Shown piece by piece: positions 1-64,000 of a stretch of 64,000 nt of DNA. The stretch is from a plasmid. The notes beneath the pieces are model-generated. The model was not told the origin of the DNA and ran no database searches. It was given only the letters and a program-made list of their open reading frames with translations. The DNA lies in sequence record NZ_CP118109.1. One strand, 5' to 3'. The translations under genes and the position numbers were made by a program. Positions within the stretch are counted from its first letter, which is position 1, and each line of letters opens with the position of its first letter.

Positions 1-304
1 GATTGAAGAGAAAAAATTTATTCAAGCATTGATCGAGGAAAGGAATCAAAATCTCCAACAAATTGCTGAACTTCAAAATCAAATTAGTACGATGAACGAT
101 ACAATTAACGAGATGAGTTCAAAGAAAAACAAGAATGGCGATATAGAGCAGAAAGCAAAAAATATATATCAAAGCCTTCTTTTTATTGTTGATAATTTCG
201 TTGATCAGCCAGCCCATACTATGTTTTTACAGAAAACGGAGTTCCGTAAAGACATTGGCGAAAGAGTTAAGGAGCTGTTCTTACTAGCTGTCCGCAAGGA
301 GTAA
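1..304 (+). CDS. hypothetical coiled-coil protein, 5' partial (frame open to window start)
   Basis: ORF track 29..304; frame stays open upstream to position 2; Q/E/K-rich. Confidence 0.45.
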   Translation, partial: IEEKKFIQALIEERNQNLQQIAELQNQISTMNDTINEMSSKKNKNGDIEQKAKNIYQSLLFIVDNFVDQPAHTMFLQKTEFRKDIGERVKELFLLAVRKE

Positions 305-305
305 C

Positions 306-335
306 AGGCCGCCTTACGCCGGCAGGGGCTTTTTG
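306..335 (+). terminator. rho-independent terminator
   Basis: imperfect GC hairpin ggccgcc-ttac-gccggc followed by ggggcttttt; paralogous to hairpin at 15021. Confidence 0.5.
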
Positions 336-360
336 AAAATTGAATAAGGAGGTGCACCCA

Positions 361-1728
361 GTGTCTGCATTTTACCCAGATAATTTTAAGTCAGAATTGA
401 AAGAGAAAGCTGATATTGTCCAAGTCATCAGTCAGTTTACAACACTTACTCCTATGGGAAGTAATGTATTTGGGATATGCCCATTTCACAACGATCATTC
501 ACCTTCGATGCAAATTCGTCCAGATACTCAGACGTTTTATTGTCATGCTTGCGGAGCTGGATCGAAAAACCATAGTACGGTACAAGCATCCGATGTTTAT
601 GGCTTTTTAAAAGGCATCTTAAATGTGAATATGGGCGGTGCGATCGAATGGCTCTCCAGTTTTCTGAATATTCCATTGCCGCCGATGAATCCCGAAGAAG
701 CAAAAAGAGAAAATATTAGATCTCAGTGGGTGCAATATTGTGAAGAATCTGGCAGGCGGTTTCATGACCGCTTGCTAGAGAGCACTGAAGGACTTAATTA
801 TCTATACAATCGGGGTTTCGATATTAATGATATCAAACTTTGGAATTTAGGATTAGGCGATGACCAAGTTTATGATTTTCGGAATACCAAGGATCGCATT
901 GTCTTTTCACTTTATGATTATTGGGGAAATCTGGTCAGTTTTACGGGTCGAGTGCTGCTTCCTGATAATGTTCTCAAAGCAAAAAATGATCAACTTAAAT
1001 CTGATAATAAGCCGACTATTGTTAAATACTTAGATCGAATCGGCCTTAAGAAAGACGATGCAAATTATGCTAATCACCCTTATCCTGAGTTTGTAAAAGG
1101 CGATCATCTATATGGTATTCACATTGCTAAAGATTTTATACGCAGATTCGGTGTTGCTATTATTGTTGAAGGTTGGACTGATATAATTAAGCTTCATAAA
1201 TACGGGGCGCAGCATGCCGTTGCTACAATGGGCGTGGCGCTTACATTAAATCAGGTCAAGTTATTAAAACGGGCAGGAGCAAAGAGTGCGATAATCATGC
1301 GTGATGGTGATCCTGCAGGTGAAGCTGCCATACAGCGTGATTCTAAAATATTAAAAGAAAATGGTATTGAGCCACTCGTCCTTGCGCTCTCTCCAGGACT
1401 TGATCCTTGCACTGTTTGCGATAACTTCAATATGGTGGATGATTCATTTGCTCGTTTTATTGAGCGTTATACCATGCAACTAAATCAGTATCGGCTTAAA
1501 CGGATCTATCAAGAAACGCATGAAGATATCGTTTATCATCAGTCAAGAATAAGTGGCTTGCAGAATGAGCGTATGCGTAAAGTAATTGAAGTCCTTAGCA
1601 GTATAGAGAATCCTGTTGAAAAGGATATCTATGTCCGTCAAGCATCTGAATTGTTTGGCGTAAACTATGAATCTATCCAGGCACATGTTTCGCATTATCA
1701 GGAGAAAGGTGTGTTCATGGTCAGATGA
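361..1728 (+). CDS. dnaG: DNA primase, DnaG family
   Basis: CHC2 zinc finger CPFHNDHSPSM...YCHACGAGS plus TOPRIM IVEGWTDIIKLHKYG; RBS aataaggagg precedes GTG at 361 (track start 340 is alternative). Confidence 0.85.
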   Translation: MSAFYPDNFKSELKEKADIVQVISQFTTLTPMGSNVFGICPFHNDHSPSMQIRPDTQTFYCHACGAGSKNHSTVQASDVYGFLKGILNVNMGGAIEWLSSFLNIPLPPMNPEEAKRENIRSQWVQYCEESGRRFHDRLLESTEGLNYLYNRGFDINDIKLWNLGLGDDQVYDFRNTKDRIVFSLYDYWGNLVSFTGRVLLPDNVLKAKNDQLKSDNKPTIVKYLDRIGLKKDDANYANHPYPEFVKGDHLYGIHIAKDFIRRFGVAIIVEGWTDIIKLHKYGAQHAVATMGVALTLNQVKLLKRAGAKSAIIMRDGDPAGEAAIQRDSKILKENGIEPLVLALSPGLDPCTVCDNFNMVDDSFARFIERYTMQLNQYRLKRIYQETHEDIVYHQSRISGLQNERMRKVIEVLSSIENPVEKDIYVRQASELFGVNYESIQAHVSHYQEKGVFMVR

Positions 1729-2114
1729 GCATAAAGATTGAAAGATATCTAATGCATTGCAAAGACTGCAATAATAAATTCTGGGCGCTTAAAGATATGA
1801 AAAACAATCTGCCAGATGACTGCATATATTGTGGAGCTAAGAATAGTAGGAATCCAAATATAGAGCCACATACTATTGATTTTATATCGCTCGATTCTGA
1901 TCTCTATGAGATTGACATTGATCAGGAAACTGGAATACCATTCATGAAGCACCACGAGCAAATACTTCGGAGTGCTGAAATCTTAGCAAATCTTTCTCAG
2001 AATTACGGCCAAGTTATTGATGGTTTTAGAGTAAGAGAATGTATTATTGCAATTCGAGAAGAACTAAGAAATCTTAATGGAAAATCCGAAAATATAATTG
2101 CAGGGGAGAAATGA
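1725..2114 (+). CDS. Zn-ribbon protein (CxxC...CxxC)
   Basis: ATGA overlap with primase stop; HCKDC...CIYCG. Confidence 0.5.
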   Translation: MSIKIERYLMHCKDCNNKFWALKDMKNNLPDDCIYCGAKNSRNPNIEPHTIDFISLDSDLYEIDIDQETGIPFMKHHEQILRSAEILANLSQNYGQVIDGFRVRECIIAIREELRNLNGKSENIIAGEK

Positions 2115-2347
2115 TTATGGCTGTGACTTTGGCTCAGCTTCATGTAATGAAGCCAGGAACCGTATTACAAAAAGGTAAAAGAAAACGCATATATCTTGGC
2201 ATGCAAGGAATCATGGTCTTTTACAAAAGGCCATCTTCCAAACAACTGCACGGTGAACATATTGGCCATTTCCGAAAATGGCTTTTAGATGCTGAAATTT
2301 TGCCGACCGAAAATGCATCAAAAACCGATCTTAATATTTCTTTGTAA
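2111..2347 (+). CDS. hypothetical protein
   Basis: ATGA-coupled ORF. Confidence 0.35.
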   Translation: MIMAVTLAQLHVMKPGTVLQKGKRKRIYLGMQGIMVFYKRPSSKQLHGEHIGHFRKWLLDAEILPTENASKTDLNISL

Positions 2348-2388
2348 CACATTACTTTTTCATAATATAATAATGAGGTGTAGCACAT

Positions 2389-3066
2389 ATGGATTTGAAT
2401 GCATTGATCAATCAGCAGTTAGTAAATCTACAGGAAGAAGGATATATTGAAACTGTCGTAAAGGAGCAGCTAAAAAGCACAATTAAATCGGTTATCGAAA
2501 ACTCCCTGCGCTCCTACAGTAATTTTGGCAAGGAATTAGAAAAACAAGTAGAAGAATCGCTTAATGTTAATCTTAAGTCTCTCGACGTGCCATCATATAA
2601 TCATGTCGTTCTCAATATGATCAAACAGGAGATTGATCGTTCTATCCATGAAGTTGGTTCTGCTAAATTAAAGGAGCAGCTTGAAGACATGCTTGGAACC
2701 GGCAAGAATGAGTATAAGCTATCCGAATTGATTCAAGAAATGGTTGAATTTGAAATGGAACTTGGAGAGCTTGAATATGATGAAGTTGCTGAGATTTCAG
2801 TTCATGTAAAAGAGACCGGCGCAGGGCTTACTTGGATCTATTTAGATCCCAATCCAGATAAGGAAGCATACGAATGCAAGTACCGAATATATCTGGATGA
2901 TAATGTTGTAACTAGCGCTATGCTTGGTGAGAAGAGTTTTGATAATAGCGTTATTCTAGGTGGTCTTTACGGTCTTGAAGAAACGATCTTCAAAATGTTT
3001 ATTCACGGTTCCAGACTCATCATTGATGAGTATACGACAGAGTTCTCAAATCCCTCTTTCGATTAA
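2389..3066 (+). CDS. hypothetical protein
   Basis: RBS aatgaggtg; 225 aa ORF. Confidence 0.55.
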   Translation: MDLNALINQQLVNLQEEGYIETVVKEQLKSTIKSVIENSLRSYSNFGKELEKQVEESLNVNLKSLDVPSYNHVVLNMIKQEIDRSIHEVGSAKLKEQLEDMLGTGKNEYKLSELIQEMVEFEMELGELEYDEVAEISVHVKETGAGLTWIYLDPNPDKEAYECKYRIYLDDNVVTSAMLGEKSFDNSVILGGLYGLEETIFKMFIHGSRLIIDEYTTEFSNPSFD

Positions 3067-3079
3067 AGGAGTTTTTTCG

Positions 3080-3427
3080 TTGTACGACAAAGTAGATTGC
3101 CCATATTGTGGCAGAAAAAACGATATGCGTGATGCTCTTACTGAAGGGCTGTCTGATGACAACACTACCGATTGGGAGTGCGAGCATTGCGGACAAGAGT
3201 TCACGGTTCATGTTGACTTTATTCCAACTTTCACTGCGTCTAAAATTATCATTGTAGAATGTGATCTCTGCAAATTTGAAACTAGCGACATTAAGAATAA
3301 GGATAATGTCTGGCCTTTCCCCGAAGCATTATTAAAACTGGGAAAGAACTTTTGCCATTCTTGTTGGCTTAAATACATGGGTAAGGAGATGGATACTAAA
3401 TATGGAACTAACAGAGACTCAACGTAA
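3080..3427 (+). CDS. Zn-ribbon protein
   Basis: TTG start 8 nt after aaaggag; CPYCG...CEHCG; track ORF 2960..3427 is over-extended upstream. Confidence 0.5.
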   Translation: MYDKVDCPYCGRKNDMRDALTEGLSDDNTTDWECEHCGQEFTVHVDFIPTFTASKIIIVECDLCKFETSDIKNKDNVWPFPEALLKLGKNFCHSCWLKYMGKEMDTKYGTNRDST

Positions 3428-3644
3428 TCAAATGAAACATGCTCTTGGGTTGAATTATCATGAACATGAAACACGGAATTATTTCTTTACTCGTGCGAAC
3501 AACGCAGACTGGAACGATCTTGTTGATAAAGGCTATGCCAATAAGCGTCCAGGTTGGGATGATGAAGATGCTTATTTCTCAGTGACTGATGAAGGGCGCA
3601 AAGCGCTCGGATTGCCTGAGAAAAGAACAGAGGATGCTCAATAA
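3402..3644 (+). CDS. hypothetical protein
   Basis: ORF with RBS ggtaaggag. Confidence 0.45.
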   Translation: MELTETQRNQMKHALGLNYHEHETRNYFFTRANNADWNDLVDKGYANKRPGWDDEDAYFSVTDEGRKALGLPEKRTEDAQ

Positions 3645-3720
3645 AAAGGAGTTTATATGAAAACATTACATCCTCACATATGATCCCCTTACGCTTGTAA
3701 GGATTGCTCTCGAAAGTCAT

Positions 3721-4215
3721 GTGGAGAACAATATACAAGGGAAATTCTATAAGGCTAAGCAATTTGCCTGCTATGATTTTTTGAACAAAATGGATGACCA
3801 AACTTTGGAAGTCATATTGCTGAAATTTATGGAGAACGAAGGTTTAGAGGTCATCACATTAGAGAATTGGAAAAAAGATGCGCGCTTAATATTCGATGTA
3901 ATTTTCCAAAGAGAAGATTATAAGAATTTAGAAATTAATTTTAAAAAAAGAGGATATGGTTCAACCGGTTTAGGTGTTTACGATAAGCAGGCCAATAAGT
4001 TTTATGACTGCACATGGACAAATCACTTTCCAACTATAATGACGATAGTTGAATCTGAATACCCTGATAAATTCCCTGCCTTGCGTGAATTTTACGCAAT
4101 GCCAAGTATTGACCAACATGAGAATTATACAAGGGAAGAAATTGAACGATTTGTTATGGAAAACTTCGAACTCATCGGACAAACAAAACAACTAGATGAT
4201 TATTTAAAGGATTGA
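3721..4215 (+). CDS. hypothetical protein
   Basis: 164 aa ORF; start uncertain (no clear RBS). Confidence 0.45.
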   Translation: MENNIQGKFYKAKQFACYDFLNKMDDQTLEVILLKFMENEGLEVITLENWKKDARLIFDVIFQREDYKNLEINFKKRGYGSTGLGVYDKQANKFYDCTWTNHFPTIMTIVESEYPDKFPALREFYAMPSIDQHENYTREEIERFVMENFELIGQTKQLDDYLKD

Positions 4216-4247
4216 GGCTGCCTACCTCTTTCCTCTGGGGGAGATAT

Positions 4248-4412
4248 AAACCTTGTTTATACTAATAGAATTAGATCGGGATTGGACAGTAGGTCTTGAC
4301 TGGTACAAGCACAGTAAAGGTGTACGATTAGGCTATTTCGCCATACACATCGTTTTTGTAAAGCATTCTGAATTTGTAAATAGATTAGCCAAGCACTATG
4401 CAGAGGAGCGAT
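4248..4412 (+). CDS. small hypothetical protein (TTG start)
   Basis: 54-codon ORF filling the gap; RBS ctgggggagat 9 nt upstream. Confidence 0.25.
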
Positions 4413-4417
4413 AACAG

Positions 4418-4675
4418 ATGAGCCAAGAGGGGCAAGTGATTAAACATTTAGTTGAACAAATGAAGGCACTTAATGCAGATAATGCACACACGCAGCTTCA
4501 AAACATTGAACAGACTCAAGGACTGACTGTTGTTATATCTATTTATGACAATTTAAAGCCGGCACACGAAGTATTGGATGAATTATATGAATGGGCGGAA
4601 GAAAACAACGAAGAAGTAAAGGAACTCATTGAGCAACTGGAGCAAGATATGAGTTGGAACGCTGAGACGGATTGA
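4418..4675 (+). CDS. hypothetical acidic protein
   Basis: RBS gaggagcga; 85 aa. Confidence 0.5.
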   Translation: MSQEGQVIKHLVEQMKALNADNAHTQLQNIEQTQGLTVVISIYDNLKPAHEVLDELYEWAEENNEEVKELIEQLEQDMSWNAETD

Positions 4676-4711
4676 GGCCATCAGTCTCTTTCCCTGGGAG
4701 GGGAGAACACA

Positions 4712-4876
4712 TTGAAGAATTTTGACATATACGAGTATTTAGCTGACTTTGTTAGTGATGGGAAATCAAAAGACGGAGATGAAATTCTTATAAACATTGA
4801 TGGTCGGAAGATATGTGTAGTTACTCCTCAATTTAAGGAAGAAGAAATCAGTTTCAAGATTGTAAAACGGTATTAG
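4712..4876 (+). CDS. small hypothetical protein (TTG start)
   Basis: strong RBS gggaggggagaa; 54 codons; below track cutoff. Confidence 0.3.
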   Translation: MKNFDIYEYLADFVSDGKSKDGDEILINIDGRKICVVTPQFKEEEISFKIVKRY

Positions 4877-4999
4877 GGAGGGGAGAACAACAGATGATTA
4901 AAAATCAGCGAGTTGTAGTTGAGTACTTAACCAATACCGGACATGACTTTTTTAATAAAGAAACAAAGGAAAAACGAAAGTATGGTGGAAAGGTAGACT

Positions 5000-5332
5000 A
5001 TGAGTAAACAAGAGCACCTTATATCAGCAGATAAGCTGAAGGAATGGTTTTTAAATAATGACAAAGCTGAACCTTTTATGGAATCTGAGTATTCTGGTGA
5101 TGCATTCGTAGACCTTTGCGCAGCAATTGATTCAGGATTGCTCAATCCTGATCCAGTACCCACCATTAAGCCGGGAGATAAGGTGCGATACCACGGATGG
5201 CAATACAATCTATCTAATGTTGCAACAGTAGATCATTTGATAGAGAGAAATGGCACATATGCAACCATAATACATGACGAAGCACCTTATATTGTTCCAC
5301 TTGAACATTTGGAGGTAGTAAAGGATGAATGA
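5000..5332 (+). CDS. hypothetical protein
   Basis: ORF track; RBS ggtggaaaggtag. Confidence 0.5.
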   Translation: MSKQEHLISADKLKEWFLNNDKAEPFMESEYSGDAFVDLCAAIDSGLLNPDPVPTIKPGDKVRYHGWQYNLSNVATVDHLIERNGTYATIIHDEAPYIVPLEHLEVVKDE

Positions 5333-5552
5333 AGAAGTAGAAACAATCGGTGATTACCTTGAGCGAATGATTACAGAAGGTTACATTGACAAAGACTGTC
5401 GCCCGATAAAGTGTCACATCTGTGAAAGCACTGATATAGAAGGACGTAATTATATGTACGAAGATTTCGCGCTTATCATTGAATATGAAATGTTCTGCAA
5501 GCCTTGCAATGTATCAATTGGGCGATGGTCTTATGGAAACTGGGAGGCGTAA
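5325..5552 (+). CDS. hypothetical Cys-containing protein
   Basis: ORF track, overlapping start. Confidence 0.45.
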   Translation: MNEEVETIGDYLERMITEGYIDKDCRPIKCHICESTDIEGRNYMYEDFALIIEYEMFCKPCNVSIGRWSYGNWEA

Positions 5553-5555
5553 AAA

Positions 5556-5792
5556 TTGAGTAAAGAGAAAAAACTCTTATATAGGGTATATGGTCAAAGC
5601 AATAACACTACAGCAAAGGTGTCAGTTGATAAAGAGATGACACTTGAAGAATGCAAAAGCGCTGCTGCTAATGAAGTCTTTAAAACCACATATCACCAAT
5701 TAGACAAACTTGTTGCTCTGCCAATTGGAACTAAAGATGATTATGATCGAGGAATTATTCTTTTCTGTCCAAGGTGCGGGGGAACCTGTTGA
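5556..5792 (+). CDS. hypothetical protein
   Basis: ORF track. Confidence 0.45.
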   Translation: MSKEKKLLYRVYGQSNNTTAKVSVDKEMTLEECKSAAANEVFKTTYHQLDKLVALPIGTKDDYDRGIILFCPRCGGTC

Positions 5793-5860
5793 GGATATGG
5801 GTGCTTCGGAAGCGAATTTTGATTGCTACCAATGTGATGCCAGTATTTATGTAGATATAA

Positions 5861-6115
5861 GTGTATCCCAGGAGGAGGAGTATGAATGACTTTCTCTTAT
5901 TTTATAACAGCATAAGTCATAATTTTTCCTGGACGCTTGATATTTACCACTCAAGCATAGTGGGCTGGATTATAACCATTGGCTATAAACCTGCACATGA
6001 AATGCATGGCCAAAATGTAATTCATGTTCAGGATGATTGCGATATGCAGCTCTGCTTTGCGAAAGCGCAGATTGCGCTTAAAGAGTGGCTTTGTGAAAAT
6101 AATGGCGGCTATTAA
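5861..6115 (+). CDS. hypothetical protein
   Basis: strong RBS ccaggaggaggag. Confidence 0.5.
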   Translation: MYPRRRSMNDFLLFYNSISHNFSWTLDIYHSSIVGWIITIGYKPAHEMHGQNVIHVQDDCDMQLCFAKAQIALKEWLCENNGGY

Positions 6116-6127
6116 GGGCGGTGAATT

Positions 6128-6370
6128 ATGAAAGACAAGGACGAAGTGTGCGAAGATCACGGCCGGCTTCGTTGTGATATATGCGCCTATGTTGAAGAAT
6201 TAAGAGAGCGTGCTGAAAAAGCAGAGCGTAAAGAGGAGAAGCTTAAAGAGGCGATAGGGCATGCTATTTCTCAATACCCTCAGTTCGATTCTAGTGCTAT
6301 TTATGGGATAATGATGCACGATTACTTGGTATCTATTATGGCCATTCTATATCCCGAAAATAAGGAGTGA
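6128..6370 (+). CDS. hypothetical protein
   Basis: ORF track; RBS gggcggtga. Confidence 0.5.
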   Translation: MKDKDEVCEDHGRLRCDICAYVEELRERAEKAERKEEKLKEAIGHAISQYPQFDSSAIYGIMMHDYLVSIMAILYPENKE

Positions 6371-6378
6371 ATTATATA

Positions 6379-7050
6379 GTGGCATACAATAACGGCAACG
6401 GAGGAAAACGCTCCAGCTTTGATCCATCTAAATATGAGACTGTTAAACGAAGAAAAGAACGCTTACGTATTGATTATCCCAATTCCATCATTTATCCAAT
6501 GCAAATATCTGGCGTTAACTATGCTAATCATTATGTAGTCTATATTTCCTTAATCTGGCTGGATAAGGAAAAGCGCATCCTTTCACCCGAAGCGGTTACT
6601 GCAGTAACAGAACTATGTAAGTCCGTTACTCCGGATAACGCAGCGATCGTTGCTTCAAGTATTGGTCTGCTCTTAGGTGCAGATTCTATCGGCTATTCTC
6701 TTTCTATCGCCGGTGGTCGCCAAGCGGATCAATATGCTTGGGTAGAAAACTGTGAAGAGTCGGCTAGTGGCCGTGCTTTAGATAATCTTGGCTATCACAG
6801 CGGCAGCGCAAGCCAAGAGGAAATGCAAAAAGTAATTGAGACAGAAAATATAGCAAAAAGACGCATTGATATTGAGAGTCAAATCACGTTTTATTTGCAA
6901 CAAATGTACAATATGGATATCAATGTCCAGAATGTCTTTAACCAATGTGCGAGCGCAGTAGGCCACAGCTTTAATTATCTAACCGAATTGGACATTGATG
7001 AATTGCAAACTGTTCATAAAATCGTTAAGAGCGCCATGCCAGCGGCATAA
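6379..7050 (+). CDS. hypothetical protein
   Basis: GTG start 12 nt after aaggag; the track start at 6367 abuts the RBS. Confidence 0.5.
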   Translation: MAYNNGNGGKRSSFDPSKYETVKRRKERLRIDYPNSIIYPMQISGVNYANHYVVYISLIWLDKEKRILSPEAVTAVTELCKSVTPDNAAIVASSIGLLLGADSIGYSLSIAGGRQADQYAWVENCEESASGRALDNLGYHSGSASQEEMQKVIETENIAKRRIDIESQITFYLQQMYNMDINVQNVFNQCASAVGHSFNYLTELDIDELQTVHKIVKSAMPAA

Positions 7051-7137
7051 TTCGACACAATTCGTATATCCTATATCATATGAAATATTGACCTCAGCCT
7101 CATGCTTATTTATAATCATGACTGAGGAGGTGTACAT

Positions 7138-7650
7138 ATGGGTGCACAAGATTTAATGAGAGCGGCCGCGAACGCAAGTGGGCAGAGCCGGCTTCAGCCG
7201 CAAAAACCGAAAATGGGAACTGCAGCAGCTCAGCCACCAACACCTGAGCCAGAACAAGAAGAAAGCAATATTCGAGAGGATATTATTGAAACTGCCCAAT
7301 CTCAGGTTGCAGCAACACGACAGACTGAACAGAGGGTAGTTCGTCCACGTCTTCCTAGGCAAGAGACAAGCACTGCCAAGCATCGGTTTGTTAAGCGTCC
7401 AGAGCTGCCTGACGATCTCTATCGTGAAGTTCCTTCAACCAGCAGTTATCAAATCTATAATAAAGATATTGATAAATTTATTAAAAATTTTTCATCGGAA
7501 AATTCTCAATATCGTGGTGGGGCTAAAATCACCCCTTCTATGCTGATAGAAGCTGTTCTAGATTTCACTTTTTACGATATGGATATCCGACCGGATGGCT
7601 ATATTGATCTCGAAGAGCTACGTGAACATATGCGCAGCAAATTGAAGTAA
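7138..7650 (+). CDS. hypothetical protein
   Basis: RBS gaggaggtg. Confidence 0.55.
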   Translation: MGAQDLMRAAANASGQSRLQPQKPKMGTAAAQPPTPEPEQEESNIREDIIETAQSQVAATRQTEQRVVRPRLPRQETSTAKHRFVKRPELPDDLYREVPSTSSYQIYNKDIDKFIKNFSSENSQYRGGAKITPSMLIEAVLDFTFYDMDIRPDGYIDLEELREHMRSKLK

Positions 7651-7664
7651 AACATTGCATAATG

Positions 7665-7704
7665 TAAGACGTTACATTTTTCTGCCTGTAACGTCTTTTA
7701 TTAT
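7665..7704 (+). terminator. rho-independent terminator overlapping a variant of the recurrent palindrome
   Basis: stem taagacgttaca / tgtaacgtctt followed by ttattat. Confidence 0.6.
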
Positions 7705-7753
7705 GCTCAAAACATGCTATAATAGCTTATGTTACTGAATGGAGGCCCATACT

Positions 7754-8218
7754 ATGGAGCTTATGAAAGCTTATTTATATAATCAATTCCCTTTTCAAAC
7801 TACGGACATTTCTGCAAGAACGATTTCAAACCTGCTGACTTGCAATTGGTTTGAGGATGATCGAAAATCGGCAGCTTATACAATATTGCATCGAAGACTG
7901 TTAATCAGTTCACAGTGGTACAAGATTACATTACGCTTTAAAAAAGAAGGTCCTGAATTATTGTCATTAGATACGCCTGCCCCTTTTATGGTTGTTCTCA
8001 GTGAAGTGAAAGAGGCAGACAATAAAAATTCTCGTTTTGTAGATAAGCAGGTTTATCATTCTAAAACTGTTGGCACTGTATCAGGATACCTTGAGAAAGG
8101 TATACCTGCAGAGCTAATTGATGCAATGATTGAAGAGTTCAGGATCAGTGTGCAATACGGCATTCCTATGGTTGAAATCGCTTCTGCTAATAGTAAACTT
8201 TCAGAAATACCATTTTGA
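7754..8218 (+). CDS. hypothetical protein starting MELMKAY
   Basis: GGAGG 7 nt upstream of the second ATG; MELMxxY N-terminus. Confidence 0.5.
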   Translation: MELMKAYLYNQFPFQTTDISARTISNLLTCNWFEDDRKSAAYTILHRRLLISSQWYKITLRFKKEGPELLSLDTPAPFMVVLSEVKEADNKNSRFVDKQVYHSKTVGTVSGYLEKGIPAELIDAMIEEFRISVQYGIPMVEIASANSKLSEIPF

Positions 8219-8232
8219 GGAGGAGATTGATT

Positions 8233-9495
8233 ATGAGTTTTCCATCACAAATTAACGCTGCCTTGTCTGGACATACGGCAAGGCGTTTACATAGTTTTCT
8301 TGAGTTCCCTGAAGGCAAGTCAATTACTGCCCTTGATTTTAAAGCTTTTAATGGCAAGACATTAGATGAATTAACTTACTTTGCGAGTGAACGCTACCTA
8401 TATGGCGCCGAAGCAAGTGAGTATATGGCGAAGGAAGCCAGTACTTTCTTTGAAAGAGTTGCCCTTTCTCATTACAAGAGAGAGATGAAGATAAGTAATG
8501 ATGCTTTTTCGCTAGCAGTTGTTGATCCTTATATTCACCCGCAATTCATTGAAGATATCTTTATGTCCTATGATCCTTTTCAAATCCCTGACTTTGAGGC
8601 TGAGATACGGCAGCAACAACAATCGCTTCAATCTACTGCAGATAATTATCTCGATCTGAATCAGCTTGAAATGACGGAGGAAGAAGTTGAAAAGCGCAAA
8701 GTAGATATGGAAGAGCGGATTCAGAAAGCAATCGAAGATAGAAACATTGCATATCGTAAGGCATTACGTGAACAAGAGAAACGTACTTCTGCCTTGCGTG
8801 ATGATAAGCTCCTTTTAACGAATGCTGCTCGTTATTTAAAGCCTGGCGGCATTCTTATCATGCTTACTCCGAAGGAATTTATTGATGCACATATTTCATT
8901 TAAGTTGGCCAACGCCTTTGAAGATATTCAAATTTTCCGCCTGGATGATAGCGAATATGAGAAGCACAGAAAGTGCGTTATTATCGCTAAGAAACGCCTA
9001 AGAACAGAGAAGCAAGATACGCTCCCTTACGAGATCATGCAGACGAAATACAAGCCTTACAAGGATATTCCGGTTATCTCTGTACAAGAGAAACCTCTAT
9101 ATAAAGTTCCTGAAGGAAAGAAAGAAGATGTAGTCAGCTTCCGGATCGGACCGATTACACCAGAAGAAGTTCAACAAGTCATGAGAAAGTCTATGCTCGT
9201 CGAAAACTATGCTGTTCAGCATGGAATAACCCTGGATAATATCACACCAAAACCACCCACGCAGCTGCATAAAGGACATGTATCATTAACCCTTGCAAGT
9301 GGACTGCTAAACGGATATATCGGCACTGGTGCGGATCGCCACTTGGTTAAAGGATCGGTTGTCAAAAAGAATAGTGAGTTTACTGAAGAGGAAGAAACGG
9401 ATCGCGGAACTGAGATTAAGACCGTAGATCGTGAATACTTCCATATCGGAATCAAATATTTAGATCGGCACGGTGATTTTCACAAATTATTATAG
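8233..9495 (+). CDS. methyltransferase-like protein (LKPGG motif, catalytic motifs not recognisable)
   Basis: ARYLKPGGILIMLTPKEF resembles the post-motif-IV segment of SAM methyltransferases; VVDPY is a possible degenerate motif I; RBS gaggagga. Confidence 0.45.
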   Translation: MSFPSQINAALSGHTARRLHSFLEFPEGKSITALDFKAFNGKTLDELTYFASERYLYGAEASEYMAKEASTFFERVALSHYKREMKISNDAFSLAVVDPYIHPQFIEDIFMSYDPFQIPDFEAEIRQQQQSLQSTADNYLDLNQLEMTEEEVEKRKVDMEERIQKAIEDRNIAYRKALREQEKRTSALRDDKLLLTNAARYLKPGGILIMLTPKEFIDAHISFKLANAFEDIQIFRLDDSEYEKHRKCVIIAKKRLRTEKQDTLPYEIMQTKYKPYKDIPVISVQEKPLYKVPEGKKEDVVSFRIGPITPEEVQQVMRKSMLVENYAVQHGITLDNITPKPPTQLHKGHVSLTLASGLLNGYIGTGADRHLVKGSVVKKNSEFTEEEETDRGTEIKTVDREYFHIGIKYLDRHGDFHKLL

Positions 9496-9506
9496 GAGGT
9501 TGTGTC

Positions 9507-12500
9507 ATGGCCACAAGAGTATCGGACAAACTCTTTGAACTCGTCCTGCATAATAAAGGTCGTGGACCTAGAATCAGTACTTTTATTGATTTGATCGTCC
9601 TCGAAAGAATAGGTAGAAGCGCCAATAATATGTATTTGGTTAATACCATGAATGCAGGACCGAAACAAACACTTTTAGCTTATGAGATGAATGAGCATAA
9701 AAGCGGAACGATCTCTCCATTAGGTGAAGGGGTAAGCCGGGATGAAATCATGAACGTCTTTGTTCCAGAGAAAGACTTTTATGACTCATCGGAGCAAAAG
9801 ATTGATGATATCGTTAACACTCTTTATGTAGCAAAAGCTGCCAAGAATGATATCAAGAAGAAGGAAATGCGCATTTTAGAAAACAAGCAACGCGTTGAAT
9901 CAGGCATACAGCCACTAGGGCCACATCCTGAACTTATCTTAGCTTGGGATGGCGATATCTTCTCAGAAGTGTATCGAGTACTGAATGATCGATATAATAC
10001 GCCAATGCTTCCTGAATGGAAGGAAGAGATCGTGCAGGCTTGTTATGATCATGGTCTCCTGACTAACCTTGAAGTAAAGAGCTATGGTAAGGATTATGAT
10101 CTTGAAGCTGCTTTGCTTCGAATCACTGAAGAGAACCTGGAAGCCATTATTTCAGAAGGTATTCGGTCTTATTCCATGCCATTCGCTATTCTGGACGATG
10201 GTCCAACTGAAGAAGAATCTGTACTCAAGAACTGCACGACGTTGGATGTGTATCTCGAGAACTTTGCAGGAGAGCTTGGCCAGCGGATTCAGGAAAACTC
10301 TGTATTGCGCTTTGATCCTACAAAGGAAGAGCATCATCGTTCTTTATATCATGCGAATCTTCATGCAAACACCAAAGGTGTTACCGGATTGTTCCCGCCA
10401 CAAGCAGATGTCGTTATGGGCTGTGCTAATACGATCAAAGACGATGAGGATGACTACGTATTTGTCGTCGGTGAGATGGGATCTGGTAAATCACCAATGG
10501 GCGCCCTAATTCCTTATGTTACTCATGCTATTCGATCAGGCATGGAGAAACCTAAGCCTTATCGTGCACTCGTATTTGTGCCAGCAATAATGGTCGAAAA
10601 ATGGAAGCGGGAGATAGAGGAGCGTATTCCTGATGTGAAAGTATATCAAATCAATAACTGGCGGGATGTACATCGCTTAAGAAATATGCCGTATCGCCCG
10701 ACAGAGATCGAATACTATGTCATGAGTTCTGATGCAGCAAAGCAGACATATCCGATTGAACCGGTTATGGATTTCCGCAAAGGATATGTCAAAAATCATG
10801 ACTATGAAGAAGTCATTGCACAAAAGAGAGCGGGTAAGAAAATCCGCATTCGTATGACCAAAGAAAATTCCTTTAGAAATGGTGCAGCGATAACACGAAC
10901 TGCTATTGGCCCTGAAGCTATGTATTGTCCTCAATGCGGACAGCCGATTAAGAAGACGAAAGAGAAGTACTCTGATGAGCATTACTTCCAGCTTCGCCGC
11001 GGTAAAGACAAATGGGCTTGGAATCAAAACCGTGAAAACTACCGCTGTCGCAATAAAGTCTCAAAAGATGCTCTTCCTAAGCATCAGCGTCTTAAGGGCG
11101 ATTCTCCTGATCAAGAGTGCGGCTTTATTTTTTGGAGTGCTAAGAAGCTCCCTGCTCGCTCTCTCGAGAGAAAGGTATCTCCTGCATGGTATCTGAATAA
11201 ACATCTTCGTCGTGGATTCTTTGAATACTTGATCGCAGATGAGGTTCATGAATACAAGAGTGGAGACTCGGATCGTGCGAATGCCTTCGGTCAGTTGATC
11301 AATCATACAAATAAGCAGATTTTGCTGACAGGTACACTTCTCGGTGGTATGGCAAGAGATATCTTCTATCTTCTGGCTAGACTGGACGCGAAGAAGCTGA
11401 AATTGGAAGGTATTACGTATGATGATGAAAGCCGCTTCGTTGAGAACTATGGCGTATACGAACGTTCTATGACAGAGTTCACCGATGATCGTAAGGGCAA
11501 GAAGAGAAAGAAGCAGTTGCCTGGCGTTTCGCCACTTGTATTCCCGCGCTTCTTAATGAGTAACTGTGCCTTTATCGAGCTGGGTGACCTAGGCTATGCA
11601 CTGCCGCCGTATCGTGAGATTCCAATGTTCATCGAGATGGAAGACGAGCATCGCAGAATGTATGACGAGTTGGAAGAAAACATCATGGATGCGATGGGGC
11701 AAGGCGGGATGAAGCATCTTTCCTCGTATATCACAAAGCTCTATCAGTATGCAGATATGCCATTCAAACACGAGCCGATCACATATCTTGATGAGCATGA
11801 CAAGGTTAAGGAGCTATGTCAGCCGTATAATTTCCCTGAAGATTACACTCCAAGTAAATATTATGCGCTCCAGAGCCTTCTGGAGGAGCAGATCGAGGAA
11901 CGCGGCCGTAAAGTACTTGTCTATGGACGTTTTACTGGCGGAGATAATGGAGTCGATACGTGGCTGTATGAGCGGCTTAAACAGGATGGCTATAATGTTG
12001 GTATCCTACGTTCATCTGGAACCTATGATGGAATGAAGATGCCGAAGCAAGAGGATCGGGAAACCTGGCTGCGTAAGAATATGGAACGCTATGATTGGGA
12101 TGTTCTTGTAACCAACTCTCGTCTGGTCGCTGTTGGTCTTGATCTGCTTATGTTCCCTCATATTCATTTCTATCAAATGGATTACAGTGCTTATAACTAT
12201 ATGCAGGCTTCACGCCGATCTTGGCGGATTAAACAGACTGAGGAAGTTGAAGTTAGTACGTCGGTCTATCGCAATACAATCCAGGCAGATGTGCTAGAAA
12301 GCATTGCGAAGAAGATTGATGCGGCAATGGCTCTGCAAGGCAAGTTCTCTGAAGAGGGTCTTCGTGCAATGGCAGACTCTGGCGATGGCATCAATGCACT
12401 GGCTAAGAAGCTTATGAGTGAAGGAAGACTGGATAATATCAATTCCATTGAAGATCGATGGAAGCGAATCAATGCTTCCTATGAGCAGCTGCAGAACAGC

Positions 12501-12752
12501 TCCTATGAGGGTTATGACTCTTATGAAATGAATCCACTTGGTATTGATAAAGTGCGTGAGATTCAGAAAGGCCTTGTTAATAAGATGCGTATTGATGTGG
12601 CTTCCGGCAAGATTACTCAGAACGATCTAAACAGTTATATGGATCATATCGAAGAAATCTTCCGTGTCGTTGAGGATGTGCGTGAGTATAACAAAGGGCT
12701 TCGTAAGAACGATAGAATCGTGGAAGGACAAGGCGCTTTTGCCTTCTTTTAA
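9507..12752 (+). CDS. SF2 (DEAH/SNF2-like) helicase with internal Zn-ribbon insert
   Basis: GEMGSGKS P-loop, LIADEVHEYK motif II, LTGTLL motif III, QASRRSWR motif VI; CPQCG...CRNK insert. Confidence 0.75.
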   Translation: MATRVSDKLFELVLHNKGRGPRISTFIDLIVLERIGRSANNMYLVNTMNAGPKQTLLAYEMNEHKSGTISPLGEGVSRDEIMNVFVPEKDFYDSSEQKIDDIVNTLYVAKAAKNDIKKKEMRILENKQRVESGIQPLGPHPELILAWDGDIFSEVYRVLNDRYNTPMLPEWKEEIVQACYDHGLLTNLEVKSYGKDYDLEAALLRITEENLEAIISEGIRSYSMPFAILDDGPTEEESVLKNCTTLDVYLENFAGELGQRIQENSVLRFDPTKEEHHRSLYHANLHANTKGVTGLFPPQADVVMGCANTIKDDEDDYVFVVGEMGSGKSPMGALIPYVTHAIRSGMEKPKPYRALVFVPAIMVEKWKREIEERIPDVKVYQINNWRDVHRLRNMPYRPTEIEYYVMSSDAAKQTYPIEPVMDFRKGYVKNHDYEEVIAQKRAGKKIRIRMTKENSFRNGAAITRTAIGPEAMYCPQCGQPIKKTKEKYSDEHYFQLRRGKDKWAWNQNRENYRCRNKVSKDALPKHQRLKGDSPDQECGFIFWSAKKLPARSLERKVSPAWYLNKHLRRGFFEYLIADEVHEYKSGDSDRANAFGQLINHTNKQILLTGTLLGGMARDIFYLLARLDAKKLKLEGITYDDESRFVENYGVYERSMTEFTDDRKGKKRKKQLPGVSPLVFPRFLMSNCAFIELGDLGYALPPYREIPMFIEMEDEHRRMYDELEENIMDAMGQGGMKHLSSYITKLYQYADMPFKHEPITYLDEHDKVKELCQPYNFPEDYTPSKYYALQSLLEEQIEERGRKVLVYGRFTGGDNGVDTWLYERLKQDGYNVGILRSSGTYDGMKMPKQEDRETWLRKNMERYDWDVLVTNSRLVAVGLDLLMFPHIHFYQMDYSAYNYMQASRRSWRIKQTEEVEVSTSVYRNTIQADVLESIAKKIDAAMALQGKFSEEGLRAMADSGDGINALAKKLMSEGRLDNINSIEDRWKRINASYEQLQNSSYEGYDSYEMNPLGIDKVREIQKGLVNKMRIDVASGKITQNDLNSYMDHIEEIFRVVEDVREYNKGLRKNDRIVEGQGAFAFF

Positions 12753-12755
12753 TCT

Positions 12756-12914
12756 ATGGACCTAATGCAACATTATCTTGAAAAGAAATACTTGATCGGT
12801 GAAGCATGGATGTGCCGCCTTCGATGTTATGAATGCGGCAGGTCCTACCATTACTTTGAGTATATTAAAAAATATTGCTGTTTTTCATGCTATTCAAAAT
12901 ATGCTGCTGTATAG
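12756..12914 (+). CDS. Cys-rich micro-protein starting MDLMQHY (52 aa, 8 Cys)
   Basis: ORF below track cutoff immediately after the helicase stop; CxxC x3 pattern. Confidence 0.3.
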   Translation: MDLMQHYLEKKYLIGEAWMCRLRCYECGRSYHYFEYIKKYCCFSCYSKYAAV

Positions 12915-12940
12915 CTAGCAAGCAAAAGGAGAGATATTCT

Positions 12941-13414
12941 ATGTCGGCTGTAAAGATTCCAGAGGGAGCAATACGCTGCTCCGTTTACGAAGCATTTCGT
13001 GCAATGCGAGAAGAAGGAAAAACGATAGTCGCTGTATTGCAAGATGAAGACAATATTAACTACGCTGCTCACTGTTTCTATCCGTGGGAGATCGACAATG
13101 AACGAGGATACAGGTGCTCATTTTCTGAATTATCTGAGTACATTGAAAAAGGTAAATGGCATGTGCTTCAGGAGAAGAGCGCAGCTCCAGACGAGCGCAT
13201 CTATGATCAAGATTATATTAACGTTTATCTTGTCGGAGGCATTGTGGATGGTGTTTCGAAATTTGATACAGAGAAGGAGGCTATGGAAGACATTCGTGAG
13301 CGATATTCTCAAGATCCTTTTGATCCTGACGAAGATGATGCCACAGTATGGAAGCGAGAGCCCGATGGCTCCTATGAGGTCATCCATAATGAAGACGCGG
13401 TGGAGATAGCATAA
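12941..13414 (+). CDS. hypothetical acidic protein
   Basis: RBS aaaggagag; track ORF 12875 is over-extended. Confidence 0.55.
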   Translation: MSAVKIPEGAIRCSVYEAFRAMREEGKTIVAVLQDEDNINYAAHCFYPWEIDNERGYRCSFSELSEYIEKGKWHVLQEKSAAPDERIYDQDYINVYLVGGIVDGVSKFDTEKEAMEDIRERYSQDPFDPDEDDATVWKREPDGSYEVIHNEDAVEIA

Positions 13415-13416
13415 AT

Positions 13417-13551
13417 ATGGAAGCCGTTTTAGTAAAGAAATGTTTTCACTGCGATGATGAGATCTCCAGCAATAAACATAAAAACTTTTGCTCGGATTCT
13501 TGCAAATATTTGTATGCTGGCAATGAAGATGGGGAGGAGAGAGAGTGCTGA
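13417..13551 (+). CDS. small Cys-rich protein (44 aa)
   Basis: CFHCDD...CSDSC; below track cutoff. Confidence 0.3.
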   Translation: MEAVLVKKCFHCDDEISSNKHKNFCSDSCKYLYAGNEDGEEREC

Positions 13552-13778
13552 TGCAGATCAAGGCAAAAAGATGGATCAGAGAGAGATTTAAACCTTGGAT
13601 AAACAAGAATAAGGGGTCTGTGGAAATATGGTTTACAGCCAACAATAAAGCACACGCCCTTGCATTTGAGTGTGCCAAGCCTATATTTTGGTTTCCGAGG
13701 ATAGATAGGAGGCCAAGACTCATCCGATTCGGCTTTCTACTGTTTTCAATAATATATTACAAAAGAACAATCGAATAA
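13551..13778 (+). CDS. hypothetical basic protein
   Basis: RBS ggaggagag before ATG at 13551. Confidence 0.4.
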   Translation: MQIKAKRWIRERFKPWINKNKGSVEIWFTANNKAHALAFECAKPIFWFPRIDRRPRLIRFGFLLFSIIYYKRTIE

Positions 13779-13791
13779 GGGGGAATCTTGG

Positions 13792-14685
13792 ATGGCAAAA
13801 GCCAAGAAGCGCCAGGACCTGTATCAAATGGATCGTTTTCTTCCGGAGCAGCTCATAAAAGTGCAGTCTAGCATTCAAAGCTATGCTTCAGCGGTAAACG
13901 GTCTTCCAATGAATCATTCGGAGGTATTTGAGAAGAGGGGGTGGCTTTTGCCATTCCTATTCTCCTTCGATGATTTGCTTTGGGGTAGATGGAACTACTG
14001 GCATGAGATATTGCAGAAGAAAACGATCGAAGGCAGTGGGCCAATTCCTCAGATTGAATGGAAAGACCGAGGCAGAGAAGGTGTCGAAGAGACTCAAAAG
14101 ATGCTGCGCACTTGTCTCGATCATCACGAATCAACGATTGATCACTTTGCAGATTGGCTGATGTGGGGTCTAGCGGCTTCACCGGAAGACCAAAAGCTCA
14201 ATATATCACCAGAGCTGAATGAGCATTACTATAGAAAGTTTGATATTTTTTTAGTTCAAAATTATCCGACCGATTACTTGTCTCAGACGCTCTCAGAAGA
14301 AACTGGAAAAGGTTATAAGTCTGGATTGGGCTACTTCCCTACACCATTTAATATAACTTGCATGATGACCAAAATGACCATGGGTGGAGATCCCGAAGAG
14401 GAAAAGCGCCAGACTGTATACGATGGCTGTGTAGGCTGCGGAGCTACCATACTTCCAGCATCTAATCATACTCTTCGAATGTTCGCCCAAGATATCAGCC
14501 AGATTGCTGTTAAGCTCTGCAAGATTCAAATGTATTGGTATGCTCCATGGTATGCTTTCCATCCACAATGGCTTAAGGGCTTTGAGCAAAGCAAAACAAT
14601 TTCTCTTGTTCCTGCATCACCTGGTAAGAAGATTCTCGAAGGACAACTTGCATTTGATTTAGACTGGGCAACCACGCCCGTATAA
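13792..14685 (+). CDS. hypothetical protein
   Basis: RBS taagggggaa; 297 aa. Confidence 0.55.
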   Translation: MAKAKKRQDLYQMDRFLPEQLIKVQSSIQSYASAVNGLPMNHSEVFEKRGWLLPFLFSFDDLLWGRWNYWHEILQKKTIEGSGPIPQIEWKDRGREGVEETQKMLRTCLDHHESTIDHFADWLMWGLAASPEDQKLNISPELNEHYYRKFDIFLVQNYPTDYLSQTLSEETGKGYKSGLGYFPTPFNITCMMTKMTMGGDPEEEKRQTVYDGCVGCGATILPASNHTLRMFAQDISQIAVKLCKIQMYWYAPWYAFHPQWLKGFEQSKTISLVPASPGKKILEGQLAFDLDWATTPV

Positions 14686-14713
14686 AAAACTAACTTATTG
14701 GAGGAATTTTATT

Positions 14714-15019
14714 ATGCATAACCCTGAATTGGTAGTCCAAAAACTAGAAAAACAATCGGTGATTTCTCAAGATCAACTACAAAATCTAATTGATACATTT
14801 CCATATAACCAAAACGAAGGCTTTGTTCCATTTGCTGCTGCGTCTGATGACTTCTCTCTGTTTGGTTTTATGCGTAGTGAAATTGCAATGAGCGAGCGCG
14901 TTAACGAAGGCATGCTTTCAGCTTTTCAAGAAATGGTTCTACAAGAGGGAGCGAAACTTCCCGCAGGAGCCATTAAGCATATTTCTCCATTTGGCATTCT
15001 AACAAACATCATTGGGTGA
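14714..15019 (+). CDS. hypothetical protein
   Basis: RBS ttggaggaa. Confidence 0.5.
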   Translation: MHNPELVVQKLEKQSVISQDQLQNLIDTFPYNQNEGFVPFAAASDDFSLFGFMRSEIAMSERVNEGMLSAFQEMVLQEGAKLPAGAIKHISPFGILTNIIG

Positions 15020-15020
15020 C

Positions 15021-15049
15021 GGCCGTCTTACGACGGCGAGGGCTTTTTG
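15021..15049 (+). terminator. rho-independent terminator
   Basis: ggccgtc-ttac-gacggc then gagggcttttt. Confidence 0.65.
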
Positions 15050-15064
15050 GAAATGAGGTGCTTT

Positions 15065-15298
15065 ATGGATAAGAATTACTATTTCCGTTTTATATATAAA
15101 TCAAAGAATTATAGATGGGGGATCTACCTTCACACTCTTTCATATTGGAAGATAAAAAGAAAAGAGATAGATCCGATTCCTCTATTTCGATTGAATGTTG
15201 TTCGTCCTTATAAATATTCGGACGACTCCAATCAGTTTATCGCTATTGGCACCTATATATTTCCCTTTGTTATTCGTAAACTCAAAATGAAAAAATAG
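15065..15298 (+). CDS. hypothetical basic/aromatic small protein
   Basis: RBS gaggtg; low-complexity composition. Confidence 0.3.
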   Translation: MDKNYYFRFIYKSKNYRWGIYLHTLSYWKIKRKEIDPIPLFRLNVVRPYKYSDDSNQFIAIGTYIFPFVIRKLKMKK

Positions 15299-15311
15299 TG
15301 GAGGCGTAGAA

Positions 15312-16652
15312 ATGACTATGACACTTGAACATGATATTGATTTAGATAAGAAGGTTGACCTGCAGCTGGCTGATGATGCGAATAAGGTAAGAAAGATAAC
15401 AATTAAGACTGCTGAGCTATTAAAAGCAGTGAGACGAGCTGTATCCATTGTTAACCATAATCATTCAACTCTTGTATTGCAAAATATATTCTTTGCTACT
15501 ACAGATAACGGAATTATTTTACGAGCTGTAAACGACAGCTTTTCTGTAGAAACAACAATCGATCCGGCACATTGCGTGATTGAAGATGATCCGAGATCTG
15601 TTTTGTTTCCAGCTAAGCGTCTTTTAGATATTGTCAGTAAAATGAGCGGAAAGAATACGACGATCTTTATTCGGGATAATTTCATTCGAATCAAGTCAGG
15701 TCGAGCTAATATGGATATTGGAGTCCAGGATGCAGACGAGTTCCCAAAACTGCCTCAGATCAAGAAAGGAAACACTTTCGAAATCGCTGCTGATGCATTG
15801 CTTGATATGTACACTCGTACAGTATTTGCAACCTCTAAGCTTGAAAGCATGCCTGTTTTGCAGGGCGTACTACATGACATTGAAGATCAAAGATTCCGCT
15901 GTATTGCAACGGATCGTCATCGTTTTGCGCAGGTCTATCATCCGACAACTATTGAGTGTGAGCCAATGCGTGTCAGCGTTCCTGCAATAACAATCAATGA
16001 AGTTATGAAGCATCTGAAAGAAAAGAAGGCTGATACGATCAAGGTTACAGTCAAAGACACTCGTGTAGTATACGATATGAACGATACTGTCCTTTACTCC
16101 CAGGTATTAGAAGGCACATATCCGGATACAAATCGAATCATCCCTACTGGAGCTAAGGCTACTGTGACAGTTCCTAATTCAGAGTTCCTAGGCGCAGTGA
16201 AGCGGGCAGCTATCTTTTTGGATGATTCTAATTCTTCTAAAATAACAATCATGATTGATGGCGAAAAGAACCAGATGCGCATTCAATCACTGGATAGTGA
16301 TGAAGGCACAATGTTAGAAGATATGGTAACACTAAAAGGAGAGGGCGGGTTTGCTTCATCCACGATGAATGGTCGTTATCTGCTTGAGTCCCTAAGCAGG
16401 ATTGGTGGCACTGCTCATGTTGAGATTAAGATGACATCAACAATGCCTTTTCTCTTAAGAGAAGCTAATGCTCTTGAAGGTAATGTAAATGTCGTTGTGC
16501 CTGTTAAGCATAGACTTGATAGCTCGAAATCTATCGAAAACTTTACGTCAAATTATAACGAAGAAGAAGCTGATCCTTTTGCTGGTCGTGCAGAGGAATA
16601 CGCTGAGCAGCAAGCTTCTGAGGCTACTGAAAGCCAAGAAGGAGCAGCTTAA
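15312..16652 (+). CDS. dnaN: DNA polymerase III beta subunit (sliding clamp) with acidic C-terminal tail
   Basis: ATDRHRFA (ATDGHRLA motif), RYLLESL; RBS gtggaggcg. Confidence 0.8.
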   Translation: MTMTLEHDIDLDKKVDLQLADDANKVRKITIKTAELLKAVRRAVSIVNHNHSTLVLQNIFFATTDNGIILRAVNDSFSVETTIDPAHCVIEDDPRSVLFPAKRLLDIVSKMSGKNTTIFIRDNFIRIKSGRANMDIGVQDADEFPKLPQIKKGNTFEIAADALLDMYTRTVFATSKLESMPVLQGVLHDIEDQRFRCIATDRHRFAQVYHPTTIECEPMRVSVPAITINEVMKHLKEKKADTIKVTVKDTRVVYDMNDTVLYSQVLEGTYPDTNRIIPTGAKATVTVPNSEFLGAVKRAAIFLDDSNSSKITIMIDGEKNQMRIQSLDSDEGTMLEDMVTLKGEGGFASSTMNGRYLLESLSRIGGTAHVEIKMTSTMPFLLREANALEGNVNVVVPVKHRLDSSKSIENFTSNYNEEEADPFAGRAEEYAEQQASEATESQEGAA

Positions 16653-16674
16653 TCAATTTATCTTAAAATAACGC

Positions 16675-16702
16675 TTGATTTTAGCTTGTAACGTGTTATA
16701 AT
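16675..16702 (+). promoter_or_regulatory. sigma-A-type promoter TTGATT-16-TATAAT
   Basis: consensus-like hexamers; palindrome motif lies just downstream. Confidence 0.5.
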
Positions 16703-16705
16703 TCA

Positions 16706-16722
16706 AAATGTAATGCGTTACA
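16706..16722. promoter_or_regulatory. copy of recurrent palindrome AAATGTAATGCGTTACA
   Basis: direct read; embedded in a larger inverted repeat cttgtaacg...cgttacaag. Confidence 0.6.
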
Positions 16723-16750
16723 AGCTCATGCTAATAGGGGGCTAATAACG

Positions 16751-16969
16751 ATGACAGCAATGACAGTTGAAGATATGTATGCAATGAAACCAGTAGGCAG
16801 TGTGATTCCTTTCTTTAATTTCACCGGATATAAATCAGGTGATTCTGTGCAGGTGGCTGACGGCGCTTATGACTACGACAACAAGGTGTATGTCGTAGAA
16901 GGAAGCCGAATACAGCATATCTGGCATAATGAAGAGAATCAAATGGCATTTGAATTTGAAGGGATTTGA
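16751..16969 (+). CDS. hypothetical protein
   Basis: RBS aggggggct. Confidence 0.5.
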   Translation: MTAMTVEDMYAMKPVGSVIPFFNFTGYKSGDSVQVADGAYDYDNKVYVVEGSRIQHIWHNEENQMAFEFEGI

Positions 16970-16974
16970 AGTAC

Positions 16975-17208
16975 ATGAACTTCGACGTTCAGCGTTCAAT
17001 ATTTGCAACAAATGCATTCGCTTCAGAATTTCCGGAACAGCATACTCAGCTCTGGAAAGAGTTTGAAGAAAAGGTTCCACAGGTAAATCGGATTGGCTAT
17101 TATGGCGCAGATAATGTGGCTTATATAGGCTGGCTCCGTAGCACGAAGAATGCACTCTTTAATTCATTTTTGCAATCCAATATTGCAACAAAGCATTTTG
17201 ATGCATGA
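16975..17208 (+). CDS. hypothetical protein
   Basis: ATG with gaaggga RBS; track start 16966 is alternative. Confidence 0.45.
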   Translation: MNFDVQRSIFATNAFASEFPEQHTQLWKEFEEKVPQVNRIGYYGADNVAYIGWLRSTKNALFNSFLQSNIATKHFDA

Positions 17209-18790
17209 TATAAGAATGTGGTGGCGGAAGAGAGACGCTTAGGTCTAAGGCAGATACGACTCGGTGAGCCCCGGCGCAATTCTCAGAGAGGCGGACTAGA
17301 AACCGCGCTGTAGAAACGTAGAGCCGGATTAGGGCCGTGGGAACCTGTAAGGGGAAGTCAGTTAGGCTGCTACCCGTGATGATGAAATGCTGCTATGCAA
17401 GGGAGAATGGCCCTTGCCCACATTCTTGCTCTCATTCAGCGCACAAGAGTACTGTCCCCCCGGTCTTGAGGACAGCGGCTTGCAACTGAAACCGGTAAAG
17501 GAGCCGACCTTGTGCGTTGAATGAGGGTCTTTTATTCACCCTTTTTTTCCCCTCATCTAAGAACTATAAAGGGTAGGTTATCTGATTTAGCCGTAGGAAG
17601 TCTGGAGTTATTCGTTAGTAGGTTTGTAGGCGCTGCAGAGCCGATCACTGAGGACGGTAGCCTGGATGGACTATTCAAAAATCAGACGACAGTATGCAAA
17701 AACTGACGTTACACAACAGCCAGGACCGAACCTGCAAAAAAGGCGATGAAGAGAGGCAAAAGATGGGCCCTCCGCGACAACCTAGGGGTGTGATGAGGGT
17801 TGTCATGATCATACTGGATGTGAGTCTGCCATGATAGCTTAATTGGGAAAGCGCATGACTGAGAATCATGAGATGCGGTTCAATTCCGATGTGGTGGCAT
17901 TCTAGTATGATTCACTTATGTAGGCGCACTGATGATCTTGTCCGGTTCCGCAAGCCACGCTGATGCGGGTAGACTGGTCTTGTATCGAATCTGAGAGAGT
18001 AAATAGTGGATTAGAAACGGGCGGCTTAAATGACCGGCAACGCGTGGCTTGCCGGCATCATAAGCTGGAGTGTTTCGGCTCCGTTTGCATCCCTTGCTTT
18101 GCGACAGCAGTTAGTCACACGAAACGCAGAACCCTTAGTGACTTTCAGTGCGCTACATAGATTTGTCCGGAATAGCTTAACGGTAGAGCGCTCGTATAAA
18201 CCCATACGAGAGATCAGAGGTTCGATTCCCGTTTCCGGCTTCTGCATTTAGCATACAAGTAAAGACCGTAGATCAGCCAGAGACCTCTGTATTATTTACT
18301 TGAAAAGGTGCGTTGTGTACGAAACTTTTCAAGTAAACAATATAGGCAAGTAGCGAAAGCTATTATAAGTCCAATTGTTTTCTGGTGCATGGATGCTTAA
18401 ATGGGATCAGGTGCAACAAGTGCCAATGGCAGGGTAGAAGACTCGAATCGGTTGCTTTAAGTTTCCGTTTATCGGATCGGATGGATGCTTGAACAGTAAT
18501 GTTCTTGATCGTGAAAAACACCTTTCATCCTATATGCTTAAAGACCTGCAGCTTGTATGTTAAATGGAGAAAGTTTGTGGGGCGGATTAAGTCTCAATGG
18601 ATTGGACGAGGGCGAAGCTTACTATTAATTTCAGGTAGGATCTTCAGGCATCGAGCAGTTGGGTGTCTGAAGACTATCTTTAAATCCTATATGCCGAAAG
18701 GCCAAGGCTTAATGACCCTAACGAAAACTTTCCGAGACTCACAGGTGATCTGCAGTCGGGTAAGCGGTAAAGACCGGCGTACATAATATA
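17209..18790 (+). ncRNA. about 1.6 kb ORF-free, GC-elevated, structure-rich region: candidate large non-coding RNA(s) with tRNA-like fragments
   Basis: only short both-strand overlapping ORFs without RBS; many GC hairpins; internal intrinsic terminator at 17523; tRNA-like D-arm TAGCTTAACGGTAGAGCG and GGTTCGATTCC T-loop near 18170-18245. Confidence 0.5.
17523..17551 (+). terminator. intrinsic terminator inside the non-coding region (likely 3' end of a roughly 330-nt RNA)
   Basis: gggtg-cttttattc-caccc followed by TTTTTTT, nested in atgaggg/ccctcat stem. Confidence 0.55.
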
Positions 18791-18803
18791 AAGGAGGCTT
18801 CCT

Positions 18804-19109
18804 ATGAATATCCCTGAAATTAGGCTCCGTAATGGAAAATTAGCTACATATAAATCATCCAGGCAAACGCGGATTCCTGATATGGGTATTAACGAATTAA
18901 CGGAAGTCCATAGTTTTCGTATCCCTTGCCCAGTATGTGATTACAATGAAGATAATATTGCCGTTTCACAAGACGGCATTGTCTTTCTAAATAGCCAGAT
19001 TGTCTGCCGGTTCTGTGGAGTATTTTTCCGTCCGGTAATAGATCCTGCATTCATAAAAGAGCAGCGGCTTGTCCGCTCGACTATATCCCAAAATGAAGCC
19101 GCCAAATAA
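18804..19109 (+). CDS. Zn-ribbon protein
   Basis: strong RBS aaaggaggc; CPVCD...CRFCG. Confidence 0.55.
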   Translation: MNIPEIRLRNGKLATYKSSRQTRIPDMGINELTEVHSFRIPCPVCDYNEDNIAVSQDGIVFLNSQIVCRFCGVFFRPVIDPAFIKEQRLVRSTISQNEAAK

Positions 19110-19125
19110 GCCGGCTTTTTATTAT

Positions 19126-19374
19126 GTTGAAGGAGATGAATTAATGGATCTTTTTGATTTTGCCGATCAGCAGGAAGAAAAAGAGGAAGTTTACTTACCA
19201 GTAGAAGGAGATCGTGTTTTTATCCCCTCTATTGAGCAGAATGGAGTAGTAGATTATATAGATCAAAAGACTCTCTTTGTTGATGAATATTTTCCGAATC
19301 AAGTAATATTAGATGTTCCTTATGATTACTCAGCACTAATTCGCACTAATTTGAGAGATATTAAAAAAGAATAA
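19126..19374 (+). CDS. hypothetical acidic protein
   Basis: ATG after ggagatgaa; the track start at 19069 sits inside the upstream gene. Confidence 0.4.
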   Translation, partial: VEGDELMDLFDFADQQEEKEEVYLPVEGDRVFIPSIEQNGVVDYIDQKTLFVDEYFPNQVILDVPYDYSALIRTNLRDIKKE

Positions 19375-19436
19375 CTTGCCATTTTTGCAAAAAAGTTTTA
19401 TTCTAACTGTTGAGAATTGTCGAGGGGAGAATAGAA

Positions 19437-20270
19437 ATGATTAATAATATTGATGCCAGTGACTTAGACTCTCTCATAAGTCAGCTAAAAAACACTTTTT
19501 CATTTGGTGACTGGGATAAGATTATACTTTTAGCTGAAAAACTTATAGAGAAAACTAATGTTATTAATAATATAACGAAGATGACTGGTGTTAATTTTAA
19601 TCAAGCAGAGAGAAGCCTGGTTTATTATTATGGCTTCGCATATATGGCTATTGGATCAGCTTACGAACATAAGTGTGATTTCTCTAGGGCCAGAGAATGG
19701 GCTCTTAAATATAGGGACTGGTCTTCTGTTTCATCGCCAACTTCTGAGGATATCAGATGGATGAATCATTGGACTAAATTGTCTGAAATTAATGTGATTG
19801 TTGTCGATCTCCTTATGGGAAAAAATGAAGCTCTTGATCAAATTGCTGATTATATATTGGAGCATCCTGAAGATGCCCTAGCCGGATTAATCACAATGCT
19901 CGATGCTGCAAACAAAAATGATATAAATATTGATCATGTCCTTGCTCGTATTCCAGATGATTTCTGGCAGAACGATAAAAGCACAGGTGTTGTCAACATG
20001 TCTTATCAGTATAGATTTTTTCGCCAACTATCCCTTTACAAACAAAAATGTAATGAGTTACATTTTTGTTTAGAAAATCTCTTGCGCGCTTTATCATTAG
20101 CTGATAAAATGAAAAACGTAGATGACTTTAAGGAATGTATTCAAGTTTTTGAATCTCTTAAAGATCACGCCGACAAGCGTCAAGAGAAAAAATATAACCG
20201 GATAGTAAAGGGAGCGATTAGGCATGAAAAAGTTGTTTCTATCAGCATTGCTAACATTAGGGATTCTTAG
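19437..20270 (+). CDS. alpha-helical TPR-like receptor candidate (RRNPP/Rap-like)
   Basis: RBS gaggggagaatagaa; helical repeats such as YYYGFAYMAIGSAYEH...AREWALKY; 3' end overlaps a secreted pre-peptide gene. Confidence 0.5.
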   Translation: MINNIDASDLDSLISQLKNTFSFGDWDKIILLAEKLIEKTNVINNITKMTGVNFNQAERSLVYYYGFAYMAIGSAYEHKCDFSRAREWALKYRDWSSVSSPTSEDIRWMNHWTKLSEINVIVVDLLMGKNEALDQIADYILEHPEDALAGLITMLDAANKNDINIDHVLARIPDDFWQNDKSTGVVNMSYQYRFFRQLSLYKQKCNELHFCLENLLRALSLADKMKNVDDFKECIQVFESLKDHADKRQEKKYNRIVKGAIRHEKVVSISIANIRDS

Positions 20271-20376
20271 CGTAACAGCAGGCGCTGTGAGCGCATCGGA
20301 CGTAACTAAGCCTGTGGTTGTATCTAACCAAGAGGATGCAGTTATTACTACTATGACCTTTGGTTGGGGTTCTTAA
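20224..20376 (+). CDS. secreted pre-peptide (signal peptide plus short pro-region), Phr/PapR-like
   Basis: RBS agggagcg 7 nt before ATG; MKKLFLSALLTLGILSVTAGAVSA signal then SDVTKPVVVSNQEDAVITTMTFGWGS; overlaps the receptor gene out of frame. Confidence 0.5.
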   Translation: MKKLFLSALLTLGILSVTAGAVSASDVTKPVVVSNQEDAVITTMTFGWGS

Positions 20377-20400
20377 TTCAAACCACATATTCTATATAAA

Positions 20401-20437
20401 AAGAGCTGATCGTTTATTGTTCGGCTCTTTTTTATTT
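20401..20437 (+). terminator. rho-independent terminator
   Basis: aagagc-N17-gctctt then ttttattt. Confidence 0.55.
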
Positions 20438-20474
20438 CATATTGGAATGCATTACATATAAGGAGGTTTTGTAG

Positions 20475-20702
20475 TTGAGTGATAAGAGATACATCCTATT
20501 TACAAGAGAAGGTAGTAGTGAGGTTCGTGCAGACGATACCCAGAAGCGTTATTTCGATCCGCCAGGAAGAGATCATATTATTTTTGGATTTGATAATCAG
20601 AAAGCTATGGCTAGAAAGGCTAATGAACTCCTACGAGATGGTTGCACATTGCTTACCCGCGGAGGAAGAGAGCAGCTGAGGATTTTTAAATCCTATATAT
20701 AA
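20475..20702 (+). CDS. hypothetical protein (TTG start)
   Basis: RBS taaggaggt; half-site of the palindrome motif upstream (ggaatgcattacat). Confidence 0.45.
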   Translation: MSDKRYILFTREGSSEVRADDTQKRYFDPPGRDHIIFGFDNQKAMARKANELLRDGCTLLTRGGREQLRIFKSYI

Positions 20703-20907
20703 CCAATTCATTTGATATGCCTTCCTTATCATGATAAAATATCCCTAGTATTGGAGTGTATGCCTAGCGCTTCAAACTTGTCATCACAATACGCCATATT
20801 GTTTTTGACAATTGATGTTTATGGATGTCTCAGATCGGTTGAGTCAACAGTTTCGCTATAGGCTGTTCGACATACGAGCTGAGGATCATGATTTGACATC
20901 AGCATAT

Positions 20908-20936
20908 AACCCATCTTTTATGATGGGTTTTTGCTT
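20908..20936 (+). terminator. rho-independent terminator
   Basis: aacccatc-ttttat-gatgggtt then tttgctttg. Confidence 0.55.
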
Positions 20937-20956
20937 TGTAAGGAGGGAATATCAAA

Positions 20957-21268
20957 ATGGTTCCAAAATCACCTTTTATTTTGGAAATGTGTCAAGACAT
21001 AGCCCGACACATGCGGGCAAAAGGTGTTTGGCCAGATTGCTCAGCTGAAGATATACACAAATCTGCTGATGTTTATGAGCAGATCCCTTCGTGGTGGTAC
21101 GATGCCCTTGCCTACTTTAATGAAAGGGATTATTATTACACTTTAGATGATGTCCAGAGCCCACAGGAAGGCCAATACGTTTCTGTACGAAAGCCAGGAT
21201 ACATAGATGGATATCAGTATAGAAATGGCAAATGGGTAGAAACTGGAGGCTTTAGCACTTATTCATAA
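20957..21268 (+). CDS. hypothetical protein
   Basis: RBS gtaaggaggg. Confidence 0.5.
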   Translation: MVPKSPFILEMCQDIARHMRAKGVWPDCSAEDIHKSADVYEQIPSWWYDALAYFNERDYYYTLDDVQSPQEGQYVSVRKPGYIDGYQYRNGKWVETGGFSTYS

Positions 21269-21280
21269 TAAGAGAGGAAT

Positions 21281-21619
21281 TTGCAAATGTATTTCTATAG
21301 TGAATCTCATGAAACTAATTACAAAGAAATGCTCAAGAGGTATCCTACAGCATTAAAGGATGCGGAATATAAATTAGGCTGCTATATCGTAGCTCATCCT
21401 GAAATTTATCTTGCCGCATCTGAGCAAGATTGGCCAGATATTTTCGATGATTGGACTGAGAAGTCATTCTCAAGAGGAGGACGACTGCTCATTGATCTCG
21501 GCATGCACCTCTTCGGGGGCGGACATACTGAGCTTAATCTAACAGATGCCATTAACACATGGGATGATAAGAATTACAAAGTGTTTTTACAAGCAGTTGA
21601 TATTCGAAGAAATGGTTAA
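21281..21619 (+). CDS. hypothetical protein
   Basis: RBS agagaggaa. Confidence 0.5.
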   Translation: MQMYFYSESHETNYKEMLKRYPTALKDAEYKLGCYIVAHPEIYLAASEQDWPDIFDDWTEKSFSRGGRLLIDLGMHLFGGGHTELNLTDAINTWDDKNYKVFLQAVDIRRNG

Positions 21620-21648
21620 GTCGCCTAATATGGCGGCTTTTCTTTTTC
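21618..21648 (+). terminator. putative terminator
   Basis: tcgcc-taatat-ggcgg then cttttctttttcc. Confidence 0.4.
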
Positions 21649-21740
21649 CCATATTTTACGTGTTACTATGAAAATATTAGTAACATTAGTTCAAAATACC
21701 TGCTATAATGAAAAGCGGAAAATTAAGAGGAGGAAGAAAG

Positions 21741-22517
21741 ATGGAAGACTTTAGTGCTATTTTATTGTTTGTTTCACTCATTGCTATGGTCGCATTTTTA
21801 GTTTTATCAGTGGTTTCTAAGATTAAGAAAGATGGCAAAGCTAAGCGGAAGCTAATGTATGCGGGTGGATCTTTCGTCGTAATGATCGCATCTTTTATTA
21901 TGTTTGGTAGCGTGACTTCTGGCACGACTACAACCGCTGATCCTGCTCCTGCTGTTGAGCAACCAAAGGCTGAAACAGTAAAGCTTTCACCTGAAGAAGA
22001 AGCGGCCATAAAGGAAGAAGCAGAGGCAGCTGCGAAGGCTAAAGCAGAGGAAGAGGCTAAAGCGAAAGCTGAAGCTGAGGAAAAGGCAAAGGCTGAAGCA
22101 GAAGCTAAAGCAAAGGAAGAAGCTGAAGCAAAGGCTAAAGCAGAAGCGGAAGCTAAGGCTGCAGCTGAGGCGGCGGCTCAAGCAGAGGCTGATAAGAAAG
22201 CAAATGCTCAAACAATTGAATATCCGCATCTTTCAAAGAATCCTGACCGTTACGCAGGGGAGTATGTTACATACACCGGCGAAATTGTTCAAATATTAGA
22301 GAGCGGCGAGTTTACTAATATCAGACTTGCTGTAACTCAGGATGAATGGGGATATAACTACAACGACCTCATCTTCATTGAATACGAGGGATTAACTGAC
22401 TTTGTTGATGGTGATGTTGTAACGGTCTATGGTGAGATCTACGGGGCTTATTCGTACACATCACAGGCAGGTTGGGAGATCACCCTGCCTGGTCTAGTAG
22501 CTGACACTGTAGAATAA
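21741..22517 (+). CDS. membrane-anchored protein with long E/A/K-repeat helix and C-terminal globular domain
   Basis: RBS aagaggaggaagaaag; N-terminal TM; EAKAKAEAEAKAKEEAEAKAKAEAEAKAAAEAAAQAEA. Confidence 0.55.
   Translation: MEDFSAILLFVSLIAMVAFLVLSVVSKIKKDGKAKRKLMYAGGSFVVMIASFIMFGSVTSGTTTTADPAPAVEQPKAETVKLSPEEEAAIKEEAEAAAKAKAEEEAKAKAEAEEKAKAEAEAKAKEEAEAKAKAEAEAKAAAEAAAQAEADKKANAQTIEYPHLSKNPDRYAGEYVTYTGEIVQILESGEFTNIRLAVTQDEWGYNYNDLIFIEYEGLTDFVDGDVVTVYGEIYGAYSYTSQAGWEITLPGLVADTVE
22015..22200 (+). repeat. tandem 9-12 bp GCTGAAGCA/GAAGCTAAA-type repeats encoding the EAKA tract
   Basis: direct read. Confidence 0.7.
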
Positions 22518-22542
22518 AATGATAAAGAAACTCCCTCCAAGG

Positions 22543-22570
22543 AAGCCGTCCGATCGGGCGGCTTTTTTAT
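22543..22570 (+). terminator. rho-independent terminator
   Basis: gccgtcc-gatc-gggcggc then ttttttat. Confidence 0.65.
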
Positions 22571-22571
22571 A

Positions 22572-22599
22572 TTTATATTGCACTAAAATATGGTATAAT
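22572..22599 (+). promoter_or_regulatory. promoter TTTATA-16-TGgTATAAT (extended -10)
   Basis: direct read upstream of 22692 gene. Confidence 0.5.
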
Positions 22600-22691
22600 T
22601 AAAAATGCATCAAAATACTGACAGGTATTATCATGGTGAGGGCCGCCTTTGTGCGGCTTTTCCCATGTATATCATCATATGGGGGATTCCT

Positions 22692-23738
22692 ATGTCAAAT
22701 AAGGTATATAATGACTCATTGTATAACGAGGATGTGAAATTAAAGTTCCTAGAGTTAATGAAAAAGAATGGTTGTTCTGAAAATACATTAGTTACATATA
22801 AGCGAGTTTTTCTACGCGCATCTGGATTAGAAAAAAGATTTAAGACGGATCTGTATGATTTTACATTCGAATATATAGAAAAACTCTTAATCAAGATGAA
22901 TCATACAACATTAAACTCCGCAATAAGCAGCATTAGCATCATAAGAAGTTACATTGATTGGGCGATACAGAACAAGTACAGAAAGGTGCCTTTAAGCCCA
23001 CTGGACGTATTCACTACGAAGGAATTGGCCCAGCGATACAAGAACAAACGAGTAAGAGTATATTTTACACATGCTGAAGTGCAAAAGTTTGCAGATAGCG
23101 CTGTGAATGCGCAGGATAAGGCTCTCATTTGGGCAATGTTTCATGGTATATGTGGAAATGGGATGGCAGAACTAAGGAATCTTACGTTGTATGATATTGA
23201 TCAGCATAACTATAAATTGACTCTTAAGGACGATGATTCAGAGAGAGTTATTGAACTCATCTCAGATGAACAAAAAAAATTGATCGACCACCTTCTTAAA
23301 GCCCATGAGCAAACTCATTATCTAAAGGGAAACGGAAAGTCTGTTGCTAAAAACCCTATCGGTTTCTTAGCAAAAAATAACCATGTATTTAGGCCTATGA
23401 TTCGTGGAGACAGTTCTACTGCTTCTTATCATGTTTTAAGAAATAGACTTGTAGATATATCAAAAATCAACGAAGAGCCGCAACTAACTTCCCCTATTTC
23501 GTTAAGATATAGTGGGATGCTTTATATGGCTTATTGTGAATATCAAAAGCATGGGGCGTTGAGTCTTGAGTCCATAAAGAGAATTTCAGATTTCTATGCT
23601 ATCAGTAAAGTAACTGATTCCAAATATGACAACTTCTTTATTCGAAGAGAATTTTTAACCGAAGAAACGATCATAAAGGAATATCTCTCTGGAGACGAAG
23701 GAGAAGAAGACTATGGAGTTGATGCAAAGATATTTTGA
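22692..23738 (+). CDS. tyrosine-recombinase/integrase-like protein (tentative)
   Basis: N-terminal SAM-like segment TLNSAISSISIIRSYIDWAI; C-terminal SYHVLRNRLV (HxLR-like) and downstream Tyr; motifs weak. Confidence 0.4.
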   Translation: MSNKVYNDSLYNEDVKLKFLELMKKNGCSENTLVTYKRVFLRASGLEKRFKTDLYDFTFEYIEKLLIKMNHTTLNSAISSISIIRSYIDWAIQNKYRKVPLSPLDVFTTKELAQRYKNKRVRVYFTHAEVQKFADSAVNAQDKALIWAMFHGICGNGMAELRNLTLYDIDQHNYKLTLKDDDSERVIELISDEQKKLIDHLLKAHEQTHYLKGNGKSVAKNPIGFLAKNNHVFRPMIRGDSSTASYHVLRNRLVDISKINEEPQLTSPISLRYSGMLYMAYCEYQKHGALSLESIKRISDFYAISKVTDSKYDNFFIRREFLTEETIIKEYLSGDEGEEDYGVDAKIF

Positions 23739-24006
23739 TAATCTTTATCCCAAGGTTCAGGTTATATCAAATCGATTCAAGTGTACCCTAGATTATCACA
23801 CGATAAAAAGATGGCTAAATGCTAATGTTCCAAGACAGTTTACTCATAAGTATGGGGGCTATACTTATACCACAACAGGTCTTGGCAAAGAGATTGTTGC
23901 TAAGGTTGTATGTGAAGGAAAGATTAACGGCGATGCAGTTTACTGTGCTATCGTTTTTCATAATTCGATTCGCATATATCTAAAGCAGGGGTTAAATTAT
24001 TTGTGA
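23713..24006 (+). CDS. hypothetical protein starting MELMQRY
   Basis: overlapping start; MELMxxY N-terminus. Confidence 0.45.
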   Translation: MELMQRYFDNLYPKVQVISNRFKCTLDYHTIKRWLNANVPRQFTHKYGGYTYTTTGLGKEIVAKVVCEGKINGDAVYCAIVFHNSIRIYLKQGLNYL

Positions 24007-24011
24007 TTGGA

Positions 24012-24203
24012 TTATTCTCTTAATTCAACACGGCCATCATTATATATGTTCATTCGCAGTAGCCGGCCATCACGAACTCTGTAATTGTACACGCAGTATT
24101 CATAGTTGAGACCGGATCGACCAAAATATATAAGCTCACCATATTTTTCATAATACTTTACAGCTTCGTCCAGTGAGTCAAATTGTGGCAACGGCTTATT
24201 CAT
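24012..24203 (-). CDS. hypothetical protein (convergent)
   Basis: RBS gaggtgg before second ATG. Confidence 0.4.
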   Translation of the reverse strand: MNKPLPQFDSLDEAVKYYEKYGELIYFGRSGLNYEYCVYNYRVRDGRLLRMNIYNDGRVELRE

Positions 24204-24278
24204 ACAAACCACCTCGATACAAGTATAACATATGTAATATAATGCAATTCTTGAATTACAGCAGGAGGAAGATAATAA

Positions 24279-24569
24279 ATGAGCATGCAGAAAAAGTTAG
24301 AGGCAGCAAGACTAGAAGGATATAAGGCAGGGTTTGAAGCTGGTCTTAAAGACAGTGCTTCGCAGAAGGAAATTCAGACATCTTTTCTGAATGGTATCAA
24401 AGTGGGGGCAGATGCTGCAAATGAAGCATGGTCCTCAGCCGTTCAAAATGCCCCAGGCGTAGGTCCAAAAACCATGAAAAAGATATACGATCAAGCCGAG
24501 AAGGAGCATAAAGAACGAAAAGTGGAGCGTGAAATGCTTGCAAAGTCTTCCGTAGCCAAAGGTGCATAG
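24279..24569 (+). CDS. hypothetical protein
   Basis: RBS caggaggaag. Confidence 0.5.
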   Translation: MSMQKKLEAARLEGYKAGFEAGLKDSASQKEIQTSFLNGIKVGADAANEAWSSAVQNAPGVGPKTMKKIYDQAEKEHKERKVEREMLAKSSVAKGA

Positions 24570-24581
24570 GTTGCTTTGCAA

Positions 24582-24660
24582 TGACATAAAGTTGCCTACT
24601 CGGCTAGAGAATTGACATAAAGTTACCCACCAGACTGGAGAGTGACATAAAGTTACCTAC
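24582..24660 (+). repeat. three direct iteron-like repeats TGACATAAAGTTRCCYAC at about 30-31 bp spacing
   Basis: copies at 24582, 24613, 24643. Confidence 0.8.
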
Positions 24661-24675
24661 CAGAAGCTGCCTAGG

Positions 24676-24716
24676 CCGCCGGTAAACTAGCTCAAGTTTA
24701 CTCGGCGGTTTTTTTG
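24676..24716 (+). terminator. rho-independent terminator
   Basis: ccgccggtaaac-N8-gtttactcggcgg then ttttttt. Confidence 0.65.
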
Positions 24717-24755
24717 GTAATACTATCTTCATAATAGTTCTTGGAGGAAACACAC

Positions 24756-24845
24756 TTGAAGGAAGATGCTAAGATCGTATTCAGTATTATTGCATTAGGT
24801 TTTTTCATCATTGCATTAGTCATACTAGTATTATACTGGGCCTAA
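24756..24845 (+). CDS. 29-aa hydrophobic membrane peptide (TTG start)
   Basis: RBS ttggaggaaa; sequence KEDAKIVFSIIALGFFIIALVILVLYWA. Confidence 0.25.
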   Translation: MKEDAKIVFSIIALGFFIIALVILVLYWA

Positions 24846-24927
24846 GAGGGCCGATTTCTCATCCTCAGACATTTAGTCAAAATTCAGATTTTGTGCACAT
24901 GTCTAACATAAAATACTTTATGTAAAC

Positions 24928-24949
24928 CAAAAAGCCGCCTATTGGCGGT
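24928..24949 (-). terminator. secondary terminator downstream of hag
   Basis: A-run then gccgcc-tatt-ggcggt on + strand. Confidence 0.4.
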
Positions 24950-25003
24950 TTCCTGGACCCAATGAACCAATGATTATTATCACCAATAAAATGTTTTTCA
25001 TAC

Positions 25004-25044
25004 ATAAAAGCCGCCCTATACAGGACGGCCTTGTTTTTGCTTTT
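25004..25044. terminator. bidirectional terminator at hag 3' end
   Basis: aaaa-gccgccc-tataca-ggacggc-cttgtttttgctttt. Confidence 0.6.
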
Positions 25045-25048
25045 AATA

Positions 25049-26092
25049 TTAACGAAGCAATTGAAGAACTGCTTGTGGTTGTTGGTTTGCTTGAGCCAAC
25101 ATTGCTTGAGCTGCTTGGGAAAGAATCGAGTTCTTAGTTTGCTCAACCATTTCTTTCGCCATGTCAACGTCACGAATACGGGATTCAGATGCTGTCAGGT
25201 TCTCTGCTGTTGTACCCAGGTTATTTACTGTGTGCTCCAAACGGTTTTGTACGGAACCCAATTTAGAACGCTCAGCAGATACGCTCTCGATCGCTGCGTT
25301 AATTGTAGTGATTGCTGTATCAGCGTCTTCTTGGTTAGAAATGTTGATACCAGCGTTTACTTTTGCTTCATCAGCATATGCTTCGTCAACTTTGACAACC
25401 ATTTTGTCGCCATCGTAGTAACCAGCTACAACAACATCATCTTCGGTTGCCTTTCTAGTTGTACCATTACCACTGCCATCGTCAATGTCGTCTCCGACAT
25501 TAACTGCTTCTTTAAAAGTAAGTGTAGTTGTTCCGGCAGTCAAAGTTGCAGTAGTGCCATCGTTATCAGATGTGTACTCTGTGCTTACTTTCAGCGCTTC
25601 AGCGCCCATGTCACTAATTGAAAGACTAATGCTTTGACCTGCATTTGCTCCGATTTGGAATGTAACATTTTCAGCAGAACCATTGATCAGCTTTTTCGTA
25701 TTGAACTCAGTGTCTGTAGAGATACGAGTCAATTCTTCAGCTAATTGGTTTACTTCTTTTTGAAGCTCTGCGCGGTCGGAATCCGTGTTTGTGTCAGATG
25801 CTGATTGAACTGCCAGCTCACGCATACGTTGCAGGATAGAATGAGATTCATTCAATGCACCTTCAGCTGTCTGGATCAGTGAGATACCATCTTGAGCGTT
25901 ACGAGAAGCTTGCTCAAGACCGCGGATTTGTCCACGCATTTTTTCGGAGATTGCAAGACCCGCTGCGTCATCACCAGCACGGTTGATGCGAAGACCGGAA
26001 GACAATTTCTCCATGTTTTTTCCTTGTGCAGAGTTAGCTGCGCCCAGGCTGCGTTGAGTGTTAATCGCCGCAATGTTGTGATTGATAATCAT
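25049..26092 (-). CDS. hag: flagellin
   Basis: N-terminal [17 protein letters not shown]...[30 protein letters not shown] and C-terminal flagellin helices; RBS GGAGG. Confidence 0.9.
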
Positions 26093-26109
26093 TTTTAACC
26101 TACCTCCAT

Positions 26110-26131
26110 GTAGTTACGTCAAGGAGAGTCC
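26110..26131 (-). promoter_or_regulatory. hag leader hairpin with GGA in loop (CsrA-binding-site-like) next to the GGAGG Shine-Dalgarno
   Basis: minus-strand caaggaga-aaggac-tctccttg; architecture matches B. subtilis hag leader BS1/BS2. Confidence 0.45.
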
Positions 26132-26150
26132 TTTCTCCTTGCGTTAAGAT

Positions 26151-26348
26151 TTAGAGCGGCAGTCCATTTTGTCTGCAGAGCTCTTTTTGTTCGTCTGACA
26201 AGATCTCTTCCCTGAGTATCTTAACGTCATTCGGAGCAGTTATTTCTAACTTTGGATTGCCGTAATCATCGACCTTCACTTTAATATGTATGGAATTGCC
26301 GATAATGATCGACTCACCCGCTCTTCTGTTGACTGTTAATTTTCCCAT
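26151..26348 (-). CDS. csrA: carbon storage regulator CsrA
   Basis: MGKLTVNRRAGESIIIGNSIHIKVKVDDYGNPKLEITAPNDVKILREEI; track ORF over-extended upstream. Confidence 0.75.
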   Translation of the reverse strand: MGKLTVNRRAGESIIIGNSIHIKVKVDDYGNPKLEITAPNDVKILREEILSDEQKELCRQNGLPL

Positions 26349-26382
26349 GCCGACTACCAACTTCCCTATTGTGATAGTTATT

Positions 26383-26409
26383 TTATCGGCGGGATCCGGA
26401 AATAGTTTA
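26383..26409 (-). promoter_or_regulatory. sigma-D (sigma-28) type promoter TAAA-N15-GCCGATAA driving csrA-hag
   Basis: minus-strand tggtaTAAActatttccggatcccGCCGATAAaa, close to B. subtilis sigma-D consensus TAAA-N15-GCCGATAT. Confidence 0.6.
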
Positions 26410-26445
26410 TACCATTTTAAAAAAATTTTATTGGAGCTGATAAAT

Positions 26446-26790
26446 ATGAAATATAACCCTACTCTACTCAACGTTTTTAATCTTAATAAATTTGATCCTC
26501 GTGAGTTAACGTATAGCGAAAAAATGCTGGTCGAGGAATATCTTGGCGAAATCTTAGAGGAACAATATTCCGGAGACATCCAAGAAATTATCCATTATCA
26601 AGATAAACGCATTACATTTAGCGAGGATTCTGAAGGCTTCAAACTGCCCCTAGCAAACGATCTACCACTTGAATATAACCTATGGAATATAAATAGTTTA
26701 TTCGCCTATGGAGAGGCTGATATGGAGCTTGTGGCGGTCTTAGAGAATCCCGAAAATACAATGAATCAGGTGATGGTTAGTATGTATTAA
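26446..26790 (+). CDS. hypothetical protein
   Basis: ATG with ggag 8 nt upstream; track ORF 26290 is over-extended. Confidence 0.5.
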   Translation: MKYNPTLLNVFNLNKFDPRELTYSEKMLVEEYLGEILEEQYSGDIQEIIHYQDKRITFSEDSEGFKLPLANDLPLEYNLWNINSLFAYGEADMELVAVLENPENTMNQVMVSMY

Positions 26791-26841
26791 TTATCTATTT
26801 ATTGGTATAATTTAATTAGAACATCGAGGTGATTTTGCTAA

Positions 26842-27102
26842 ATGAAAATAATATCTATCTATCTGGCGATAGGTTCCATTATCGCTTTTCTATTTTTAAT
26901 GTCTCTATACGGCTTTAGTTGGTACACCCAAAGAAATGAGCCTGATGATTTTGAAGAGGAGCTGGAAAGAGAGCAGCTGCAAGGATCGTGGGATAAAGCA
27001 TCAAGAGAATTTGGCGGAGACATGCGTACTGTATTCTTGATGTTCGTTACGATCTGTCTGGCTTGGCCAGGTTTTATTATTTATGCTTTCAAGAAAGACT
27101 GA
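26842..27102 (+). CDS. small membrane protein (two TM segments)
   Basis: RBS atcgaggtga. Confidence 0.5.
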   Translation: MKIISIYLAIGSIIAFLFLMSLYGFSWYTQRNEPDDFEEELEREQLQGSWDKASREFGGDMRTVFLMFVTICLAWPGFIIYAFKKD

Positions 27103-27130
27103 ACATCGTATTGCAGGAGTGTAAAGAAAA

Positions 27131-27367
27131 TTGAAACAGATTGAAGAATGCTTTGACCGGTATTTTGATAATATGTCACCGCTCAAAAAGAAATGGCAAA
27201 TCGTCGATGCGCCAGGAAATAGTCTATGGCTTTTTCATTACCACCATCTTATTCTTGTCTTTAATAAGACCACTAGAGAGATTATTCATGAGTGGGCGGA
27301 AACATCTGCTGATAAGCGCGGTTTGAGAGCTGCAAAAGAATATCTTACAAGACGTTATGATCTGTAG
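27131..27367 (+). CDS. hypothetical protein (TTG start)
   Basis: ORF track. Confidence 0.35.
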   Translation: MKQIEECFDRYFDNMSPLKKKWQIVDAPGNSLWLFHYHHLILVFNKTTREIIHEWAETSADKRGLRAAKEYLTRRYDL

Positions 27368-27481
27368 TATAGTATAGCAACGAGGAACGCTTGTATGCTT
27401 AGGCGCTGTCTCCGATTTTGATGTTTCATTATTGGAATCATGGGGTAATATATTCTTTTACATTCATCACGAGGTGAGGAC

Positions 27482-28009
27482 ATGATTGGCCTGCTTAGAC
27501 AGCGACCTGCGTTAATTGTTGGATTTATTGTAAATAGCGATACCCACATTGAAGCTGTACGTAATTTATTTCCTGTCGAGTACCATAAAAGGATGATCTT
27601 TCTTTCGCTAAGCGCGCTTGATCTAACCGATAATATGAAGCGTTATGTAACCATGCTAGGCAATCTTACTCATCATTTAATTATTTGCCTAGATCCTGGC
27701 CAAATCGCTGATGCTCTTACTCCTGTATTTAAGGAGTGGGTGCCTTCTGCCGAAGAAGTTGTTCTCAACGTTCCTTTGCTCGAATGCGAAAAAGAATATT
27801 TGGGTCTTCAAATTTTTGAAGCATACCGTTTTTCTGTTTGTGAGAAGAAACGTGCTAAAGAATTAATACCCTGCATAAATTGTACCAAGATGACCTATAT
27901 TATCGACTCTAGCTGGAATGTGCCTTTATGTAGTGATGCATGCTTTGAAGAATGGGAATCGAATCATGCGAAGAAGCTGCGCTCAAAACGCCATAAGCAA
28001 AAATTATAA
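27482..28009 (+). CDS. hypothetical protein with C-terminal Cys cluster
   Basis: RBS cacgaggtgagg. Confidence 0.55.
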   Translation: MIGLLRQRPALIVGFIVNSDTHIEAVRNLFPVEYHKRMIFLSLSALDLTDNMKRYVTMLGNLTHHLIICLDPGQIADALTPVFKEWVPSAEEVVLNVPLLECEKEYLGLQIFEAYRFSVCEKKRAKELIPCINCTKMTYIIDSSWNVPLCSDACFEEWESNHAKKLRSKRHKQKL

Positions 28010-28159
28010 TATCTAAGCGGATGATTGGATGTTTTCAGTTGTCCGCTTCTTTGTTTTTCGATTTTTATCTACCTTCTTCCCTCTCATTTTTACCGCCTCC
28101 GTTTGATAGTTTCTACTCTTTTTATACCCTATTTGCTAGGACGAACACAAGTCTTTTGT

Positions 28160-28470
28160 CGATTCACTTATCCACAGCTCTGCCTATTATTTATATATGG
28201 TGGAGAAAAGATTTTATTAAAGAAAGTACTTCTTTGCGTTAAATTTTTTAACCCCCCTCTTTAAAATTTTTAACGTAATAGCCTTTCGTTAAAATTTTTA
28301 ACGTAATGTTTTTGCCTAAAATCGTTACGTTAAAAATTTTAACATAAGGGTTATCCACAGATCGATCTACTACGTTAAAATTTTTAACGTAATGAGCTTC
28401 AACTCTCAAATTCGTTACGTTAAAAATTTTAACGTAAGAGATAACCACAAAATCTGTGGATAACTTTTCA
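28160..28470. other. oriC-like replication origin: three perfect DnaA boxes plus AT-rich palindromic repeat array
   Basis: TTATCCACA at 28168 and 28351, TGTGGATAA at 28455, degenerate ATAACCACA at 28441; sits next to initiator-like gene. Confidence 0.6.
28245..28436. repeat. five to six copies of 23-bp AT-rich palindrome TTACGTTAAAAATTTTAACGTAA
   Basis: copies near 28261, 28288, 28325, 28371, 28414; each is self-complementary. Confidence 0.8.
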
Positions 28471-28475
28471 ATAAA

Positions 28476-28510
28476 AAAAGCAGAAGGATGTCTCCCTCTG
28501 CTCTCTTTTT
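28476..28510. terminator. bidirectional terminator
   Basis: aaaaaaa-gcagaagg-atgtct-ccctctgc-tctcttttt. Confidence 0.5.
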
Positions 28511-29501
28511 ACAAAAATTTTTCTGCTGTAGTAACACAAATAATTGCATCATTATTGTTGGTCAAATCTCTAAAGATGTTAAGAATTTGCTTCGAATGAT
28601 AATTATCAATCCATTCTGCAGCGAATGGCGCAGGCGCAAGCACCACCAGTTTGTTATCTTCGAAGAACCCAAAAGTCTCTTTAAACCATGTGCCAAATGT
28701 AACGGCGCTTATAGATCGTTTCAAGATATCTTCGATCTCACTCCATAAGTGAATGTCTTGAGGTGTTCGATTCAGGAACAGCTCTTCACGTTTTTTGTTG
28801 ATCCTTACTTCCAACGGAGCGGTGACTTCAATTGATCCAGGTGTTCTAGCTCTCCCCTTCTCATGCAGCTTCTTAATCTCGTCTTCATGATCATTATTCT
28901 CTGGGAGCATAACCTCGTTAGACTCAAAAAGTTTTTCCATAAAGCGATTATGTTGAAGGAGTAGCCACTCAGGCAGCTGCTTCAGCTCTGCCTCACTTAA
29001 GAAAGGAACGGTCTGTCTTACTTTCACTCGAGTGCTATCATTCATTCCCTTTTTCTTTTTACTCTCTGCCCAGAACCGCATAACAAAACCGTAGTCTTCA
29101 AGTTTACTTAGGTATTTAATCAGTGTAACACGACTGATCCCCATCATTTCTGCCATGTGTTCTTGTGACATATGAGGGATTGATTCGTTGAATGAAAGGC
29201 TCAGATAATTTATGTAGGTCATGGTAGCTTCTGGCCCAAGAAAGTATTGCCAAAATTTAATCAGATAATTGTGAACGGTGGTTTTGTTGCCTGGTGTGTA
29301 AGGCAGTGAAAGACCCAAGTTCTCGAGCGAATAACTAGTGACATCTTTTTCAGTGTAATAGATCTTCCTCGTCTCCTCGACCATTTCCTCAATGCTCTCC
29401 CCGTTAACTTTTCTTTTTCGCGGCACCTTATTTCCCGTCTTTTCATAGCGGAAATAATGTATGTCATTCGTGCTGTCGCCCATCTTCAAAGACCTCCTCA
29501 A
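28509..29501 (-). CDS. replication-initiator/organizer-like protein with central HTH
   Basis: MAEMMGISRVTLIKYLSKLEDYGFV helix-turn-helix; adjacent to DnaA-box origin. Confidence 0.5.
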   Translation of the reverse strand: MRRSLKMGDSTNDIHYFRYEKTGNKVPRKRKVNGESIEEMVEETRKIYYTEKDVTSYSLENLGLSLPYTPGNKTTVHNYLIKFWQYFLGPEATMTYINYLSLSFNESIPHMSQEHMAEMMGISRVTLIKYLSKLEDYGFVMRFWAESKKKKGMNDSTRVKVRQTVPFLSEAELKQLPEWLLLQHNRFMEKLFESNEVMLPENNDHEDEIKKLHEKGRARTPGSIEVTAPLEVRINKKREELFLNRTPQDIHLWSEIEDILKRSISAVTFGTWFKETFGFFEDNKLVVLAPAPFAAEWIDNYHSKQILNIFRDLTNNNDAIICVTTAEKFL

Positions 29502-29507
29502 GTAATT

Positions 29508-29536
29508 GACAGGAATAGGAGGCTCCGATATACTAG
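29508..29536 (+). promoter_or_regulatory. promoter TTGACA-17-TATACT
   Basis: direct read. Confidence 0.5.
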
Positions 29537-29733
29537 ACCTAACGTAAAAATCATATTCCTCTATATCTCTCTGATGATTCTCTCAATTTTCAAGGAGCCA
29601 TGACACTAAAGTCTAGGTATAGCAGGAACCTTTAAGCCACCTGACCACGGGTGGCTTTTTCCTTTTATTGATATTAACATACATTCTTAGACTTTGGAAA
29701 CTCCCCCAGTACTTTTATCACCAAGGTATGATT

Positions 29734-29762
29734 TGACAACGACTTGACACTAAAAGTTTGGT
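29734..29762 (+). promoter_or_regulatory. promoter TTGACA-17-TATACT (tandem TTGACA)
   Basis: direct read upstream of 29804. Confidence 0.5.
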
Positions 29763-29803
29763 ATAATATACTAAACCCAACAAATGGATGTTGGGTGGTC
29801 ATT

Positions 29804-30352
29804 ATGAAATATGTCAAAGGCTTAGACGAAAAATACTACGGAGAGATGATCGTAGAGATCGACCAAAAGTTCCAGGCGCTCCATGCAAAATTGAATCTGT
29901 ATTGCCCTGGGCTGCATTTAATGCCCACGCCGGTTACTGTAGAGGGTGTTCAATATCCTTATCCTCTTGCAGCACAAATACGAGAGATCTATCTCTATAT
30001 GATCGGTCAAAGAGAAATGCCGCAAGACATAGTAAGCATGCTAGAAAGTATCTGCTCTCTAATTTGGGAGAACAACTTTCTGAATGAAACATTCTTTACT
30101 ATCGACTGGCTAAAGTGGGAAAAAACCTTGATCGGAAGGTTTGTAAGATGCACCTACATAAGAATTACACTAGATGCTGGCGAACCGATCACAGCAAAAC
30201 AATTGGCGCTTATGACTGGCCTTACACCGGCTGGTATAGTAAAAGCCATAAATACCAAGAGGCTTCATGGGCGGAAGATCAAGAGCGAATGGTCTATTCC
30301 AGCGGAAGATGCCACCACTTTTATTTGGAAGCACGTCAATACATCAAGATAG
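29804..30352 (+). CDS. HTH DNA-binding protein
   Basis: RBS gggtgg; ITAKQLALMTGLTPAGIVKAINTKRL; track start 29744 is over-extended. Confidence 0.5.
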   Translation: MKYVKGLDEKYYGEMIVEIDQKFQALHAKLNLYCPGLHLMPTPVTVEGVQYPYPLAAQIREIYLYMIGQREMPQDIVSMLESICSLIWENNFLNETFFTIDWLKWEKTLIGRFVRCTYIRITLDAGEPITAKQLALMTGLTPAGIVKAINTKRLHGRKIKSEWSIPAEDATTFIWKHVNTSR

Positions 30353-30365
30353 GGGATTGAGCTGC

Positions 30366-30518
30366 ATGTACATTGTAACCTGGGTTGAAAATGATCAAGT
30401 CCAAGATAGAGGATTCAAAACTCCTTCAGAGCGAGATACTTTTATTAGCAATCTTAAAGAAGAAGGCATTGAATCTGATTGGTACTCTGACGAAGAAGCC
30501 AAGGAGGAAAATCGTTAA
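30366..30518 (+). CDS. small acidic protein
   Basis: RBS aggggattgag. Confidence 0.35.
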   Translation: MYIVTWVENDQVQDRGFKTPSERDTFISNLKEEGIESDWYSDEEAKEENR

Positions 30519-30790
30519 TGAATGATATGGTAGTTCAAATGGAGATTGCTGACTTAACCGATCACACAGATTTGCAAAAGCAAATCATCATTGAACGACT
30601 ACAGACTGACACGAATTTGCGAGACGATCAGTACAATGTAATAGGAAGAATAATTCTGCCTTATCTTGATGGTGACAAGTTAAAGGCTACCGTAAAAGTG
30701 CACTCATCTTCTATTATCACTAGGTCAATAGCAGAGGCTTGCAAAAATATATCATCTGAAATACGAAATATGAAATTTAATCTGCACTAA
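30518..30790 (+). CDS. hypothetical protein
   Basis: ATGA overlap; RBS aaggagg. Confidence 0.5.
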   Translation: MNDMVVQMEIADLTDHTDLQKQIIIERLQTDTNLRDDQYNVIGRIILPYLDGDKLKATVKVHSSSIITRSIAEACKNISSEIRNMKFNLH

Positions 30791-30820
30791 AAAAACCTGC
30801 CAACACGGCAGGCTTTTTTA
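30789..30820 (+). terminator. rho-independent terminator
   Basis: cctgcc-aacac-ggcagg then ctttttta. Confidence 0.65.
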
Positions 30821-30897
30821 TAGGGAAAATAAGTCAAAGAGAGAAAAATCAAGGAGCAGGAAAAAAGGTCATTTGTTCCTATAGCTAGTATATAATG

Positions 30898-30916
30898 AAA
30901 TGTAATGCATTACAAT
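30898..30916. promoter_or_regulatory. orphan copy of palindrome AAATGTAATGCATTACAAT flanked by TATAAT boxes on both strands
   Basis: lies between convergent terminators; possible promoter for an sRNA or a 42-codon ORF. Confidence 0.5.
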
Positions 30917-31054
30917 ACATATAATTATTTCAGTGTATGAAAAATTCATAATAGAAAGACATCCAATGTTAAAAGAAGCAATCATGCCACATTCTACCTC
31001 TCGGCGTCAAACCTTTTTTAGCTGCCCCTCTCCCTTTGCCGCCTATCGGCGGAA

Positions 31055-31078
31055 GAAAAAAACCACCATTGCTGGTGG
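31055..31078 (-). terminator. terminator for tmk operon
   Basis: A-run then ccacca-ttgc-tggtgg on + strand. Confidence 0.5.
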
Positions 31079-31085
31079 CTTAGTA

Positions 31086-31703
31086 TTATAGGATGTCCTC
31101 GTCTTTAAGTCTTGCGATGACTTCCTTCTTAATTTCTTCATGAACATCCTCGATCGGCGCATTTCCATCTATAATTGGATGATCTTTTCTTCTGAAGATT
31201 CGATAGGCAAAGCTAACTTGATGAAGCAAATTAAGATCAGATTCATAACGATCATTAACACCGCCATTATGCTTTCCTTTTCGCTCCATGCTGAGCTCTG
31301 GTGGAATTTCAATAACAATATCCATATCTGGCTTACGTAAAAGCTCCTGAAGCTTTTCGCACCAATCATATGGCATTTCATTCACTATGCCATAAACAAA
31401 TTGACTTAGAGTATAGCGATCTAGGATTAGTACATCTACACCGGCAGCTTCTAGTTCATTGAAGTATTCTTGTTGAGCATGCTTATCGGCTGCCATGATC
31501 AGCTCGATAGTAGCTTGGCTAACAGGGTATTCCTTACGAAGCCATTTTGCGATGAGCTCTCCGGTTGGCGTATCATACCGATGAAACTCACTCTGCTCTA
31601 CCTTGAGACCTTTCTCCCGCAATGCTTCAGTAAGCAGCTTTGCTTGAGTGGCTTTCCCACTCTTATCAAGTCCCTCAAGGGCTATGATGAACATTTTCTT
31701 CAT
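31086..31703 (-). CDS. tmk: thymidylate (dTMP) kinase
   Basis: P-loop IALEGLDKSGKATQ; size and layout of Tmk. Confidence 0.8.
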   Translation of the reverse strand: MKKMFIIALEGLDKSGKATQAKLLTEALREKGLKVEQSEFHRYDTPTGELIAKWLRKEYPVSQATIELIMAADKHAQQEYFNELEAAGVDVLILDRYTLSQFVYGIVNEMPYDWCEKLQELLRKPDMDIVIEIPPELSMERKGKHNGGVNDRYESDLNLLHQVSFAYRIFRRKDHPIIDGNAPIEDVHEEIKKEVIARLKDEDIL

Positions 31704-31709
31704 ATCACT

Positions 31710-31940
31710 CTACCCTTTCATCTCTTCTGTCTTTTCTATAACGAGCTGCAGTATTTCTGCCTGGACAGCGAGTGCAGCATTCATCATTTCCCTAATGTTT
31801 AATTCTTTGTCTTCTGATATCTTACGGATCTCTTCGAACATCAAGTCAGCTGCTTCAGCTGAGTTTTCCTTTTCTTTGTCCGTAAGCATGCTTTGCAGGA
31901 TTCCTAGAAACCCTTTCGATTGGTTAAGAAACTCTTCCAT
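31710..31940 (-). CDS. hypothetical acidic helical protein
   Basis: RBS cggaggaaag. Confidence 0.5.
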   Translation of the reverse strand: MEEFLNQSKGFLGILQSMLTDKEKENSAEAADLMFEEIRKISEDKELNIREMMNAALAVQAEILQLVIEKTEEMKG

Positions 31941-32119
31941 GTTTTTCTTTCCTCCGTTAACTCATCCATGTCTTCATTCAGATCGGCAATATCTACCAAG
32001 ATGCAATATAAGGCAAAACCGAAAGCCCACATCGGATCGATGAAGTGGTAAACGGCAATAAATATGCCAACCATGATTAAAATTCGAATGCGATTGATCA
32101 ACGTTTTGCTAATCTCCAT
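31904..32119 (-). CDS. small membrane protein
   Basis: RBS ggagtt; hydrophobic core. Confidence 0.45.
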   Translation of the reverse strand: MEISKTLINRIRILIMVGIFIAVYHFIDPMWAFGFALYCILVDIADLNEDMDELTEERKTWKSFLTNRKGF

Positions 32120-32173
32120 ACTGATAACTCCTTCTTCAGCGGCTGGGCAGATGACAGCAACCTCTCTCAGAGG

Positions 32174-32449
32174 TTACTTTCTATTTTTCTTTCTTGATGC
32201 TTTAGCATGAGCAGACTGCTTCTTGCTCTTATCTTTTTTCTTCTTCTCAGCTGCACGACGATTCTCAACATCTTCAATGCCATTAAACTTGCGCCATGCT
32301 TTTGCAATTGATCGCCTTTCTTCCCTGGTCTCGGCAACCAACATTTCATCGATTTCCTTTGGATAGCCCCATTCGTTATATTCGTCCTGAGTATTTTCCG
32401 GCTCACCAAAGGCAAAACGTGTAAGCTCCCTTGAATCGCGTGTATCCAT
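32174..32449 (-). CDS. hypothetical protein with basic C-terminal tail
   Basis: RBS gggggaga. Confidence 0.5.
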   Translation of the reverse strand: MDTRDSRELTRFAFGEPENTQDEYNEWGYPKEIDEMLVAETREERRSIAKAWRKFNGIEDVENRRAAEKKKKDKSKKQSAHAKASRKKNRK

Positions 32450-32469
32450 CCCCTGTATCTCCCCCTGTG

Positions 32470-32769
32470 CTAATTTGGCCTATGGAATCGAAGAATCTTC
32501 TCCGTGCTCCAGTCTTCAAACAGATCCACCCCTGCTTCACCAAGGGTCAATGAAAGGTCGATCAATGCATCGAGGTCATCCTCCGATCGGTGATGTTTAA
32601 TCTGGTTCCAAGAGAAGCTATCAGATATTCCATCATCAAATCGGACGAGATATCTCATCTTCTCATTTGAAGCTTCATAGATCGTACCGATCATCCCTTC
32701 AAGTGGATGCAATGGACAAACGACAGCAACAATGTCCCTAGGCTCGTAATGAACAAAGTCCTTCTTCAT
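32470..32769 (-). CDS. hypothetical protein
   Basis: ATG after gaggtga; track start is upstream GTG. Confidence 0.5.
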   Translation of the reverse strand: MKKDFVHYEPRDIVAVVCPLHPLEGMIGTIYEASNEKMRYLVRFDDGISDSFSWNQIKHHRSEDDLDALIDLSLTLGEAGVDLFEDWSTEKILRFHRPN

Positions 32770-32862
32770 CAGGCTCACCTCACAGTGTCCTGCTACTTTC
32801 TTTTTAGGCTGCCTTTCTTCTTCCCTGGAATAAGGATAGCCGTGCCAGTGGTCATAGCCATG

Positions 32863-33858
32863 CTATTCACCAAAAACAAATTTAACTTGTGATATAGATT
32901 GGCTCCACTGAGCAATCATGCCGATCGCAGCTGCAACATCTCTGGAAGGCGCATAAGCCACACCATTTTCAACAATCGTATTATCAAGTACGACTTCGTT
33001 TATTGATGCTTTCTTTGTTTTGTTATCAAATCCAACAGACTTACCGGCAACAATAGATACAGCTTTCACCGGAACATATGAAGTGCCTTTGTTAATAAAT
33101 CCAGGTGTTGAGAGAGGTCGAAGAGACCCATTTTCTTTTTCTACTACAACAGTTGCTGGTGGGTATTTAGATGCCTCTTCTTCTTTCTTAGAAGTAGAGA
33201 TACCACCTACTGCCGTATTCTCAATAAATGTAACACCAAGATATTCGCATATAGCTTGGGCTACTTCTTTACCGGTTTCGCGTCGGTAGTTATCATCAAT
33301 GAGCAACTTTGCTTCTTCGAGGTTATCCATGAAGCCGCATTCGATTAGGACGGAAGCCATATGCTCGTGAGTCTCACGAAGAACTTGATAGCTGTTCGAT
33401 TTAACGCCACGACTGGATTGTTTCGTTCCCATCAACAGATGCTTTTGCATGATATTTGCAAGCTTGATGCTGTCAGATCCAGCGCCTGTTTGATAATAAG
33501 TCTCTACCCCTTTAGCGCTATTCCATTTGCCATTATTAGCATTAGCATGAACGCTTACGAATACATCTGCTTTAGCATTGCGTGCAATCCAAGAACGTGT
33601 AGCCAGCGGAACATCGCCATCACCTGCAGCTGACTCAATAACTTTGATACCACAGCGCTCCAGATGATCCTTTGCATACTTCACAACAGCGCGATTAAAT
33701 TCGTTCTCATGCATGAAGTTGCCCGTTTCGCTCTTCATCCCGCTTCCTGCAGGGAAGATCGGTGTGCGCTTGCCAATTGTCTGCATACCGTGGCCATCAT
33801 CTAGGACAACCACATATTGTTTCAAGGCAGCTGCAATAAATTCGCTTTTGCTCAACAT
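32863..33858 (-). CDS. N-acetylmuramoyl-L-alanine amidase (Amidase_3-type) with C-terminal binding domain
   Basis: VVLDDGHG...ADVFVSVHANA amidase motifs; RBS ggagtgagg. Confidence 0.8.
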   Translation of the reverse strand: MLSKSEFIAAALKQYVVVLDDGHGMQTIGKRTPIFPAGSGMKSETGNFMHENEFNRAVVKYAKDHLERCGIKVIESAAGDGDVPLATRSWIARNAKADVFVSVHANANNGKWNSAKGVETYYQTGAGSDSIKLANIMQKHLLMGTKQSSRGVKSNSYQVLRETHEHMASVLIECGFMDNLEEAKLLIDDNYRRETGKEVAQAICEYLGVTFIENTAVGGISTSKKEEEASKYPPATVVVEKENGSLRPLSTPGFINKGTSYVPVKAVSIVAGKSVGFDNKTKKASINEVVLDNTIVENGVAYAPSRDVAAAIGMIAQWSQSISQVKFVFGE

Positions 33859-33880
33859 TGAGCCTCACTCCTTTTTAGTT

Positions 33881-33900
33881 ATAATGTAATGCATTACATT
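33881..33900. promoter_or_regulatory. palindrome TAATGTAATGCATTACATTT between a TATAAT box and the amidase RBS
   Basis: direct read. Confidence 0.6.
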
Positions 33901-33940
33901 TTTGATTATACTACTTATTTATCATAAATTCGACATGTCA

Positions 33941-34393
33941 TTATACTTTTGTCTCAATATGAACTGCCTCAAGGTCGGTATAAATGGATCCATCAAAGAC
34001 GAGCGTGCCAACAATGATTCCTCTTATGAAATGCTGCTTAGTAAGTATTTCAATGGAGGTTCTATCTTGCCACTCTATAAATTTTCTCATATCTTTTAAA
34101 TTGCTAAATGTAAAAGGTATGCTTGCGATTACTCTTGAAGTTGTGAATGCACTCGAAGGACGCAAGTGCATATCAAACGAGCCAGTCGTATTTGAATATA
34201 TGTGATCATTAAGTTTCTCGATCTTTACAGAAGTAGCATAGCCTTTAATAATTTCATCCGTCATTGGATTATAAATAAGCGCCATGTTTTCTTCATGCCA
34301 ATGCTTTTCACTTTCAGGAACATTCAGCTTCATAGAGAATAGCCATTTATATACATCCAGATCTCTTTTTAGATAAGTGCTCATCAATTCCAT
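33941..34393 (-). CDS. hypothetical protein
   Basis: ORF track. Confidence 0.5.
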   Translation of the reverse strand: MELMSTYLKRDLDVYKWLFSMKLNVPESEKHWHEENMALIYNPMTDEIIKGYATSVKIEKLNDHIYSNTTGSFDMHLRPSSAFTTSRVIASIPFTFSNLKDMRKFIEWQDRTSIEILTKQHFIRGIIVGTLVFDGSIYTDLEAVHIETKV

Positions 34394-34737
34394 TATTCGT
34401 ATTCCTTACAATTGAATGTGAGCAGCCAGCTACCGTCCATTTGCCGGCCAAGCCTATGATAGACAATTTGATATGCCCGCTCTCCCCCGCCTATGAATTT
34501 CATCATCAAAACACGCATGCGATCTTCCCATCCATCCATAGATGGATCGTCTTTAAGTTCTTCCATGACCCACTCTTCAATAATGACTTTGCCCTGTGTT
34601 ACATCTGAATAGTCCGGATGGGGCCTAAACTCCTCTAATCGTGACACCGTCAGAGATACGGTTTGCTTCCTTTTATTTACTATCCAGAGCATAAAGCTCT
34701 CGACAGTTTGATCTAAATAGACTTCCATGAGATTCAC
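34393..34737 (-). CDS. hypothetical protein
   Basis: ATGA-type overlap with downstream gene. Confidence 0.5.
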   Translation of the reverse strand: MNLMEVYLDQTVESFMLWIVNKRKQTVSLTVSRLEEFRPHPDYSDVTQGKVIIEEWVMEELKDDPSMDGWEDRMRVLMMKFIGGGERAYQIVYHRLGRQMDGSWLLTFNCKEYE

Positions 34738-34755
34738 AGATGACTCCTCCTCTTA

Positions 34756-37700
34756 TTAGCTAAATTCCACCTGGAACTGATTCATTATTTCCTCTTCCGA
34801 TTGTTCGGCATGATCCATGTACGTAATTTTATCTACGATGAGATCTGAACCGCTTCGTTTGCCGACGACTTTAATCTTGCGTCCGATAATGAAGTCATCT
34901 GCATTCTTGCTCCATATCTTATTGAAGATGACTAGACTCAATTCATCCTCTGCCGTCTCTATCTTCGCCTTACCTGTTACCTTGCCGCTACTCTTGGCTG
35001 TGAAAGGCTTAGACTCTATAATGTAGCCGGTGAACGTGATATTCTCTCTGCCATCTTCAATGCTATCCCACCGAGAACGAATGCTTACATTTGTGCCGAG
35101 CATTTCACGCTCATAGGCGATAATGTCCTTCTTCGTTGTTTTGGATGGCATATGTTCAAACTCTTCGCCGCGGTATTCGAAATATCTGCGCAATAAGAGA
35201 TTGCGGTTGTCGGATATTGTATCGAAACTTCCGGACTTAATGAGATTGGATGTTTTTGTTTTATTGAGTTTCATTGTTCTATTGGCCAATAAGAAATCAT
35301 CAAATTCTTTGAATGGTCGGCATTCCGTAATGACATCAAGATCTTTGCTGCTGACTCCTGCGATACTTGCAAGGCCATACAAAATCTTACCAAGACCTTC
35401 TTCGCCCTCTTGAGCATTGATTGGTGTCCAGCTGTCGTTAGAGTAGTTGATATCTGGTGGCAGGATGCTGATTCCCATTTCTTCGCATTCTTTCATGTAT
35501 GCAACGTTACGGGGAACACCATCTTTCAGCTTGCCCTCTGAGATTGTCATGAGCGCAGCCATAAACTCTGTTGGATAGTAAGCCTTCAGATAAGCTGTCA
35601 TAACAGAGAGTACTGCGTAGCAAGCGCTATGCGCATAGTTGAAGCAGTAGTCACCGAACTTGATCCAGTCTTCTTTGATTTTAAGAAGTGTTGCCTCGTC
35701 ATATCCAAGGGAAATAGCTCCTGGAATGTTAAGTGGCTCTTTGCCTTTAGCGATTAGCTCAGCATCTTTTTCAGCGCTGCCATAGATCATGTAGTTGATC
35801 CATTCTTCCATTAGTGCGTGATTCTTTTTCGAGATGGCTTTACGCAGGATATCAGATTGACCGGTAGTGAATCCTCCAAGAATCATGGAAGCTTTCATGA
35901 TCTGCTCTTGGTAGACCCAAATACCATAGGTCTTTCCAAGAACCGGCTCTAAGCTATCGAACGGATAAGTAACTCTCTCTTGTCCTTTCTTTCTTCGGAT
36001 ATAAGAGGGAATAAGGTCGAGTGGTCCTGGTCTGCCTAACGCTACGATAACGGAAATATCCTCTACATTTGAAGGCTCCATGTCTTTGATGATTCCGCGG
36101 AATAGATCAGACTCGCACTGGAAGATTCCTGAGAGATTCAGCTTATTATAAATTTCTTCATAAATCTTCGGATCATTAAAGTTAATTGTATTCAGATCAA
36201 GCTCCATAATCCCTGCATTCTGCTTCGTCTTCTTGATCAGGTCGAGGGTAGACAGCTTAAGAATGTCGAATTTAACTAGGAACTTTTCGATCCACTCCAT
36301 ATCGTATTGAGTTGTCGTAAGTCCTTCCTTATCCAGTCGAAGAGGTACGGTGTTCGTAAGCGGCTTAGGTGAAAGAACGATGCCTCCAGCATGCACTCCT
36401 GCACTTCTGACGTGCCCCTCAAGTGCTTTGGCAGCTTGCCACCATTCAGGATATCTATCTGCATACATCCGAGTTTCAGGTGATATCTGATAAGCACCAT
36501 CCACTTCTTTTCCGTTTTTATTAATATACTTGTCTAATGTAATGCCTGGCGTTTCGGGAATAGACTTCGCAAACCGGTCTTGATCCTGCGCACCGTATCC
36601 AAGTGCCTTACCAACTGCACGAATAACCGATCTACCTGCAAGAGTTCCATAGGTGCCAATCTGAGCTACGTTAAGATCACCGTATTTCTGCTTCATGTAT
36701 TCCTGTACAGCTCTAGCGCCTTCATAGGAGAAGTCTACGTCGATATCTGGATAGCCTGCGCGTTCTGGATTCAGGAAGCGCTCAAACATTAGATCCCATT
36801 TAATCGGATCGATCGTTGTAATGCCAATAACGAAAGCAACGAGTGAACCGGCAGCGGATCCCCTTCCAGGTCCTACTTCGAATCCATTTTCCTTCGCCCA
36901 GTTAATATAGTCAGATACAATCAGAAAGTAATCAGCAAATCCAAGTGGATTAATAACACTCAGCTCATATTGAAGCTGTTGACTGTATTGCTCCAGATCA
37001 ATCGGCGTCTTTAATGCGTAGGTGAACAGCCGGTTCCATGCCAGCTTCTCTAGCTGCTCTTCCGCTGTATCATTCTCATCAACAATGTATTTAGGGAACA
37101 AAGGATCTTTGGGCAAGTCTACATCGACCAACTCTGCAATTCTGAGCGTATTTTCAATGGCTTCATCATCGTTAATAATCTCACGAATCTCATCCTCTGA
37201 TTTCATCCAGAACTCATGAGCGTATACCAAGCGATCATTATCATGAATACATTTATTCATACTGGATGCAACTAGAATATCGTGGATGTCACGGTCGTCT
37301 TTATTGGCATAGTGAACATCTGTTGTTACGATTTTCGGCGTGTTTGTTTCCAGAGCCAGCTGGTCAATGATTTCATTAAGCCTGATTTGCTCTGGGATGC
37401 GCGTTGCCTGCTTCTCCAAATAAAATGAGTGAAACGTCTCTTTGCACTCCTGTATGAATGAGCGACACTCTGCCAGATCACCAGCAAGGGCAAAGCGAGC
37501 AAGGTAACTACCAAGACAAGCAGAGGTAGCAATAATGTGCTTGCCAAGACCACGATCACGAATAAAGGCAAGATCGGTACGAGGATTACTATAAAAACCG
37601 CTGATATGAGCATCTGAAATAATTTCATATAAGTCCTCCAATCCTTGTTGGTTAGTGGCCATCAGGACAATATGAAAGTTATCATGCTTGATTAGTTCAT

Positions 37701-38211
37701 AGAACTCTTTCCGGAAGTCTTCAAGCGCATCGTCTGGCGAAAACCCTACAACGAGTGGTTTCTCTTCTTCCATCATGCCGAAACCAAACAAGTCTAATTC
37801 TTCTTCTGATCCACTAGCCATAGACTTAAGATCTTCACGCATGATGTAGTCCTTTAGCAGCTCCCGAGCTTCAAGCATAAAGTTATCAGGATTGTTTCTC
37901 ACTGCTTTCCGAAATGCCTTCCAAGCCTTGTCCTTGATGCCGTATTTCTCTAAAAAAATAGCTTTTGAAGCTTTATGGAAATCACTTTTAAGGTGGCGAT
38001 TCTTCGTCATATAAGCTTCGCAGCCTGGGATCGGTTTGATCCCTTCCTCTTTGCATGCCGTTATAAAATCGGGAATAGCCCCGCAAACGCCGTGATCCGT
38101 AATGGCGAGCGCGGAGCTACCGATTTCCTTTGCACGCTTGACGAGGTCTTTTACGGTAGAAAGACCATCAAGCTCTGAGTATTCACAGTGTACATGTAAA
38201 TGATTGATCAT
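34756..38211 (-). CDS. dnaE: DNA polymerase III alpha subunit (DnaE-type, N-terminal PHP domain)
   Basis: PHP HVHCEYSELDG...ITDHG; GFEVGPGRGSAAGSLVAFVIGIT; RBS aaggagag. Confidence 0.9.
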   Translation of the reverse strand: MINHLHVHCEYSELDGLSTVKDLVKRAKEIGSSALAITDHGVCGAIPDFITACKEEGIKPIPGCEAYMTKNRHLKSDFHKASKAIFLEKYGIKDKAWKAFRKAVRNNPDNFMLEARELLKDYIMREDLKSMASGSEEELDLFGFGMMEEEKPLVVGFSPDDALEDFRKEFYELIKHDNFHIVLMATNQQGLEDLYEIISDAHISGFYSNPRTDLAFIRDRGLGKHIIATSACLGSYLARFALAGDLAECRSFIQECKETFHSFYLEKQATRIPEQIRLNEIIDQLALETNTPKIVTTDVHYANKDDRDIHDILVASSMNKCIHDNDRLVYAHEFWMKSEDEIREIINDDEAIENTLRIAELVDVDLPKDPLFPKYIVDENDTAEEQLEKLAWNRLFTYALKTPIDLEQYSQQLQYELSVINPLGFADYFLIVSDYINWAKENGFEVGPGRGSAAGSLVAFVIGITTIDPIKWDLMFERFLNPERAGYPDIDVDFSYEGARAVQEYMKQKYGDLNVAQIGTYGTLAGRSVIRAVGKALGYGAQDQDRFAKSIPETPGITLDKYINKNGKEVDGAYQISPETRMYADRYPEWWQAAKALEGHVRSAGVHAGGIVLSPKPLTNTVPLRLDKEGLTTTQYDMEWIEKFLVKFDILKLSTLDLIKKTKQNAGIMELDLNTINFNDPKIYEEIYNKLNLSGIFQCESDLFRGIIKDMEPSNVEDISVIVALGRPGPLDLIPSYIRRKKGQERVTYPFDSLEPVLGKTYGIWVYQEQIMKASMILGGFTTGQSDILRKAISKKNHALMEEWINYMIYGSAEKDAELIAKGKEPLNIPGAISLGYDEATLLKIKEDWIKFGDYCFNYAHSACYAVLSVMTAYLKAYYPTEFMAALMTISEGKLKDGVPRNVAYMKECEEMGISILPPDINYSNDSWTPINAQEGEEGLGKILYGLASIAGVSSKDLDVITECRPFKEFDDFLLANRTMKLNKTKTSNLIKSGSFDTISDNRNLLLRRYFEYRGEEFEHMPSKTTKKDIIAYEREMLGTNVSIRSRWDSIEDGRENITFTGYIIESKPFTAKSSGKVTGKAKIETAEDELSLVIFNKIWSKNADDFIIGRKIKVVGKRSGSDLIVDKITYMDHAEQSEEEIMNQFQVEFS

Positions 38212-38233
38212 AGATGACTCGCTCTCCTTGCGA

Positions 38234-38530
38234 TTAATCTTTCGACTGGCCTTCCCCGATCACGTCGAGCGATGAAATAATTGGCCCAAATCTTCCATCT
38301 GCGCGCTTTACAACAGTAGTTGGAGCTACAGGCGATCCAATAACAACCATGCCTCCTACGCCGCTAGTTAGAATGATGGAGCGTGTTTTTCTTCCTTGTG
38401 TCATGTCCACATAGCGCCCATCGTCTTTAGCTTGAGTCATCATGCGACGTATTGGTGAGCTGTCTGGACGACTGATTGAAATGATCTTGCTTTCTTCAAT
38501 GAAATTTCCAAAACCGATATCGATGTACAT
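38234..38530 (-). CDS. remA: RemA/YlzA (DUF370) family DNA-binding regulator
   Basis: IDIGFGNFI, SRPDSSPIRR, GRKTRSII, EGQ: matches RemA hallmark segments. Confidence 0.65.
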   Translation of the reverse strand: MYIDIGFGNFIEESKIISISRPDSSPIRRMMTQAKDDGRYVDMTQGRKTRSIILTSGVGGMVVIGSPVAPTTVVKRADGRFGPIISSLDVIGEGQSKD

Positions 38531-38533
38531 AAG

Positions 38534-39397
38534 TTAATCCACCTTTGAGAAAGTTATATTTTTCTCAGCTACTTCGCGCACAAGATCTCCATTTGTGTCG
38601 CCGGTGATTACGTCGGGGATAGGTCTGCCTTCTTTTATAGCAGCTCTGATATTTTCGACATCCTTATAAGCTTCGCTGCCGAAGTTAAACGGATTAGGAT
38701 TACGGATACTACCATCATTCTTGGCACTATCTGAGTGGCAGTAGATATTAAAAGGGCAATCTTTGCACTTATAATTGCTCGGCGTATATCCTTTTTCAAG
38801 CGGAGGGAGCATTCTGTCTTTGGCCAGCTGTATACATTCGTTTGCTTTTTGCTCTAGCTTCTTGCCGTATACAGGGTCGTAATTCATGTGGTATTCCCAA
38901 ACGTCTTGTGTATCCTTCTCTTCAACGAAAATGATTCCTTTGTGGATGCCAGATAAATGCATGTAAAACGTAAGCTGCGCTTTATGTTCAGCCTTTGGTT
39001 TATTGTTTTCTTTCATCCACTTAAAGCTATGACTGAATGCGCTCTTTAGTTCCACCAAGAACTTTTCCCCAAAGGGATTTAGAAAGCTTGGAATACTGAT
39101 AAGCGCATCCGTATGTCCGCTGATATCGTCCCGCTCTAACTTCATTTCTGCCTGAACGAGGACTCCCATATCAGCGAACAATTTCTCGTAACGGTGATGC
39201 ATGCTATGACCATTTTCGAAGATTCGGATGAGCTGCGGATCAGTTTCTGGCTTCGGAACCATAAGCATATCGAATACGATTTTCCGCTTACACATGCCGA
39301 TCGTAGAAGGATGAAGCTTTCTCATCGGCCTTGTTTCATTGGCTAGTTTCTTTTTTTGATGTCGTTCGATATAGGTTTGAAGCAATCCCGCCATCAT
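38534..39397 (-). CDS. Cas4/RecB-like PD-(D/E)xK nuclease with Cys cluster
   Basis: GHTDALI, FLVELK (ExK), QLTFYMH, CKDCPFNIYC. Confidence 0.55.
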   Translation of the reverse strand: MMAGLLQTYIERHQKKKLANETRPMRKLHPSTIGMCKRKIVFDMLMVPKPETDPQLIRIFENGHSMHHRYEKLFADMGVLVQAEMKLERDDISGHTDALISIPSFLNPFGEKFLVELKSAFSHSFKWMKENNKPKAEHKAQLTFYMHLSGIHKGIIFVEEKDTQDVWEYHMNYDPVYGKKLEQKANECIQLAKDRMLPPLEKGYTPSNYKCKDCPFNIYCHSDSAKNDGSIRNPNPFNFGSEAYKDVENIRAAIKEGRPIPDVITGDTNGDLVREVAEKNITFSKVD

Positions 39398-39412
39398 CCG
39401 ACCCCCTCCATG

Positions 39413-39432
39413 AAATGTAATGCGTTACATTT
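39413..39432. promoter_or_regulatory. palindrome AAATGTAATGCGTTACATTT between TTTATAAT and RBS
   Basis: direct read. Confidence 0.6.
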
Positions 39433-39482
39433 CAATTATAAACGAGATAATAGAAGGAATCAAGAGAAAAACGGAGATAAAC

Positions 39483-39731
39483 TTAATTATCTCCGCTTAC
39501 TGCCTCTTCATCTTCGGTTGTGAGATCTGAATACATTTCTCGGTTGCATAAGACAATTTGATTAAAGAACTTACTGGGTACAATTAGATTTCCTGCAACA
39601 ACATAGTTATCTCGTTCAGTGATTTCTTTCAGTCTTAGTTCCAATGGAAAATGATTTAAGTTGTTCGAACAATCCAAGGTGGCAACTCCAGCAATCATAG
39701 TGTTCTCGTTAAAGTTCATCATCGTAGACAT
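39483..39731 (-). CDS. hypothetical protein
   Basis: ORF track. Confidence 0.4.
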   Translation of the reverse strand: MSTMMNFNENTMIAGVATLDCSNNLNHFPLELRLKEITERDNYVVAGNLIVPSKFFNQIVLCNREMYSDLTTEDEEAVSGDN

Positions 39732-40498
39732 TTTATTTCTCCCTTTACACGTTTTTCGCGGAAGCTATCAGCGATTCGTTTTCGAATGCGATAAACAGAT
39801 CGATGATGGAGCCCGTTAATTCGAGCAATCTCTCTATCTGTCATGCCTTCATCGTAAGCCTTAAGAAGAATAAATCTTTCGCTATAACTCAGTTCTTTGA
39901 ACAAATCGCTACCTACTATGCCGTTCAACCACAGAATATTGTCCAGTTCAGTATACTCATCAACCTCCATATTTAGAGGCTCATAATAATACTTGTTTTC
40001 TATGATGCTGTCTATGGCTCGATCGTCATTTATGTAGCGGTCATCTTTGTAAGAGTACTGTTCTTCTTCCATACTCTCGAACATCTTATTATCCACAAAC
40101 CGCTTTACTCGGTATCTAAACACACTGTATACATATCGGCTAAAGCCGAATCCCATTTCTTTATAGGAGTGCGCACATTCTAACAATACGATTAGCAGCT
40201 CATGCTCAATCTCCGCTATATCATAGACGGAGAAAGTGTCTCGAATGTTCTTGATGACATCATAAACCTTCTCGATCGTTTCGCTTTTGCATCCTCCAGC
40301 TTTACAAAGATCATTGATGATTTCAGCTTCCCGAATGAAGCAGGATAAAAATCGCTTAGAATCATAGCTTTTAAAATCCATTTCTCCGTAGACGAGAAGC
40401 CTGCTGTATCTTCGTATCATCTTGTGATATCTTCTCATCAGAGGATTGGCATCGCCTTCTTCAAGATAACTATGAAGCGGATCGTGTTGCTTCTTCAT
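39719..40498 (-). CDS. sigma-70-family sigma-factor-like protein (region 4 HTH)
   Basis: MTDREIARINGLHHRSVYRIRKRI; RBS gaggaagg. Confidence 0.5.
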   Translation of the reverse strand: MKKQHDPLHSYLEEGDANPLMRRYHKMIRRYSRLLVYGEMDFKSYDSKRFLSCFIREAEIINDLCKAGGCKSETIEKVYDVIKNIRDTFSVYDIAEIEHELLIVLLECAHSYKEMGFGFSRYVYSVFRYRVKRFVDNKMFESMEEEQYSYKDDRYINDDRAIDSIIENKYYYEPLNMEVDEYTELDNILWLNGIVGSDLFKELSYSERFILLKAYDEGMTDREIARINGLHHRSVYRIRKRIADSFREKRVKGEIKCLR

Positions 40499-41054
40499 AT
40501 TCCTTCCTCACGTCCTCCAGATCAATCTCGTCAGCTTTCCGAAAGATCCGAAGCTCGAAGTAAGGCTGAATGCCGGAATCTTTTTCTAAATAGTGAAAAT
40601 CTTTTACTCTTGGCAGGGCATAGTGGTCGTTCTTGTAAATGACGCCTTCTAAAGCATCCATCATTAGCTTGAAGACATTATGAGTATCACGTTTCTTCTC
40701 ATCTGGAAAGTAGGCTGTAAGTTCAAGCACGACTTTATCTTTTGTCGTCATTTTCCAATCATTTTTTAAGCTCCAGGCGTAAGCCAAAGCGTGCCATTTT
40801 TCAAATAGATCTTCTGCCGGCTTCGTCAGCTTCTTGCCGCCTCTGCCCGTATTTTCATAGATATGGTTAACGGAAGGGTAGAAACCAGGGTCTCCAAGTG
40901 CCTCTACATGGGTGTAAACTTTCTTCACTGGCTTTAGCTTGCCCTTGCCGTTTAACTCCTTTTTAATCTTCCATCTTCCAGTGACGGGGTCCTTTTCTTT
41001 CTCATAAGACTTATAGCTCCCGAACATCATCATCGGCAGGATAAGTGTTTCCAT
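40470..41054 (-). CDS. rusA: RusA-family Holliday junction resolvase
   Basis: PSVNHIY and DTHNVFKLMMDALEGVIYKNDH; RBS aaggaga. Confidence 0.65.
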   Translation of the reverse strand: METLILPMMMFGSYKSYEKEKDPVTGRWKIKKELNGKGKLKPVKKVYTHVEALGDPGFYPSVNHIYENTGRGGKKLTKPAEDLFEKWHALAYAWSLKNDWKMTTKDKVVLELTAYFPDEKKRDTHNVFKLMMDALEGVIYKNDHYALPRVKDFHYLEKDSGIQPYFELRIFRKADEIDLEDVRKEYEEATRSAS

Positions 41055-41067
41055 GATCGGTATCTCC

Positions 41068-41322
41068 TTAGTAGTAAATAATGCGAATATCGAAGTCGTC
41101 GTGGATCAATACTAATGGCTTGATAATCTGAAGCACCTTTATATGACCCTCGGACTCCCTCATTGATAAAGGAAGTAACACTTTGTCGTATTGCTTACCC
41201 CTCATTGCTTCTTTCGTGAGACTATCGAATCCGATCACATCTATATGACTTAGCTTGGTTACTGTTTTAACACAGGAGGTTTCGCCCTCTATGATCATTA
41301 AGATGTCTGTATTTTTAGCCAT
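41068..41322 (-). CDS. hypothetical protein
   Basis: ORF track. Confidence 0.45.
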   Translation of the reverse strand: MAKNTDILMIIEGETSCVKTVTKLSHIDVIGFDSLTKEAMRGKQYDKVLLPLSMRESEGHIKVLQIIKPLVLIHDDFDIRIIYY

Positions 41323-41696
41323 TATTTATTCACCTTTATTGCCATCGTGGGAATGTGCATACATGTGATAATTAATGCTTCACCAATGAAGCGTCCTTCA
41401 CTATCGTATCGCTTGTTGTAATTAAGATCACGGCCAGTAAATTTTTCTGGATCAAGTCCGTATTCTTGCTTTACATACTTCAAGACTGTCGCCTCTAAGA
41501 TAGCGTCACGAGTAATATTCACCTGATCTTTCATTCGGAGCTCGTCCCATTCAGCTTCTTCCTCGTCAGCGATCTTATTCATAACAGCGCAGAACTCATC
41601 GAAGGTTAGTCTGCAGGTGCGGCCAAGTTCATCAAACTGCTCCGGCTCCAAGATAAAGTCAATGTTCGTGACTCCTTGTTCGGACTTTTTTGACAT
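41322..41696 (-). CDS. hypothetical acidic protein (start uncertain; track extends to 41786)
   Basis: internal ATG 14 nt after stop of the upstream small ORF. Confidence 0.4.
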   Translation of the reverse strand: MSKKSEQGVTNIDFILEPEQFDELGRTCRLTFDEFCAVMNKIADEEEAEWDELRMKDQVNITRDAILEATVLKYVKQEYGLDPEKFTGRDLNYNKRYDSEGRFIGEALIITCMHIPTMAIKVNK

Positions 41697-41709
41697 CTTT
41701 ACAAGTTTC

Positions 41710-41880
41710 TCATCTTCCTTGCTCTCCGTCTGCTGGCTTTCCACTGCCCAATTCCTTTTCGGACCGATCCTCATTCTCTTTGACATCTCCTTTCTTAGGT
41801 GCTAAATCTTCCGTGAATACACCACGACCTAGGTCTTCAATAATACGATATCCTCCCATGTTTTCACCACCATTCTCCAT
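41710..41880 (-). CDS. small protein MENGGENMGGYRIIEDLGRG... (57 aa)
   Basis: first ORF after palindrome/promoter; overlaps the track ORF 41322..41786 in another frame. Confidence 0.3.
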   Translation of the reverse strand: MENGGENMGGYRIIEDLGRGVFTEDLAPKKGDVKENEDRSEKELGSGKPADGEQGR

Positions 41881-41907
41881 TATAGTCTCTATATCTCTTG
41901 TTTACTT

Positions 41908-41936
41908 AAAATGTAATGCGTTACGTTTTACATTAT
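41908..41936. promoter_or_regulatory. palindrome variant AAATGTAATGCGTTACG+TTTTACATT downstream of TGTTATAAT
   Basis: direct read. Confidence 0.55.
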
Positions 41937-41952
41937 AACACAATTTCTGCAT

Positions 41953-41978
41953 AAAAAAAGAGGGGATTTCACCCCTCC
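41953..41978 (-). terminator. terminator after protease gene
   Basis: A-run then gagggg-atttca-cccctc. Confidence 0.6.
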
Positions 41979-41980
41979 TA

Positions 41981-42874
41981 TTAGCCGATTAATTTTTCGA
42001 GATCGATAAGCCCATCGCCAGTATAAATGTCTCTGCCTGGAATACTTAAATCCTCACAGGATTCTTCTAGCTTTGCATGAACTTCTTCTAGCGTGGGCTC
42101 TACTCCTTGCCCTCTGCAGAAGCTAATATACAGTGCAATACATCCAGAGATAATAGGCGCTGCCATGCTGGTGCCGGATAGCTTCGCATAACCTCCATCT
42201 TTATACGTAGAGAAGATGTCTACACCAGGAGCCATGACTTCATTCTTGATGCCATAGTTACTGAATGGAGCTCTCTCTTTCCCTGGAGACATTGCAGATA
42301 CAGCGATTACTTCGTCATACATGGCTGGCCAACATACACCTGTATTTTCATTGCCTGTAGCAGCAACAACTATAATACCTGCGGCAGCCGCTTCTTTAAT
42401 GGCTTTGTGTAATTCCAGAGGCGGCTCGCTTGCACAGCCGAGACTCATGTTGATGATATCTACATTTTGCTCAATTGCCCACCGCAAGCCATTGATAATG
42501 GATTGAAAGTTGCCTCCTCCATTGTCTCCAAGGACTTTTGCGACATACAGCTCTGCATCAGGTGCGATCCCCACAACTCCTATTCCGTTGTCTGCCGCTC
42601 CAATGATGCCAGCAACATGTGTTCCATGCCCTTGTTTGTCTTCAGGTCCATACGGAGAGCGAGTGAAGTCTGCATAGACTTTCAAGTTCGGCTGCAGGTC
42701 TGGATGATCACGATCCACGCCCGTATCAAGGACAGCCACTTTGACTCCTTTACCGGTTGTGGTATTCCATACATCGGGTGCATTTACGGCTTCAATACCC
42801 CAATCAATAATGTCATCGCGCATCTCTGCGCCATGGGTTTGGACGATTTTATAGTCCGCCTGGGTGTCACTCAT
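41981..42874 (-). CDS. subtilisin-like serine protease (peptidase S8)
   Basis: catalytic D (VAVLDTGVD), H (HGTHVAGII), S (GTSMAAPIISG). Confidence 0.85.
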   Translation of the reverse strand: MSDTQADYKIVQTHGAEMRDDIIDWGIEAVNAPDVWNTTTGKGVKVAVLDTGVDRDHPDLQPNLKVYADFTRSPYGPEDKQGHGTHVAGIIGAADNGIGVVGIAPDAELYVAKVLGDNGGGNFQSIINGLRWAIEQNVDIINMSLGCASEPPLELHKAIKEAAAAGIIVVAATGNENTGVCWPAMYDEVIAVSAMSPGKERAPFSNYGIKNEVMAPGVDIFSTYKDGGYAKLSGTSMAAPIISGCIALYISFCRGQGVEPTLEEVHAKLEESCEDLSIPGRDIYTGDGLIDLEKLIG

Positions 42875-42915
42875 AGTTTCCTCCTATGTTTTCACCCTGT
42901 ATCCTATCTTCTATA

Positions 42916-42934
42916 ATTGTAACACGTTACATTT
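42916..42934. promoter_or_regulatory. palindrome variant ATTGTAACACGTTACATTTT
   Basis: direct read upstream of protease gene. Confidence 0.5.
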
Positions 42935-43302
42935 TACTTTTCAGTAGTTTGTGAAAAATCTATAAAGAGGTCTTGTTCTTTGATTTGATCCATATAAGCC
43001 TGGAGTTCTTCATCGGTAACAGCTATATATACTCCACATGATCGGTCGGTGATACTGCATTTTCTTCTTTCTTCAACTCTTACTCTTCCGGACATTGTCA
43101 TTTCTGTTAGTCTCGGATGAACCAGATTGCGATCCCATCCTTTTAAGAGGTCGGCCTCGTACATTTTAGCTGCAATTTCGTTAGCTGTTAAGCCATCTTC
43201 ATATTGAAGAAGAAAGCTATGTATGATGTTCTGACGAGTTGCTACATCCTGTTTAACCAGATCGAAAGACTCTTTGCGGGTGCTGCTTGTTATTGTTGAC
43301 AT
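42934..43302 (-). CDS. winged-helix DNA-binding protein (candidate regulator)
   Basis: LTANEIAAKMYE...VHPRLTEM pattern. Confidence 0.45.
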   Translation of the reverse strand: MSTITSSTRKESFDLVKQDVATRQNIIHSFLLQYEDGLTANEIAAKMYEADLLKGWDRNLVHPRLTEMTMSGRVRVEERRKCSITDRSCGVYIAVTDEELQAYMDQIKEQDLFIDFSQTTEK

Positions 43303-43317
43303 GTTAATTCGCTCCTT

Positions 43318-43812
43318 TTATGAGTTTAGAAATGCATTTATGACTGACGATAATATCAATAAAGATCCTGTAACTATTGCCATTCGCCATAATCGGTCTT
43401 CTTTCTTTTTTGTGGCTTCCCTTGTCTTTGCAGCTTTTTCTAAGTCAGCAAGTGCCTTGGCTGCTAATTCTTCTCTTTCTTGCGCCCGTCGCATGGTATC
43501 TTCGAGCCTTCTATCTTCGAGTATTCTCTCAGCTTCTCGATTATAATCTACAATGTCGGAACCTCCGGAACGACGCTGCTCTTCTTCCAGTAGATCTTGC
43601 CAGTTGCGTATTTCTTCCGGTATATACGTAACACTTCCAGGATCCTGAAGAATAGTCGCAGGCCGTATGGATATTCGCTCCATCTCTTCTCTCGCATCAA
43701 CCGGCACTGGTATATTCCAACCTATAATCTGCCCAGTGCCTTTGTGTCCTCTTAAATATATATCTTTAATTTCATCCCTTACCTTTTGCTGGTAGTTTGA
43801 CAATAGCTCCAT
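43318..43812 (-). CDS. hypothetical protein starting MELLSNY with C-terminal TM
   Basis: RBS ggggag. Confidence 0.5.
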   Translation of the reverse strand: MELLSNYQQKVRDEIKDIYLRGHKGTGQIIGWNIPVPVDAREEMERISIRPATILQDPGSVTYIPEEIRNWQDLLEEEQRRSGGSDIVDYNREAERILEDRRLEDTMRRAQEREELAAKALADLEKAAKTREATKKKEDRLWRMAIVTGSLLILSSVINAFLNS

Positions 43813-43816
43813 ATGA

Positions 43817-44083
43817 TTACTCCCCCAAATTCTGAACAATAAACGAAATGATAACGAGTATGCCGATCCCTACCATTGTCCATCCAAATCTCCGAAACGC
43901 CTTATCCACTTCTGGCCACCCGCATGTATTTACTTTCTTCGTTCCTCTGCCTCGCGGACGTACTCCTTCATGCACAATAGTACCCTTTGGCCGATCCATG
44001 CCTAGCGTTCTTGGTGTAGACGCAGGAACCTTTATCACATTCCTATGACGATCTTGATATCTTTTCATCATCTCCATGGGCAT
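43817..44083 (-). CDS. small protein with C-terminal TM
   Basis: ORF track. Confidence 0.45.
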   Translation of the reverse strand: MPMEMMKRYQDRHRNVIKVPASTPRTLGMDRPKGTIVHEGVRPRGRGTKKVNTCGWPEVDKAFRRFGWTMVGIGILVIISFIVQNLGE

Positions 44084-44452
44084 TTACCATTGAACCGCAT
44101 ATCTTGGAGTAACGCCTTTTTTGTTATAGTGATTAAGTGCATTACTGCTCATGACTCCTGTTAAATCCCCTTTCGTCTTGGAAGATACATAACGAACAGA
44201 GTGAGTGATTTCTGGCGATGAAGTATCTATTATTACTTGGATATGATCGATAAGCGCTGCTTTTTTCAGTTCACCATGAAGTTCTTCTAACATATTTGTA
44301 ATCCTATATACTCTTTTTTTACCATGCTCATTAATTTCCACAAATTGATTCAAAATGTTATCGACTATAGTCTTTGCCAAGTTTAATTTTACTTCGTTGC
44401 TAGTTAATTCAGCTTCAAAGCCATTTATATAATATTTTTTCATCAATTCCAT
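44084..44452 (-). CDS. hypothetical protein starting MELMKKY (paralog of next gene)
   Basis: shared KGDLTGVM motif and terminal W. Confidence 0.5.
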   Translation of the reverse strand: MELMKKYYINGFEAELTSNEVKLNLAKTIVDNILNQFVEINEHGKKRVYRITNMLEELHGELKKAALIDHIQVIIDTSSPEITHSVRYVSSKTKGDLTGVMSSNALNHYNKKGVTPRYAVQW

Positions 44453-44458
44453 GAGGCT

Positions 44459-44821
44459 CTACCACCTAATCCCATGAATTGGAATTATCCCTTCTTCTTT
44501 GTAACGCTCAATATCATGCTCATTCATCACGCCTGTTAAATCTCCCGCTTTTTTGGAACGCATATATCGTAATTGACAGTTAGTACAAGTCTTATTTATT
44601 ACGACGCGGACATGATAGGCAAGATCAGCAACAAGCAGCTTATCATATATTTCTTTTTCCATAGCCCTTGGGTCACTTACAGAGGGAGTTCTGTAGCGAT
44701 CCATTACGAGATGACTTTTCAATACATCTGAAACGATGTTTCCGGCTAACCTCATTATCTGGTCGTTTGTTTTTTCTTCTGCCTCGCTAATATTTAGCCT
44801 ATATCTTCTCATTAATTCCAT
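44459..44821 (-). CDS. hypothetical protein starting MELMRRY (paralog of previous)
   Basis: shared motifs; TAATG overlap. Confidence 0.5.
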   Translation of the reverse strand: MELMRRYRLNISEAEEKTNDQIMRLAGNIVSDVLKSHLVMDRYRTPSVSDPRAMEKEIYDKLLVADLAYHVRVVINKTCTNCQLRYMRSKKAGDLTGVMNEHDIERYKEEGIIPIHGIRW

Positions 44822-45564
44822 TAGCGCCACTCCATGCAATATTTTTGAGTCGGGCAGCTATCACAGTGGAAGCCTTCCCGAGGGTAGTACCAGCCTTCGT
44901 CCATCGACTTCTTAAGCATTCGAGCTGACTTATACAGTCTTTGATAGTCTGCACGCTTCCGATCTACATAGATGGACTGAGAAGTCTTTAAATGGTGTAA
45001 TACATACGTATCTACTTCTTTTCTATACATTGAATGAAAAGCTAACGCCTGCAGCGTAATACCCATATCTGTTCGCTGATAAAACTCAGTTGGACGCTGT
45101 GCTCTGGTTTGAAAGTTTACAATCTCATGCTTACCTCCTGGTGTCTCTCTGATCACAGGAATACGGCCGACAATATGAAAGTCTGGATCAATCTTTAGTC
45201 GGAAGTCTACATTAACGCCCACAGTCTTATCCGGATTGTACTGTTGCTGTCGATGGAATAGTGCGAGCATACTGAAAGCCTCCAGTTCTTTCTTGCGCTG
45301 ACTCTGCTTCTGATCGAACTTGATCTTATAGATTTTATCCTTGTCATACCAAAGGCCGGTAAACTTATCCTTCAGCTGACTCAGTGTAAGAAATTTACCT
45401 TCATGAAGATTCACATAATAATAGCTGATCGTGGCTAGCATAACCTCACGAAGCCCTTTGCTCTCCTCTGTCTTCAAGCGAGGTAGCTTATCGATATTCG
45501 TAAACTTATATTGCAAAGGGCAGGTTTTGAAATCGTAGAGCTGTTCTATTGTAATTTCTGTCAT
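44821..45564 (-). CDS. second Cas4-like PD-(D/E)xK nuclease
   Basis: N-terminal Cys plus C-terminal CDSCPTQKYC cluster. Confidence 0.5.
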   Translation of the reverse strand: MTEITIEQLYDFKTCPLQYKFTNIDKLPRLKTEESKGLREVMLATISYYYVNLHEGKFLTLSQLKDKFTGLWYDKDKIYKIKFDQKQSQRKKELEAFSMLALFHRQQQYNPDKTVGVNVDFRLKIDPDFHIVGRIPVIRETPGGKHEIVNFQTRAQRPTEFYQRTDMGITLQALAFHSMYRKEVDTYVLHHLKTSQSIYVDRKRADYQRLYKSARMLKKSMDEGWYYPREGFHCDSCPTQKYCMEWR

Positions 45565-45866
45565 AGTATCAACCTTTCTACCTCTACTACATTACCTTCC
45601 CAATCCCTGACGTCCCAAATTATATTTGCGCTATTGTTCTGTCCTAATACGACCATGACGTCAAAGTAAAGCTTATCATCCATAAGACCATACAGTCTTT
45701 CTCTTGCTCTCTTTGATATCTCTTTACCCATGATCTGCAAGTTTTCGGGAGTCAACATAAGATATTGCATGTCTATAAACGTTTCATTGGCGATTTCAAA
45801 AACCATATTTCTGATCCCCATATAGTCATAGACGTGACTCTTTAAATACGGGCGGAATAGCTCCAC
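45561..45866 (-). CDS. hypothetical protein starting (V)ELFRPY
   Basis: ORF track, GTG start. Confidence 0.45.
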   Translation of the reverse strand: MELFRPYLKSHVYDYMGIRNMVFEIANETFIDMQYLMLTPENLQIMGKEISKRARERLYGLMDDKLYFDVMVVLGQNNSANIIWDVRDWEGNVVEVERLIL

Positions 45867-46158
45867 GCAGGTTTCCCCCTCTTAATTCTTCAAGTGTTCT
45901 TTGCACTTCGCCCGTTAATCTTGCTCTATTTAGTTCATTGTTCGGCATGCCTACATAAGGAAGCTCAATAGCGTCACTCACTCTTCTGGTCAGACTTCTT
46001 TCAAGTTCAGCTCGAATCTCCTCTTCAAACATACTTTTTCCATATTCATAACTTCTTTTCATTCTTCCTTCGATGACACCGCTCGATCTAATTCTCTCCA
46101 ATATTTCCGAAGCAGTTGACTGCCTGAAACGTTTCCTGTATTCCTGCATTAACTCCAT
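45826..46158 (-). CDS. hypothetical protein starting MELMQEY
   Basis: RBS ggaggg; track ORF over-extended. Confidence 0.5.
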   Translation of the reverse strand: MELMQEYRKRFRQSTASEILERIRSSGVIEGRMKRSYEYGKSMFEEEIRAELERSLTRRVSDAIELPYVGMPNNELNRARLTGEVQRTLEELRGGNLRGAIPPVFKESRL

Positions 46159-46389
46159 AAGTAGCCCTCCTACGTTATTGATTCTGGCTTGCCTTCTCAA
46201 ATTTTTCTTGTCTGCTCTGAGCTGCTTTAAGGACGCAAACGGAAGATTCCATTTCTCTAATCCTTGCATTGATGTTATAGCTTGTTCTCATATGTCGATC
46301 TCTCATGCGGCGATATACGCTGATTCGCTCCTCAAGGCAGCGGATTGCATTTTCGTGAGCCATGCGGCCTCCTATGTACCAAGAGGAGC

Positions 46390-46839
46390 CTAAGCTCCCA
46401 CAAGGTTCTTTCTTGCTGTGTCATATTGACGGGCAATCGCTGCTGCGAGTTTATCATAAGGATCTTCCCATCCTTCTGGCTTCATTACTTTGCCGTCTTC
46501 TTTGTAATGAGGCTTGCCGTCTGGCCACAATTTGCTCATGTTTGCATGCTGAACGACATCCATGAGTTCTTGAGGTTTTACACCCAGCTCTACCAGTGTA
46601 CCGATAGCAAAGTAGATCACGTCAATCATAGCGTCAGCTTGATCGACAACAGTTTTAGCATCCAAAAATTCTTGTACTTCTTCATTAACCCAATTCATGC
46701 GCTTTGCCGCGCGTTCCGCATTCATGAGTGTTGGCAGCTCACTTACCGGATGATTAAATGCTTCCTGGAAAGCTTTCACCTGATCGTAAGCGTAGTCTAG
46801 CCCCTTGCCTTCATATTGATATGGTTGCATTAATTCCAT
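46390..46839 (-). CDS. MazG-like nucleotide pyrophosphohydrolase (tentative), starts MELMQPY
   Basis: EExxE...D acidic motif pattern. Confidence 0.4.
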   Translation of the reverse strand: MELMQPYQYEGKGLDYAYDQVKAFQEAFNHPVSELPTLMNAERAAKRMNWVNEEVQEFLDAKTVVDQADAMIDVIYFAIGTLVELGVKPQELMDVVQHANMSKLWPDGKPHYKEDGKVMKPEGWEDPYDKLAAAIARQYDTARKNLVGA

Positions 46840-46866
46840 GCTGTATATCCTCTTTTCTATATATTT

Positions 46867-47907
46867 TTATAGATCATCGAAGCCGTTATCGTCACTGGTT
46901 TTTCCGTAGTTACGAGACTTGGTTTCGAAGAAGTCAGATTTAGTAGCGTTCAATGCTTCATCAGAGAATGGCTTGATCCAAGGCATGCAGTTTACATCAA
47001 CGCCTTCGTAAGCTTTCTCCAGACCGAGCATCTTCAGACGGCGGTTGGCCATGTATTTGATATAGTCAGACAGCTCTTCAAGATCGATGCCGCGGACTTC
47101 TTTTAGTGTGTAGTAGGCCCAGTTAGTTTCCAGCTGTACAGCACGATCAATAGTGTCGTAGGCATACTGAATGTTCTCAGGCGTGTTCAGCTCAGGGAAG
47201 TCTGCAAGCAGCTGCTTGAATACCTCTGCGAAGAAGTAGCAGTGCTGATTTTCATCCCGTTGGATATATGAGATCATCTGGCTAGTGCCGATCATCTTTT
47301 GGTCTCGAGCCAGGTTATAGAAGAATGCAAATGTACTGTAGAAGAAGATACCTTCAAGGATCAGGTCAGCCACCATGGCCTTGAAGAAGGTTTGTGGCGT
47401 CTGCTCATCACGGAACTCTTGGTAGATTTCTGAGATAAATGTATTGCGCTCCAACAGAACCGGATCATGCTTCCAATATTCAAAGATTTCTCGCTGCTCC
47501 TGCTCAGAAACCAAGGACGACAGTACATAGGAGTAGGACTGATTATGAACAACTTCCTGCTGTCCGATAATGGCCGAGATTGCTTCTAGTGAAGAGTCCG
47601 TAAAGTAACGCTTTACATCGCCGACAAACATGGTCTGCATGGAATCCAAGACTGCCAAGAGGCCGATATTGATCTTGAATGTACGCTGCTCTTCTGCATC
47701 CAGAAGCGGGAATTGCTGAGCATCCTTACTCATTGGGATTTCATCAGCGATCCAATGATTCAATAGCAGAACCTTGTAGAGCTTGTACATATGCGGCATG
47801 CGGATATCGTTCCAGTTGAGAATCCCTGAGTTCTCGCCTTCGATAATCCGAGTTGATTTATTTGGTGCTTCTGTATTGAAGATTTTTTGCATTTTCATCT
47901 TATTCAC
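46867..47907 (-). CDS. nrdF: ribonucleotide reductase class Ib small subunit
   Basis: ferritin-like RNR beta fold; operon with nrdE and nrdI. Confidence 0.85.
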   Translation of the reverse strand: MNKMKMQKIFNTEAPNKSTRIIEGENSGILNWNDIRMPHMYKLYKVLLLNHWIADEIPMSKDAQQFPLLDAEEQRTFKINIGLLAVLDSMQTMFVGDVKRYFTDSSLEAISAIIGQQEVVHNQSYSYVLSSLVSEQEQREIFEYWKHDPVLLERNTFISEIYQEFRDEQTPQTFFKAMVADLILEGIFFYSTFAFFYNLARDQKMIGTSQMISYIQRDENQHCYFFAEVFKQLLADFPELNTPENIQYAYDTIDRAVQLETNWAYYTLKEVRGIDLEELSDYIKYMANRRLKMLGLEKAYEGVDVNCMPWIKPFSDEALNATKSDFFETKSRNYGKTSDDNGFDDL

Positions 47908-48133
47908 TCTTCTTTCTCATTTTCTTTTCCCTGTAATAATCCGTTATAAATTGAACGAATAGCTTTTTGACTTTAAACATGATTAATATTGCACTAAACG
48001 TGTGGTCCCAAGCCCAAATCATGAACCATATCAGCAGACCCAAGGTTGTAAGGCCACCAAGGATAAAGGTGGCCCATACATACCAGATCAAGATTTCGCT
48101 TGATGGATCTATCATGAAGCGCAGTTCTCGCAT
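47900..48133 (-). CDS. small membrane protein inserted between nrdE and nrdF
   Basis: overlaps both neighbours; hydrophobic. Confidence 0.3.
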   Translation of the reverse strand: MRELRFMIDPSSEILIWYVWATFILGGLTTLGLLIWFMIWAWDHTFSAILIMFKVKKLFVQFITDYYREKKMRKKSE

Positions 48134-50445
48134 TCTTCAATTGTCAATGCGCGGCTGCGGAGATAGTAGCTCGTCTTGATTCCGTTCTCCCAAACAGCCA
48201 TATGCAAATCCAAAAGATCACTTGCTTTGATGTCTGGAGTTACATAAAGGTTGAAGCTTTGAGCCTGGTCAATATGTCTCGATCGAGCACCGGCCATCTT
48301 AATGCTAGCGTGTTGATCAATCAAGAACGCAGTCTTGTAATACCAAAGTGTATCGTTATTCAGATCCGGAGCAGGATTGGCCACTTTATACGTTGTCTTT
48401 TCTTCATAAGAAACAAGTTCGTAAATCGGATCAATGGTTGCTGTAGAGCCGGCAATAATGGATGTGGTACCATTTGGCGCTATTGCTATCAGGTTCGCAT
48501 TGCGGATACCGTATTTACGGATCTCACCGGCAAGCTCCGCCCACTCAGTGCTGTTGTATCCTCGATCGGTAAAGTAGTTCCCGTTTTGCCATTCGCTGCC
48601 TTCAAACTTCGGATAGGCTCCTTTTTCTTTGGCCAAATCCATACTTGTCTTAATCGCAAGGAAGTTGATTTTCTCATAGAGCTTGTCGTTATAATCAACA
48701 GCAGCATCGGATTCCCATCGAATCTTCAGCAGGGCAAGTAAGTGATGAAGACCAAATGTTCCTAGACCAACGGCACGATACTGGTTGTTTGTGTGCTGTG
48801 CCTGAAGCACTTCGATGTTGTTGATGTCGATAACGTTATCTAGCATCCGAATTTGGATTGGAACAAGGCGTTCTAGCACATTGTCCGGAACCGCTCTGGA
48901 TAGATTAATTGAGTTCAGGTTACATACAACAAAGTCACCTGGAATTTTAGTAATGATGATCCGTGTTTCTCCATCCTTAGTTACAAGCTCTTCGGACTCA
49001 ACTACTGTTGGAGATTGGTTTTGCATGATCTCTGTACAGAGGTTTGAAGAATATATCATGCCGTGAGCTTTATTCGGATTCGTCCGGTTTACTGTATCAC
49101 GGTAGAACATGAACGGCGTGCCTGTCTCAAGCTGGGACTTCATAATGCGCTTCATAACATCAATAGCTTGAACAGTAATACGTGGCAGCAGTGGGTTTGC
49201 TACAGCTTCAGCATATTTCTCACGGAACGCTCCGCTTCCAAGCTTCTCATCATAGAAGTCTTCTAAGCCCAATTTGCGCCCCTTCTCATCTGTCCAACCC
49301 ATAATACTCTTCACTTCGTGAGGGCAGAACAGGTGCCATTCTTCGCGCTCACGAACAGCTTCCATGAATAGATCCGGCAGACATACGGCGTGGAAGATGT
49401 CATGCGCTCTCATACGCTCGTCACCGTTGTTCAATTTAAGATCCAAGAAGGACAGAATATCTTTATGGAAAACATCCAGATAGACAGCTACAGCGCCTTT
49501 ACGAGTGCCAAGCTGGTCAACGCTGACTGCCGTATTGTTCAGCTGGCGGATCCAAGGGATAACGCCGGAACTTGTATTCTTGTGCCCGCGGATATCGGAG
49601 CCTCTGGAACGTACTTTTCCAAGGTATACACCGATACCGCCACCCATTTTGCTGAGACGTGCTACATCGGTATTGGAATCAAAGATACCTTCAAGAGAGT
49701 CGTCAACCGTATCAATGAAGCAGCTGGACAGCTGTCCGCCAGAAGCTTTACCTGCATTAGATAAAGTCGGTGTAGCCACTGTCATGTATAGGTTGCTCAT
49801 AGCCCAGTAAGATTCTTTAACTAGCTCGATTCGCTTCTCTGCAGGCTCCTGGTGCATCAAGAACATAGAAATAATCATATAGCGCTCTTGCGGCAGCTCC
49901 ATTACCTTACCGTCATAATCGCTAGTCAAGTAGCGTTCATTGAGTGTCATGAGGCCAATGTAGTCGAACAGCAGATCTCTTTCTGGAGCGATAGTAGCTT
50001 CAAGCTCTTCGATTTCTTCTTTGGTGTAAGCTTCTAATAGTTCTTTTCTGAATAGCTTCTTCTCGACCAATGTCGTGATCAAGCTGTAGAAGGATCCATA
50101 AGGCTTATCTGTATATGATTTATAATTACGATTGAAAGCTGCCTTTTTATATAAGGATGTTAAAAAGGAACGAGCAGCCGCAAACTTCCAATTCGGTTCT
50201 TCTTTCGAAATCAATTCCAATGCAGACATAGTAAATGCATTTGTAATCTCATCGGCGGTTACTTCTTTGTATCTAAGCTTAGATAATACGCCACGAATTA
50301 AGCGTTGAATATTCAGGGGTTCTCCCTGCGAATCTTTTAAGTCTGCCATGATGCGTTCTGCGAATGCTTGGATTCGGTTAACGTCAAATGCCAGTTCTCT
50401 ATTATTGGGCTTTGTAACCTTTAGCGGTGTTGCGCTCAATTTCAT
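48112..50445 (-). CDS. nrdE: ribonucleotide reductase class Ib large subunit
   Basis: 777 aa; ATP-cone-less N-terminus; between nrdI and nrdF. Confidence 0.9.
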   Translation of the reverse strand: MKLSATPLKVTKPNNRELAFDVNRIQAFAERIMADLKDSQGEPLNIQRLIRGVLSKLRYKEVTADEITNAFTMSALELISKEEPNWKFAAARSFLTSLYKKAAFNRNYKSYTDKPYGSFYSLITTLVEKKLFRKELLEAYTKEEIEELEATIAPERDLLFDYIGLMTLNERYLTSDYDGKVMELPQERYMIISMFLMHQEPAEKRIELVKESYWAMSNLYMTVATPTLSNAGKASGGQLSSCFIDTVDDSLEGIFDSNTDVARLSKMGGGIGVYLGKVRSRGSDIRGHKNTSSGVIPWIRQLNNTAVSVDQLGTRKGAVAVYLDVFHKDILSFLDLKLNNGDERMRAHDIFHAVCLPDLFMEAVREREEWHLFCPHEVKSIMGWTDEKGRKLGLEDFYDEKLGSGAFREKYAEAVANPLLPRITVQAIDVMKRIMKSQLETGTPFMFYRDTVNRTNPNKAHGMIYSSNLCTEIMQNQSPTVVESEELVTKDGETRIIITKIPGDFVVCNLNSINLSRAVPDNVLERLVPIQIRMLDNVIDINNIEVLQAQHTNNQYRAVGLGTFGLHHLLALLKIRWESDAAVDYNDKLYEKINFLAIKTSMDLAKEKGAYPKFEGSEWQNGNYFTDRGYNSTEWAELAGEIRKYGIRNANLIAIAPNGTTSIIAGSTATIDPIYELVSYEEKTTYKVANPAPDLNNDTLWYYKTAFLIDQHASIKMAGARSRHIDQAQSFNLYVTPDIKASDLLDLHMAVWENGIKTSYYLRSRALTIEECENCAS

Positions 50446-50743
50446 TCACCTCTTTTATAAATTTCTCAACAGAATCTGATGAGATATATGGAACAGCCTG
50501 GCTCAATTCATGAAGTTCTTCCCTGCTGTATCGGCCGATAATGCTGCACCCAACCATAAGATTATGGTTATGTATAAGAAAGTCAGATACTTCTTCGGGC
50601 ATTTTACCTGTTTCTTCGGTGCTTGTAATCAGCACATAGGGCTGCTGCATTCGAAGCGCAGGGCCGATCCTTACGGCATGCATTCCCGTTTTCTTAACGA
50701 AACTCTCTGCTTTGCCAGATAAAGAATAATAACTCAATAACAT
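50402..50743 (-). CDS. nrdI: NrdI flavodoxin-like protein
   Basis: MLLSYYSLSGKAESFVKK flavodoxin start; RBS ggaagg. Confidence 0.75.
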   Translation of the reverse strand: MLLSYYSLSGKAESFVKKTGMHAVRIGPALRMQQPYVLITSTEETGKMPEEVSDFLIHNHNLMVGCSIIGRYSREELHELSQAVPYISSDSVEKFIKEVNEIERNTAKGYKAQ

Positions 50744-50755
50744 GTGAAACCTTCC

Positions 50756-50777
50756 TTTTTGTAACGCATTACATTTA
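50756..50777. promoter_or_regulatory. palindrome TTTTTGTAACGCATTACATTTA upstream of nrd operon
   Basis: direct read. Confidence 0.55.
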
Positions 50778-50880
50778 TCGTGCAATAGTTATTGTATTCT
50801 ATATTTCTCTTCATTTAAAGTCTTGACATTCGAAAAACCCCAACATGTAGTGCTGAGGTCTTCCGAAATATACAAGGTTT

Positions 50881-51258
50881 CTACTTTTTCACAAGCTGTT
50901 CAAGGTATTCTCCTTCAGCATCACAAACTTCTCTGATTTGTTCCATTGCTACGGTTGATCCAATCGACCGCAGCTTCTTAAACACAAATAGATCACGTTC
51001 CTCTTCATTATAGACAGGATCGCCTTCTCCATCCTCGGGAGCATTTCTGACAAGTCCTTCAGTCAACTGAATCATTTCAATCTTAAGTACTTTTCCATCC
51101 ACGGAATGGTTGAATACCTCCAAGGCGCGAGTCAGGTACCCACCATAAAAATGATTGCTGAAAGTTTCTTCAGTAAGGGCGCCGATCTCATCGTACATTT
51201 CATCCATGTTCTTGATTTTCTTTAGATTACCCAAGTATTCTTCTAACACTGATTTCAT
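50881..51258 (-). CDS. hypothetical acidic protein
   Basis: ORF track. Confidence 0.5.
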   Translation of the reverse strand: MKSVLEEYLGNLKKIKNMDEMYDEIGALTEETFSNHFYGGYLTRALEVFNHSVDGKVLKIEMIQLTEGLVRNAPEDGEGDPVYNEEERDLFVFKKLRSIGSTVAMEQIREVCDAEGEYLEQLVKK

Positions 51259-51279
51259 CTAAACAACCTCGCTCTCTAC

Positions 51280-51759
51280 TTATTGGTATAGGTTTGCTAC
51301 AAAGATTCCGTCTTCATCAGTCGGACGAATGACATATCGCTTTGCTTCTGCCCCTTTTTCATTTATCCATTTCACAAGTCCAGCACTGAAGCATTTAAAA
51401 CCGCTACCTTTGTTGTTACCTTTTATAGCTCTAAGACGCATGCCGTCTTCTGATTTTCTTAGTACGATTTGACGAGGGCTGCCTCTGAATCCAATCTGAA
51501 CCTTGTCACCTTCTTTAATCCCTAGAAGTGCGCCAGCCTCTTTATTAATATGGATTCCTCCAGATTTTTGAAAACCAATGCTTGGATCTTTGACATTGAT
51601 ACTATTGGAATACCACTCAACTTCTTTGCTCGGAATATCGCTCATCTTGATACCATACCTTTCCGCTTCTTCGGGCGTCACTTGCCTAGTCTGCAATCCT
51701 TGCTGAAAAGGGAGTTTACCTGGATCGCTCGGATTTTTCCGCGGCCTGCCTCTTGTCAT
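51280..51759 (-). CDS. hypothetical protein with GRPRK N-terminus
   Basis: ORF track. Confidence 0.5.
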   Translation of the reverse strand: MTRGRPRKNPSDPGKLPFQQGLQTRQVTPEEAERYGIKMSDIPSKEVEWYSNSINVKDPSIGFQKSGGIHINKEAGALLGIKEGDKVQIGFRGSPRQIVLRKSEDGMRLRAIKGNNKGSGFKCFSAGLVKWINEKGAEAKRYVIRPTDEDGIFVANLYQ

Positions 51760-51764
51760 AGTGA

Positions 51765-51881
51765 TTATTCCTCCTCTTCTTCCTCTTCAATATCCTCTTC
51801 ACGCTTCTGACAGTCTGGACAGAAGCTCTCATTGCAGCAGGGACAGCTAACAAAAAAAGACATGCAATCTTTGCAATACAT
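51765..51881 (-). CDS. Cys-rich micro-protein (38 aa, 8 Cys, acidic tail)
   Basis: RBS gaaaggtga; CKDC...CPCC...CPDC; below track cutoff. Confidence 0.35.
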   Translation of the reverse strand: MYCKDCMSFFVSCPCCNESFCPDCQKREEDIEEEEEEE

Positions 51882-52127
51882 ATTCATTCACCTTTCTTAA
51901 AATGTAATACATTTCATTTAGGTAATATTATGAAGGAAGGTGGTCTTCCAGTATGTTGAGTATTTGTTCGGCGTACTTACTACTCCATCTTTTTGGATAA
52001 AAATAGTCATACATCTCTTTAATTTCTCTATTGGAAAGAGTTAGCTGATAAAAGGGTTTATCAAGCCCTTCTTTCTGAACGATTTTTACGTCCAACTGCC
52101 CGCCTCCTCAGAAAAAAATCGCTTAAA

Positions 52128-52165
52128 ACTAAAACTGCGTAAAATCTTAATTATACGCAGTTTTT
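52128..52165. terminator. bidirectional terminator
   Basis: aaaactgcgta-N13-tacgcagtttt. Confidence 0.6.
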
Positions 52166-52457
52166 ATAGTTCGCTAAACGGCGTGACGTTCGTTATATGA
52201 ATTTTTCCATCTGAATCTATACGCTGTTCCAATGATATGTTTTCCAATCGACTACCTGGATAGACTATTGGAAACCTCTCATCTTTGGTCTTCACAGCGA
52301 ACCCGATGCAATCTGCATAGTATAAGCTTTCTGCGTGGCTTACTTGGACCTGCACACCCAACTTCTCACTTAAGATGTGAGATAGCAATTCGCGAGAGAT
52401 GGGGATTACCCCGCCTCGTGTTATCGGCAGGCTCTCTTTTCTCTTCTTTTCTCCCAT
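52164..52457 (-). CDS. hypothetical protein
   Basis: RBS aaggaagagg. Confidence 0.45.
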   Translation of the reverse strand: MGEKKRKESLPITRGGVIPISRELLSHILSEKLGVQVQVSHAESLYYADCIGFAVKTKDERFPIVYPGSRLENISLEQRIDSDGKIHITNVTPFSEL

Positions 52458-52473
52458 ATATACCTCTTCCTTT

Positions 52474-52638
52474 ACCCCCAGATTTCTTTGAGACGAGCCG
52501 CAACTAATAGCAAATAAACAATCGTGAAAGCTAAAAAGACCCATTGAATTTTTAAATTGCGCTTACGGCTATCCCCATAAAAATGTGCACTAAGACTTAA
52601 AATTAAAATATTGACTGCAAGCATAATGTGATCCATTT
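52474..52638 (-). CDS. small membrane protein (54 aa)
   Basis: RBS aaggagc; stop overlaps next RBS. Confidence 0.35.
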
Positions 52639-52651
52639 AATTAATTGCTCC

Positions 52652-52975
52652 TTAATATGGCGTTTGCTTGGTTGCATACCAGTCTGAGGCAAACAAATCC
52701 GCCTGAGCAGGAAGCCAGCCTGGCTGCCATTCATCCGTTTCGCCATTAAAAAATGCGATATACGGCTGCGAATTAAGAGGCGTATTTACACCAATATGTT
52801 TTGCTGTGCGATCGTTAACCTTCAAAAATGTACTAGCTGTACTAAAAGGCGGCAGATAAAGAGAAGGCATCATTACAATGAAGCTGCCAGGTGCCCAAGA
52901 ATCGCGTCTTAACTTTTCTTCTTTCTCTAAGAGCTCAAGTGCATGTCCGAATTTCATTTCTTCCCCTGCTTTCAT
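52652..52975 (-). CDS. hypothetical protein
   Basis: ORF track. Confidence 0.5.
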   Translation of the reverse strand: MKAGEEMKFGHALELLEKEEKLRRDSWAPGSFIVMMPSLYLPPFSTASTFLKVNDRTAKHIGVNTPLNSQPYIAFFNGETDEWQPGWLPAQADLFASDWYATKQTPY

Positions 52976-52982
52976 TTAAACT

Positions 52983-53312
52983 TTACTTGATTTCTTTTTC
53001 GTATTGCGGATGACTGCTTCTGTAATGATCTATGAAGATGCTATCTGCAATTTGTATTGCATCCTTGACTGAATCCATCATTCGTCTCGTATCATGATCC
53101 TGCGGCATCTTTTTTAAGATGATTAAAGCATTCGCTAATTGATCAACCACGTTTTTATGAGCAATCGTAAAGTCAAAAGTATATTTTTCTATCAGCCCTT
53201 TTATTTCTTCGCTATTGTCATCAGCATCAACTTCCAAGATGACTTTGCCAGTTTCCACTTCGATTAGAGAGATGCGATCAACTACTTTTTTTGCTACAAC
53301 ATTTTTGTCCAT
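52983..53312 (-). CDS. hypothetical protein
   Basis: ORF track. Confidence 0.5.
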   Translation of the reverse strand: MDKNVVAKKVVDRISLIEVETGKVILEVDADDNSEEIKGLIEKYTFDFTIAHKNVVDQLANALIILKKMPQDHDTRRMMDSVKDAIQIADSIFIDHYRSSHPQYEKEIK

Positions 53313-53326
53313 TTAAATACAGCTCC

Positions 53327-53842
53327 TCAGTCTTTAAATTCAATGAAATTGAAGCGTGCAACCTTGTTGGCCATTGCCAATAAAAAAGCGGAATTTGTTG
53401 GCTTTGGTTCCAGCAACGGGGACGGAGATTGATCGGCCTCATGGCTTTCGACCATGCCAAGAATGGCATCAAAGATATTAGTCTGAAGATCTTTTTTCAG
53501 AGGTGCAAGGAAGGTGCGGACCATAACCGGATGAATACGACGATACGCATCGCCAGTTTCATTGAAGCACAGATCCTGAAGTAAAGCTCCTGCACGGAAT
53601 GCATCGGCTAGGCCTCGAATCTTGGACTCTTCCCCCAAGAAACCCATAAGTATGCGGTATACGTTCTTTGTATAAGTAACGAGCTCCTCATCATTGTAGA
53701 AGCTTTCTGGCGCCATAGATAATGCATTCTGAGTAAAACTTTGAATCTCAGGATCGTTAAATTGCTCCAATTCCTCTTTAAAAATAAGTACGGCTGGCTT
53801 TACTTCTGACATGTTAGCGTCCTCCTTGATTTTCGCTTGCAC
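53327..53842 (-). CDS. hypothetical protein
   Basis: ORF track. Confidence 0.5.
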   Translation of the reverse strand: MQAKIKEDANMSEVKPAVLIFKEELEQFNDPEIQSFTQNALSMAPESFYNDEELVTYTKNVYRILMGFLGEESKIRGLADAFRAGALLQDLCFNETGDAYRRIHPVMVRTFLAPLKKDLQTNIFDAILGMVESHEADQSPSPLLEPKPTNSAFLLAMANKVARFNFIEFKD

Positions 53843-54035
53843 ATTTTACATGGCAATGATTTTTAATTTCCCAATCCAAATTTCTTCTCCAAGCTCCATT
53901 ATTTCCTCCTGGAGAATTGCTGCTTGGGGTTTTTACATTCATTCCGCAAAAGCGACAGTACACAGGTTGCTCAACGCTTTGATAAGATTGCTGGATCATA
54001 ATCTGCTCAAAGCTCATAGGGCTATTCTTTTTCAC
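53814..54035 (-). CDS. Zn-ribbon small protein
   Basis: CRFCG...CHVKC. Confidence 0.4.
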   Translation of the reverse strand: MKKNSPMSFEQIMIQQSYQSVEQPVYCRFCGMNVKTPSSNSPGGNNGAWRRNLDWEIKNHCHVKCASENQGGR

Positions 54036-54195
54036 TAGGTCTTACCTCTGGCTCTTCAAGTTTCGGTGGCCTGATATATCTGCGATCGAATAGAATAATC
54101 GCGTTCCTAAGAGGACCCTCAGCATCATGAAGCCCCGAAATTGCGAGCATCTATGAGCAGTTGAATATAATCCATGTGTTCTTTTACTGTTAGAT

Positions 54196-54789
54196 TCATT
54201 TTGCGTTAACCTCCTTTAAAGAGAAGACGCCTAAATGGTCAGCATCTTTCAGGATGAATTTGCCTTGGGATTCGTTATTAACGAAGTACTCAAGCTTCTG
54301 CCCGATGAATGGGATCATCGTTGATGTATCAGCATCCGACTCTTCTTCGCTGCGTAAAATAACTTTGCCACCAGGCAAGATAATCTTGTGCACCCCGCTG
54401 TGGCCATCCTCGCAATGCACATCAAATAATTTGAAGTCAGTTCCATCCAAATCAACACGCTGCCTGCGGATCATCATGTTCAGAATCTTCTCGTTATGCT
54501 TTTCTGTATTGCAAATGGAGCCCTCTTCAAAGAGGATACAGCTGCGGCATTCGGAGTCAGAAGAATTGAAGTTTCTGCATTTAAAGCACAGCGGGCATTC
54601 GTGGAAACGAATGCACTCGCCGTACACTTGATGTCTTGGCATATTCAGCGGATCTTCTTTGGATAGTACCTTCCCTTTCGGTGCCTTAAAGCTTTCCTGC
54701 TTCATCATGCCAGCTTTGTATTGTTCCAGCATCTCTCTGCGATCGCTCTCTGTAAGGCCGCCTTGATAGGCTTTCTCCATAAAATCCAT
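54196..54789 (-). CDS. Cys-rich protein
   Basis: CIRFHECPLCFKCRNF...CRSC. Confidence 0.5.
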   Translation of the reverse strand: MDFMEKAYQGGLTESDRREMLEQYKAGMMKQESFKAPKGKVLSKEDPLNMPRHQVYGECIRFHECPLCFKCRNFNSSDSECRSCILFEEGSICNTEKHNEKILNMMIRRQRVDLDGTDFKLFDVHCEDGHSGVHKIILPGGKVILRSEEESDADTSTMIPFIGQKLEYFVNNESQGKFILKDADHLGVFSLKEVNAK

Positions 54790-54804
54790 GAACTTAAATC
54801 CCCT

Positions 54805-55170
54805 TTATTCTTCGTTTTCTACAACAGGCTCTTCCGGATCTTCAACACCTAGGCGGAGCATGTCGTTTAGAGACAACATTGTTTTTTGGCTGGCTACATT
54901 AGGATCTTTTTCGATGGCTTTTTCAGCTTCATCGACTTTTTGCTCTAGCCAAACTCCTTCATTCATTTTGTCTTCAATGATCTCCCTAAGCTGCTTCAGC
55001 TTCATAGGGCGTTCGTCATCTTTATTCTTCTGAGGTGGATTAGAAGCCATATCTTTGTTTAAATCGTTGTACTCTTTTTGCAGCTTACGAGTCTCCATAT
55101 CCAGATCCGTAATCTTGTCTTTCATGATTGTCATAAGCTCTTCGGTTGTAAAATGTTTACCAATTAACAT
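54805..55170 (-). CDS. coiled-coil protein
   Basis: ORF track. Confidence 0.5.
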   Translation of the reverse strand: MLIGKHFTTEELMTIMKDKITDLDMETRKLQKEYNDLNKDMASNPPQKNKDDERPMKLKQLREIIEDKMNEGVWLEQKVDEAEKAIEKDPNVASQKTMLSLNDMLRLGVEDPEEPVVENEE

Positions 55171-55181
55171 TGTGATTCTCC

Positions 55182-56933
55182 TTATTTGTAGAATTTAATG
55201 ACCAGGTTATCGAGGTAAACCGGAATACGATTTCCCCATTCAATTTGGGGATCATCCAATGTAAAAGTAACAGGCTCACTGGATGGAGATACGATAGATC
55301 CTGATTTTGCTGTAACCTGAATGCTGTATTCTTTGTCCTCAATCAGATTAGAAAGAATCGCCTCATTAACTCCTTCCACTTCTATCCCAAGGAATACTCC
55401 ACGGTTATAAATACGGAAGGTAGCATCTGGACCATCATAAGTCCATGTGAGCTTGACGGTGTTATCCTCTTGGATAATTGCCTGCAGGTCGCTTGGAGCC
55501 GGAAGTGACTCTTCTAGCGCCTGATACATTTCAACTTCATGAATGATCCAGGATTGATCCACCATGCGCGCTTCCCAAGCTTCCCCGGTATCAGGGAAGC
55601 TGACGATCGGTGAGGCAGCTACTAAGCGCCAGTATCTTGCTATGGCATTGACGCTTAGATCGATAGATACAAGTGGCTGACTGTGGGTGCTGACAGATTC
55701 AACATAAGTCCATGTGTTGCCATCTTCAGATGTTTCGATATCTATAAGGTCTACCCCACAATCCTCTGACTGCTTAAATGTAATGTTCCGCAGTCCGGTT
55801 GGCACCTTTAGATCAAAACCAATCCATGCCAGACCGTCTACGTTACCGGCTTGCACTGATCCCCAAGCTGTAGTTTCATTGTTATCAATTGCATTCTTGG
55901 CATCCCATTCACCAGCAATGCCAAGTCGATCCCCGCCGCTGAACACTTCAGATCCTTCAGTTAGATCGATATCTGTCGCAGCTGCCATCGTTTTAAATGC
56001 CATAGCGTTAATTTCGGCTTCCTGTGCAATCAGGTTGACGAACTGAATTGTTTGGCCGGCATTGTAATCCACGATAAATTGCTTGTTAAAATAAGTGATC
56101 GTGAGCTTGCCAGTGCCGTTGCCGGAGATTGTAAGCTTCGATGCAGGAACAAATGCATTATTATAATAGAACAAATCTGGAGTAAGTCTTGTTTCCAGAG
56201 GGATCTTAATAGCATTGTTGTAATCATCCCCTTCGTTCACATACACCATGTTCTCTTTTTGGAAGTCAAAGCGACCGACGCCATCAATATTTATCCAGAA
56301 GATTGAATTTCCTTTAGGAACTACATTGCGCGGAGCAATGTTCATCTCAACAGAGAAAGCAGTATAAGCATCGATTTCCTGCGGGAGGATCTGTTCGAAT
56401 CCTTTCAACTGATACATTAAGCGCTGACTATTATATTCAGCCGTTTCGGAGCTAAAGCCAATCGGGTACTCAGGTGTAGCAAACGTTGTATACACAAGCG
56501 TTTGTGTGAGCACTGGCGGCTGATACTCCTGTTCAAGGACGGCCAAGTTGTTTGCTTTCAGCTCTGCCTTATAGCTTGGAGTATCATGGTAAATGTCTTC
56601 TCCTAATGGGTTGGCAGCAGCCGTCTTACTAATTAGCCCTACAATCACATCTTGAGAGGCATTCTTATTGTTTTTCACATGGAAGACCCATTTGTTTTGC
56701 TCAGCAATTCGGATGCGCTGCAGATCAACGTCATGACTTGAATTACCGGCAGGAAATACGAAAGTGCCTGTCTTTGATTCTGTTCGAGCTTGTGTGTTAT
56801 CAATGAACTCAGTTACACGAGCAATAAAGACTAATTCAATGTCTCCATTATTTCTAGCTCGATAGCTTTGGACTTCGAATGAGTAATCAATGCGGTGTGA
56901 CTTTTCTTCATTAAAGAAGTAAGAGTATCTCAA
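55182..56933 (-). CDS. large protein with F5/8 type C (discoidin) and fibronectin type III domains
   Basis: NAIDNNETTAWGS...WIGFDL; FN3-like PAPSDLQ...TWTYDG. Confidence 0.55.
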   Translation of the reverse strand: MRYSYFFNEEKSHRIDYSFEVQSYRARNNGDIELVFIARVTEFIDNTQARTESKTGTFVFPAGNSSHDVDLQRIRIAEQNKWVFHVKNNKNASQDVIVGLISKTAAANPLGEDIYHDTPSYKAELKANNLAVLEQEYQPPVLTQTLVYTTFATPEYPIGFSSETAEYNSQRLMYQLKGFEQILPQEIDAYTAFSVEMNIAPRNVVPKGNSIFWINIDGVGRFDFQKENMVYVNEGDDYNNAIKIPLETRLTPDLFYYNNAFVPASKLTISGNGTGKLTITYFNKQFIVDYNAGQTIQFVNLIAQEAEINAMAFKTMAAATDIDLTEGSEVFSGGDRLGIAGEWDAKNAIDNNETTAWGSVQAGNVDGLAWIGFDLKVPTGLRNITFKQSEDCGVDLIDIETSEDGNTWTYVESVSTHSQPLVSIDLSVNAIARYWRLVAASPIVSFPDTGEAWEARMVDQSWIIHEVEMYQALEESLPAPSDLQAIIQEDNTVKLTWTYDGPDATFRIYNRGVFLGIEVEGVNEAILSNLIEDKEYSIQVTAKSGSIVSPSSEPVTFTLDDPQIEWGNRIPVYLDNLVIKFYK

Positions 56934-57452
56934 TTAGTTCCCCTCCCGTATTAGGGTTATTTTTAGCTGAGAGCTGTCCTTCCAAGAGGTTAGGGATGTA
57001 CCGATAATAGATTCAACGCTGCCCCCTGGCTCGAATGTGAGCCCTTGTGATACTGGCTCAAATTCTACATTGTCTCGAAGGCCAAACAGGAGTGCAACAA
57101 AGCCTCCTTGTTCTATTTCGATTTCAGATAAAGCAACCATGTGAGCCTGGCTATCTTCTACCATTTCATGATTCCGCTCTTTCAAATGCTGCAAATACTT
57201 TTGAACGGTGAATTTCATGAGCTCCATACGGCTCAATCGGCTTGACGCTTTATCAGCCATCTCATCATTCTTCATAGCCCGCATGGTTTCCGCCTGATCA
57301 ACGACTTCCTCAGTTAGCTCGTCCAACTGCACCTCATAAAGCTTAATGGTTTCTTCTAGCCGAATCTTTTGGGAGATTTCTTCCTGTAGGTAAGTCCGGA
57401 GATAGTTCCGGTTCTGGTCTGGCGTGTTGGCCATGATCTTAATTTGATCCAA
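56934..57452 (-). CDS. hypothetical protein
   Basis: ORF track. Confidence 0.5.
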   Translation of the reverse strand: MDQIKIMANTPDQNRNYLRTYLQEEISQKIRLEETIKLYEVQLDELTEEVVDQAETMRAMKNDEMADKASSRLSRMELMKFTVQKYLQHLKERNHEMVEDSQAHMVALSEIEIEQGGFVALLFGLRDNVEFEPVSQGLTFEPGGSVESIIGTSLTSWKDSSQLKITLIREGN

Positions 57453-57464
57453 ATCAATTCCTCC

Positions 57465-58568
57465 TTAGTTTTGATAAATCTTAGAGGCGAATCGGCGCTG
57501 AGCTTCATCTTCCGCTTGGATAAACAGAGAGTAATCGGGAATAAAATTAAAGAACTTAGTACTCTTCATGGATGCGTGCTTATTCTTAGCGAACTTCACT
57601 TCCACGACAGGCATCTTCAAGTCTTCATCTTCATCGACCCAATAGATTTCAGCATTCTCTTCCTTGATGCCGACTTCGTTGTACATAAGGCAGACCATTG
57701 TTGCTTCATAACGAAGAGTGATTGTATCCTTCAGATCATCCTCTATCGGACGCTTGCCGTTCGTTTTACGCAAGTGAGCTGTACACATAACGACAACATC
57801 AAATCTTGTAGCCCAGCCTTTGATCGTTTTAGATACGTGAGCCGTCTTATCATCATTGTTGCTGAAGGTCTTGCTCTCTACTGTCAAGTCATTGAAGGAG
57901 TCAATTGCAATTACGATTCGAGTGCCTTCAGGCATCGTCATCTTAATATCCTTGATGTGCTCTTCAATGGCTTCAACGCTGGTCATATCATTGGAATCGA
58001 ACATGCCGAAGCGGTCTACTCTGCGATACAGGTTCTTGATTCCTTCATTACGCTTATTGATAATCTCTTCATCGTCTTCATACTTAGCTGGCGACTTTGC
58101 TTGGCCGATCGTGATTTGTTGATCGTTGGCAATATAGCGCGGCATAAGATCGTTATTGGCATCATCAAGCGAATGATACGAAACATAGACCTTTTCATTT
58201 CTCTCTGATATTCCTTTACATACTTGAAGCATGTAGGCGGATTTACCGACGTTTGGTGCAGCGGCAAATAAGATAAGCCCAGGCTGAGCCCCGCCTTCAA
58301 AGGCGTCATCGAATGATTGCAACCCTGAAATTAATCCCCCGTTTTTCCCTCTGGCCCATGAGTGAGCATCCATATTCATGATATTGCGGAGCATCTTTTC
58401 TTCGATTCTGTTTAACGGACGACCAAGTATTCCCTCGACATTTGTAACAATAACCTTTTTTCTCATTTCGGGCTCAAAGCCGAATGCATTTGGATCTTGC
58501 TGCATTTGTCTTTCAACTTGATGCATGATGTCCGTAAAACTAAATTGTCCTGGCTGTGTATTGCTCAT
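57465..58568 (-). CDS. DnaB-family replicative helicase (RecA-like C-terminal domain)
   Basis: LILFAAAPNVGKSAYMLQV Walker A in DnaB-C context; RBS ggaaggag; track ORF over-extended. Confidence 0.75.
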   Translation of the reverse strand: MSNTQPGQFSFTDIMHQVERQMQQDPNAFGFEPEMRKKVIVTNVEGILGRPLNRIEEKMLRNIMNMDAHSWARGKNGGLISGLQSFDDAFEGGAQPGLILFAAAPNVGKSAYMLQVCKGISERNEKVYVSYHSLDDANNDLMPRYIANDQQITIGQAKSPAKYEDDEEIINKRNEGIKNLYRRVDRFGMFDSNDMTSVEAIEEHIKDIKMTMPEGTRIVIAIDSFNDLTVESKTFSNNDDKTAHVSKTIKGWATRFDVVVMCTAHLRKTNGKRPIEDDLKDTITLRYEATMVCLMYNEVGIKEENAEIYWVDEDEDLKMPVVEVKFAKNKHASMKSTKFFNFIPDYSLFIQAEDEAQRRFASKIYQN

Positions 58569-58742
58569 AGCTGCTCCTTCCATACGGCTTATCTCTCTCC
58601 CGTGTAATACCTGCGAGTGTTCGTAAGCATTACACAGGGAGAGATCCCTGTGTGTTGTGTGTTGGGTGAAGTTGAGGTTCGAGCAGGGTCCTAAGCTGCC
58701 CCTTACAAGGTGCGTATAAAAACACAACCCTCTAAGGGACGC
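58569..58742. other. GC-rich structured intergenic element with about 20-bp imperfect hairpin and split palindrome half-sites
   Basis: atctctctcccgtgtaatac ... gtaagcattacacagggagagat; CA-rich tract. Confidence 0.4.
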
Positions 58743-59840
58743 TTAGGCCTTTTTCTCTTCCTCTGCTTTTTTATTCAACTCTTTATTAAAGAGAGGACAT
58801 TTATCTTTATCGCATACGCCGCTCAGTCTAGCAAAAGCTTCACAGCCGTATCGGTATTGTCCGTTATAAACTGAGTTCACAATAGTTTCGATATCTCTTC
58901 TGTTCAATCGAGGCATGCAGTTCTCTTCGCCCCATATGAGCATCCGCGCCATTGCTTCATCTCGTTCCATTCCTTGCTGCATATAGAAGCTGGTAAGTGC
59001 AGTCCCAGAGTTATTACGCTCGTCCACAGTTTCTTTAAATGTACGCTCAAGCATGGTCTGAATGCATGGCGGCAGAGTTTCTAGCTTGCGAATCTTCCCT
59101 TGGTATTCCTTTGCTTTTATATTCCGTTCGGTCCATTTTTGGATGTACCGATCAAGGGATAACTTAGCTCTATTTGATGTTACCAGTGGAGCAGGTTGAA
59201 GGAATCTCGGTTCTTTTGCCAGTTCCTTAATTTGTTCTAGTGTACAAGTGCGAAGCTCCTGCTGCGTTATGGGTATCTTATAATGACCACCCTTCTTATT
59301 GAAGGAGTTGACCATTCGAAACATGCGCTTATCATCGTATATTGCTGTATCCATTGTTCCAAACAGTGTGTACTTCGCGATATCAAGTGCAATCTCACGG
59401 TAGATTTGATTCAGGGATACGTGCGGATTTAGCCCAAGCACATGTCCGCTGACAGTCAAGTGAATCCCTTTGTGTCCCGAATAAAATACATTGATCTGAT
59501 CAGGCTCGATTGAAAGAATATGCTTAAGATAACGAAAGGCAATATGCACGTCATACTTTAATTTGGTGTAATCCTCTTCTGTCTCTAATGGCTTATCAAA
59601 GTCCAGATAAAGATCGCCCCATTTCAGAGCATCCCTTGCATTCAATACCCATTTCCCTTTTTCATTTTGAAAGAACTCAGGGTTAATGTATTGCATTACA
59701 GTCTCATAGACGCCTATGTTGTTGTAGTAATTCCGAAACTTGATGGTCTCGGAAGGATGCATATAATGCTTTCGTGTAAATGGAAACTTTTCCGAATTGG
59801 TGTCCGCTCCGCATTCCACAAAAAGCTGGAACTCATTCAC
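58743..59840 (-). CDS. archaeo-eukaryotic-type primase-polymerase (AEP/PrimPol) with C-terminal Cys motif
   Basis: LYLDFD (DxD), SGHKGIHL (SGxGxH), YDDKRMFRMVNSFN motif III. Confidence 0.7.
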   Translation of the reverse strand: MNEFQLFVECGADTNSEKFPFTRKHYMHPSETIKFRNYYNNIGVYETVMQYINPEFFQNEKGKWVLNARDALKWGDLYLDFDKPLETEEDYTKLKYDVHIAFRYLKHILSIEPDQINVFYSGHKGIHLTVSGHVLGLNPHVSLNQIYREIALDIAKYTLFGTMDTAIYDDKRMFRMVNSFNKKGGHYKIPITQQELRTCTLEQIKELAKEPRFLQPAPLVTSNRAKLSLDRYIQKWTERNIKAKEYQGKIRKLETLPPCIQTMLERTFKETVDERNNSGTALTSFYMQQGMERDEAMARMLIWGEENCMPRLNRRDIETIVNSVYNGQYRYGCEAFARLSGVCDKDKCPLFNKELNKKAEEEKKA

Positions 59841-60523
59841 TGTGCGATCACCTGTTTTCGAATCACTCGGTTAATCCCATGTATCTGATGAATATTCTTC
59901 TTTTGTGATATCGTCTCTCTAGCTTCATCTACATATTTCTCAATATCAAAAGCGTTTCGAAGAAGGCTCCGTTGCCAGCTTAAGCGAATGCGCTTTGCTT
60001 CATCGATGGCAAACAGGATTTCGTCCAGATCATAGATGCCGAGTAAGTAATTAAATTTTCCTTCATCCTGCTTAATCATATGAGGATTGCTCTGAATGTT
60101 CATCTTTTCATACCAGTACTCAAGCAGTTCTTCCATCGTAAAGCGTTTCTTCATCTCCAAGAAGAACGGCTCCACTTCTTGAATATATTTGCCGTCCGGT
60201 CCTTTACGCATCTTAGGCGCAGGAGAAGTTTCCCTCAGCCGGTTGTGATAGTAGAAGATATCCGGATTCATGATATTCTTCGGTGGTTTCTTTGTGGCGA
60301 AAATCTCTTCAAGCATATAAATTCGTTTGACCATATCCGGGTAATCTTGGGCAAACTTCTCGATCTCTGCTTGAATCTCTTCCAGCTCCCATCCATCCTT
60401 AACTAATTTCTGAATAGATGATATGTTAGTCCGGATACGAGAGTCGGCATTCTGTATCGGAATACCGACTATCGTGCATACGAACCATCCTGAGAGCTGA
60501 TAAATCAACCCATCTCGATTCAT
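59837..60523 (-). CDS. hypothetical protein
   Basis: ORF track. Confidence 0.5.
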   Translation of the reverse strand: MNRDGLIYQLSGWFVCTIVGIPIQNADSRIRTNISSIQKLVKDGWELEEIQAEIEKFAQDYPDMVKRIYMLEEIFATKKPPKNIMNPDIFYYHNRLRETSPAPKMRKGPDGKYIQEVEPFFLEMKKRFTMEELLEYWYEKMNIQSNPHMIKQDEGKFNYLLGIYDLDEILFAIDEAKRIRLSWQRSLLRNAFDIEKYVDEARETISQKKNIHQIHGINRVIRKQVIAQ

Positions 60524-61725
60524 TAGGCGGCAAACTTCTCCAAGAAGATATTAAATTCAGCTAAATTCCCCGGAGTTAAATCGCCTGGAACTGCATCCTC
60601 TTTCTTCAAGAACTCTCTGAGTAAAGGAAGCATGTCGTTATCGGTTTGTATATTGAGCCTTGCCTTGTGCTGATGTATCTTTTGTATCTCAACCTGATCC
60701 CATTGCGGCGGAATAGCACTTTGCTGCGGAGCACTCTGTGCCTCAGTTTGAACCGGCGCGCCAACTGGTTTAGCTTCAGCCTTGAATGCTTGCGGCGTTG
60801 CTTCCGCTTGAGGGGTCGCTTGGAACGACTGCTCTTTAGCAGCTTCTGGTTGCTTGTTCGGCAGATTGCGCTGATCCCAAGCAATGGCTTCTGGTGTGTT
60901 TGGCTCATGAGGATTAAATGGATATTGATCTTCATGAAGCTCTGGCGCTACATTAAAATTTCCGTTAGCCTCGTTATTTACATCTACAGCCCAGTTCGTT
61001 TGCTGTTGTGGTGCGCCCCACTGTCCGTTAAAGCCACCTTGCTGTTGTTGTGAAAACTGCTGCTGCTGTTCAGGCGTAGGTTGGAAATAAGCTTGCTGTT
61101 GCTGTTGTTGATACGGATCAGTATAAGGCTGTCCGAAGCTTTGCTGAGGCTGAGCATAAGTTTCTTGCGGCTGCTGGAACCCACCTTGCGGTTGGTGTTG
61201 GAATTGATACTGTCCGCTTTGCTGCATTTGATCATAAGCGTTTTGTTCCTCATCAGCATCCGTTTCGACTTTAATTTTGGAATAGATAGACTCGCCTACG
61301 CCAAAGAGTGATGCCGCTTTTACTAAGACATTAGAAGCAGCTGCCTTATAAGCACTGTCTTGATTATCCTTGCCGCCGACAGCAATTTTGCAACCATATT
61401 GCTCACGCTGGCCAAGTCCGGGAATGAACAGGAAGCCGCGAGCGTGATAAACATATCCATCAAAGGACCATGTCTTGGAATCCTTATCATACTTGTAGAC
61501 TTCTTCTCTCCAATTATCAATCAAGCCGAAGTCCCAATACGTATATCCTGACACAGCGTTATCTAAAATTTGGCGAACGGTGTTTACGCCCATATACTTA
61601 CTTGCAGGTTTCTTTCCGCTCCCCGGTTTGGTTTCTAGCCATTCGTCCTTACATTCCTTCAAAGACTCACGGATCTTTTTGATCTGATCCATGTCCGGAA
61701 GGTATTTCTCAATTGTAGGTCTCAT
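60523..61725 (-). CDS. Rad52/22-family single-strand annealing protein with long Q/P-rich C-terminal region
   Basis: SKYMGVNTVRQILDNAVSGYTYW and AYKAAASNVLVKAASLFGVGESIY resemble Rad52 N-domain; RBS caggaggc. Confidence 0.65.
   Translation of the reverse strand: MRPTIEKYLPDMDQIKKIRESLKECKDEWLETKPGSGKKPASKYMGVNTVRQILDNAVSGYTYWDFGLIDNWREEVYKYDKDSKTWSFDGYVYHARGFLFIPGLGQREQYGCKIAVGGKDNQDSAYKAAASNVLVKAASLFGVGESIYSKIKVETDADEEQNAYDQMQQSGQYQFQHQPQGGFQQPQETYAQPQQSFGQPYTDPYQQQQQQAYFQPTPEQQQQFSQQQQGGFNGQWGAPQQQTNWAVDVNNEANGNFNVAPELHEDQYPFNPHEPNTPEAIAWDQRNLPNKQPEAAKEQSFQATPQAEATPQAFKAEAKPVGAPVQTEAQSAPQQSAIPPQWDQVEIQKIHQHKARLNIQTDNDMLPLLREFLKKEDAVPGDLTPGNLAEFNIFLEKFAA
60950..61240 (-). repeat. CAG/CAA-rich low-complexity coding tract (poly-Q/P)
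   Basis: direct read. Confidence 0.7.
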
Positions 61726-61789
61726 AGACGCCTCCTGTATACTGACTGCTTTCTTATTATATTCTTCAACAGATGCCGAAGCAACACCT

Positions 61790-61809
61790 AAATGTAATGC
61801 GTTACATTT
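61790..61809. promoter_or_regulatory. palindrome AAATGTAATGCGTTACATTT upstream of SSAP operon
   Basis: direct read. Confidence 0.6.
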
Positions 61810-61850
61810 GTATGATAGCACGCTGAATTTTAGGAATCAAGAGAAAAATT

Positions 61851-61882
61851 GAAAAAACGCAAGATATCGAGAGATATCTTGC
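61851..61882 (-). terminator. terminator
   Basis: A-run then cgcaagatatc-gaga-gatatcttgcg. Confidence 0.6.
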
Positions 61883-61902
61883 GCTAGAAAGAGATAGAAG
61901 TA

Positions 61903-62181
61903 TTAAGCTTCTTTCTTTTTAAACGTGCCAACGAGATTATGGAAGCTGACAACAATATCGACAGTGCTTCCTGCAACTCTCAGAACGAACGACTCAGAGA
62001 CTTTAAGTGCGAACACTCCATTAACCTCTGCGTAGACTACTCTGACAGTATCAAGAACAGCCTGTTTCTTCTCTGCACCGTTGCCCTCTGTTTCGAAAAG
62101 AGCAACCAAGGTGAAGACCAATTGAACGACAGCCGGCGTAATTGCTAGATATTCAAGAGCTTTGCGAACGCTTGTTAACAT
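61903..62181 (-). CDS. small membrane protein
   Basis: ORF track; hydrophobic segments. Confidence 0.45.
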   Translation of the reverse strand: MLTSVRKALEYLAITPAVVQLVFTLVALFETEGNGAEKKQAVLDTVRVVYAEVNGVFALKVSESFVLRVAGSTVDIVVSFHNLVGTFKKKEA

Positions 62182-62192
62182 TTCGTTTCCCC

Positions 62193-62690
62193 CTATTTCT
62201 CTTCCGTATTTTTGGAAGATCGATTAGATTTATTTTCAATCTCAGATTGAACAAAGTTAATGATGCTGTTTGGAATCCACTTCTCCCATCCAGCTCGTAC
62301 AGAGTTAGCCGTTAAGCTGTTGAAGGTGTGGAAGATCAAGCCCGTCGTTACAAAATAGAAGATAACGCCTGGCGTGTTTAATACATAGTCAAGCATGTTG
62401 GCTGCTGCCGGAAAACAAAGTATGAATAAAGTCCTCAGTACGCCATTGATACCATATTCGGAAGAATAACTTCCATCTTTCTTGGAAGCGGCGATCCCAC
62501 TGATCCAGTCCATAAAGATAAAGAATGCATAGATGGCAATCATAAATTTCCGCTCTTCTCCGCCGCCGTATACGGTTTCTACGATCGACCCGAAAACTCC
62601 ACCTATTGTTGCCCATACTGCAGTAGATGAAGAAGCTATATTATCTAAGCTAAGTGTTTTTCCGAGCTCAAAGCGACTCATCGGTTTCAC
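62193..62690 (-). CDS. holin-like membrane protein (LL-H-type family)
   Basis: FIFMDWISGIAASKKDG motif and TM pattern. Confidence 0.5.
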   Translation of the reverse strand: MKPMSRFELGKTLSLDNIASSSTAVWATIGGVFGSIVETVYGGGEERKFMIAIYAFFIFMDWISGIAASKKDGSYSSEYGINGVLRTLFILCFPAAANMLDYVLNTPGVIFYFVTTGLIFHTFNSLTANSVRAGWEKWIPNSIINFVQSEIENKSNRSSKNTEEK

Positions 62691-62697
62691 CTCTTTC

Positions 62698-63936
62698 TCA
62701 TCGAGAATAATTAAGCCTTACCGCATGCAGGCATGGATTCACGCCGTTGTACATCAGCAGCTTTGTACGAACCCATATCCGCTCCGAAAACTGACCTGAC
62801 CATTCAGTATTCTTGAGGGGAGTAAGGAAGCCATCTGCTTCCTCTCTCAGTAATTCGTACTCAAAAACTCGTCCTTCCATAAGCTGATCCAAGTTGCGAT
62901 CAATACCAAATGCATCACGATTGAGAAAGACGTGTTCTACAGATTCAATGTTATAGATGCCTTCCATATCGAATGGTGTTAATATTGTGCCGCCGCCTGG
63001 TTCAAACATCGTCAAGTAAACGCCGATCTCTTGCGCTCCGAGAACGAATACCTTCTTACCGCCAATATCAAGGGGATTTTTTTGAACCAGCGTAATGCGA
63101 ATCTTCTGAACGGGAACGCCAGGGAAAAACCATTTCTTGCGAGGTGTATATTCGTTGCTGTTTACAGCGGCCATATCTGGTTGAATAAATCCCTGAATGG
63201 TATTCCAAGCGCTATTATAATGAATCTCCACATTCTTGACCTGAACGCCTCTTTCCGGATGTGGATGGATTTGCACCGTGTTGATGTTGAGATTGTTTAC
63301 TAGATGGCTAGGAAGTTCAATCTCAAGGATGACATCTTCTTGATCCGGACATTCAGCAATATTATATGTTACTGTTCTGTGCCAGTAAGACTCATTATCT
63401 CCGTTGAAGGCATTAAGCAGGTTATTGTCGATGACTTCACCCTTGGTATTTGTGCGACCTACTTGAACCTTCAGCTCCGTAGGAACCACCACAGTACCGG
63501 TCTTTTCATTGACCGTGTGTGTCTTTGGTATCTGATGAATCAGAGGAACAGTCGCATAGCGATAATTCAGGTCTACATCACAACGTAGGCTCGTCTCTCC
63601 GTTCTCTTGGGAGATGTTTGGGTAAACTGTCGTCATGTCTTGTACGAAGCCGGTCTTAAAGAAGATCGGATCGTAAGGCCCTGCTGATTCAATTCGATTC
63701 ATCTGTGCTTCTAACTCTACGGTCTTACGCTCAAGCATCATCGCATAGTTGTGTAGGGCTGTATTCGCTGCAAGGATGATCTGATGGGCTTCCGAAAGAT
63801 TCTGGATATTCAGATTGCTTTGACGATACAGCTCTACAAGCTCTAGGTATTTATTATCTTCGTTGTTATTGTAATCCGAGGAAGAAGTAGCTCCCCTAAA
63901 CTGGGCGCCTCCTGGTTTACTTGTAGGCATTCTCAT
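62698..63936 (-). CDS. protein with F5/8 type C-like domain
   Basis: NAFNGDNESYWH motif. Confidence 0.5.
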   Translation of the reverse strand: MRMPTSKPGGAQFRGATSSSDYNNNEDNKYLELVELYRQSNLNIQNLSEAHQIILAANTALHNYAMMLERKTVELEAQMNRIESAGPYDPIFFKTGFVQDMTTVYPNISQENGETSLRCDVDLNYRYATVPLIHQIPKTHTVNEKTGTVVVPTELKVQVGRTNTKGEVIDNNLLNAFNGDNESYWHRTVTYNIAECPDQEDVILEIELPSHLVNNLNINTVQIHPHPERGVQVKNVEIHYNSAWNTIQGFIQPDMAAVNSNEYTPRKKWFFPGVPVQKIRITLVQKNPLDIGGKKVFVLGAQEIGVYLTMFEPGGGTILTPFDMEGIYNIESVEHVFLNRDAFGIDRNLDQLMEGRVFEYELLREEADGFLTPLKNTEWSGQFSERIWVRTKLLMYNGVNPCLHAVRLNYSR

Positions 63937-64000
63937 AGCTCTGAAGTCTCCTCTCTAATTCAGACAGATGCTCATTCATCTGATTCATCCTTTTTGCCAC
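63917..64000 (-). CDS. coiled-coil protein, 5' partial (continues beyond window)
   Basis: open frame from window end to TAA overlapping next start. Confidence 0.4.
   Translation of the reverse strand: MAKRMNQMNEHLSELERRLQSYENAYK

Follow-up and report, generated by a model that had tools for sequence, protein, structure and literature searches.

A recurrent palindrome at the promoters of a Paenibacillus phage-plasmid is a candidate shared operator of PadR-type shape

The window, a 64,000-nucleotide stretch (NZ_CP118109.1), derives from a jumbo phage-plasmid, a 215-kb plasmid of Paenibacillus urinalis. It carries a short palindrome at operon after operon, which raises the question of what the palindrome does there and which protein might recognize it. 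The initial annotation took it for an operator over the transcription start, bound by a dimeric regulator of a replication and nucleotide-metabolism regulon, and named three proteins encoded in the window as possible binders.

The window was scanned for the 20-mer AAATGTAAYGCRTTACATTT with up to three mismatches allowed, and the expectation was taken from shuffled sequence. Eleven matches were obtained against 0.03 expected, starting at 7660, 16706, 20046, 30898, 33882, 39413, 41909, 42915, 50757, 51900, and 61790, while the core TGTAAYNNRTTACA at up to one mismatch was found 16 times against 0.5 expected. Recurrence at many operons is thus real, and the copy coordinates first given were correct to within 1 nt. 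Also present were a variant that had been listed at 2347 (core 2343 to 2356), a so-called half-site at 20444 (core 20443 to 20456), and a split copy in the element at 58569 to 58742, with half-sites at 58599 to 58638. Two copies were missing from the original list, one with a single mismatch at 20046 to 20065 and a degenerate one at 16687 to 16700, the right half of which is the TATAAT of the promoter carrying the 16706 copy. Two other cores, at 21310 and 59687, are intragenic and look like chance matches. In most transcription units of the plasmid and its relatives, the palindrome, 14 to 20 bp long, lies on or just past the −10 box (Table 1).

Table 1. Palindrome copies and candidate binding proteins in the window (L handles denote related loci)
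Position	Strand	Feature	Setting	Copies in relatives
2340..2359	+	Weak variant (TGTAACACATTACT)	5' of gene 2389-3066	
7660..7679	+	Variant copy	3' of gene 7138-7650; right arm doubles as left arm of a terminator-like hairpin (AAGACGTTACA / TGTAACGTCTT), as read from the sequence itself	
16684..16725	+	Pair of adjacent copies, 22 bp apart	Upstream of 72-aa gene 16751-16969; first core (16687-16700) overlaps TATAAT, second copy (16706-16725) 6 nt past TATAAT	
20046..20065		1-mismatch copy	Inside or at end of ORF 19437-20270; by our reading, apparently embedded in a palindrome with ~14-bp arms	
20440..20459	+	Copy with degenerate left half (TGGAATGCATTACA)	Directly before RBS of 75-aa gene, the first of the cluster containing the MrpR homologue	Conserved in Paenibacillus sp. 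TCA20
22605..23738	+	MrpR/YopR homologue	MrpR/YopR is the recombinase-like master repressor of SPbeta	
30898..30917	+	Copy	4 nt past TATAAT; small unit flanked by two convergent terminators; followed by a 52-aa ORF or small RNA	
33882..33901	− (operon)	Copy	6 nt past TATAAT; heads N-acetylmuramoyl-L-alanine amidase operon	
39413..39432	−	Perfect copy	TTGATT-17-TATAAT-5 nt-motif-RBS (RBS within 5-60 nt after motif); heads Cas4-like / RemA-like / PolIII-alpha operon	L003, L005, L006, L007, L008; 1-mismatch copy in P. rhizovicinus
39483..39731	−	p82, 82-aa protein of unrecognized fold	Closes the operon in which the phage sigma factor is encoded; candidate binder by phyletic pattern only	
41909..41928	20-mer on +	1-mismatch copy	After terminator and TATAAT; heads p154 / RusA / sigma / p82 operon	L001, L002, L003
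42915..42934		Copy	Right half is the extended −10 box (TGTAACGTGTTACAAT) of the S8 protease gene, scored as TG-extended TACAAT; adjoins the 122-aa winged-helix gene at its stop codon	Same arrangement in L001, L002, L003, L005, L008
42934..43302	−	122-aa winged-helix protein	PadR-like by Foldseek; only window protein of a fold suited to the site	
50757..50776		Copy	Directly 5' of the RBS of nrdI, first gene of the nrdIEF operon	P. rhizovicinus 200551
51900..51919		Degenerate copy (TGAAATGTATTACA on − strand)	5' of 159-aa gene 51280-51759	
58599..58638	−	Split copy: TGTGTAATGC, 16 nt, GTATTACACG	Within a long hairpin (stem of apparently ~15 bp, by our reading) 5' of DnaB-like helicase gene	
61790..61809	−	Perfect copy	TTGATT-17-TATCAT-5 nt-motif (RBS within 5-60 nt after); heads operon opening with an unannotated 398-aa protein	

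A perfect TATAAT ends 0 to 9 nt upstream of five of the eight exact copies in the window, where the background frequency is 1.3% (binomial p = 2e-8), and the same placement was found at 5/12 sites in P. rhizovicinus (p = 7e-10) and 11/19 sites in other relatives. These spacing statistics, together with the RBS downstream, bear out the placement between −10 boxes and RBSs that was first described. It was also confirmed that the ORF track over-extends genes through the motif, for example at 50402 to 50785 and 60523 to 61821. Intrinsic terminators lie ahead of the promoters at ~41958 to 41979 and at 39469 to 39498. The SSAP label given to the gene after the 61790 copy was not confirmed by any Pfam or PHROG match.

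The complete 229-kb relative from P. rhizovicinus (NZ_CP048288.1) contains 12 exact copies, compared with a calculated expectation of ~0.05, and comparison with the annotation tables placed 11 of the 12 between genes. At orthologous promoters, the arms TGTAA/TTACA were invariant among relatives with a GC content of 32 to 51% and a PolIII identity of 54 to 78%. Over the relatives, the constant part of the site is TGT-N8-ACA only, with differences in the flanks and in the centre (YRYR). In one relative, L208, all three orthologous promoters were without the motif and showed only half-site remnants, despite retention of the promoters and neighboring genes. This apparent natural loss of the palindrome was counted in favor of the operator reading.

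We infer, with a probability of roughly 0.6, that the palindrome is a shared DNA operator through which a repressor controls most operons of the phage-plasmid; for the binder itself, candidates are put forward below. The enrichment, promoter placement, arm conservation, and identity of shape with the PadR operator are observed features; repression and the nature of the binder are inferred. Each transcription unit would consist of a terminator, a sigma-A-type promoter, the operator, and an RBS, with the operator 1 to 8 nt past the −10 box, covering ~+1 to +14, or overlapping the −10 box. A dimeric, sequence-specific repressor bound at this position would keep RNA polymerase from binding, from forming an open complex, or from escaping the promoter, such that a single protein could silence most operons together and its removal could release them together. 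Coordinated silencing and release of this kind is a requirement of a plasmid-prophage. What stands of the original proposal is a motif that behaves as a DNA operator on the transcription start or −10 box of sigma-A-type promoters and is shared by many operons. The regulon of replication and nucleotide metabolism was drawn too narrowly, since copies are also carried by the amidase (lysis) operon and, in P. rhizovicinus, by intergenic gaps of the virion-gene arm.

The shape of the site points to a family of regulators. Canonical PadR-family sites have ATGT and ACAT spaced ~8 nt apart (PMC3506622, PMC5050560), and the same spacing, ATGT-N8-ACAT, is found in the window consensus. Judged by sequence, the site is built like a PadR-family operator, TG-N10-CA being equivalent to ATGT-N8-ACAT. 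The padC operator of B. subtilis, 5'-AACATGTAAATAGTTACATGAT-3', is recognized as CNTGNA-N6-TNCANG (PMC5728393). PadR contacts C6, T8, G9, A11, T18, C20, A21, and G23, and the window site was found to match T8, G9, T10, A11, T17, T18, C20, and A21. The C6/G23 pair, the most important base for B. subtilis PadR, substitution of which costs 19- to 38-fold in affinity (PMC5728393), is A/T in the window, and the C6 equivalent is not C in P. rhizovicinus or the other relatives, which counts against the PadR reading. No canonical PadR gene was recognized in the window or in the P. rhizovicinus element, which encode only the PadR-like winged-helix protein and a replication terminator protein (RTP), respectively. 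The same palindrome (TGTAATGCATTACA) was found in SPbeta over the −10 box of the promoter of yopM (the repressor operon), in the aimP-yopM intergenic region only, and no published binder for it was found. Tentatively, the binder may be a PadR-family protein supplied by the host. A bolder and more doubtful extension is that the giant phage-plasmids of Paenibacillus and Bacillus, and the repressor-operon promoter of SPbeta, are wired to a host PadR-family sensor of small molecules or stress as a master switch, in which case induction would follow a chemical cue, e.g., phenolic acids, rather than DNA damage.

A phage-encoded repressor is the next candidate to be weighed. The distribution of p82 follows that of the motif, in that its profile matched all motif-bearing PolIII relatives sampled (the window, L001, L002/P. 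rhizovicinus, L003 to L008, L010, and L190) and had no match in L208, the sole motif-losing relative; p82 is also the sole otherwise-universal gene of a 12-kb syntenic block that L208 lacks. Nevertheless, we regard it as an unlikely repressor. The co-occurrence depends on one negative genome. For p82, neither a Pfam or PDB sequence match nor a recognizable DNA-binding domain was found, and its single-sequence model is poor (pLDDT 55), so that DNA binding by p82 is pure conjecture. Moreover, a profile search found no p82 homologue in SPbeta, which has the palindrome, and a p82 repressor would not explain why the site has a PadR-type shape. The odds that some other, unseen phage protein is the binder are similarly low.

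The prospects of the three proteins originally named are poorer still. The 122-aa winged-helix protein would be a PadR-like dimeric repressor acting on ATGT-N8-ACAT and would also control the S8 promoter adjoining its own stop codon. In its confident model (pLDDT 89.7), a winged helix stands between an N-terminal and a C-terminal helix, and the best PDB matches by Foldseek were PadR-like regulators (5h20, 1xma, 3elk, 5zhc, 4esb, and LmrR). The family has a conserved “V-H-P-R-L-x-E-L...G” stretch that, by our reading, resembles the PadR recognition helix, and the window copies are exact ATGT-N8-ACAT sites (PMC3506622). However, the phyletic pattern is wrong, as the family was absent from the complete P. 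rhizovicinus element with its 12 exact sites and present in the motif-less L208, making this protein an improbable binder. The HTH protein at 29744 to 30352 (202 aa) is not conserved: of the loci tested, L003 and L006 alone have homologues, and the complete relative has none. The sigma-like protein at 39719 to 40498 matched a PHROG sigma-factor family, has a C-terminal HTH, and by our reading appears to contain region 2- and region 4-like sequence; it is a real sigma factor rather than a dimeric palindrome binder and is retained in L208.

Equally improbable is an element acting in RNA, either as a 5'-terminal mRNA hairpin that stabilizes the transcript or as a target of an RNA-binding regulator. 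The commonest gap between the −10 box and the motif is 5 to 6 nt, which would put the 5' end of the transcript on the first bases of the palindrome and makes a 5'-terminal hairpin possible at those promoters, and window copies extend to 8-bp stems (AAATGTAA/TTACATTT) of up to −8.7 kcal/mol. At some promoters, however, the gap is only 1 to 3 nt or the two elements overlap, and the left arm would therefore not be transcribed; at the S8-protease promoter, the right arm itself is the −10 box (TGTGTTACAAT) in five relatives. This overlap argues that the motif acts on DNA and not as an mRNA hairpin. The predicted hairpins are AU-rich, weak, and variable (0 to −8.7 kcal/mol; median, ~−4 kcal/mol), and the flanks that lengthen the stems are not conserved in the relatives. 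Conservation is of arm sequence, without compensatory changes: the single-arm changes CGTAAY, TGAAAT, and TGGAAT break the pairing and were never compensated. No Rfam match was found at the palindrome copies, nor was the stable stem, wholly in the transcript and with conserved pairing, that characterizes an mRNA-stabilizing hairpin. The motif also does not behave as an intrinsic terminator, since its copies are not among the terminator-like sites, which precede promoters, and longer stems followed by T runs were seen only for the copies at 7660 to 7700 and 20040 to 20072.

It is very unlikely that the palindrome is bound by the MrpR homologue of the window in a system of the SPbeta type. This protein matched PF22822 (MrpR_N_CB, 2e-23) and PF22823 (MrpR_C_cat, 3e-14), both above cutoffs, and is 28% identical to YopR. 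In SPbeta, MrpR binds the repeated element SPBRE at ten promoters, where SPBRE occupies either the −35/−10 spacer or the interval from the −10 box to the RBS (PMC10516654), a placement like that of the palindrome, and other MrpR-bearing phage loci have dispersed palindromes of their own. SPBRE (~AAATACAAAWAATATGTATA) is nevertheless a different sequence, and the copies from the ten MrpR target promoters (~ACAAATACAAAWAATATGTATA) did not resemble the palindrome. At the yopM promoter of SPbeta, the palindrome and SPBRE stand side by side, and only SPBRE is the MrpR ChAP-seq motif (PMC10516654). Among 52 MrpR loci, none was a motif-rich viral contig. The MrpR homologue was disfavored as the binder, since tblastn (E <= 1e-3) found none in the complete P. 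rhizovicinus element, which is rich in motif copies.

Least likely of all, the palindromes would be Ter-like sites at which an RTP homologue forms barriers to replication forks or transcription. RTP belongs to the PadR clan, and P. rhizovicinus, L005, L006, and contig 3300025530 encode homologues (PF02334, 5e-44). None was found in the window or L003, however, the promoter association is unlike that of fork traps, and the half-sites in the symmetric site of the RTP-DNA structure are 1 bp wider apart (TG-N11-CA). The RTP core half-site ATGTAC, from the B. subtilis Ter consensus KMACTAANWNNWCTATGTACYAAATNTTC (PMC3317982), resembles ATGTAA of the palindrome, but the full consensus had no match in the window, where two weak 3-mismatch core matches (41795 and 18835) lie away from the palindrome. 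RTP autoregulates its gene through a promoter Ter site (PMC10331603). There are GAACAT/ATGTTC repeats near the P. rhizovicinus rtp gene and a Ter-like core ~100 bp upstream of the L006 gene, and RTP thus appears to have its own sites.

Among known systems, the padC operator of PadR shares with the phage-plasmid site the arms TGTAA/TTACA and the 4-nt centre, which match 5'-CATGTAAATAGTTACATG-3', a dyad symmetry fit for a winged-helix dimer, and a promoter position suited to repression. The phage-plasmid site differs in missing the C6/G23 pair and in being present in at least 12 copies on one replicon, against one or two at a detoxification operon. In the SPBRE/MrpR system, a large temperate phage likewise has a short repeat at about ten promoters under one master repressor, a homologue of which is encoded in the window, but the SPBRE sequence is unrelated and MrpR is absent from the palindrome-rich relative. 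RTP-Ter of B. subtilis offers a winged-helix dimer of the PadR clan, an ATGTAC-like half-site, and homologues in some family members, whereas its spacing and sequence differ, the window is without RTP, and the phage-plasmid sites are promoter associated with no fork-trap layout. In the phage-plasmid P1, one repressor controls many scattered promoters through dispersed C1 operators, and in the plasmid-prophage GIL01, host LexA with gp7 is the master repressor. The proteins and sites are different there (asymmetric 17-mers in P1, LexA boxes in GIL01), and nothing in the analysis links the palindrome to the SOS response; nevertheless, both systems place the scattered promoters of a plasmid-prophage under one repressor, and GIL01 provides a precedent for a repressor supplied by the host.

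The recurrent palindrome reported in the initial annotation was borne out by counting. In the window, the 20-mer AAATGTAAYGCRTTACATTT was matched 11 times at ≤3 mismatches, against 0.03 expected, and its core TGTAAYNNRTTACA 16 times at ≤1 mismatch, against 0.5 expected. The copy coordinates proved accurate to within 1 nt; two copies had been overlooked (see table). The cores at 21310 and 59687, both intragenic, are probably chance matches. The copy described as split is real and lies within a long hairpin, which carries one palindrome half per arm with the halves 16 nt apart; it may be an insertion-disrupted operator or a distinct RNA element. The second repeat family of the window, TTACGTTAAAAATTTTTAACGTAA, was considered as a dispersed operator and rejected, being composed of origin iterons.

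The window is part of a plasmid of Paenibacillus urinalis (214,846 bp); its MrpR-like protein is 100% identical to one encoded there. Because of this plasmid match, and because a complete relative from P. rhizovicinus (NZ_CP048288.1, 228,841 bp, linear) carries ParM alongside genes for capsid, terminase and tail, the element is a jumbo phage-plasmid. Genes run on the plus strand to ~30.8 kb and on the minus strand from ~31.1 kb, and include those for replication (primases, helicases, sliding clamp, PolIII alpha), nucleotide metabolism (NrdIEF, thymidylate kinase, a MazG-like enzyme) and nucleases (RusA, Cas4-like, PD-(D/E)XK), as well as an S8 protease, an amidase, a holin and a virion protein. 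No phage match came from a Megablast of 18 kb, and no plasmid match from one of 6 kb. Relatives were represented by loci fetched for their PolIII, at 54 to 78% identity.

Despite GC contents of 32 to 51%, TGTAA-N4-TTACA was the commonest palindrome in these PolIII relatives, with copies at orthologous promoters. The P. rhizovicinus element held 12 exact and 31 near copies, with ~0.05 exact copies expected by calculation; judged against the annotation tables, 11 of the 12 were intergenic, and some copies lay in the virion-gene arm. Scanning viral contigs for the exact 14-mer recovered a family of 80- to 230-kb contigs with several matches each. The exact 20-mer was not found in the viral contigs. 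At orthologous sites the arms were invariant and the centre (YRYR) and flanks varied; window flanks are A/T, those of P. rhizovicinus mostly G/C. Phage 0305phi8-36 has a 21-bp promoter motif (PMC2147016) that was considered as kin and proved unrelated, and no good copy of the palindrome was present in two 50-kb stretches of that phage (100 to 200 kb of genome).

On the strand of the gene that follows, most copies came after a -10 box and ahead of an RBS; those at 39413 and 61790 read TTGATT-17-TATAAT/TATCAT-5 nt-motif. Intrinsic terminators lay directly upstream of the 41909 and 39413 promoters, so that the order within each unit is terminator, promoter, palindrome, RBS. A perfect TATAAT ended 0 to 9 nt upstream of five of the eight exact window copies (background 1.3%, p = 2e-8), of 5/12 P. 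rhizovicinus copies (background 0.4%, p = 7e-10) and of 11/19 copies in other relatives. In the S8-protease promoter an extended -10 box (TGTAAYGTGTTACAAT) is formed by the motif's right arm itself, an arrangement kept in five relatives. The motif also serves as a handy marker of promoters and true start codons in annotating such genomes.

An alternative would be action at the RNA level, as an mRNA hairpin. This is unlikely, since in several cases the motif overlaps the -10 box or trails it by just 1 to 3 nt, the stems are predicted to be weak (0 to -8.7 kcal/mol), single-arm variants occur without compensation, and conservation is of sequence, not merely of pairing. For these four reasons the palindrome was read as a DNA operator. 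It would cover the transcription start or the -10 box, where a symmetric dimer could block RNA polymerase, and we infer repression through it. The mechanism first proposed, a dimeric regulator on an operator over the transcription start, was right in outline, but its regulon of replication and nucleotide-metabolism genes was drawn too narrowly, given the copies in the P. rhizovicinus virion-gene arm.

The site fits ATGT-N8-ACAT, the canonical PadR-family operator (PMC3506622, PMC5050560). The B. subtilis padC operator, 5'-AACATGTAAATAGTTACATGAT-3', has the same arms and spacing; PadR recognizes it as CNTGNA-N6-TNCANG (PMC5728393). The pair that matters most to PadR, C6/G23, is missing from the palindrome, so that a paralogue would be expected to bind it in place of PadR itself. 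In phage SPbeta the same palindrome, TGTAATGCATTACA, labeled just "palindrome" in NC_001884, overlaps the -10 box (TACAAT) of the yopM (sro operon) promoter and adjoins an SPBRE, the repeated element of the phage's master repressor; a degenerate copy, TGAAATGCATTACA, lies 84 bp upstream. Both fit a PadR-type operator. The SPbeta palindrome is single copy in most loci closest to SPbeta, the literature found assigned it no binder, and the exact palindrome sequences gave no full-text literature match. Of the CcpA cre, LexA, Fur/Zur, Rex, TnrA, WalR, PlcR, parS and AraR sites, none is known to share both half-site and spacing; cre is the closest, yet has CG at its centre. Overall, a real, promoter-associated, family-wide operator of PadR type is the favored reading, with a probability of roughly 0.6.

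As to what binds this operator, a host PadR-family protein is a tentative choice, and the site's identity with the PadR operator and with the SPbeta palindrome makes a concrete, cheap hypothesis of PadR-family proteins acting on this site and the SPbeta one alike. At the BLAST level, SPbeta and the P. rhizovicinus element had no DNA-binding protein in common. The candidates encoded by the phage itself were narrowed by a natural experiment. L208, a locus on a 203,740-bp contig of GCA_037033165.1, shows full synteny between nrdE and PolIII and retains the winged-helix, sigma factor, RemA-like, p154, Cas4-like and S8 genes, but contains no motif copies; all three of its orthologous promoters still have their TATAAT, with the motif reduced to half-site remnants. 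Since L208 keeps these proteins yet has no motif, none of them suffices to maintain it. The sole otherwise universal gene absent from its syntenic block encodes p82, an 82-aa protein whose family profile matched every motif-bearing relative sampled and had no match in L208 or SPbeta. No domain was detectable in p82, and its single-sequence structure model was poor and unusable. That p82 is the binder is rather doubtful: it is no more than a lead, drawn from a single negative genome. Some other phage protein is equally doubtful.

The three binders initially put forward fared poorly. The winged-helix protein, retained in L208, is improbable; the sigma-like protein, also retained there, matched a PHROG sigma-factor family, and the 202-aa HTH protein occurred, among the tested loci, only in L003 and L006. 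Two further proteins, the RemA-like one, considered for its universality, and p154, were dropped on their retention in L208; RemA is not known as a palindrome binder. The MrpR homologue had pointed to an SPBRE-like system (PMC10516654), but SPBRE differs in sequence from the palindrome and the complete, motif-rich P. rhizovicinus element has no MrpR; it was rejected as a universal binder and is very improbable as the binder here. Paenibacillus sp. TCA20 encodes the homologue too, at 75% identity. Three phage loci with MrpR homologues (L024, L062 and L064) carry a dispersed palindrome of their own, TGAAA-N6-TTTCA, at 3 to 7 copies per 20 kb, mostly directly before the RBS. MrpR/YopR is the master repressor of SPbeta and has a tyrosine-recombinase fold. 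Least probable is the replication terminator protein (RTP), found in the P. rhizovicinus element (PF02334, 5e-44) but absent from the window and apparently served by its own GAACAT/ATGTTC-type, Ter-like sites.

In the database, RTP homologues are also encoded on chromosomes of Paenibacillus, Brevibacillus, Fontibacillus and other genera, and RTP on phage-plasmids bears on the origin of this narrowly distributed system. The window also encodes flagellin beside a CsrA-domain protein, to which a syntenic TCA20 contig (L077) adds FliS; we take this trio to resemble the host FliW-CsrA-flagellin regulatory module.

Coordinates of features in the window and, where named, in other loci
Feature	Position	Strand	Remarks
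C-terminal end of ~336-aa protein	29-304	+	cut by window start; ArsR/MarR-type winged helix and coiled coil; kept just upstream of primase gene in P. rhizovicinus (RS33315) and locus L090
Overlooked degenerate copy	16687-16700		overlaps TATAAT of promoter bearing 16706 copy
tRNA-Leu(GAG) gene	17827-17898	+	ARAGORN and Rfam
Second tRNA-like match	18166-18240	+	Rfam only, 36.9 bits
Overlooked copy	20046-20065		1 mismatch
MrpR/YopR homologue	22605-23738	+	both Pfam MrpR domains above cut-offs; no adjoining YopQ/DndB-like partner
Flagellin gene, complete	25049-26092	-	
CsrA-domain protein	26151-26579	-	
Plasmid replication origin (very probable)	28240-28500		five or six palindromic iterons TTACGTTAAAAATTTTTAACGTAA; DnaA boxes (TTATCCACA)
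Replication initiator	28509-29501	-	HTH and DnaA_N; adjoins iterons
Tiny unit	30888-31091		between two convergent terminators; TATAAT, palindrome, then 52-aa ORF or possibly small RNA
RemA-like protein (PF04025)	38234-38530	-	between Cas4-like nuclease and PolIII alpha; position kept in every relative, including L208
p82	39483-39731	-	small ORF after sigma gene
Sigma-like protein	39719-40498		sigma regions 2 and 4 by sequence reading; C-terminal HTH
p154	41322-41786		no recognizable domain
Winged-helix protein	42934-43302		
Tad2-like (Thoeris anti-defence 2) domain protein	52652-52975	-	Pfam 7.6e-17
Hairpin with split copy	58599-58638	-	stem read as ~15 bp; upstream of DnaB-like helicase gene
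Promoters with half-site remnants	L208 6290-9400		
SPbeta pair TGAAATGCATTACA, TGTAATGCATTACA	L022 (SPbeta) 27773-27786, 27857-27870; NC_001884 77773, 77857		aimP-yopM intergenic region
RTP, full length (RS33555)	L203 (P. rhizovicinus) 29893-30273		jumbo phage-plasmid, near rep gene
RTP, full length	L005 20803-21198		jumbo phage-plasmid, near rep gene
RTP, full length	L006 14879-15349		jumbo phage-plasmid, near rep gene; Ter-like core ~100 bp upstream

A single palindrome-binding protein, should it control most promoters on a 215-kb phage-plasmid, would offer a handle on carriage versus lytic growth. The jumbo phages concerned are a poorly known group, and the binder would aid their understanding and control; the case would be distinctly more interesting if the repressor were a host sensor. 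In SPbeta, binding by a PadR-family protein could supply the well-studied arbitrium/MrpR switch with an input from the host. Dispersed operators under a master repressor occur in P1 and GIL01 as well. They were already known from SPbeta, and the palindrome would be a further case of that kind.

What the first reader, a model, noticed from the sequence alone, without database searches (positions are those of the whole stretch)
7754..46839. At least nine unrelated proteins begin with the same N-terminal heptad ME(L)M-x-x-Y
Nine start sites share this N-terminus: 7754 MELMKAY, 12756 MDLMQHY, 23713 MELMQRY, 43812 MELLSNY, 44452 MELMKKY and 44821 MELMRRY, then 45866 (V)ELFRPY, 46158 MELMQEY and 46839 MELMQPY. 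Codons differ at third positions (GAG/GAA/GAC, CTT/TTG/TTA/CTA, TAT/TAC). Selection therefore appears to act on the peptide rather than on a DNA site. The downstream sequences are largely unrelated, apart from one paralog pair. This could be a shared N-terminal targeting or degron tag, for example virion packaging or recognition by the S8 protease or a chaperone. It could also be a translation-initiation-context signature.
Basis: seen in the sequence. Interest (0 to 1): 0.55.

Follow-up and report, generated by a model that had tools for sequence, protein, structure and literature searches.

The report
Shared N-terminal peptide tag on phage proteins
Twelve mostly unrelated genes in this 64-kb piece of a giant Paenibacillus phage-plasmid start with the same eight-residue peptide (Met-Glu-Leu-hydrophobic-x-x-Tyr-hydrophobic), which is conserved at the protein level across a whole clade of such elements and looks like an address label read by an unidentified partner.

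Summary
All nine sites are ORF starts, and three more exist (34393, 34737, 44077), giving 12 tagged genes of about 110. About 0.02-0.04 are expected by chance (P about 1e-17).

Consensus is M-E-L-[I/V/M/L]-x-x-Y-[L/I]. Leu3 uses five codons, DNA information sits only at codon positions 1-2, and nothing upstream is conserved except the Shine-Dalgarno site. Selection therefore acts on the peptide.

The window belongs to a roughly 215-kb phage-plasmid of the 0305phi8-36 lineage. The tag recurs in relatives from Paenibacillus, Alicyclobacillus, B. licheniformis and B. thuringiensis, on about 11% of genes in one complete genome. It is absent from pG9842_140, from 43 kb of Moorella phage MTATph1, and from gene starts elsewhere in IMG/VR.

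Carriers fall into 62 BLAST families. They include a MazG-like enzyme, a dUTPase, a Tad2-like protein, tail-anchored membrane proteins and many ORFans. AlphaFold puts the tag outside the fold. Syntenic genes keep the tag while their bodies diverge to 15-40% identity.

Best reading: a transferable short linear motif recognised in trans. The destination is unresolved; T4-like capsid targeting is my leading guess and regulated proteolysis the next. No evidence specifically links it to the neighbouring S8 protease.

The parts
7754..8218 (+). Tagged gene, MELMKAYL, 154 aa. It lies upstream of the DUF6094 methyltransferase-like gene and the SNF2-type helicase.
   Evidence: The P. rhizovicinus ortholog starts MELITAYL, and the body is 34% identical. 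No Pfam or PHROG match.
12756..12914 (+). Tagged micro-gene, MDLMQHYL, 52 aa, Cys-rich and zinc-ribbon-like. It starts 4 nt after the helicase stop.
   Evidence: The syntenic unannotated ORF in P. rhizovicinus starts MELVQTYF and is also CxxC-rich.
23713..24006 (+). Tagged gene, MELMQRYF, 97 aa. It overlaps the 3' end of an MrpR-like recombinase gene.
33941..34393 (-). It is the second gene downstream of dnaE.
   Evidence: No credible homolog beyond itself among 1.84e9 representative proteins: three weak partial hits, E about 1e-5 to 1e-6. Syntenic genes in relatives start MELMAIYA, MELITRYL and MELLQQYI, with bodies 15-27% identical.
34393..34737 (-). It lies immediately downstream of dnaE.
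   Evidence: A tagged gene with an unprefixed tag follows dnaE in eight of the nine other tag-positive sequences that cover it; in B. thuringiensis pd the first gene downstream carries a prefixed form, MEGKELVTCY. The single-sequence AlphaFold model is mostly beta, and residues 1-11 have pLDDT below 50.
43318..43812 (-). Tagged gene, MELLSNYQ, 164 aa, with a C-terminal transmembrane segment (tail-anchored).
   Evidence: Tagged TM proteins are found in 9 of the 10 tag-positive sequences examined (none detected in L025). In B. licheniformis and B. thuringiensis pd the gene is confirmed to lie next to the S8 peptidase gene.
43817..44077 (-). It has a C-terminal transmembrane segment.
44084..44452 (-). 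Tagged gene, MELMKKYY, 122 aa. It is a paralog of the next gene.
44459..44821 (-). Tagged gene, MELMRRYR, 120 aa. It is a paralog of 44084-44452.
   Evidence: 30% identity, E = 2e-17.
45561..45866 (-). Tagged gene, GTG start, (M)ELFRPYL, 101 aa.
   Evidence: The L022 ortholog starts MELLREYL, and the body is 28% identical.
45826..46158 (-). Tagged gene, MELMQEYR, 110 aa.
   Evidence: The L022 ortholog starts MELMQIYQ, and the body is 31% identical.
46390..46839 (-). Tagged MazG-like / PRA-PH nucleotide pyrophosphohydrolase, MELMQPYQ, 149 aa.
   Evidence: The Pfam PF01503 match (1.8e-16) starts at residue 21. More distant homologs start directly at the GLN/GLD core without the extension. The AlphaFold model has pLDDT 94 overall, but residues 1-10 have pLDDT 60, and the chain is coil until the first helix starts at residue 14.
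54196..54789 (-). Conserved Cys-rich 197-aa protein with a tag-like motif that is not at the N-terminus: EMLEQY at residues 19-24. Not counted as tagged.
   Evidence: The P. rhizovicinus ortholog has QDLVEEY at the same place.
41981..42874 (-). Subtilisin-type S8 peptidase. It has a 22-aa N-terminal extension, no prodomain and no signal peptide, so it is built like an intracellular subtilisin. Tested as a candidate reader of the tag, and no specific link was found.
   Evidence: Pfam 6.6e-60. Residues 23-293 align to mature subtilisin BPN' residues 4-271. The catalytic triad and N155 are conserved, and pocket residues do not covary with tag position 4. The gene is present in the tag-free pG9842_140.

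Best explanation
The heptad is the core of an 8-12-residue N-terminal short linear motif, M-E-L-[I/V/M/L]-x-x-Y-[L/I], often followed by a proline-containing linker. A clade of roughly 200-260-kb phage-plasmids of the 0305phi8-36 lineage attaches it to many unrelated, fast-evolving accessory proteins.

Shown:
- It is selected at the peptide level.
- It lies outside the folded domain in the one confident structural model.
- It has been added to proteins whose homologs elsewhere lack it.
- It persists at syntenic positions while the rest of the protein diverges beyond recognition.
- Its position-4 residue shifts in concert within each genome.

Inferred:
- It is read in trans by one shared partner, from the phage or the host, and so works as an address label for a common fate.
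- My leading guess for that fate is loading into the procapsid for co-injection, as with the T4 capsid targeting sequence. This is favoured mainly by precedent. It remains unproven.
For: Enrichment and position:
- 12 of about 110 genes in the window carry the tag, against 0.02-0.04 expected.

Peptide-level selection:
- Five Leu codons are used at position 3.
- DNA information content shows a three-base periodicity, low at third codon positions (near zero in P. rhizovicinus, 0.4-0.5 bits in the window).
- Nothing upstream is conserved beyond the Shine-Dalgarno site.
- Given an M[ED]L[MLIV] start, position 7 is Tyr in 57 of 74 cases. Phe occurs once, in a spurious ORF.

Modularity:
- The MazG-like domain begins at residue 21, and distant homologs lack the extension.
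- The dUTPase domain begins at residue 37 of a tagged B. thuringiensis protein.
- A Tad2-like protein is tagged.
- AlphaFold leaves residues 1-13 of the MazG-like protein as low-confidence coil next to a pLDDT-94 domain.
- The same holds for residues 1-11 of 34393-34737 in a weaker model.
- Pro occurs in residues 11-15 in 29% of tagged proteins, against 13% of the window's other gene calls.

Not one family:
- 85 tagged proteins fall into 62 BLAST families.
- There is only one paralog pair in the window.

Conservation across the clade:
- Tags occur in P. rhizovicinus (27 exact-register tags plus 2 variants, of about 255 genes, all in the non-structural arm).
- They also occur in Alicyclobacillus, B. 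licheniformis, B. thuringiensis pd and six IMG/VR contigs.
- Syntenic bodies are only 15-40% identical.

Concerted flavour at position 4:
- Met in 10 of 12 window tags.
- Val/Ile in 20 of 21 P. rhizovicinus tags under the first scan. A wider scan allowing Ala/Thr adds six more (MELA/MELT).
- Ile in L008 and Leu in L025.

Clade specificity:
- In 2.9 million IMG/VR contigs, one sub-pattern hits gene starts only on clade contigs.
Against: - No partner has been identified and nothing has been tested experimentally.
- Most carriers are tiny ORFans, so very remote common ancestry of many of them cannot be excluded.
- Tandem arrays, such as 13 consecutive tagged small genes in P. rhizovicinus, suggest duplication.
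- The second AlphaFold model is single-sequence with pLDDT 64.
- Against capsid loading specifically: no conserved cleavage motif follows the tag.
- Tagged genes sit in operons with replication genes and never in the virion module.
- Several carriers are tail-anchored membrane proteins.
- No virion proteome exists for any tag-positive element.
Confidence: 0.6

Rival explanations
1. Capsid-targeting or cargo-loading peptide. This is a specific sub-case of the best explanation. The tag would dock accessory and anti-defence proteins to the scaffold or inner capsid surface, so that they are packaged and injected with the DNA, as with the T4 CTS on internal proteins and Alt.
For: - The pattern matches T4 internal-protein loci (established knowledge): a short shared N-terminus on otherwise unrelated, hypervariable small proteins.
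- The element has a large HK97-type head of the 0305phi8-36 lineage. Its major capsid protein is 46% identical to ORF125.
- Carriers include a Tad2-like anti-defence domain and nucleotide pyrophosphatases, which would be useful on arrival.
- The tag sits on a flexible linker.
Against: - No conserved protease site follows the tag.
- No tagged gene lies in the structural arm.
- Tagged genes are co-oriented with dnaE, nrdEF and the sigma-factor gene.
- Some carriers are tail-anchored membrane proteins.
- About 11% of all genes would have to be cargo.
- pG9842_140 keeps the same head genes but has no tagged gene. That is compatible with this idea but gives it no support.
Confidence: 0.3
2. Proteolysis signal. 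The tag would be a cleavage site or degron read by the phage's intracellular-type subtilisin (S8) or by a host protease or adaptor. This would give accessory proteins a common lifetime or a common N-terminal processing step, with hydrophobic residue 4 at P4 and Tyr7 at P1.
For: - The S8 gene lies 450 bp from the tagged cluster.
- It is a bona fide subtilisin with an intact triad and a hydrophobic S4 pocket (F104, I107, L126, L135).
- It has only a 22-aa N-terminal extension. Intracellular subtilisins have such an extension, and their N-terminal LIPY/F propeptide binds the active-site cleft (PMC6220982).
- Pro or Gly occurs at position 6 in about 6% of tags, which sits poorly with a strict helix.
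- The motif is also recognisable when it is not at residue 1.
Against: - S8 is a core gene that is also present in the tag-free pG9842_140, where its pocket residues are almost identical (one difference at position 129) to those of tag-positive L058 and L023.
- S4/S1 residues do not covary with the lineage-specific residue 4.
- The invariance of Glu2 and Leu3 is not explained by P4-P1 recognition.
- Positions 5 and 6 are 66-73% helix formers.
- The S8 protein's own N-terminal motif is not conserved across the clade.
Confidence: 0.2
3. Relic of common descent or a cis structural element. The carriers would mostly be one ancient, explosively diverged paralog family whose first helix is the slowest-evolving part. 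A few enzymes would have captured that 5' end by recombination with a neighbouring gene.
For: - Tagged genes occur in tandem arrays: 7 genes in 3.5 kb here, and 13 in a row in P. rhizovicinus at 105.9-110.4 kb.
- One paralog pair exists in the window, and a few cross-locus families exist.
- The MazG-like gene sits at the edge of the array.
Against: - The carriers include Pfam-defined MazG-like, dUTPase and Tad2-like folds, TM-anchored proteins and a zinc ribbon.
- Predicted structures are an all-alpha domain and a mostly-beta model.
- There are 62 BLAST families.
- The tag is predicted outside the fold.
- Even if the origin is shared, something must still hold eight residues constant while the bodies decay. 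This rival therefore explains origin, not function.
Confidence: 0.12
4. Translation-level signature. Codons 2-8, or the nascent heptapeptide, would tune initiation or early elongation of weakly expressed accessory genes.
For: - The motif sits exactly at the start codon in most cases.
- In the window codons 2-4 are rather A/T-rich (GAA TTA ATG).
Against: - Third positions are free, and Leu uses both CTN and TTR codons.
- In the 50%-GC P. rhizovicinus element the same peptide is encoded by GC-richer codons.
- Prefixes of 1-4 residues and an internal copy at residues 19-25 are tolerated.
- Tyr7 is near-invariant and never replaced by Phe.
- No tag is found anywhere in the structural arm, which holds the capsid and other virion genes.
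Confidence: 0.05
5. Docking motif for the element's own sliding clamp (DnaN). The spacing M1-x-x-hydrophobic4-x-x-Y7-hydrophobic8 is PIP-box-like, and it would tether accessory proteins to replicating DNA.
For: - A phage-type dnaN is present in the window (15312-16652).
- It is present in every tag-positive plasmid found (P. rhizovicinus, B. licheniformis x3, B. paralicheniformis, B. halotolerans, B. thuringiensis pd).
- It is absent from the tag-free pG9842_140.
- Clamps are classic hubs for short terminal motifs (established knowledge).
Against: - The tag does not match the bacterial clamp-binding consensus QL[SD]LF / QLxLxL.
- The DNA enzymes expected to use a clamp (UDG, RNase H, helicases, DnaE) are not tagged in P. 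rhizovicinus, while membrane proteins, MazG and dUTPase are.
- The co-occurrence is confounded with genome size. Many genes are missing from the 140-kb element.
Confidence: 0.05

Closest known systems
T4 capsid targeting sequence (CTS) of internal proteins IPI-III and Alt
   Same: It is a short, extreme N-terminal peptide. It is the only feature shared by otherwise unrelated, rapidly diversifying phage accessory proteins. It is transferable to other proteins and is read in trans. (T4 facts are from established knowledge; papers listed.)
   Different: - No sequence resemblance to the T4 CTS MKTYQEFIAE.
- No conserved Glu-type cleavage site after the tag.
- The carriers are encoded among replication genes.
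- The carriers include membrane-anchored proteins.
- Virion association is untested.
Encapsulin cargo-loading peptides and microcompartment encapsulation peptides
   Same: An approximately 10-residue terminal peptide on a flexible linker is appended to unrelated enzymes. It docks them to the inside of a protein shell, which in encapsulins has the HK97 fold.
   Different: Those peptides have other consensus sequences and are usually C-terminal in encapsulins. No shell other than the phage head is evident here. Membership was not tested.
LIPY/F pro-peptide of intracellular subtilisins (PMC6220982)
   Same: A Leu-hydrophobic...Tyr motif lies within the first 9 residues. In intracellular subtilisins it lies across the active-site cleft of an S8 protease that lacks a prodomain. 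The window encodes such a protease.
   Different: - The spacing differs: L-hydrophobic-x-x-Y here versus L-I-P-Y.
- The ISP motif acts in cis on the protease itself.
- The S8 protease here shows no co-distribution or covariation with the tag.
ssrA tag / SspB adaptor recognition
   Same: In both, a short linear peptide is recognised through positions 1-4 and 7, with two free positions between (ssrA: AANDxxY, from memory). The ssrA tag delivers unrelated proteins to one machine.
   Different: ssrA is C-terminal and is added co-translationally by tmRNA. There is no sequence similarity. This is an analogy only.
PIP-box and clamp-binding motifs
   Same: They are terminal short motifs on many unrelated proteins that bind one hub. 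The spacing hydrophobic4/aromatic7/hydrophobic8 resembles a PIP box.
   Different: The bacterial beta-clamp consensus is not matched. The set of carriers is not DNA-transaction enzymes.

Membership tests
Single paralogous protein family | Detectable homology of the protein bodies (residues after the tag) | tested here: not met
   All-vs-all BLAST of the window carriers without residues 1-10 gives one pair only. 85 tagged proteins from 10 genomes or contigs fall into 62 families at E < 1e-3. Three different Pfam domains are found: PRA-PH, dUTPase and Tad2-like.
Single paralogous protein family | Common fold | tested here: inconclusive
   The MazG-like model is all-alpha with pLDDT 94. The 34393-34737 model is mostly beta but only pLDDT 64 from a single sequence. 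The other carriers were not modelled.
T4-type capsid targeting sequence | Short N-terminal peptide shared by otherwise unrelated phage proteins | tested here: met
T4-type capsid targeting sequence | Prohead-protease cleavage site directly after the peptide | tested here: inconclusive
   No conserved residue beyond position 8 in the logo of 69 tags. Cleavage itself cannot be seen from sequence.
T4-type capsid targeting sequence | Carriers are found inside virions | not testable with these tools
   No cultured phage or virion proteome exists for a tag-positive element. The closest isolates, MTATph1 and 0305phi8-36, are outside the tag-positive group or were not examined.
Substrate or pro-peptide of the S8 (intracellular-subtilisin-like) protease | LIPY/F-type motif at the ISP spacing | tested here: not met
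   The tag is L-hydrophobic-x-x-Y, one residue longer than L-I-P-Y (PMC6220982).
Substrate or pro-peptide of the S8 (intracellular-subtilisin-like) protease | Co-distribution and co-variation of protease and tag | tested here: not met
   S8 is present with an intact triad in the tag-free pG9842_140. S4/S1 residues do not track tag position 4.
Bacterial beta-clamp-binding motif | QL[SD]LF or QLxLxL consensus | tested here: not met
   The logo has hydrophobic residues at 3, 4, 7 and 8 and Glu at 2. The register is incompatible with that consensus, which is taken from established knowledge.
Bacterial beta-clamp-binding motif | Co-occurrence with a clamp gene | tested here: met
   A phage dnaN is in the window and in all tag-positive plasmids found, and is absent in pG9842_140. 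The evidence is weak and confounded with genome size.
Sec, Tat or lipoprotein signal peptide | Basic n-region, hydrophobic core of 7-15 residues, and a cleavage site | tested here: not met
   The tag has an acidic residue 2 and only four hydrophobic positions. Hydrophobic stretches in carriers are C-terminal.
mRNA or translation-initiation element | Conservation at the nucleotide level, including synonymous positions, and a fixed register | tested here: not met
   Information content falls at third codon positions (near zero in P. rhizovicinus, 0.4-0.5 bits in the window) and nothing upstream is conserved except the Shine-Dalgarno site. Prefixed and internal copies exist.

The most novel reading that the evidence does not exclude
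This clade of giant Bacillales phage-plasmids may run a dedicated protein-sorting system. An eight-residue N-terminal address label would mark about a tenth of the proteome, including anti-defence and nucleotide-sanitising enzymes and dozens of ORFans. A receptor that co-evolves with the label, giving lineage-specific residue 4, would read it. The labelled proteins would be sent to a common destination, such as the capsid interior for co-injection or a phage-built assembly anchored by the tagged membrane proteins.
Probability: 0.3. Interest if true: 0.8.

Novelty: new variant of a known kind. Interest (0 to 1): 0.62.

Why it matters
If the tag is an address label, it does three things.

- It defines, from sequence alone, the set of proteins that these uncultured giant phage-plasmids treat as one functional class. 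Most of that set are ORFans with no other handle.
- It gives a portable 8-12-residue peptide that could be used to find the receptor and to deliver foreign cargo.
- It offers a second, independent example besides the T4 CTS of proteome sorting by a short N-terminal peptide in a phage. In this case there are many more clients, and the label varies by lineage.

The question is directly testable with peptide pull-downs, reporter fusions and virion proteomics in strains that already exist (Paenibacillus sp. TCA20, P. rhizovicinus 14171R-81, B. licheniformis SRCM103914).

Tried and rejected
- **No close cultured relative.** Megablast of the cluster against phages found nothing.
- **No family hits for most carriers.** PHROGs matched only the MazG-like protein. 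In Pfam it was the only match above the curated cut-off; the other carriers gave at most sub-threshold hits.
- **Homolog searches for three ORFan carriers.** They returned only the proteins themselves, apart from three weak partial hits for one. Deep alignments for structure prediction were therefore impossible, and the second AlphaFold job had to be single-sequence.
- **Exact-sequence contig look-ups.** They failed for two window proteins.
- **Embedded stop codons.** I considered that they explain the DNA pattern, because YTR-ATG contains TAA or TGA in another frame. I rejected this: upstream genes do not end there, and P. rhizovicinus uses CTN-GTN/ATY.
- **GGAG inside ATGGAG as a Shine-Dalgarno site for Met4.** Rejected. 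The spacing is 3 nt, and position 4 is not Met in other lineages.
- **N-end-rule degron that needs a free N-terminus.** Rejected because prefixed and internal copies exist.
- **Tag-like strings in the sigma-factor-like protein (39719-40498).** These strings (DPLHSYL, NPLMRRY; in relatives DELIKAY...DDLVAAY) I judged likely to be ordinary sigma N-terminal helices, so I did not count them.
- **Phyletic profiling for a receptor.** It is under-powered. Only one complete tag-free relative is held, and it lacks about 90 kb of genes.
- **S8 pocket covariation.** Negative.
- **Literature.** Searches found no description of this motif.

Full report
**1. The observation**

Eight of the nine have a purine-rich Shine-Dalgarno site 5-10 nt upstream. 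12756 starts 4 nt after the stop of the upstream helicase gene.

A six-frame scan for a start codon followed by [ED]L[MLFIV]xxY returns 10 hits. All are at ORF starts and none is internal. The tenth is 34393(-) MELMSTY. Allowing Asn at position 2 or Met at position 3 adds 34737(-) GTG-NLMEVY and 44077(-) MEMMKRY.

The window therefore has 12 tagged genes among about 110. Between nrdF and the gene at 42934-43302, every gene of at least 80 aa except the PD-(D/E)XK nuclease is tagged.

The core hexapeptide occurs 24 times in all six frames. Ten of those are directly preceded by a start codon, where 5% would be expected. From the internal frequency in called genes, or from amino-acid composition, 0.016-0.036 N-terminal matches are expected. 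The Poisson P for the 8 captured by my crude gene caller is 6e-17 to 1e-19.

**2. Peptide or DNA**

- In the window, Leu3 is encoded by CTA, TTG, TTA, CTT and CTC.
- In the P. rhizovicinus relative, Leu3 uses CTC, CTT, CTG, CTA and TTA. Position 4 there uses eight different Ile/Val/Leu codons.
- Information content along the DNA is confined to the first two bases of codons 1-4 and 7. At third positions it falls to 0.4-0.5 bits in the window and to about 0.1-0.2 bits at codons 3-4 in P. rhizovicinus.
- Upstream, only the Shine-Dalgarno site stands out.
- Given an M-[ED]-L-[MLIV] start, residue 7 is Tyr in 57 of 74 cases. Most of the other 17 are evidently spurious ORFs (wrong-frame, or lacking a Shine-Dalgarno site), though a few are annotated gene starts such as the terminase; the single Phe is one of the spurious ones.

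The logo of 69 tags is: M1; E2 (58 E, 7 N, 4 D); L3 (64 L, 5 M); position 4 I25/V17/M15/L11; x; x (66-73% helix formers, A/E/Q/K/R/L/M); Y7; position 8 L30/I12. After that there is no conservation, except a raised frequency of Pro in residues 11-15 (29% against 13%). Selection is on the peptide.

**3. What the window is**

- The 154-aa and 114-aa tagged proteins are 100% identical to proteins of Paenibacillus sp. TCA20 on a 214,846-bp contig.
- The same DNA occurs in two Logan assemblies.
- The window encodes DnaE, DnaN, DnaB, two primases, class Ib RNR and thymidylate kinase.
- It also encodes a sigma-factor-like protein, a RemA-like protein, RusA, a holin, an amidase, an MrpR-like recombinase, a flagellin and a subtilisin.
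- The best complete relative is P. rhizovicinus 'plasmid unnamed2': 228,841 bp, linear, DnaE 58% identical.
- That relative carries a full myovirus structural arm, a terminase and ParM.
- Its major capsid protein is 46% identical to ORF125 of Bacillus phage 0305phi8-36 and 59% identical to that of Moorella phage MTATph1.

This is therefore a phage-plasmid of the 0305phi8-36 jumbo-phage lineage. It has no cultured close relative.

**4. Distribution of the tag**

*Tag-positive relatives*

| Element | Tags found |
|---|---|
| P. rhizovicinus | 27 exact-register tags, plus a prefixed MazG (MSELVGAY) and an unannotated 56-aa ORF. About 11% of genes, all between 94 and 197 kb (non-structural arm), including 13 consecutive small genes at 105.9-110.4 kb. 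|
| Alicyclobacillus shizuokensis | 7 in 23 kb |
| Six IMG/VR contigs | 3-7 each |
| B. licheniformis plasmid | MEMTKLY, MELITEY, VELVREY, MNLIEEY |
| B. thuringiensis 259-kb plasmid pd | MELVSRY, MELVSMY, MELVKVY, NLVEKY, and MELTQPY on a dUTPase |

*Tag-negative or negative controls*

- The complete 140-kb B. cereus plasmid pG9842_140 has the same DnaE (54% identical), S8, RemA, sigma factor and head genes, but no tagged gene.
- Moorella phage MTATph1 has none in the 43 kb around its DnaE.
- A scan of 2.9 million IMG/VR contigs for one sub-pattern (ATGGAGYTNATHNNNGCNTAYYT) gave 24 hits. Only the hits on clade contigs are gene starts.

*Residue 4 varies by lineage*

- Met in the window (10 of 12) and in its nearest relative L022.
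- Val/Ile in P. rhizovicinus (20 of 21 in the first scan; a wider scan allowing Ala/Thr at position 4 adds six more).
- Ile in Alicyclobacillus.
- Leu in L025.

**5. Are the carriers related?**

- After residues 1-10 are removed, the window's carriers give one BLAST pair only.
- 85 tagged proteins from ten genomes or contigs fall into 62 families.
- Window 46390-46839 is a PRA-PH/MazG-like pyrophosphohydrolase whose Pfam match starts at residue 21.
- Its close orthologs carry MELMxxY, MELLEKY, MSELVGAY or MSKELVQAY on linkers of variable length. More distant homologs start directly at the core.
- The tagged B. thuringiensis dUTPase has its domain from residue 37. A tagged P. rhizovicinus protein has a Tad2-like domain at residues 65-124.
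- Two window carriers, and carriers in eight of the nine other tag-positive sequences, have a transmembrane segment. It is C-terminal (tail-anchored) in most. Where the annotation was checked (B. licheniformis and B. thuringiensis pd), the gene lies next to S8.
- 12756 and its P. rhizovicinus counterpart are zinc-ribbon-like micro-proteins.
- AlphaFold with a 65-sequence alignment models the MazG-like domain at pLDDT 94. It leaves residues 1-13 as coil, with mean pLDDT 60 for residues 1-10.
- A weaker single-sequence model of 34393-34737 is mostly beta, with residues 1-11 below pLDDT 50.
- At syntenic positions the fixed tag residues are kept while the bodies are 15-40% identical. 33941-34393 has no credible homolog beyond itself among 1.84 billion representative proteins (three weak partial hits, E about 1e-5 to 1e-6).

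The tag is therefore a module, and it is the most conserved part of these genes.

**6. Mechanism**

*What is shown*

- Selection acts at the peptide level.
- The tag is modular.
- It is specific to the clade.
- Residue 4 varies in concert within each genome.
- The motif tolerates short prefixes, and there is a conserved internal copy at residues 19-25 of 54196-54789.

Together these argue for recognition of a linear peptide by one common partner. They argue against a requirement for a free N-terminus or an effect on initiation.

*What is inferred: the consequence*

I rank T4-CTS-like procapsid loading first (about 0.3), because of the precedent of hypervariable phage accessory proteins that share only an N-terminal peptide. 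The carriers also include anti-defence-type and nucleotide-sanitising proteins that would be useful on entry. Against this idea:
- No cleavage motif follows the tag.
- Tagged genes are never in the structural arm.
- Some carriers are membrane-anchored.

A proteolysis signal comes second (about 0.2).
- The adjacent S8 is a genuine subtilisin with a 22-residue N-terminal extension and no prodomain, like intracellular subtilisins. Their LIPY/F propeptide lies in the active-site cleft.
- Hydrophobic residue 4 and Tyr7 fit generic P4/P1 preferences.
- However, S8 is present in the tag-free pG9842_140, where its pocket residues differ at only one position from those of tag-positive L058 and L023.
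- Its pocket residues do not track tag position 4, and its own N-terminus is not conserved.

A clamp-docking idea has the right kind of hub. Its gene co-occurs with the tag. But the motif is wrong and so is the client list.

**7. Novelty**

I found no description of this motif. The kind of thing has a precedent in the T4 CTS and, by analogy, in encapsulin cargo peptides. The sequence, the clade, the number of clients (about 11% of genes) and the lineage-specific flavour are new. The function is open.

Noticed in passing
window 25049-26092 (-): A full-length flagellin gene is carried by the phage-plasmid (Flagellin_N 6e-47, Flagellin_C 1e-29). It has no detectable ortholog in P. rhizovicinus or the other held loci.
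   Followed up: partly
window 16700-18600: This stretch has no convincing ORFs. It holds a tRNA-Leu(GAG) at 17827-17898. A second tRNA at 18166-18240 is seen by Rfam but not by ARAGORN.
   Followed up: no
window 39719-40498 (-): This 259-aa protein has a C-terminal HTH_23 domain. Its orthologs are annotated as sigma-70-family factors in B. licheniformis and B. thuringiensis. It is a core gene of the clade, next to RusA, RemA-like and DnaE.
   Followed up: partly
window 41981-42874 (-): A subtilisin with an intact triad, no signal peptide, no prodomain and only a 22-aa N-terminal extension is conserved in the replication module of every relative examined, including MTATph1 ('protease'). The structural arm of this lineage has its own protease/scaffold gene (PMC2147016), so the role of this subtilisin is unexplained.
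   Followed up: partly
window 22692-23738 (+) and 28509-29483 (-): An MrpR-like tyrosine recombinase and a protein with DnaA_N and HTH domains are present. Both are plasmid-maintenance-type functions and fit a phage-plasmid lifestyle.
   Followed up: no
window 52652-52957 (-): An untagged 101-aa Tad2-like (Thoeris anti-defence) protein. P. rhizovicinus has a tagged Tad2-like protein at record positions 95353-95793.
   Followed up: partly
L005 33872-34524 (P. rhizovicinus record 133872-134524): The relative encodes an AgrB/AgrD quorum-sensing pair. It also encodes a GGDEF protein and a GNAT acetyltransferase, the latter inside the run of tagged small genes.
   Followed up: no
L003 6800-10653 and L007 18570-22423: Identical proteins (WP_162645764.1 and WP_162645765.1) are annotated near both ends of the linear P. 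rhizovicinus record. This indicates a long terminal direct repeat, as in 0305phi8-36.
   Followed up: no
window 46390-46839 versus P0001: The window's MazG-like protein is only 94% identical to the TCA20 protein TCA2_4599, on a 206,307-bp contig. Two other window proteins are 100% identical to TCA20 proteins on a 214,846-bp contig. The strain may carry two related elements, or the window may come from a close variant.
   Followed up: no
window 38534-39397 (-): A 287-aa protein without any Pfam match is among the best-conserved proteins in the Paenibacillus, Alicyclobacillus and IMG/VR relatives (59-84% identity, as high as DnaE). It was not found in pG9842_140 or in the B. licheniformis region examined.
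   Followed up: partly

Follow-up and report, generated by a model that had tools for sequence, protein, structure and literature searches.

A candidate island of tRNA-derived and structured non-coding RNAs next to dnaN on a phage-like replicon of Paenibacillus urinalis

The stretch of DNA analysed here (the window) comprises 64,000 nucleotides of sequence record NZ_CP118109.1. Its DnaN has the same amino-acid sequence as a plasmid protein of P. urinalis encoded on a contig of 214,846 bp, and the window also codes for a DNA polymerase, a ribonucleotide reductase, a primase, a DnaB helicase, a virion protein, and an integrase. Judged by its sequence, the Paenibacillus urinalis “plasmid” of about 215 kb is phage-like, i.e. 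a jumbo phage or a phage-plasmid. The biggest ORF-free gap of the window extends from position 17209 to 18790. A preliminary description had regarded this block as a candidate large non-coding RNA locus, ORF-free and GC-rich. Both features were recovered: no ORF of at least 70 aa is present in 17209-18025, the longest ORF of the entire block has 95 aa (18499-18786), and the GC content amounts to 0.45-0.50 as compared with 0.33-0.43 in the flanks and 0.415 in the window. The block is indeed non-coding, lies in a phage beside tRNAs and is rich in conserved structure, but it consists of six separate units on the plus strand and not of a single RNA of about 1.6 kb. These units are a tRNA-Leu-derived scaffold, RNA module A, a tRNA gene, RNA module B, a tRNA-like element, and a two-domain RNA termed RNA C. 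For comparison, six related jumbo-phage contigs were used (L001, L005, and L047 to L050), each of which carries a subset of the modules, and the modules occur independently of each other across these phages.

Just 3′ of dnaN, a promoter-like site on the plus strand (TTGATT-16-TATAAT with an upstream TG, 16675-16702) has equivalents at the same position in L001 (11355-11382) and L048 (2970-2997) and is thus kept in three loci. No comparable promoter match was found within the island. On the other side, the block is followed by a plus-strand gene for a small four-cysteine (zinc-ribbon-like) protein (18804-19109) with the Shine-Dalgarno sequence AAGGAGG at 18791. As the downstream neighbour of RNA C, this gene is conserved in the clade; structure prediction gave a confident model of the protein and no informative match to its fold. 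At the end of the gene, a terminator-like hairpin (AAGCCG ... CGGCTT followed by a T-run, plus strand, 19096-19120) can be read from the sequence, and its counterpart in L001 (14508-14531) was called by the terminator scan. It is likely that a transcription unit starts at the promoter-like site, passes via two small ORFs into the island and ends at this hairpin.

Coding is excluded for the block. In the comparison with L001, indels have lengths of 1, 2, 4, 5, and 6 nt, and substitutions are distributed over the three positions as 48/28/45, as opposed to 16/15/58 in the adjacent gene. A conserved reading frame and covariation in related phages had been proposed earlier as the observations to look for; no such frame exists, and compensatory changes are present. 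That the block encodes small proteins, such as that of the 95-aa ORF (18499-18786), can be given hardly any credence. L001 and L005 do have open frames (94 and 86 codons) whose translations reach 53% and 41% identity in places, but the L001 frame is shifted midway by indels of 4 nt and 1 nt, the L005 frame stops about 57 codons sooner, and third positions vary least instead of most. Furthermore, a good Shine-Dalgarno sequence is absent and gene callers left the site unannotated in both relatives. A second small ORF (17600-17706) was discarded on account of in-frame stops in L048 and L049.

The first unit of the block is the tRNA-Leu-derived scaffold (17212-17427, plus strand). It is composed of an acceptor-like helix of 10 bp (17212-17221 / 17418-17427), a D-arm of the tRNA-Leu type (GTGGCGGAAGAGAGACGC, 17221-17238), which we take to resemble the D-arm of Bacillus tRNA-Leu sequences, and a T-arm-like hairpin (17398-17416), while an insert of about 150 nt replaces the anticodon and variable arms. 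Two hairpins noticed earlier were located here, gcgg-actagaaa-ccgc at 17291-17306 and caaggg-agaatgg-cccttg, which is the T-arm-like hairpin itself, at 17398-17416. In L049 (4901-5068) the helix sequences of the scaffold are entirely different and yet co-vary: pairing is kept with six double changes in the acceptor-like helix and two in the T-arm-like hairpin (eight in total). Group I intron-bearing tRNA-Leu genes, for example those of cyanobacteria, likewise present a tRNA-Leu-like frame split between D-arm and T-arm. In contrast to these, at about 100-150 nt the inserts fall short of the size of a group I ribozyme, the Intron_gpI model does not match, and removal of the insert restores no intact anticodon stem. 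The region 17205-17560, which includes the scaffold, is more stable than dinucleotide shuffles (z = -2.4).

Directly adjoining is module A, whose core of about 100 nt (17429-17527, plus strand) is formed by a closing helix of 19 bp (17429-17447 / 17509-17527) and two hairpins (17452-17475 and 17476-17506). The first hairpin is the ctgtcc/ggacag stem of the preliminary description, present as ctgtcc-N12-ggacag. The core is nearly identical in the window and L001, and L048 (3575-3680) retains all of its helices with a lone mismatch. Pairs were checked by script in this case; MAFFT misaligned the L048 hairpins. Double substitutions relative to L048 amount to two in the closing helix, one and four in the hairpins, and two in a loop-loop interaction, i.e. 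nine in four helices. This interaction involves the complementary loops CCGGU (17460-17464) and ACCGG (17491-17495), which may form a pseudoknot within one molecule or mediate assembly between molecules. The loops of phi29 pRNA pair between molecules and thereby form a ring. Module A is laid out like this RNA: its 5′ and 3′ termini combine in a long helix, and a junction connects to two hairpins with complementary loops. It differs in its switch-like 3′ extension and in that the loops could equally constitute an internal pseudoknot; the phage differs from phi29 in being a jumbo phage with another set of replication and packaging genes. A scan of module A with the phi29 pRNA model (RF00044) gave no match at E <= 10.

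The 3′ extension of module A (17521-17644, plus strand) contains an alternative helix, a crossing helix, and a T-run, and is conserved to about 17644. The alternative helix (ATGAGGG 17521-17527 / CCCTCAT 17550-17556) competes with the outer pairs of the closing helix and co-varies: the window has GAGGG/CCCUC, L048 has GGGGG/CCCCC, and the two strands also match in L049. The crossing helix (ACCCTTT 17538-17544 / AAAGGGT 17568-17574) is altered in L001 (GCCUUUCC/GGAAGAGGC). Within this extension lies the terminator-like hairpin at 17523-17551, with a 6-bp stem including one G-U pair, a 9-nt loop, and seven T's (T-run 17541-17549); it was not called by the terminator scan because its loop is longer than 8 nt. 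Hairpins at this site are kept in L001, L048, and L049, the T-run is not. What had been described as an RNA of roughly 330 nt in front of the terminator turned out to be two adjoining modules. As a separate observation, the terminator-like hairpin (17523-17549) would interrupt the array, which speaks against a single transcript.

Two tRNA-related units follow on either side of module B. The tRNA gene at 17828-17899 (plus strand, anticodon GAG) was called by ARAGORN and by the Rfam tRNA model (44.3 bits, threshold 29). It has a class-I shape with a 5-bp anticodon stem and a normal 7-nt anticodon loop. Its acceptor and T stems are weak and contain mismatches, so that, as far as the sequence indicates, a role in decoding is not certain. 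The “second T-loop-like” element GGTTCAATTCC reported at 17885 is the T-loop of this tRNA, found by both tools. The tRNA-like element (18166-18240, plus strand) scores 36.9 bits with the same model and thus passes the 29-bit threshold. ARAGORN made no call here, even in intron mode. This is the region at about 18170-18245 that the preliminary description took for a non-standard tRNA. Six of seven acceptor pairs and three of five T-stem pairs are formed, and the anticodon-type stem has the stated 7 bp, closed by a 6-nt loop. A homolog in L001 (12481-12556) is 84% identical, with two double changes in the acceptor stem and one in the anticodon stem; both T-stem mismatches and the long anticodon stem are conserved, the loop of the anticodon arm is not (AAACCC vs CAUCCAA). 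The element is probably not a decoding tRNA. In the equivalent slot, L049 harbors genuine tRNAs for Asn, Trp, Pro, and Met with scores of 58-73 bits.

Module B (17912-18161, plus strand, about 250 nt) is enclosed by a closing helix of 16-20 bp (17912-17931 / 18146-18161) and contains several hairpins. Its homolog in L048 (5150-5405) shows 69% identity, all 67 of 67 predicted pairs are kept in both sequences, and 10 double changes were counted as compared with 0 in all slid controls. The region 17912-18165 is more stable than dinucleotide shuffles (z = -2.8) and folds better on the plus than on the minus strand (-72.9 vs -57.8 kcal/mol). The spacers around B and C measure 14, 2, and 4 nt, and the tRNA and tRNA-like units are located only 2-14 nt away. 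In L048, no tRNA is found beside module B.

RNA C (18242-18778) has a total length of about 540 nt, comprises two domains and abuts the zinc-ribbon gene. Domain 1 (18242-18569, plus strand) is closed by an 18-bp helix (18242-18260 / 18551-18569) and includes the motif AAAGACCGU as well as the conserved blocks GGGAUCAGGUGCAACAAGUGCCAAUGGCAGG and GAAUCGGUUGC. A site occupied by a variable hairpin (18287-18345) carries the perfect 13-bp stem recognised before, at 18295-18307 / 18325-18337, and is followed by a GNRA hairpin (18350-18363). Homologs of domain 1 are present in L001, L005, and L049 (4860-5225), and compact versions in L048 (5752-5976), L049 (4615-4860), L050 (about 4680-4930), and L047 (5838-5975). 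In L049, a tRNA-like scaffold occupies the site of the variable hairpin. Domain 2 (18582-18753, plus strand), which L001 and L005 share with the window, forms a multi-helix junction with 18582-18595 / 18734-18753 as its closing helix; one of its hairpins has 17 bp (18634-18678), another is the invariant GCC-GAAA-GGC (18693-18702), and helices 12, 13, 15, and 16 show 3, 2, 3, and 5 double changes, respectively. A last hairpin (GUCGG ... CCGGC, plus strand, 18755-18778) has no T-run on its 3′ side, and transcription therefore probably runs on into the zinc-ribbon gene.

Overall, RNA C comprises 125 pairs with 96% of cells paired, and 29 pairs show double changes, as compared with 11.1 +/- 2.4 in shuffles (0 of 500 reach 29) and 0-4 in slid controls. 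Its region (18245-18785) is more stable than dinucleotide shuffles (z = -3.8), and folding energies are -105 kcal/mol for the plus and -67 kcal/mol for the minus strand. Some of the predicted helices, such as helix 9, are doubtful, and an alternative pairing (GACCG 18264-18268 / CGGUU 18449-18453) suits seven family members and clashes with part of the predicted fold. Two candidate identities were rejected. Motifs resembling a tRNA-Leu intron, picked out by eye (AGACUCGA, CCCUAACG, and GACGAGGG), are not conserved in relatives and no group I intron model matches; GGA motifs, considered with regard to a CsrA sponge and the CsrA gene in L005, are not conserved either.

RNA C is about 78-80% identical to its L001 counterpart and is conserved above the coding level of its neighbour genes (about 69% for the zinc-ribbon gene and 59% for the DnaN protein). 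Each module is supported by two to four sequences, and the shuffle statistics are optimistic because pairs were counted on the very alignments that RNAalifold had used to derive the structures. The modules are shown to be RNA-level structures under selection. This bears on the possibility that the block is a decaying tRNA array, i.e. pseudogenes or junk of a former tRNA island without present function. Such decay would fit the low-scoring tRNA matches (44 and 37 bits in the window) with their mismatched stems, the scaffold with its resemblance to a disrupted tRNA-Leu, and the two segments that are not conserved in L001 (17209-17411 and 17645-17827). Nevertheless, modules A, B, and C outdo the neighbour genes in conservation, and their pairing survives many double substitutions. 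The co-variation of the scaffold with a wholly different sequence in L049 and the conserved peculiarities of the tRNA-like element, its T-stem mismatches and long anticodon stem, are also at variance with decay, which we regard as very unlikely.

We likewise consider it very unlikely that the inverted repeats function as DNA and not as RNA, be it in replication (as an origin or cruciform), in recombination (as a site), or by forming the termini of a miniature mobile element. The block is situated among replication genes (dnaN, helicase, primase, polymerase) and each module is flanked by inverted repeats of 16-22 bp, those of A and C being similar (CAGCGCACAAG and TAGCATACAAG). However, conserved G-U pairs render the folds of C and B strand-specific, and the interior of the modules is RNA-like, with multi-helix junctions, loops that pair with each other, and a GNRA loop in which GAAA is replaced by GCAA. 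Neither further module copies in the 64-kb window nor flanking target duplications were found, and the cumulative GC skew has no turning point at the block.

A more serious alternative, though still an unlikely one, is that RNA C, perhaps together with the whole array, constitutes a cis-acting 5′ leader of the zinc-ribbon gene, either a giant riboswitch-like element or a protein-binding one. RNA C or a compact version of it is located directly 5′ of this gene in the window, L001, L005, L047, and L048, no T-run intervenes between its last hairpin and the Shine-Dalgarno sequence, and the mutually exclusive, co-varying helices of module A are of the attenuator type. On the other hand, no conserved pairing hides the Shine-Dalgarno sequence or the start codon (helix 19 is only 83% paired), and in L049 two other genes intervene between the RNA C homolog and the zinc-ribbon gene. 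No RNA lies upstream in the case of the distant protein homologs (L051-L057), and modules A and B are not adjacent to the gene. In addition, known leaders are unlike an RNA of 540 nt with two closed domains and a variable site that accepts a tRNA-like scaffold.

The preliminary description had suggested an RNA of the ROOL, GOLLD, or HEARO kind and an Rfam search as a check. At gathering thresholds, Rfam 15 returned tRNA matches only (n = 2), and no model of the three classes matches. For ROOL (RF03087), the window, its sub-stretches, and the relatives were without match both at the gathering threshold and at E <= 10, and the GOLLD model (RF01998), its conserved 3′ domain included, gave none at E <= 10. 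For HEARO/OMEGA RNA (RF02033), neither a model match nor IS605-type TnpB/IscB or HNH domains in the neighbouring proteins were found. ARAGORN and Rfam called no tmRNA, and group I and group II introns as well as RNase P RNA were without match at E <= 10, with no interrupted gene flanking the block; the scans at E <= 10 covered 2.1 kb, 0.56 kb, and 0.63 kb of sequence. At least three structured RNAs of the array, modules A, B, and C, thus lie outside every Rfam 15 family.

ROOL and GOLLD proved to be RNA cages. Both are reported to sit near phage tRNA islands, and tRNAs sometimes occur within the linker of GOLLD (PMC12286853). The setting of the block would suit one large ornate RNA of these classes or of HEARO, since it is a GC-rich, highly structured region with tRNA neighbours in a Firmicute phage. 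Such an assignment is nonetheless scarcely tenable, as Rfam 15 yields tRNA alone, relatives included, and the units occur independently in related phages. In the absence of a ROOL or GOLLD model match, the likeness is one of setting and style and not of membership. As a kind, RNA C shares with GOLLD and ROOL the large size and elaborate structure, the occurrence in Firmicute phages or prophages adjoining tRNA islands, and the combination of conserved and variable regions, where the linker tRNAs of GOLLD may be compared with the tRNA-like scaffold in domain 1 of L049. GNRA loops and loop-loop contacts are abundant in these RNAs and in those of the island alike. RNA C is distinguished by its two closed domains, each with a long terminal helix, by its tight linkage to the zinc-ribbon gene in the clade, and by its occurrence in only a handful of phage contigs of about 200 kb.

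Other systems offer parallels for RNAs that mature within a tRNA array. RNAC and RNAD of phage T4 are located in the T4 tRNA cluster and mature along with the tRNAs. They are stable small phage RNAs of unknown function (PMC9697503). At about 120-140 nt and of unrelated sequence, they differ from the modules described here, which have 100-540 nt and long closing helices. Enzymes of tRNA maturation also process the tRNA-miRNA units of MHV68, the mascRNA of MALAT1, and mitochondrial transcripts with tRNA punctuation. The island resembles these cases in that non-decoding tRNA-like elements adjoin other RNAs and could provide RNase P or RNase Z sites. They are, however, eukaryotic or organellar, processing of the island is putative, and the modules of L048 have no flanking tRNAs.

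The reading that we prefer, and hold to be reasonably probable, is a tRNA/ncRNA island of six plus-strand units in which one precursor would be processed into stable trans-acting RNAs. This precursor would begin at the promoter behind dnaN and end at the terminator past the zinc-ribbon gene. Punctuation for RNase P/RNase Z could be provided by the tRNA and tRNA-like units, 2-14 nt from B and C, and the end-joining helices of 16-22 bp might set and protect the module ends or act as RNase III sites. By analogy with GOLLD, ROOL, and T4 RNAC/RNAD, the freed RNAs would then be stable phage RNAs acting in trans. The modules of L048 are separated by terminator-like hairpins, which is an observation against a single precursor; together with the missing tRNA at module B of that phage, it implies that tRNA punctuation is not universal. 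Genes for RNase III, RNase P, or RNA ligase were not found in the window, and Pfam and PHROG scans of the neighbouring genes revealed no enzyme of RNA processing.

A wider proposal, offered tentatively as a possibility, is that jumbo phages of the Paenibacillus group possess undescribed families of structured RNAs, a new ornate RNA of about 540 nt among them, that are expressed via tRNA-derived frames, with degenerate tRNAs serving for punctuation between modules, with tRNA scaffolds carrying cargos of 10 to 150 nt, and with assembly of the freed RNAs through co-varying loop-loop contacts as in ROOL and GOLLD. If true, tRNA scaffolds that bear a cargo instead of an anticodon arm would constitute the natural equivalent of the “tRNA scaffold” used in engineering. 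Large structured RNAs without an assigned function are uncommon, and every new class has brought new structural biology. The locus adds three new candidate RNA classes in the host Paenibacillus urinalis, and since this host is cultivable, studies of expression and processing, knock-outs, and cryo-EM are directly feasible. Furthermore, tRNA genes appear here remodelled into scaffolds and possible processing signals, which bears on the retention of tRNA islands in phages and on the origin of new RNAs.

Searches for further relatives of the block by BLASTN (“distant” mode) against phage and plasmid collections, for related loci by means of DnaN in viral and genome contigs, and for RNA C motifs by exact-pattern scans of metagenome and genome contigs yielded none, and the sole match of the viral-contig scans was one contig already known. 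Two patterns were dismissed: all 42 viral matches of GGTGNAACAAGTGCCAATG fall inside an unrelated glycine-rich coding gene, and the three matches of a module A pattern are chance occurrences in coding sequence. The nearest relative named is Paenibacillus sp. TCA20. Finally, the recurrence of tcctatatgc pointed out in the preliminary description is real, with copies at 18528 and 18685, and a single repeated 10-mer in 1.6 kb is close to the chance expectation.

The block at window positions 17209-18790 is made up of tRNA and tRNA-like units and three or four undescribed modules of structured RNA, arrayed in a row and selected for base pairing. Its longest ORF has 95 aa, it is the largest ORF-poor gap of the 64-kb window, and its GC content is 0.45-0.50 versus 0.415 for the whole window. 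The lack of ORFs and the raised GC had been claimed in a preliminary description made from the sequence alone, and the hairpins listed there were all found in the block and given exact coordinates. Its suggestion of a ROOL, GOLLD or HEARO type RNA did not hold as regards membership of a known class. Scans against Rfam 15, run at gathering thresholds and, for the 2.1-kb block and shorter pieces of it, also at E ≤ 10, returned matches to tRNA alone and none in the block to ROOL, GOLLD, HEARO, tmRNA, RNase P or introns. The homologous regions of related contigs likewise matched only tRNA, and a known family is not regarded as a serious rival.

The DnaN-like protein encoded at 15312-16652 is identical to a Paenibacillus urinalis “plasmid” protein on a 214,846-bp contig and shows 88% identity to its counterpart in Paenibacillus sp. 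TCA20 (206-kb contig) and 59% to that on a 213-kb metagenomic contig. Other genes of the window encode a Pol III-type DNA polymerase, both subunits of ribonucleotide reductase, primases, a helicase of the DnaB type, a virion structural protein and an integrase (22605-23738, +; phrog_5830). Judged by these matches and this gene set, the replicon is a jumbo phage or phage-plasmid. The integrase, a protein with a DnaA N-terminal and an HTH domain (28509-29501, -) and the labelling of the source record as a “plasmid” suggest a phage-plasmid lifestyle.

BLAST of the block against phage and plasmid collections gave no match. Relatives were reached through protein searches with DnaN and the small four-cysteine protein (18804-19109), which yielded six informative contigs: the 213-kb metagenomic contig L001 (= L002/L004), the 4-kb L005, L047 and L048 (208 and 212 kb), L049 (214 kb) and L050 (197 kb). 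In all six, dnaN and the two or three small ORFs after it are separated from the small four-cysteine gene by a variable, largely non-coding island. The L049 island includes tRNAs for Asn, Trp, Pro and Met, all four with high scores.

Between the window and L001, indels have lengths of 1, 2, 4, 5 and 6, and substitutions fall on the three phases as 48/28/45 in the block versus 16/15/58 in the neighbouring gene. Frames of 86-95 codons do stay open over RNA C (window 18499-18786, +; L001 13911-14144; L005 337-588), but the counterparts of the 95-codon ORF are shifted in frame, end differently and are free of codon-position bias. Their persistence, a little above expectation, is probably a by-product of the conserved sequence. 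Indels, phase spread and shifted frames thus reveal no conserved reading frame, and coding is not a serious alternative. A small ORF near 17600-17706 was rejected because stops in L048 and L049 break its frame.

The only tRNA called by ARAGORN lies at 17828-17899 (+; anticodon GAG; Rfam tRNA, 44.3 bits). A tRNA-like element follows at 18166-18240 (+), where a non-standard tRNA had been proposed; the 7-bp anticodon stem and the T-stem mismatches were confirmed, but the element does match the Rfam tRNA model (36.9 bits). The element shares 84% identity with L001 12481-12556, and compensatory changes occur in both its acceptor and its anticodon stem; tRNA decay is not a serious rival reading. Since its two T-stem mismatches are conserved and the loop of its 7-bp anticodon stem is not, the sequence comparison favours a structural over a decoding role. 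A tRNA-Leu-derived scaffold (17212-17427, +) combines a 10-bp end-joining helix, a tRNA-Leu-type D-arm, a T-arm-like hairpin and an insert of ~150 nt. It has its frame in common with L049 4901-5068, while the helix sequences are wholly different: the end-joining helix carries six double changes and the T-arm-like hairpin two; insert motifs, judged by eye, are also common to both.

Base pairs are kept through double changes in modules A and B and RNA C, each supported by two to four sequences, with structures predicted on the same alignments that were used for pair counting. Module A (17429-17527, +) consists of a 19-bp closing helix around two hairpins that have complementary loops. The window and L001 hardly differ in this module. 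In L048 all helices persist, having taken up 2, 1, 4 and 2 double substitutions, the final figure being that of the loop-loop pairing (CCGGU/ACCGG in the window, CUGGC/GCCAG in L048). For the 3′ strand of the closing helix, a second copy of the 5′ strand downstream (17550-17556) offers an alternative partner; the resulting helix co-varies in L048 and L049 and is crossed by a further one (17538-17544/17568-17574). The T-run previously read as a terminator lies inside this alternative-helix region and is not conserved in relatives, whereas conservation of the region runs on to about 17644. In L049, a tRNA-like structure replaces the two hairpins within the module A frame. Module A resembles phi29 pRNA in outline, without matching the pRNA model.

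Module B (17912-18161, +; closing helix of 16-20 bp) is 69% identical to L048 5150-5405; all 67 predicted pairs are kept, 10 of them through double changes, versus none in six slid controls. Its consensus fold reaches -73 kcal/mol on the plus and -58 on the minus strand; for RNA C the values are -105 and -67. An element acting at the DNA level is not considered a serious rival.

RNA C (18242-18778, +) comprises domain 1 (18242-18569, +) with an 18-bp closing helix, domain 2 (18582-18753, +) with a multi-helix junction, a hairpin of 17 bp and another, invariant one capped by GAAA, and a final hairpin. In the alignment of window, L001 and L005, 96% of 125 predicted pairs are intact and 29 show double changes, versus 11.1 ± 2.4 in shuffles (0/500) and 0-4 in slid controls. 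A GNRA loop has GAAA exchanged for GCAA among homologs, and nucleotide identity is about 78-80% versus about 69% in the adjoining gene. The perfect 13-bp stem noted earlier is present and represents the window's form of a variable hairpin site in domain 1, occupied by a different hairpin in L001 and a whole tRNA-like scaffold in L049. Compact versions of domain 1 in L047, L048, L049 and L050 have in common the closing helix and the motifs AAAGRCCGU and GGCAGG...CGGYUAC. All seven RNA C copies can form a candidate GRCCG/CGGYU pairing, in which A-U is exchanged for G-C; the RNAalifold model is partly incompatible with this pairing, so the fold is provisional in its details.

In the window, L001 and L048, a strong promoter-like site lies at matching positions after dnaN, and a promoter scan found no comparable match inside the window's island. 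A terminator follows the small gene in L001 (signal scan) and in the window (by eye). One precursor transcript probably covers the array, although terminator-like hairpins between the L048 modules mean that the units need not always be co-transcribed. The tRNA and tRNA-like units, at a distance of 2-14 nt from B and C, could serve as RNase P/RNase Z punctuation, and the long end-joining helices could protect the ends or be cut by RNase III, which in Bacillus matures rRNA and scRNA at stems of this kind. The products would be stable trans-acting RNAs. The only serious rival is that RNA C acts in cis as a leader: its final hairpin lacks a T-run and is followed by the Shine-Dalgarno sequence of the small gene. 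The small protein has more distant homologs in L051-L057, where ordinary genes lie upstream and the RNA is absent.

The nearest analogues of these presumably trans-acting RNAs are GOLLD and ROOL, encoded by phages close to tRNA islands and in the case of GOLLD sometimes containing tRNAs (PMC12286853), and RNAC and RNAD of T4 (PMC9697503). The locus is real and fairly unusual; its RNA families are new, of the known kind of structured RNAs from phage tRNA islands, and remodelled tRNA frames recur in it. A 2023 viral structured-RNA survey demanded three or more IMG/VR sequences for each candidate (PMC10690425); only one IMG/VR contig carries the RNAs described here, so they are probably absent from that report.

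Many tRNA-like genes in the relatives have normal acceptor, D and T arms and anticodon-region inserts of 9 to about 120 nt (L001 13288-13369; L049 956-1083, 4110-4310, 4478-4600 and 4901-5068; L048 about 3905-4040). ARAGORN in its intron mode called four of these genes, and their Rfam tRNA scores are sub-threshold as a group; they may be scaffolds, unusual intron-bearing tRNAs or pseudogenes. A hairpin GATAGCCTAGCGG(C/T)GGGTGAGGGCTATC, absent from the window, is conserved between the islands of L048 (3895-3925) and L050 (5190-5220) and is followed in L048 by a tRNA-like acceptor and T-arm. The hexamer CUGCAG occurs at window 17633, 18546 and 18750, near the 3′ ends of the module A extension and both RNA C domains, with similar placement in relatives; it is not enriched across the window (24 sites). 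L005 encodes a phage CsrA homolog (3287-3643) about 2.2 kb downstream of its RNA C homolog; a role of RNA C as a CsrA sponge is unlikely because its GGA motifs are not conserved. In the distant relatives L054 and L055 (1-2830), the anaerobic ribonucleotide reductase NrdD is split by an intein with a LAGLIDADG domain. The phage-like replicon also carries a full-length flagellin gene (25049-26092, -; Flagellin_N E 6e-47, Flagellin_C E 1e-29).
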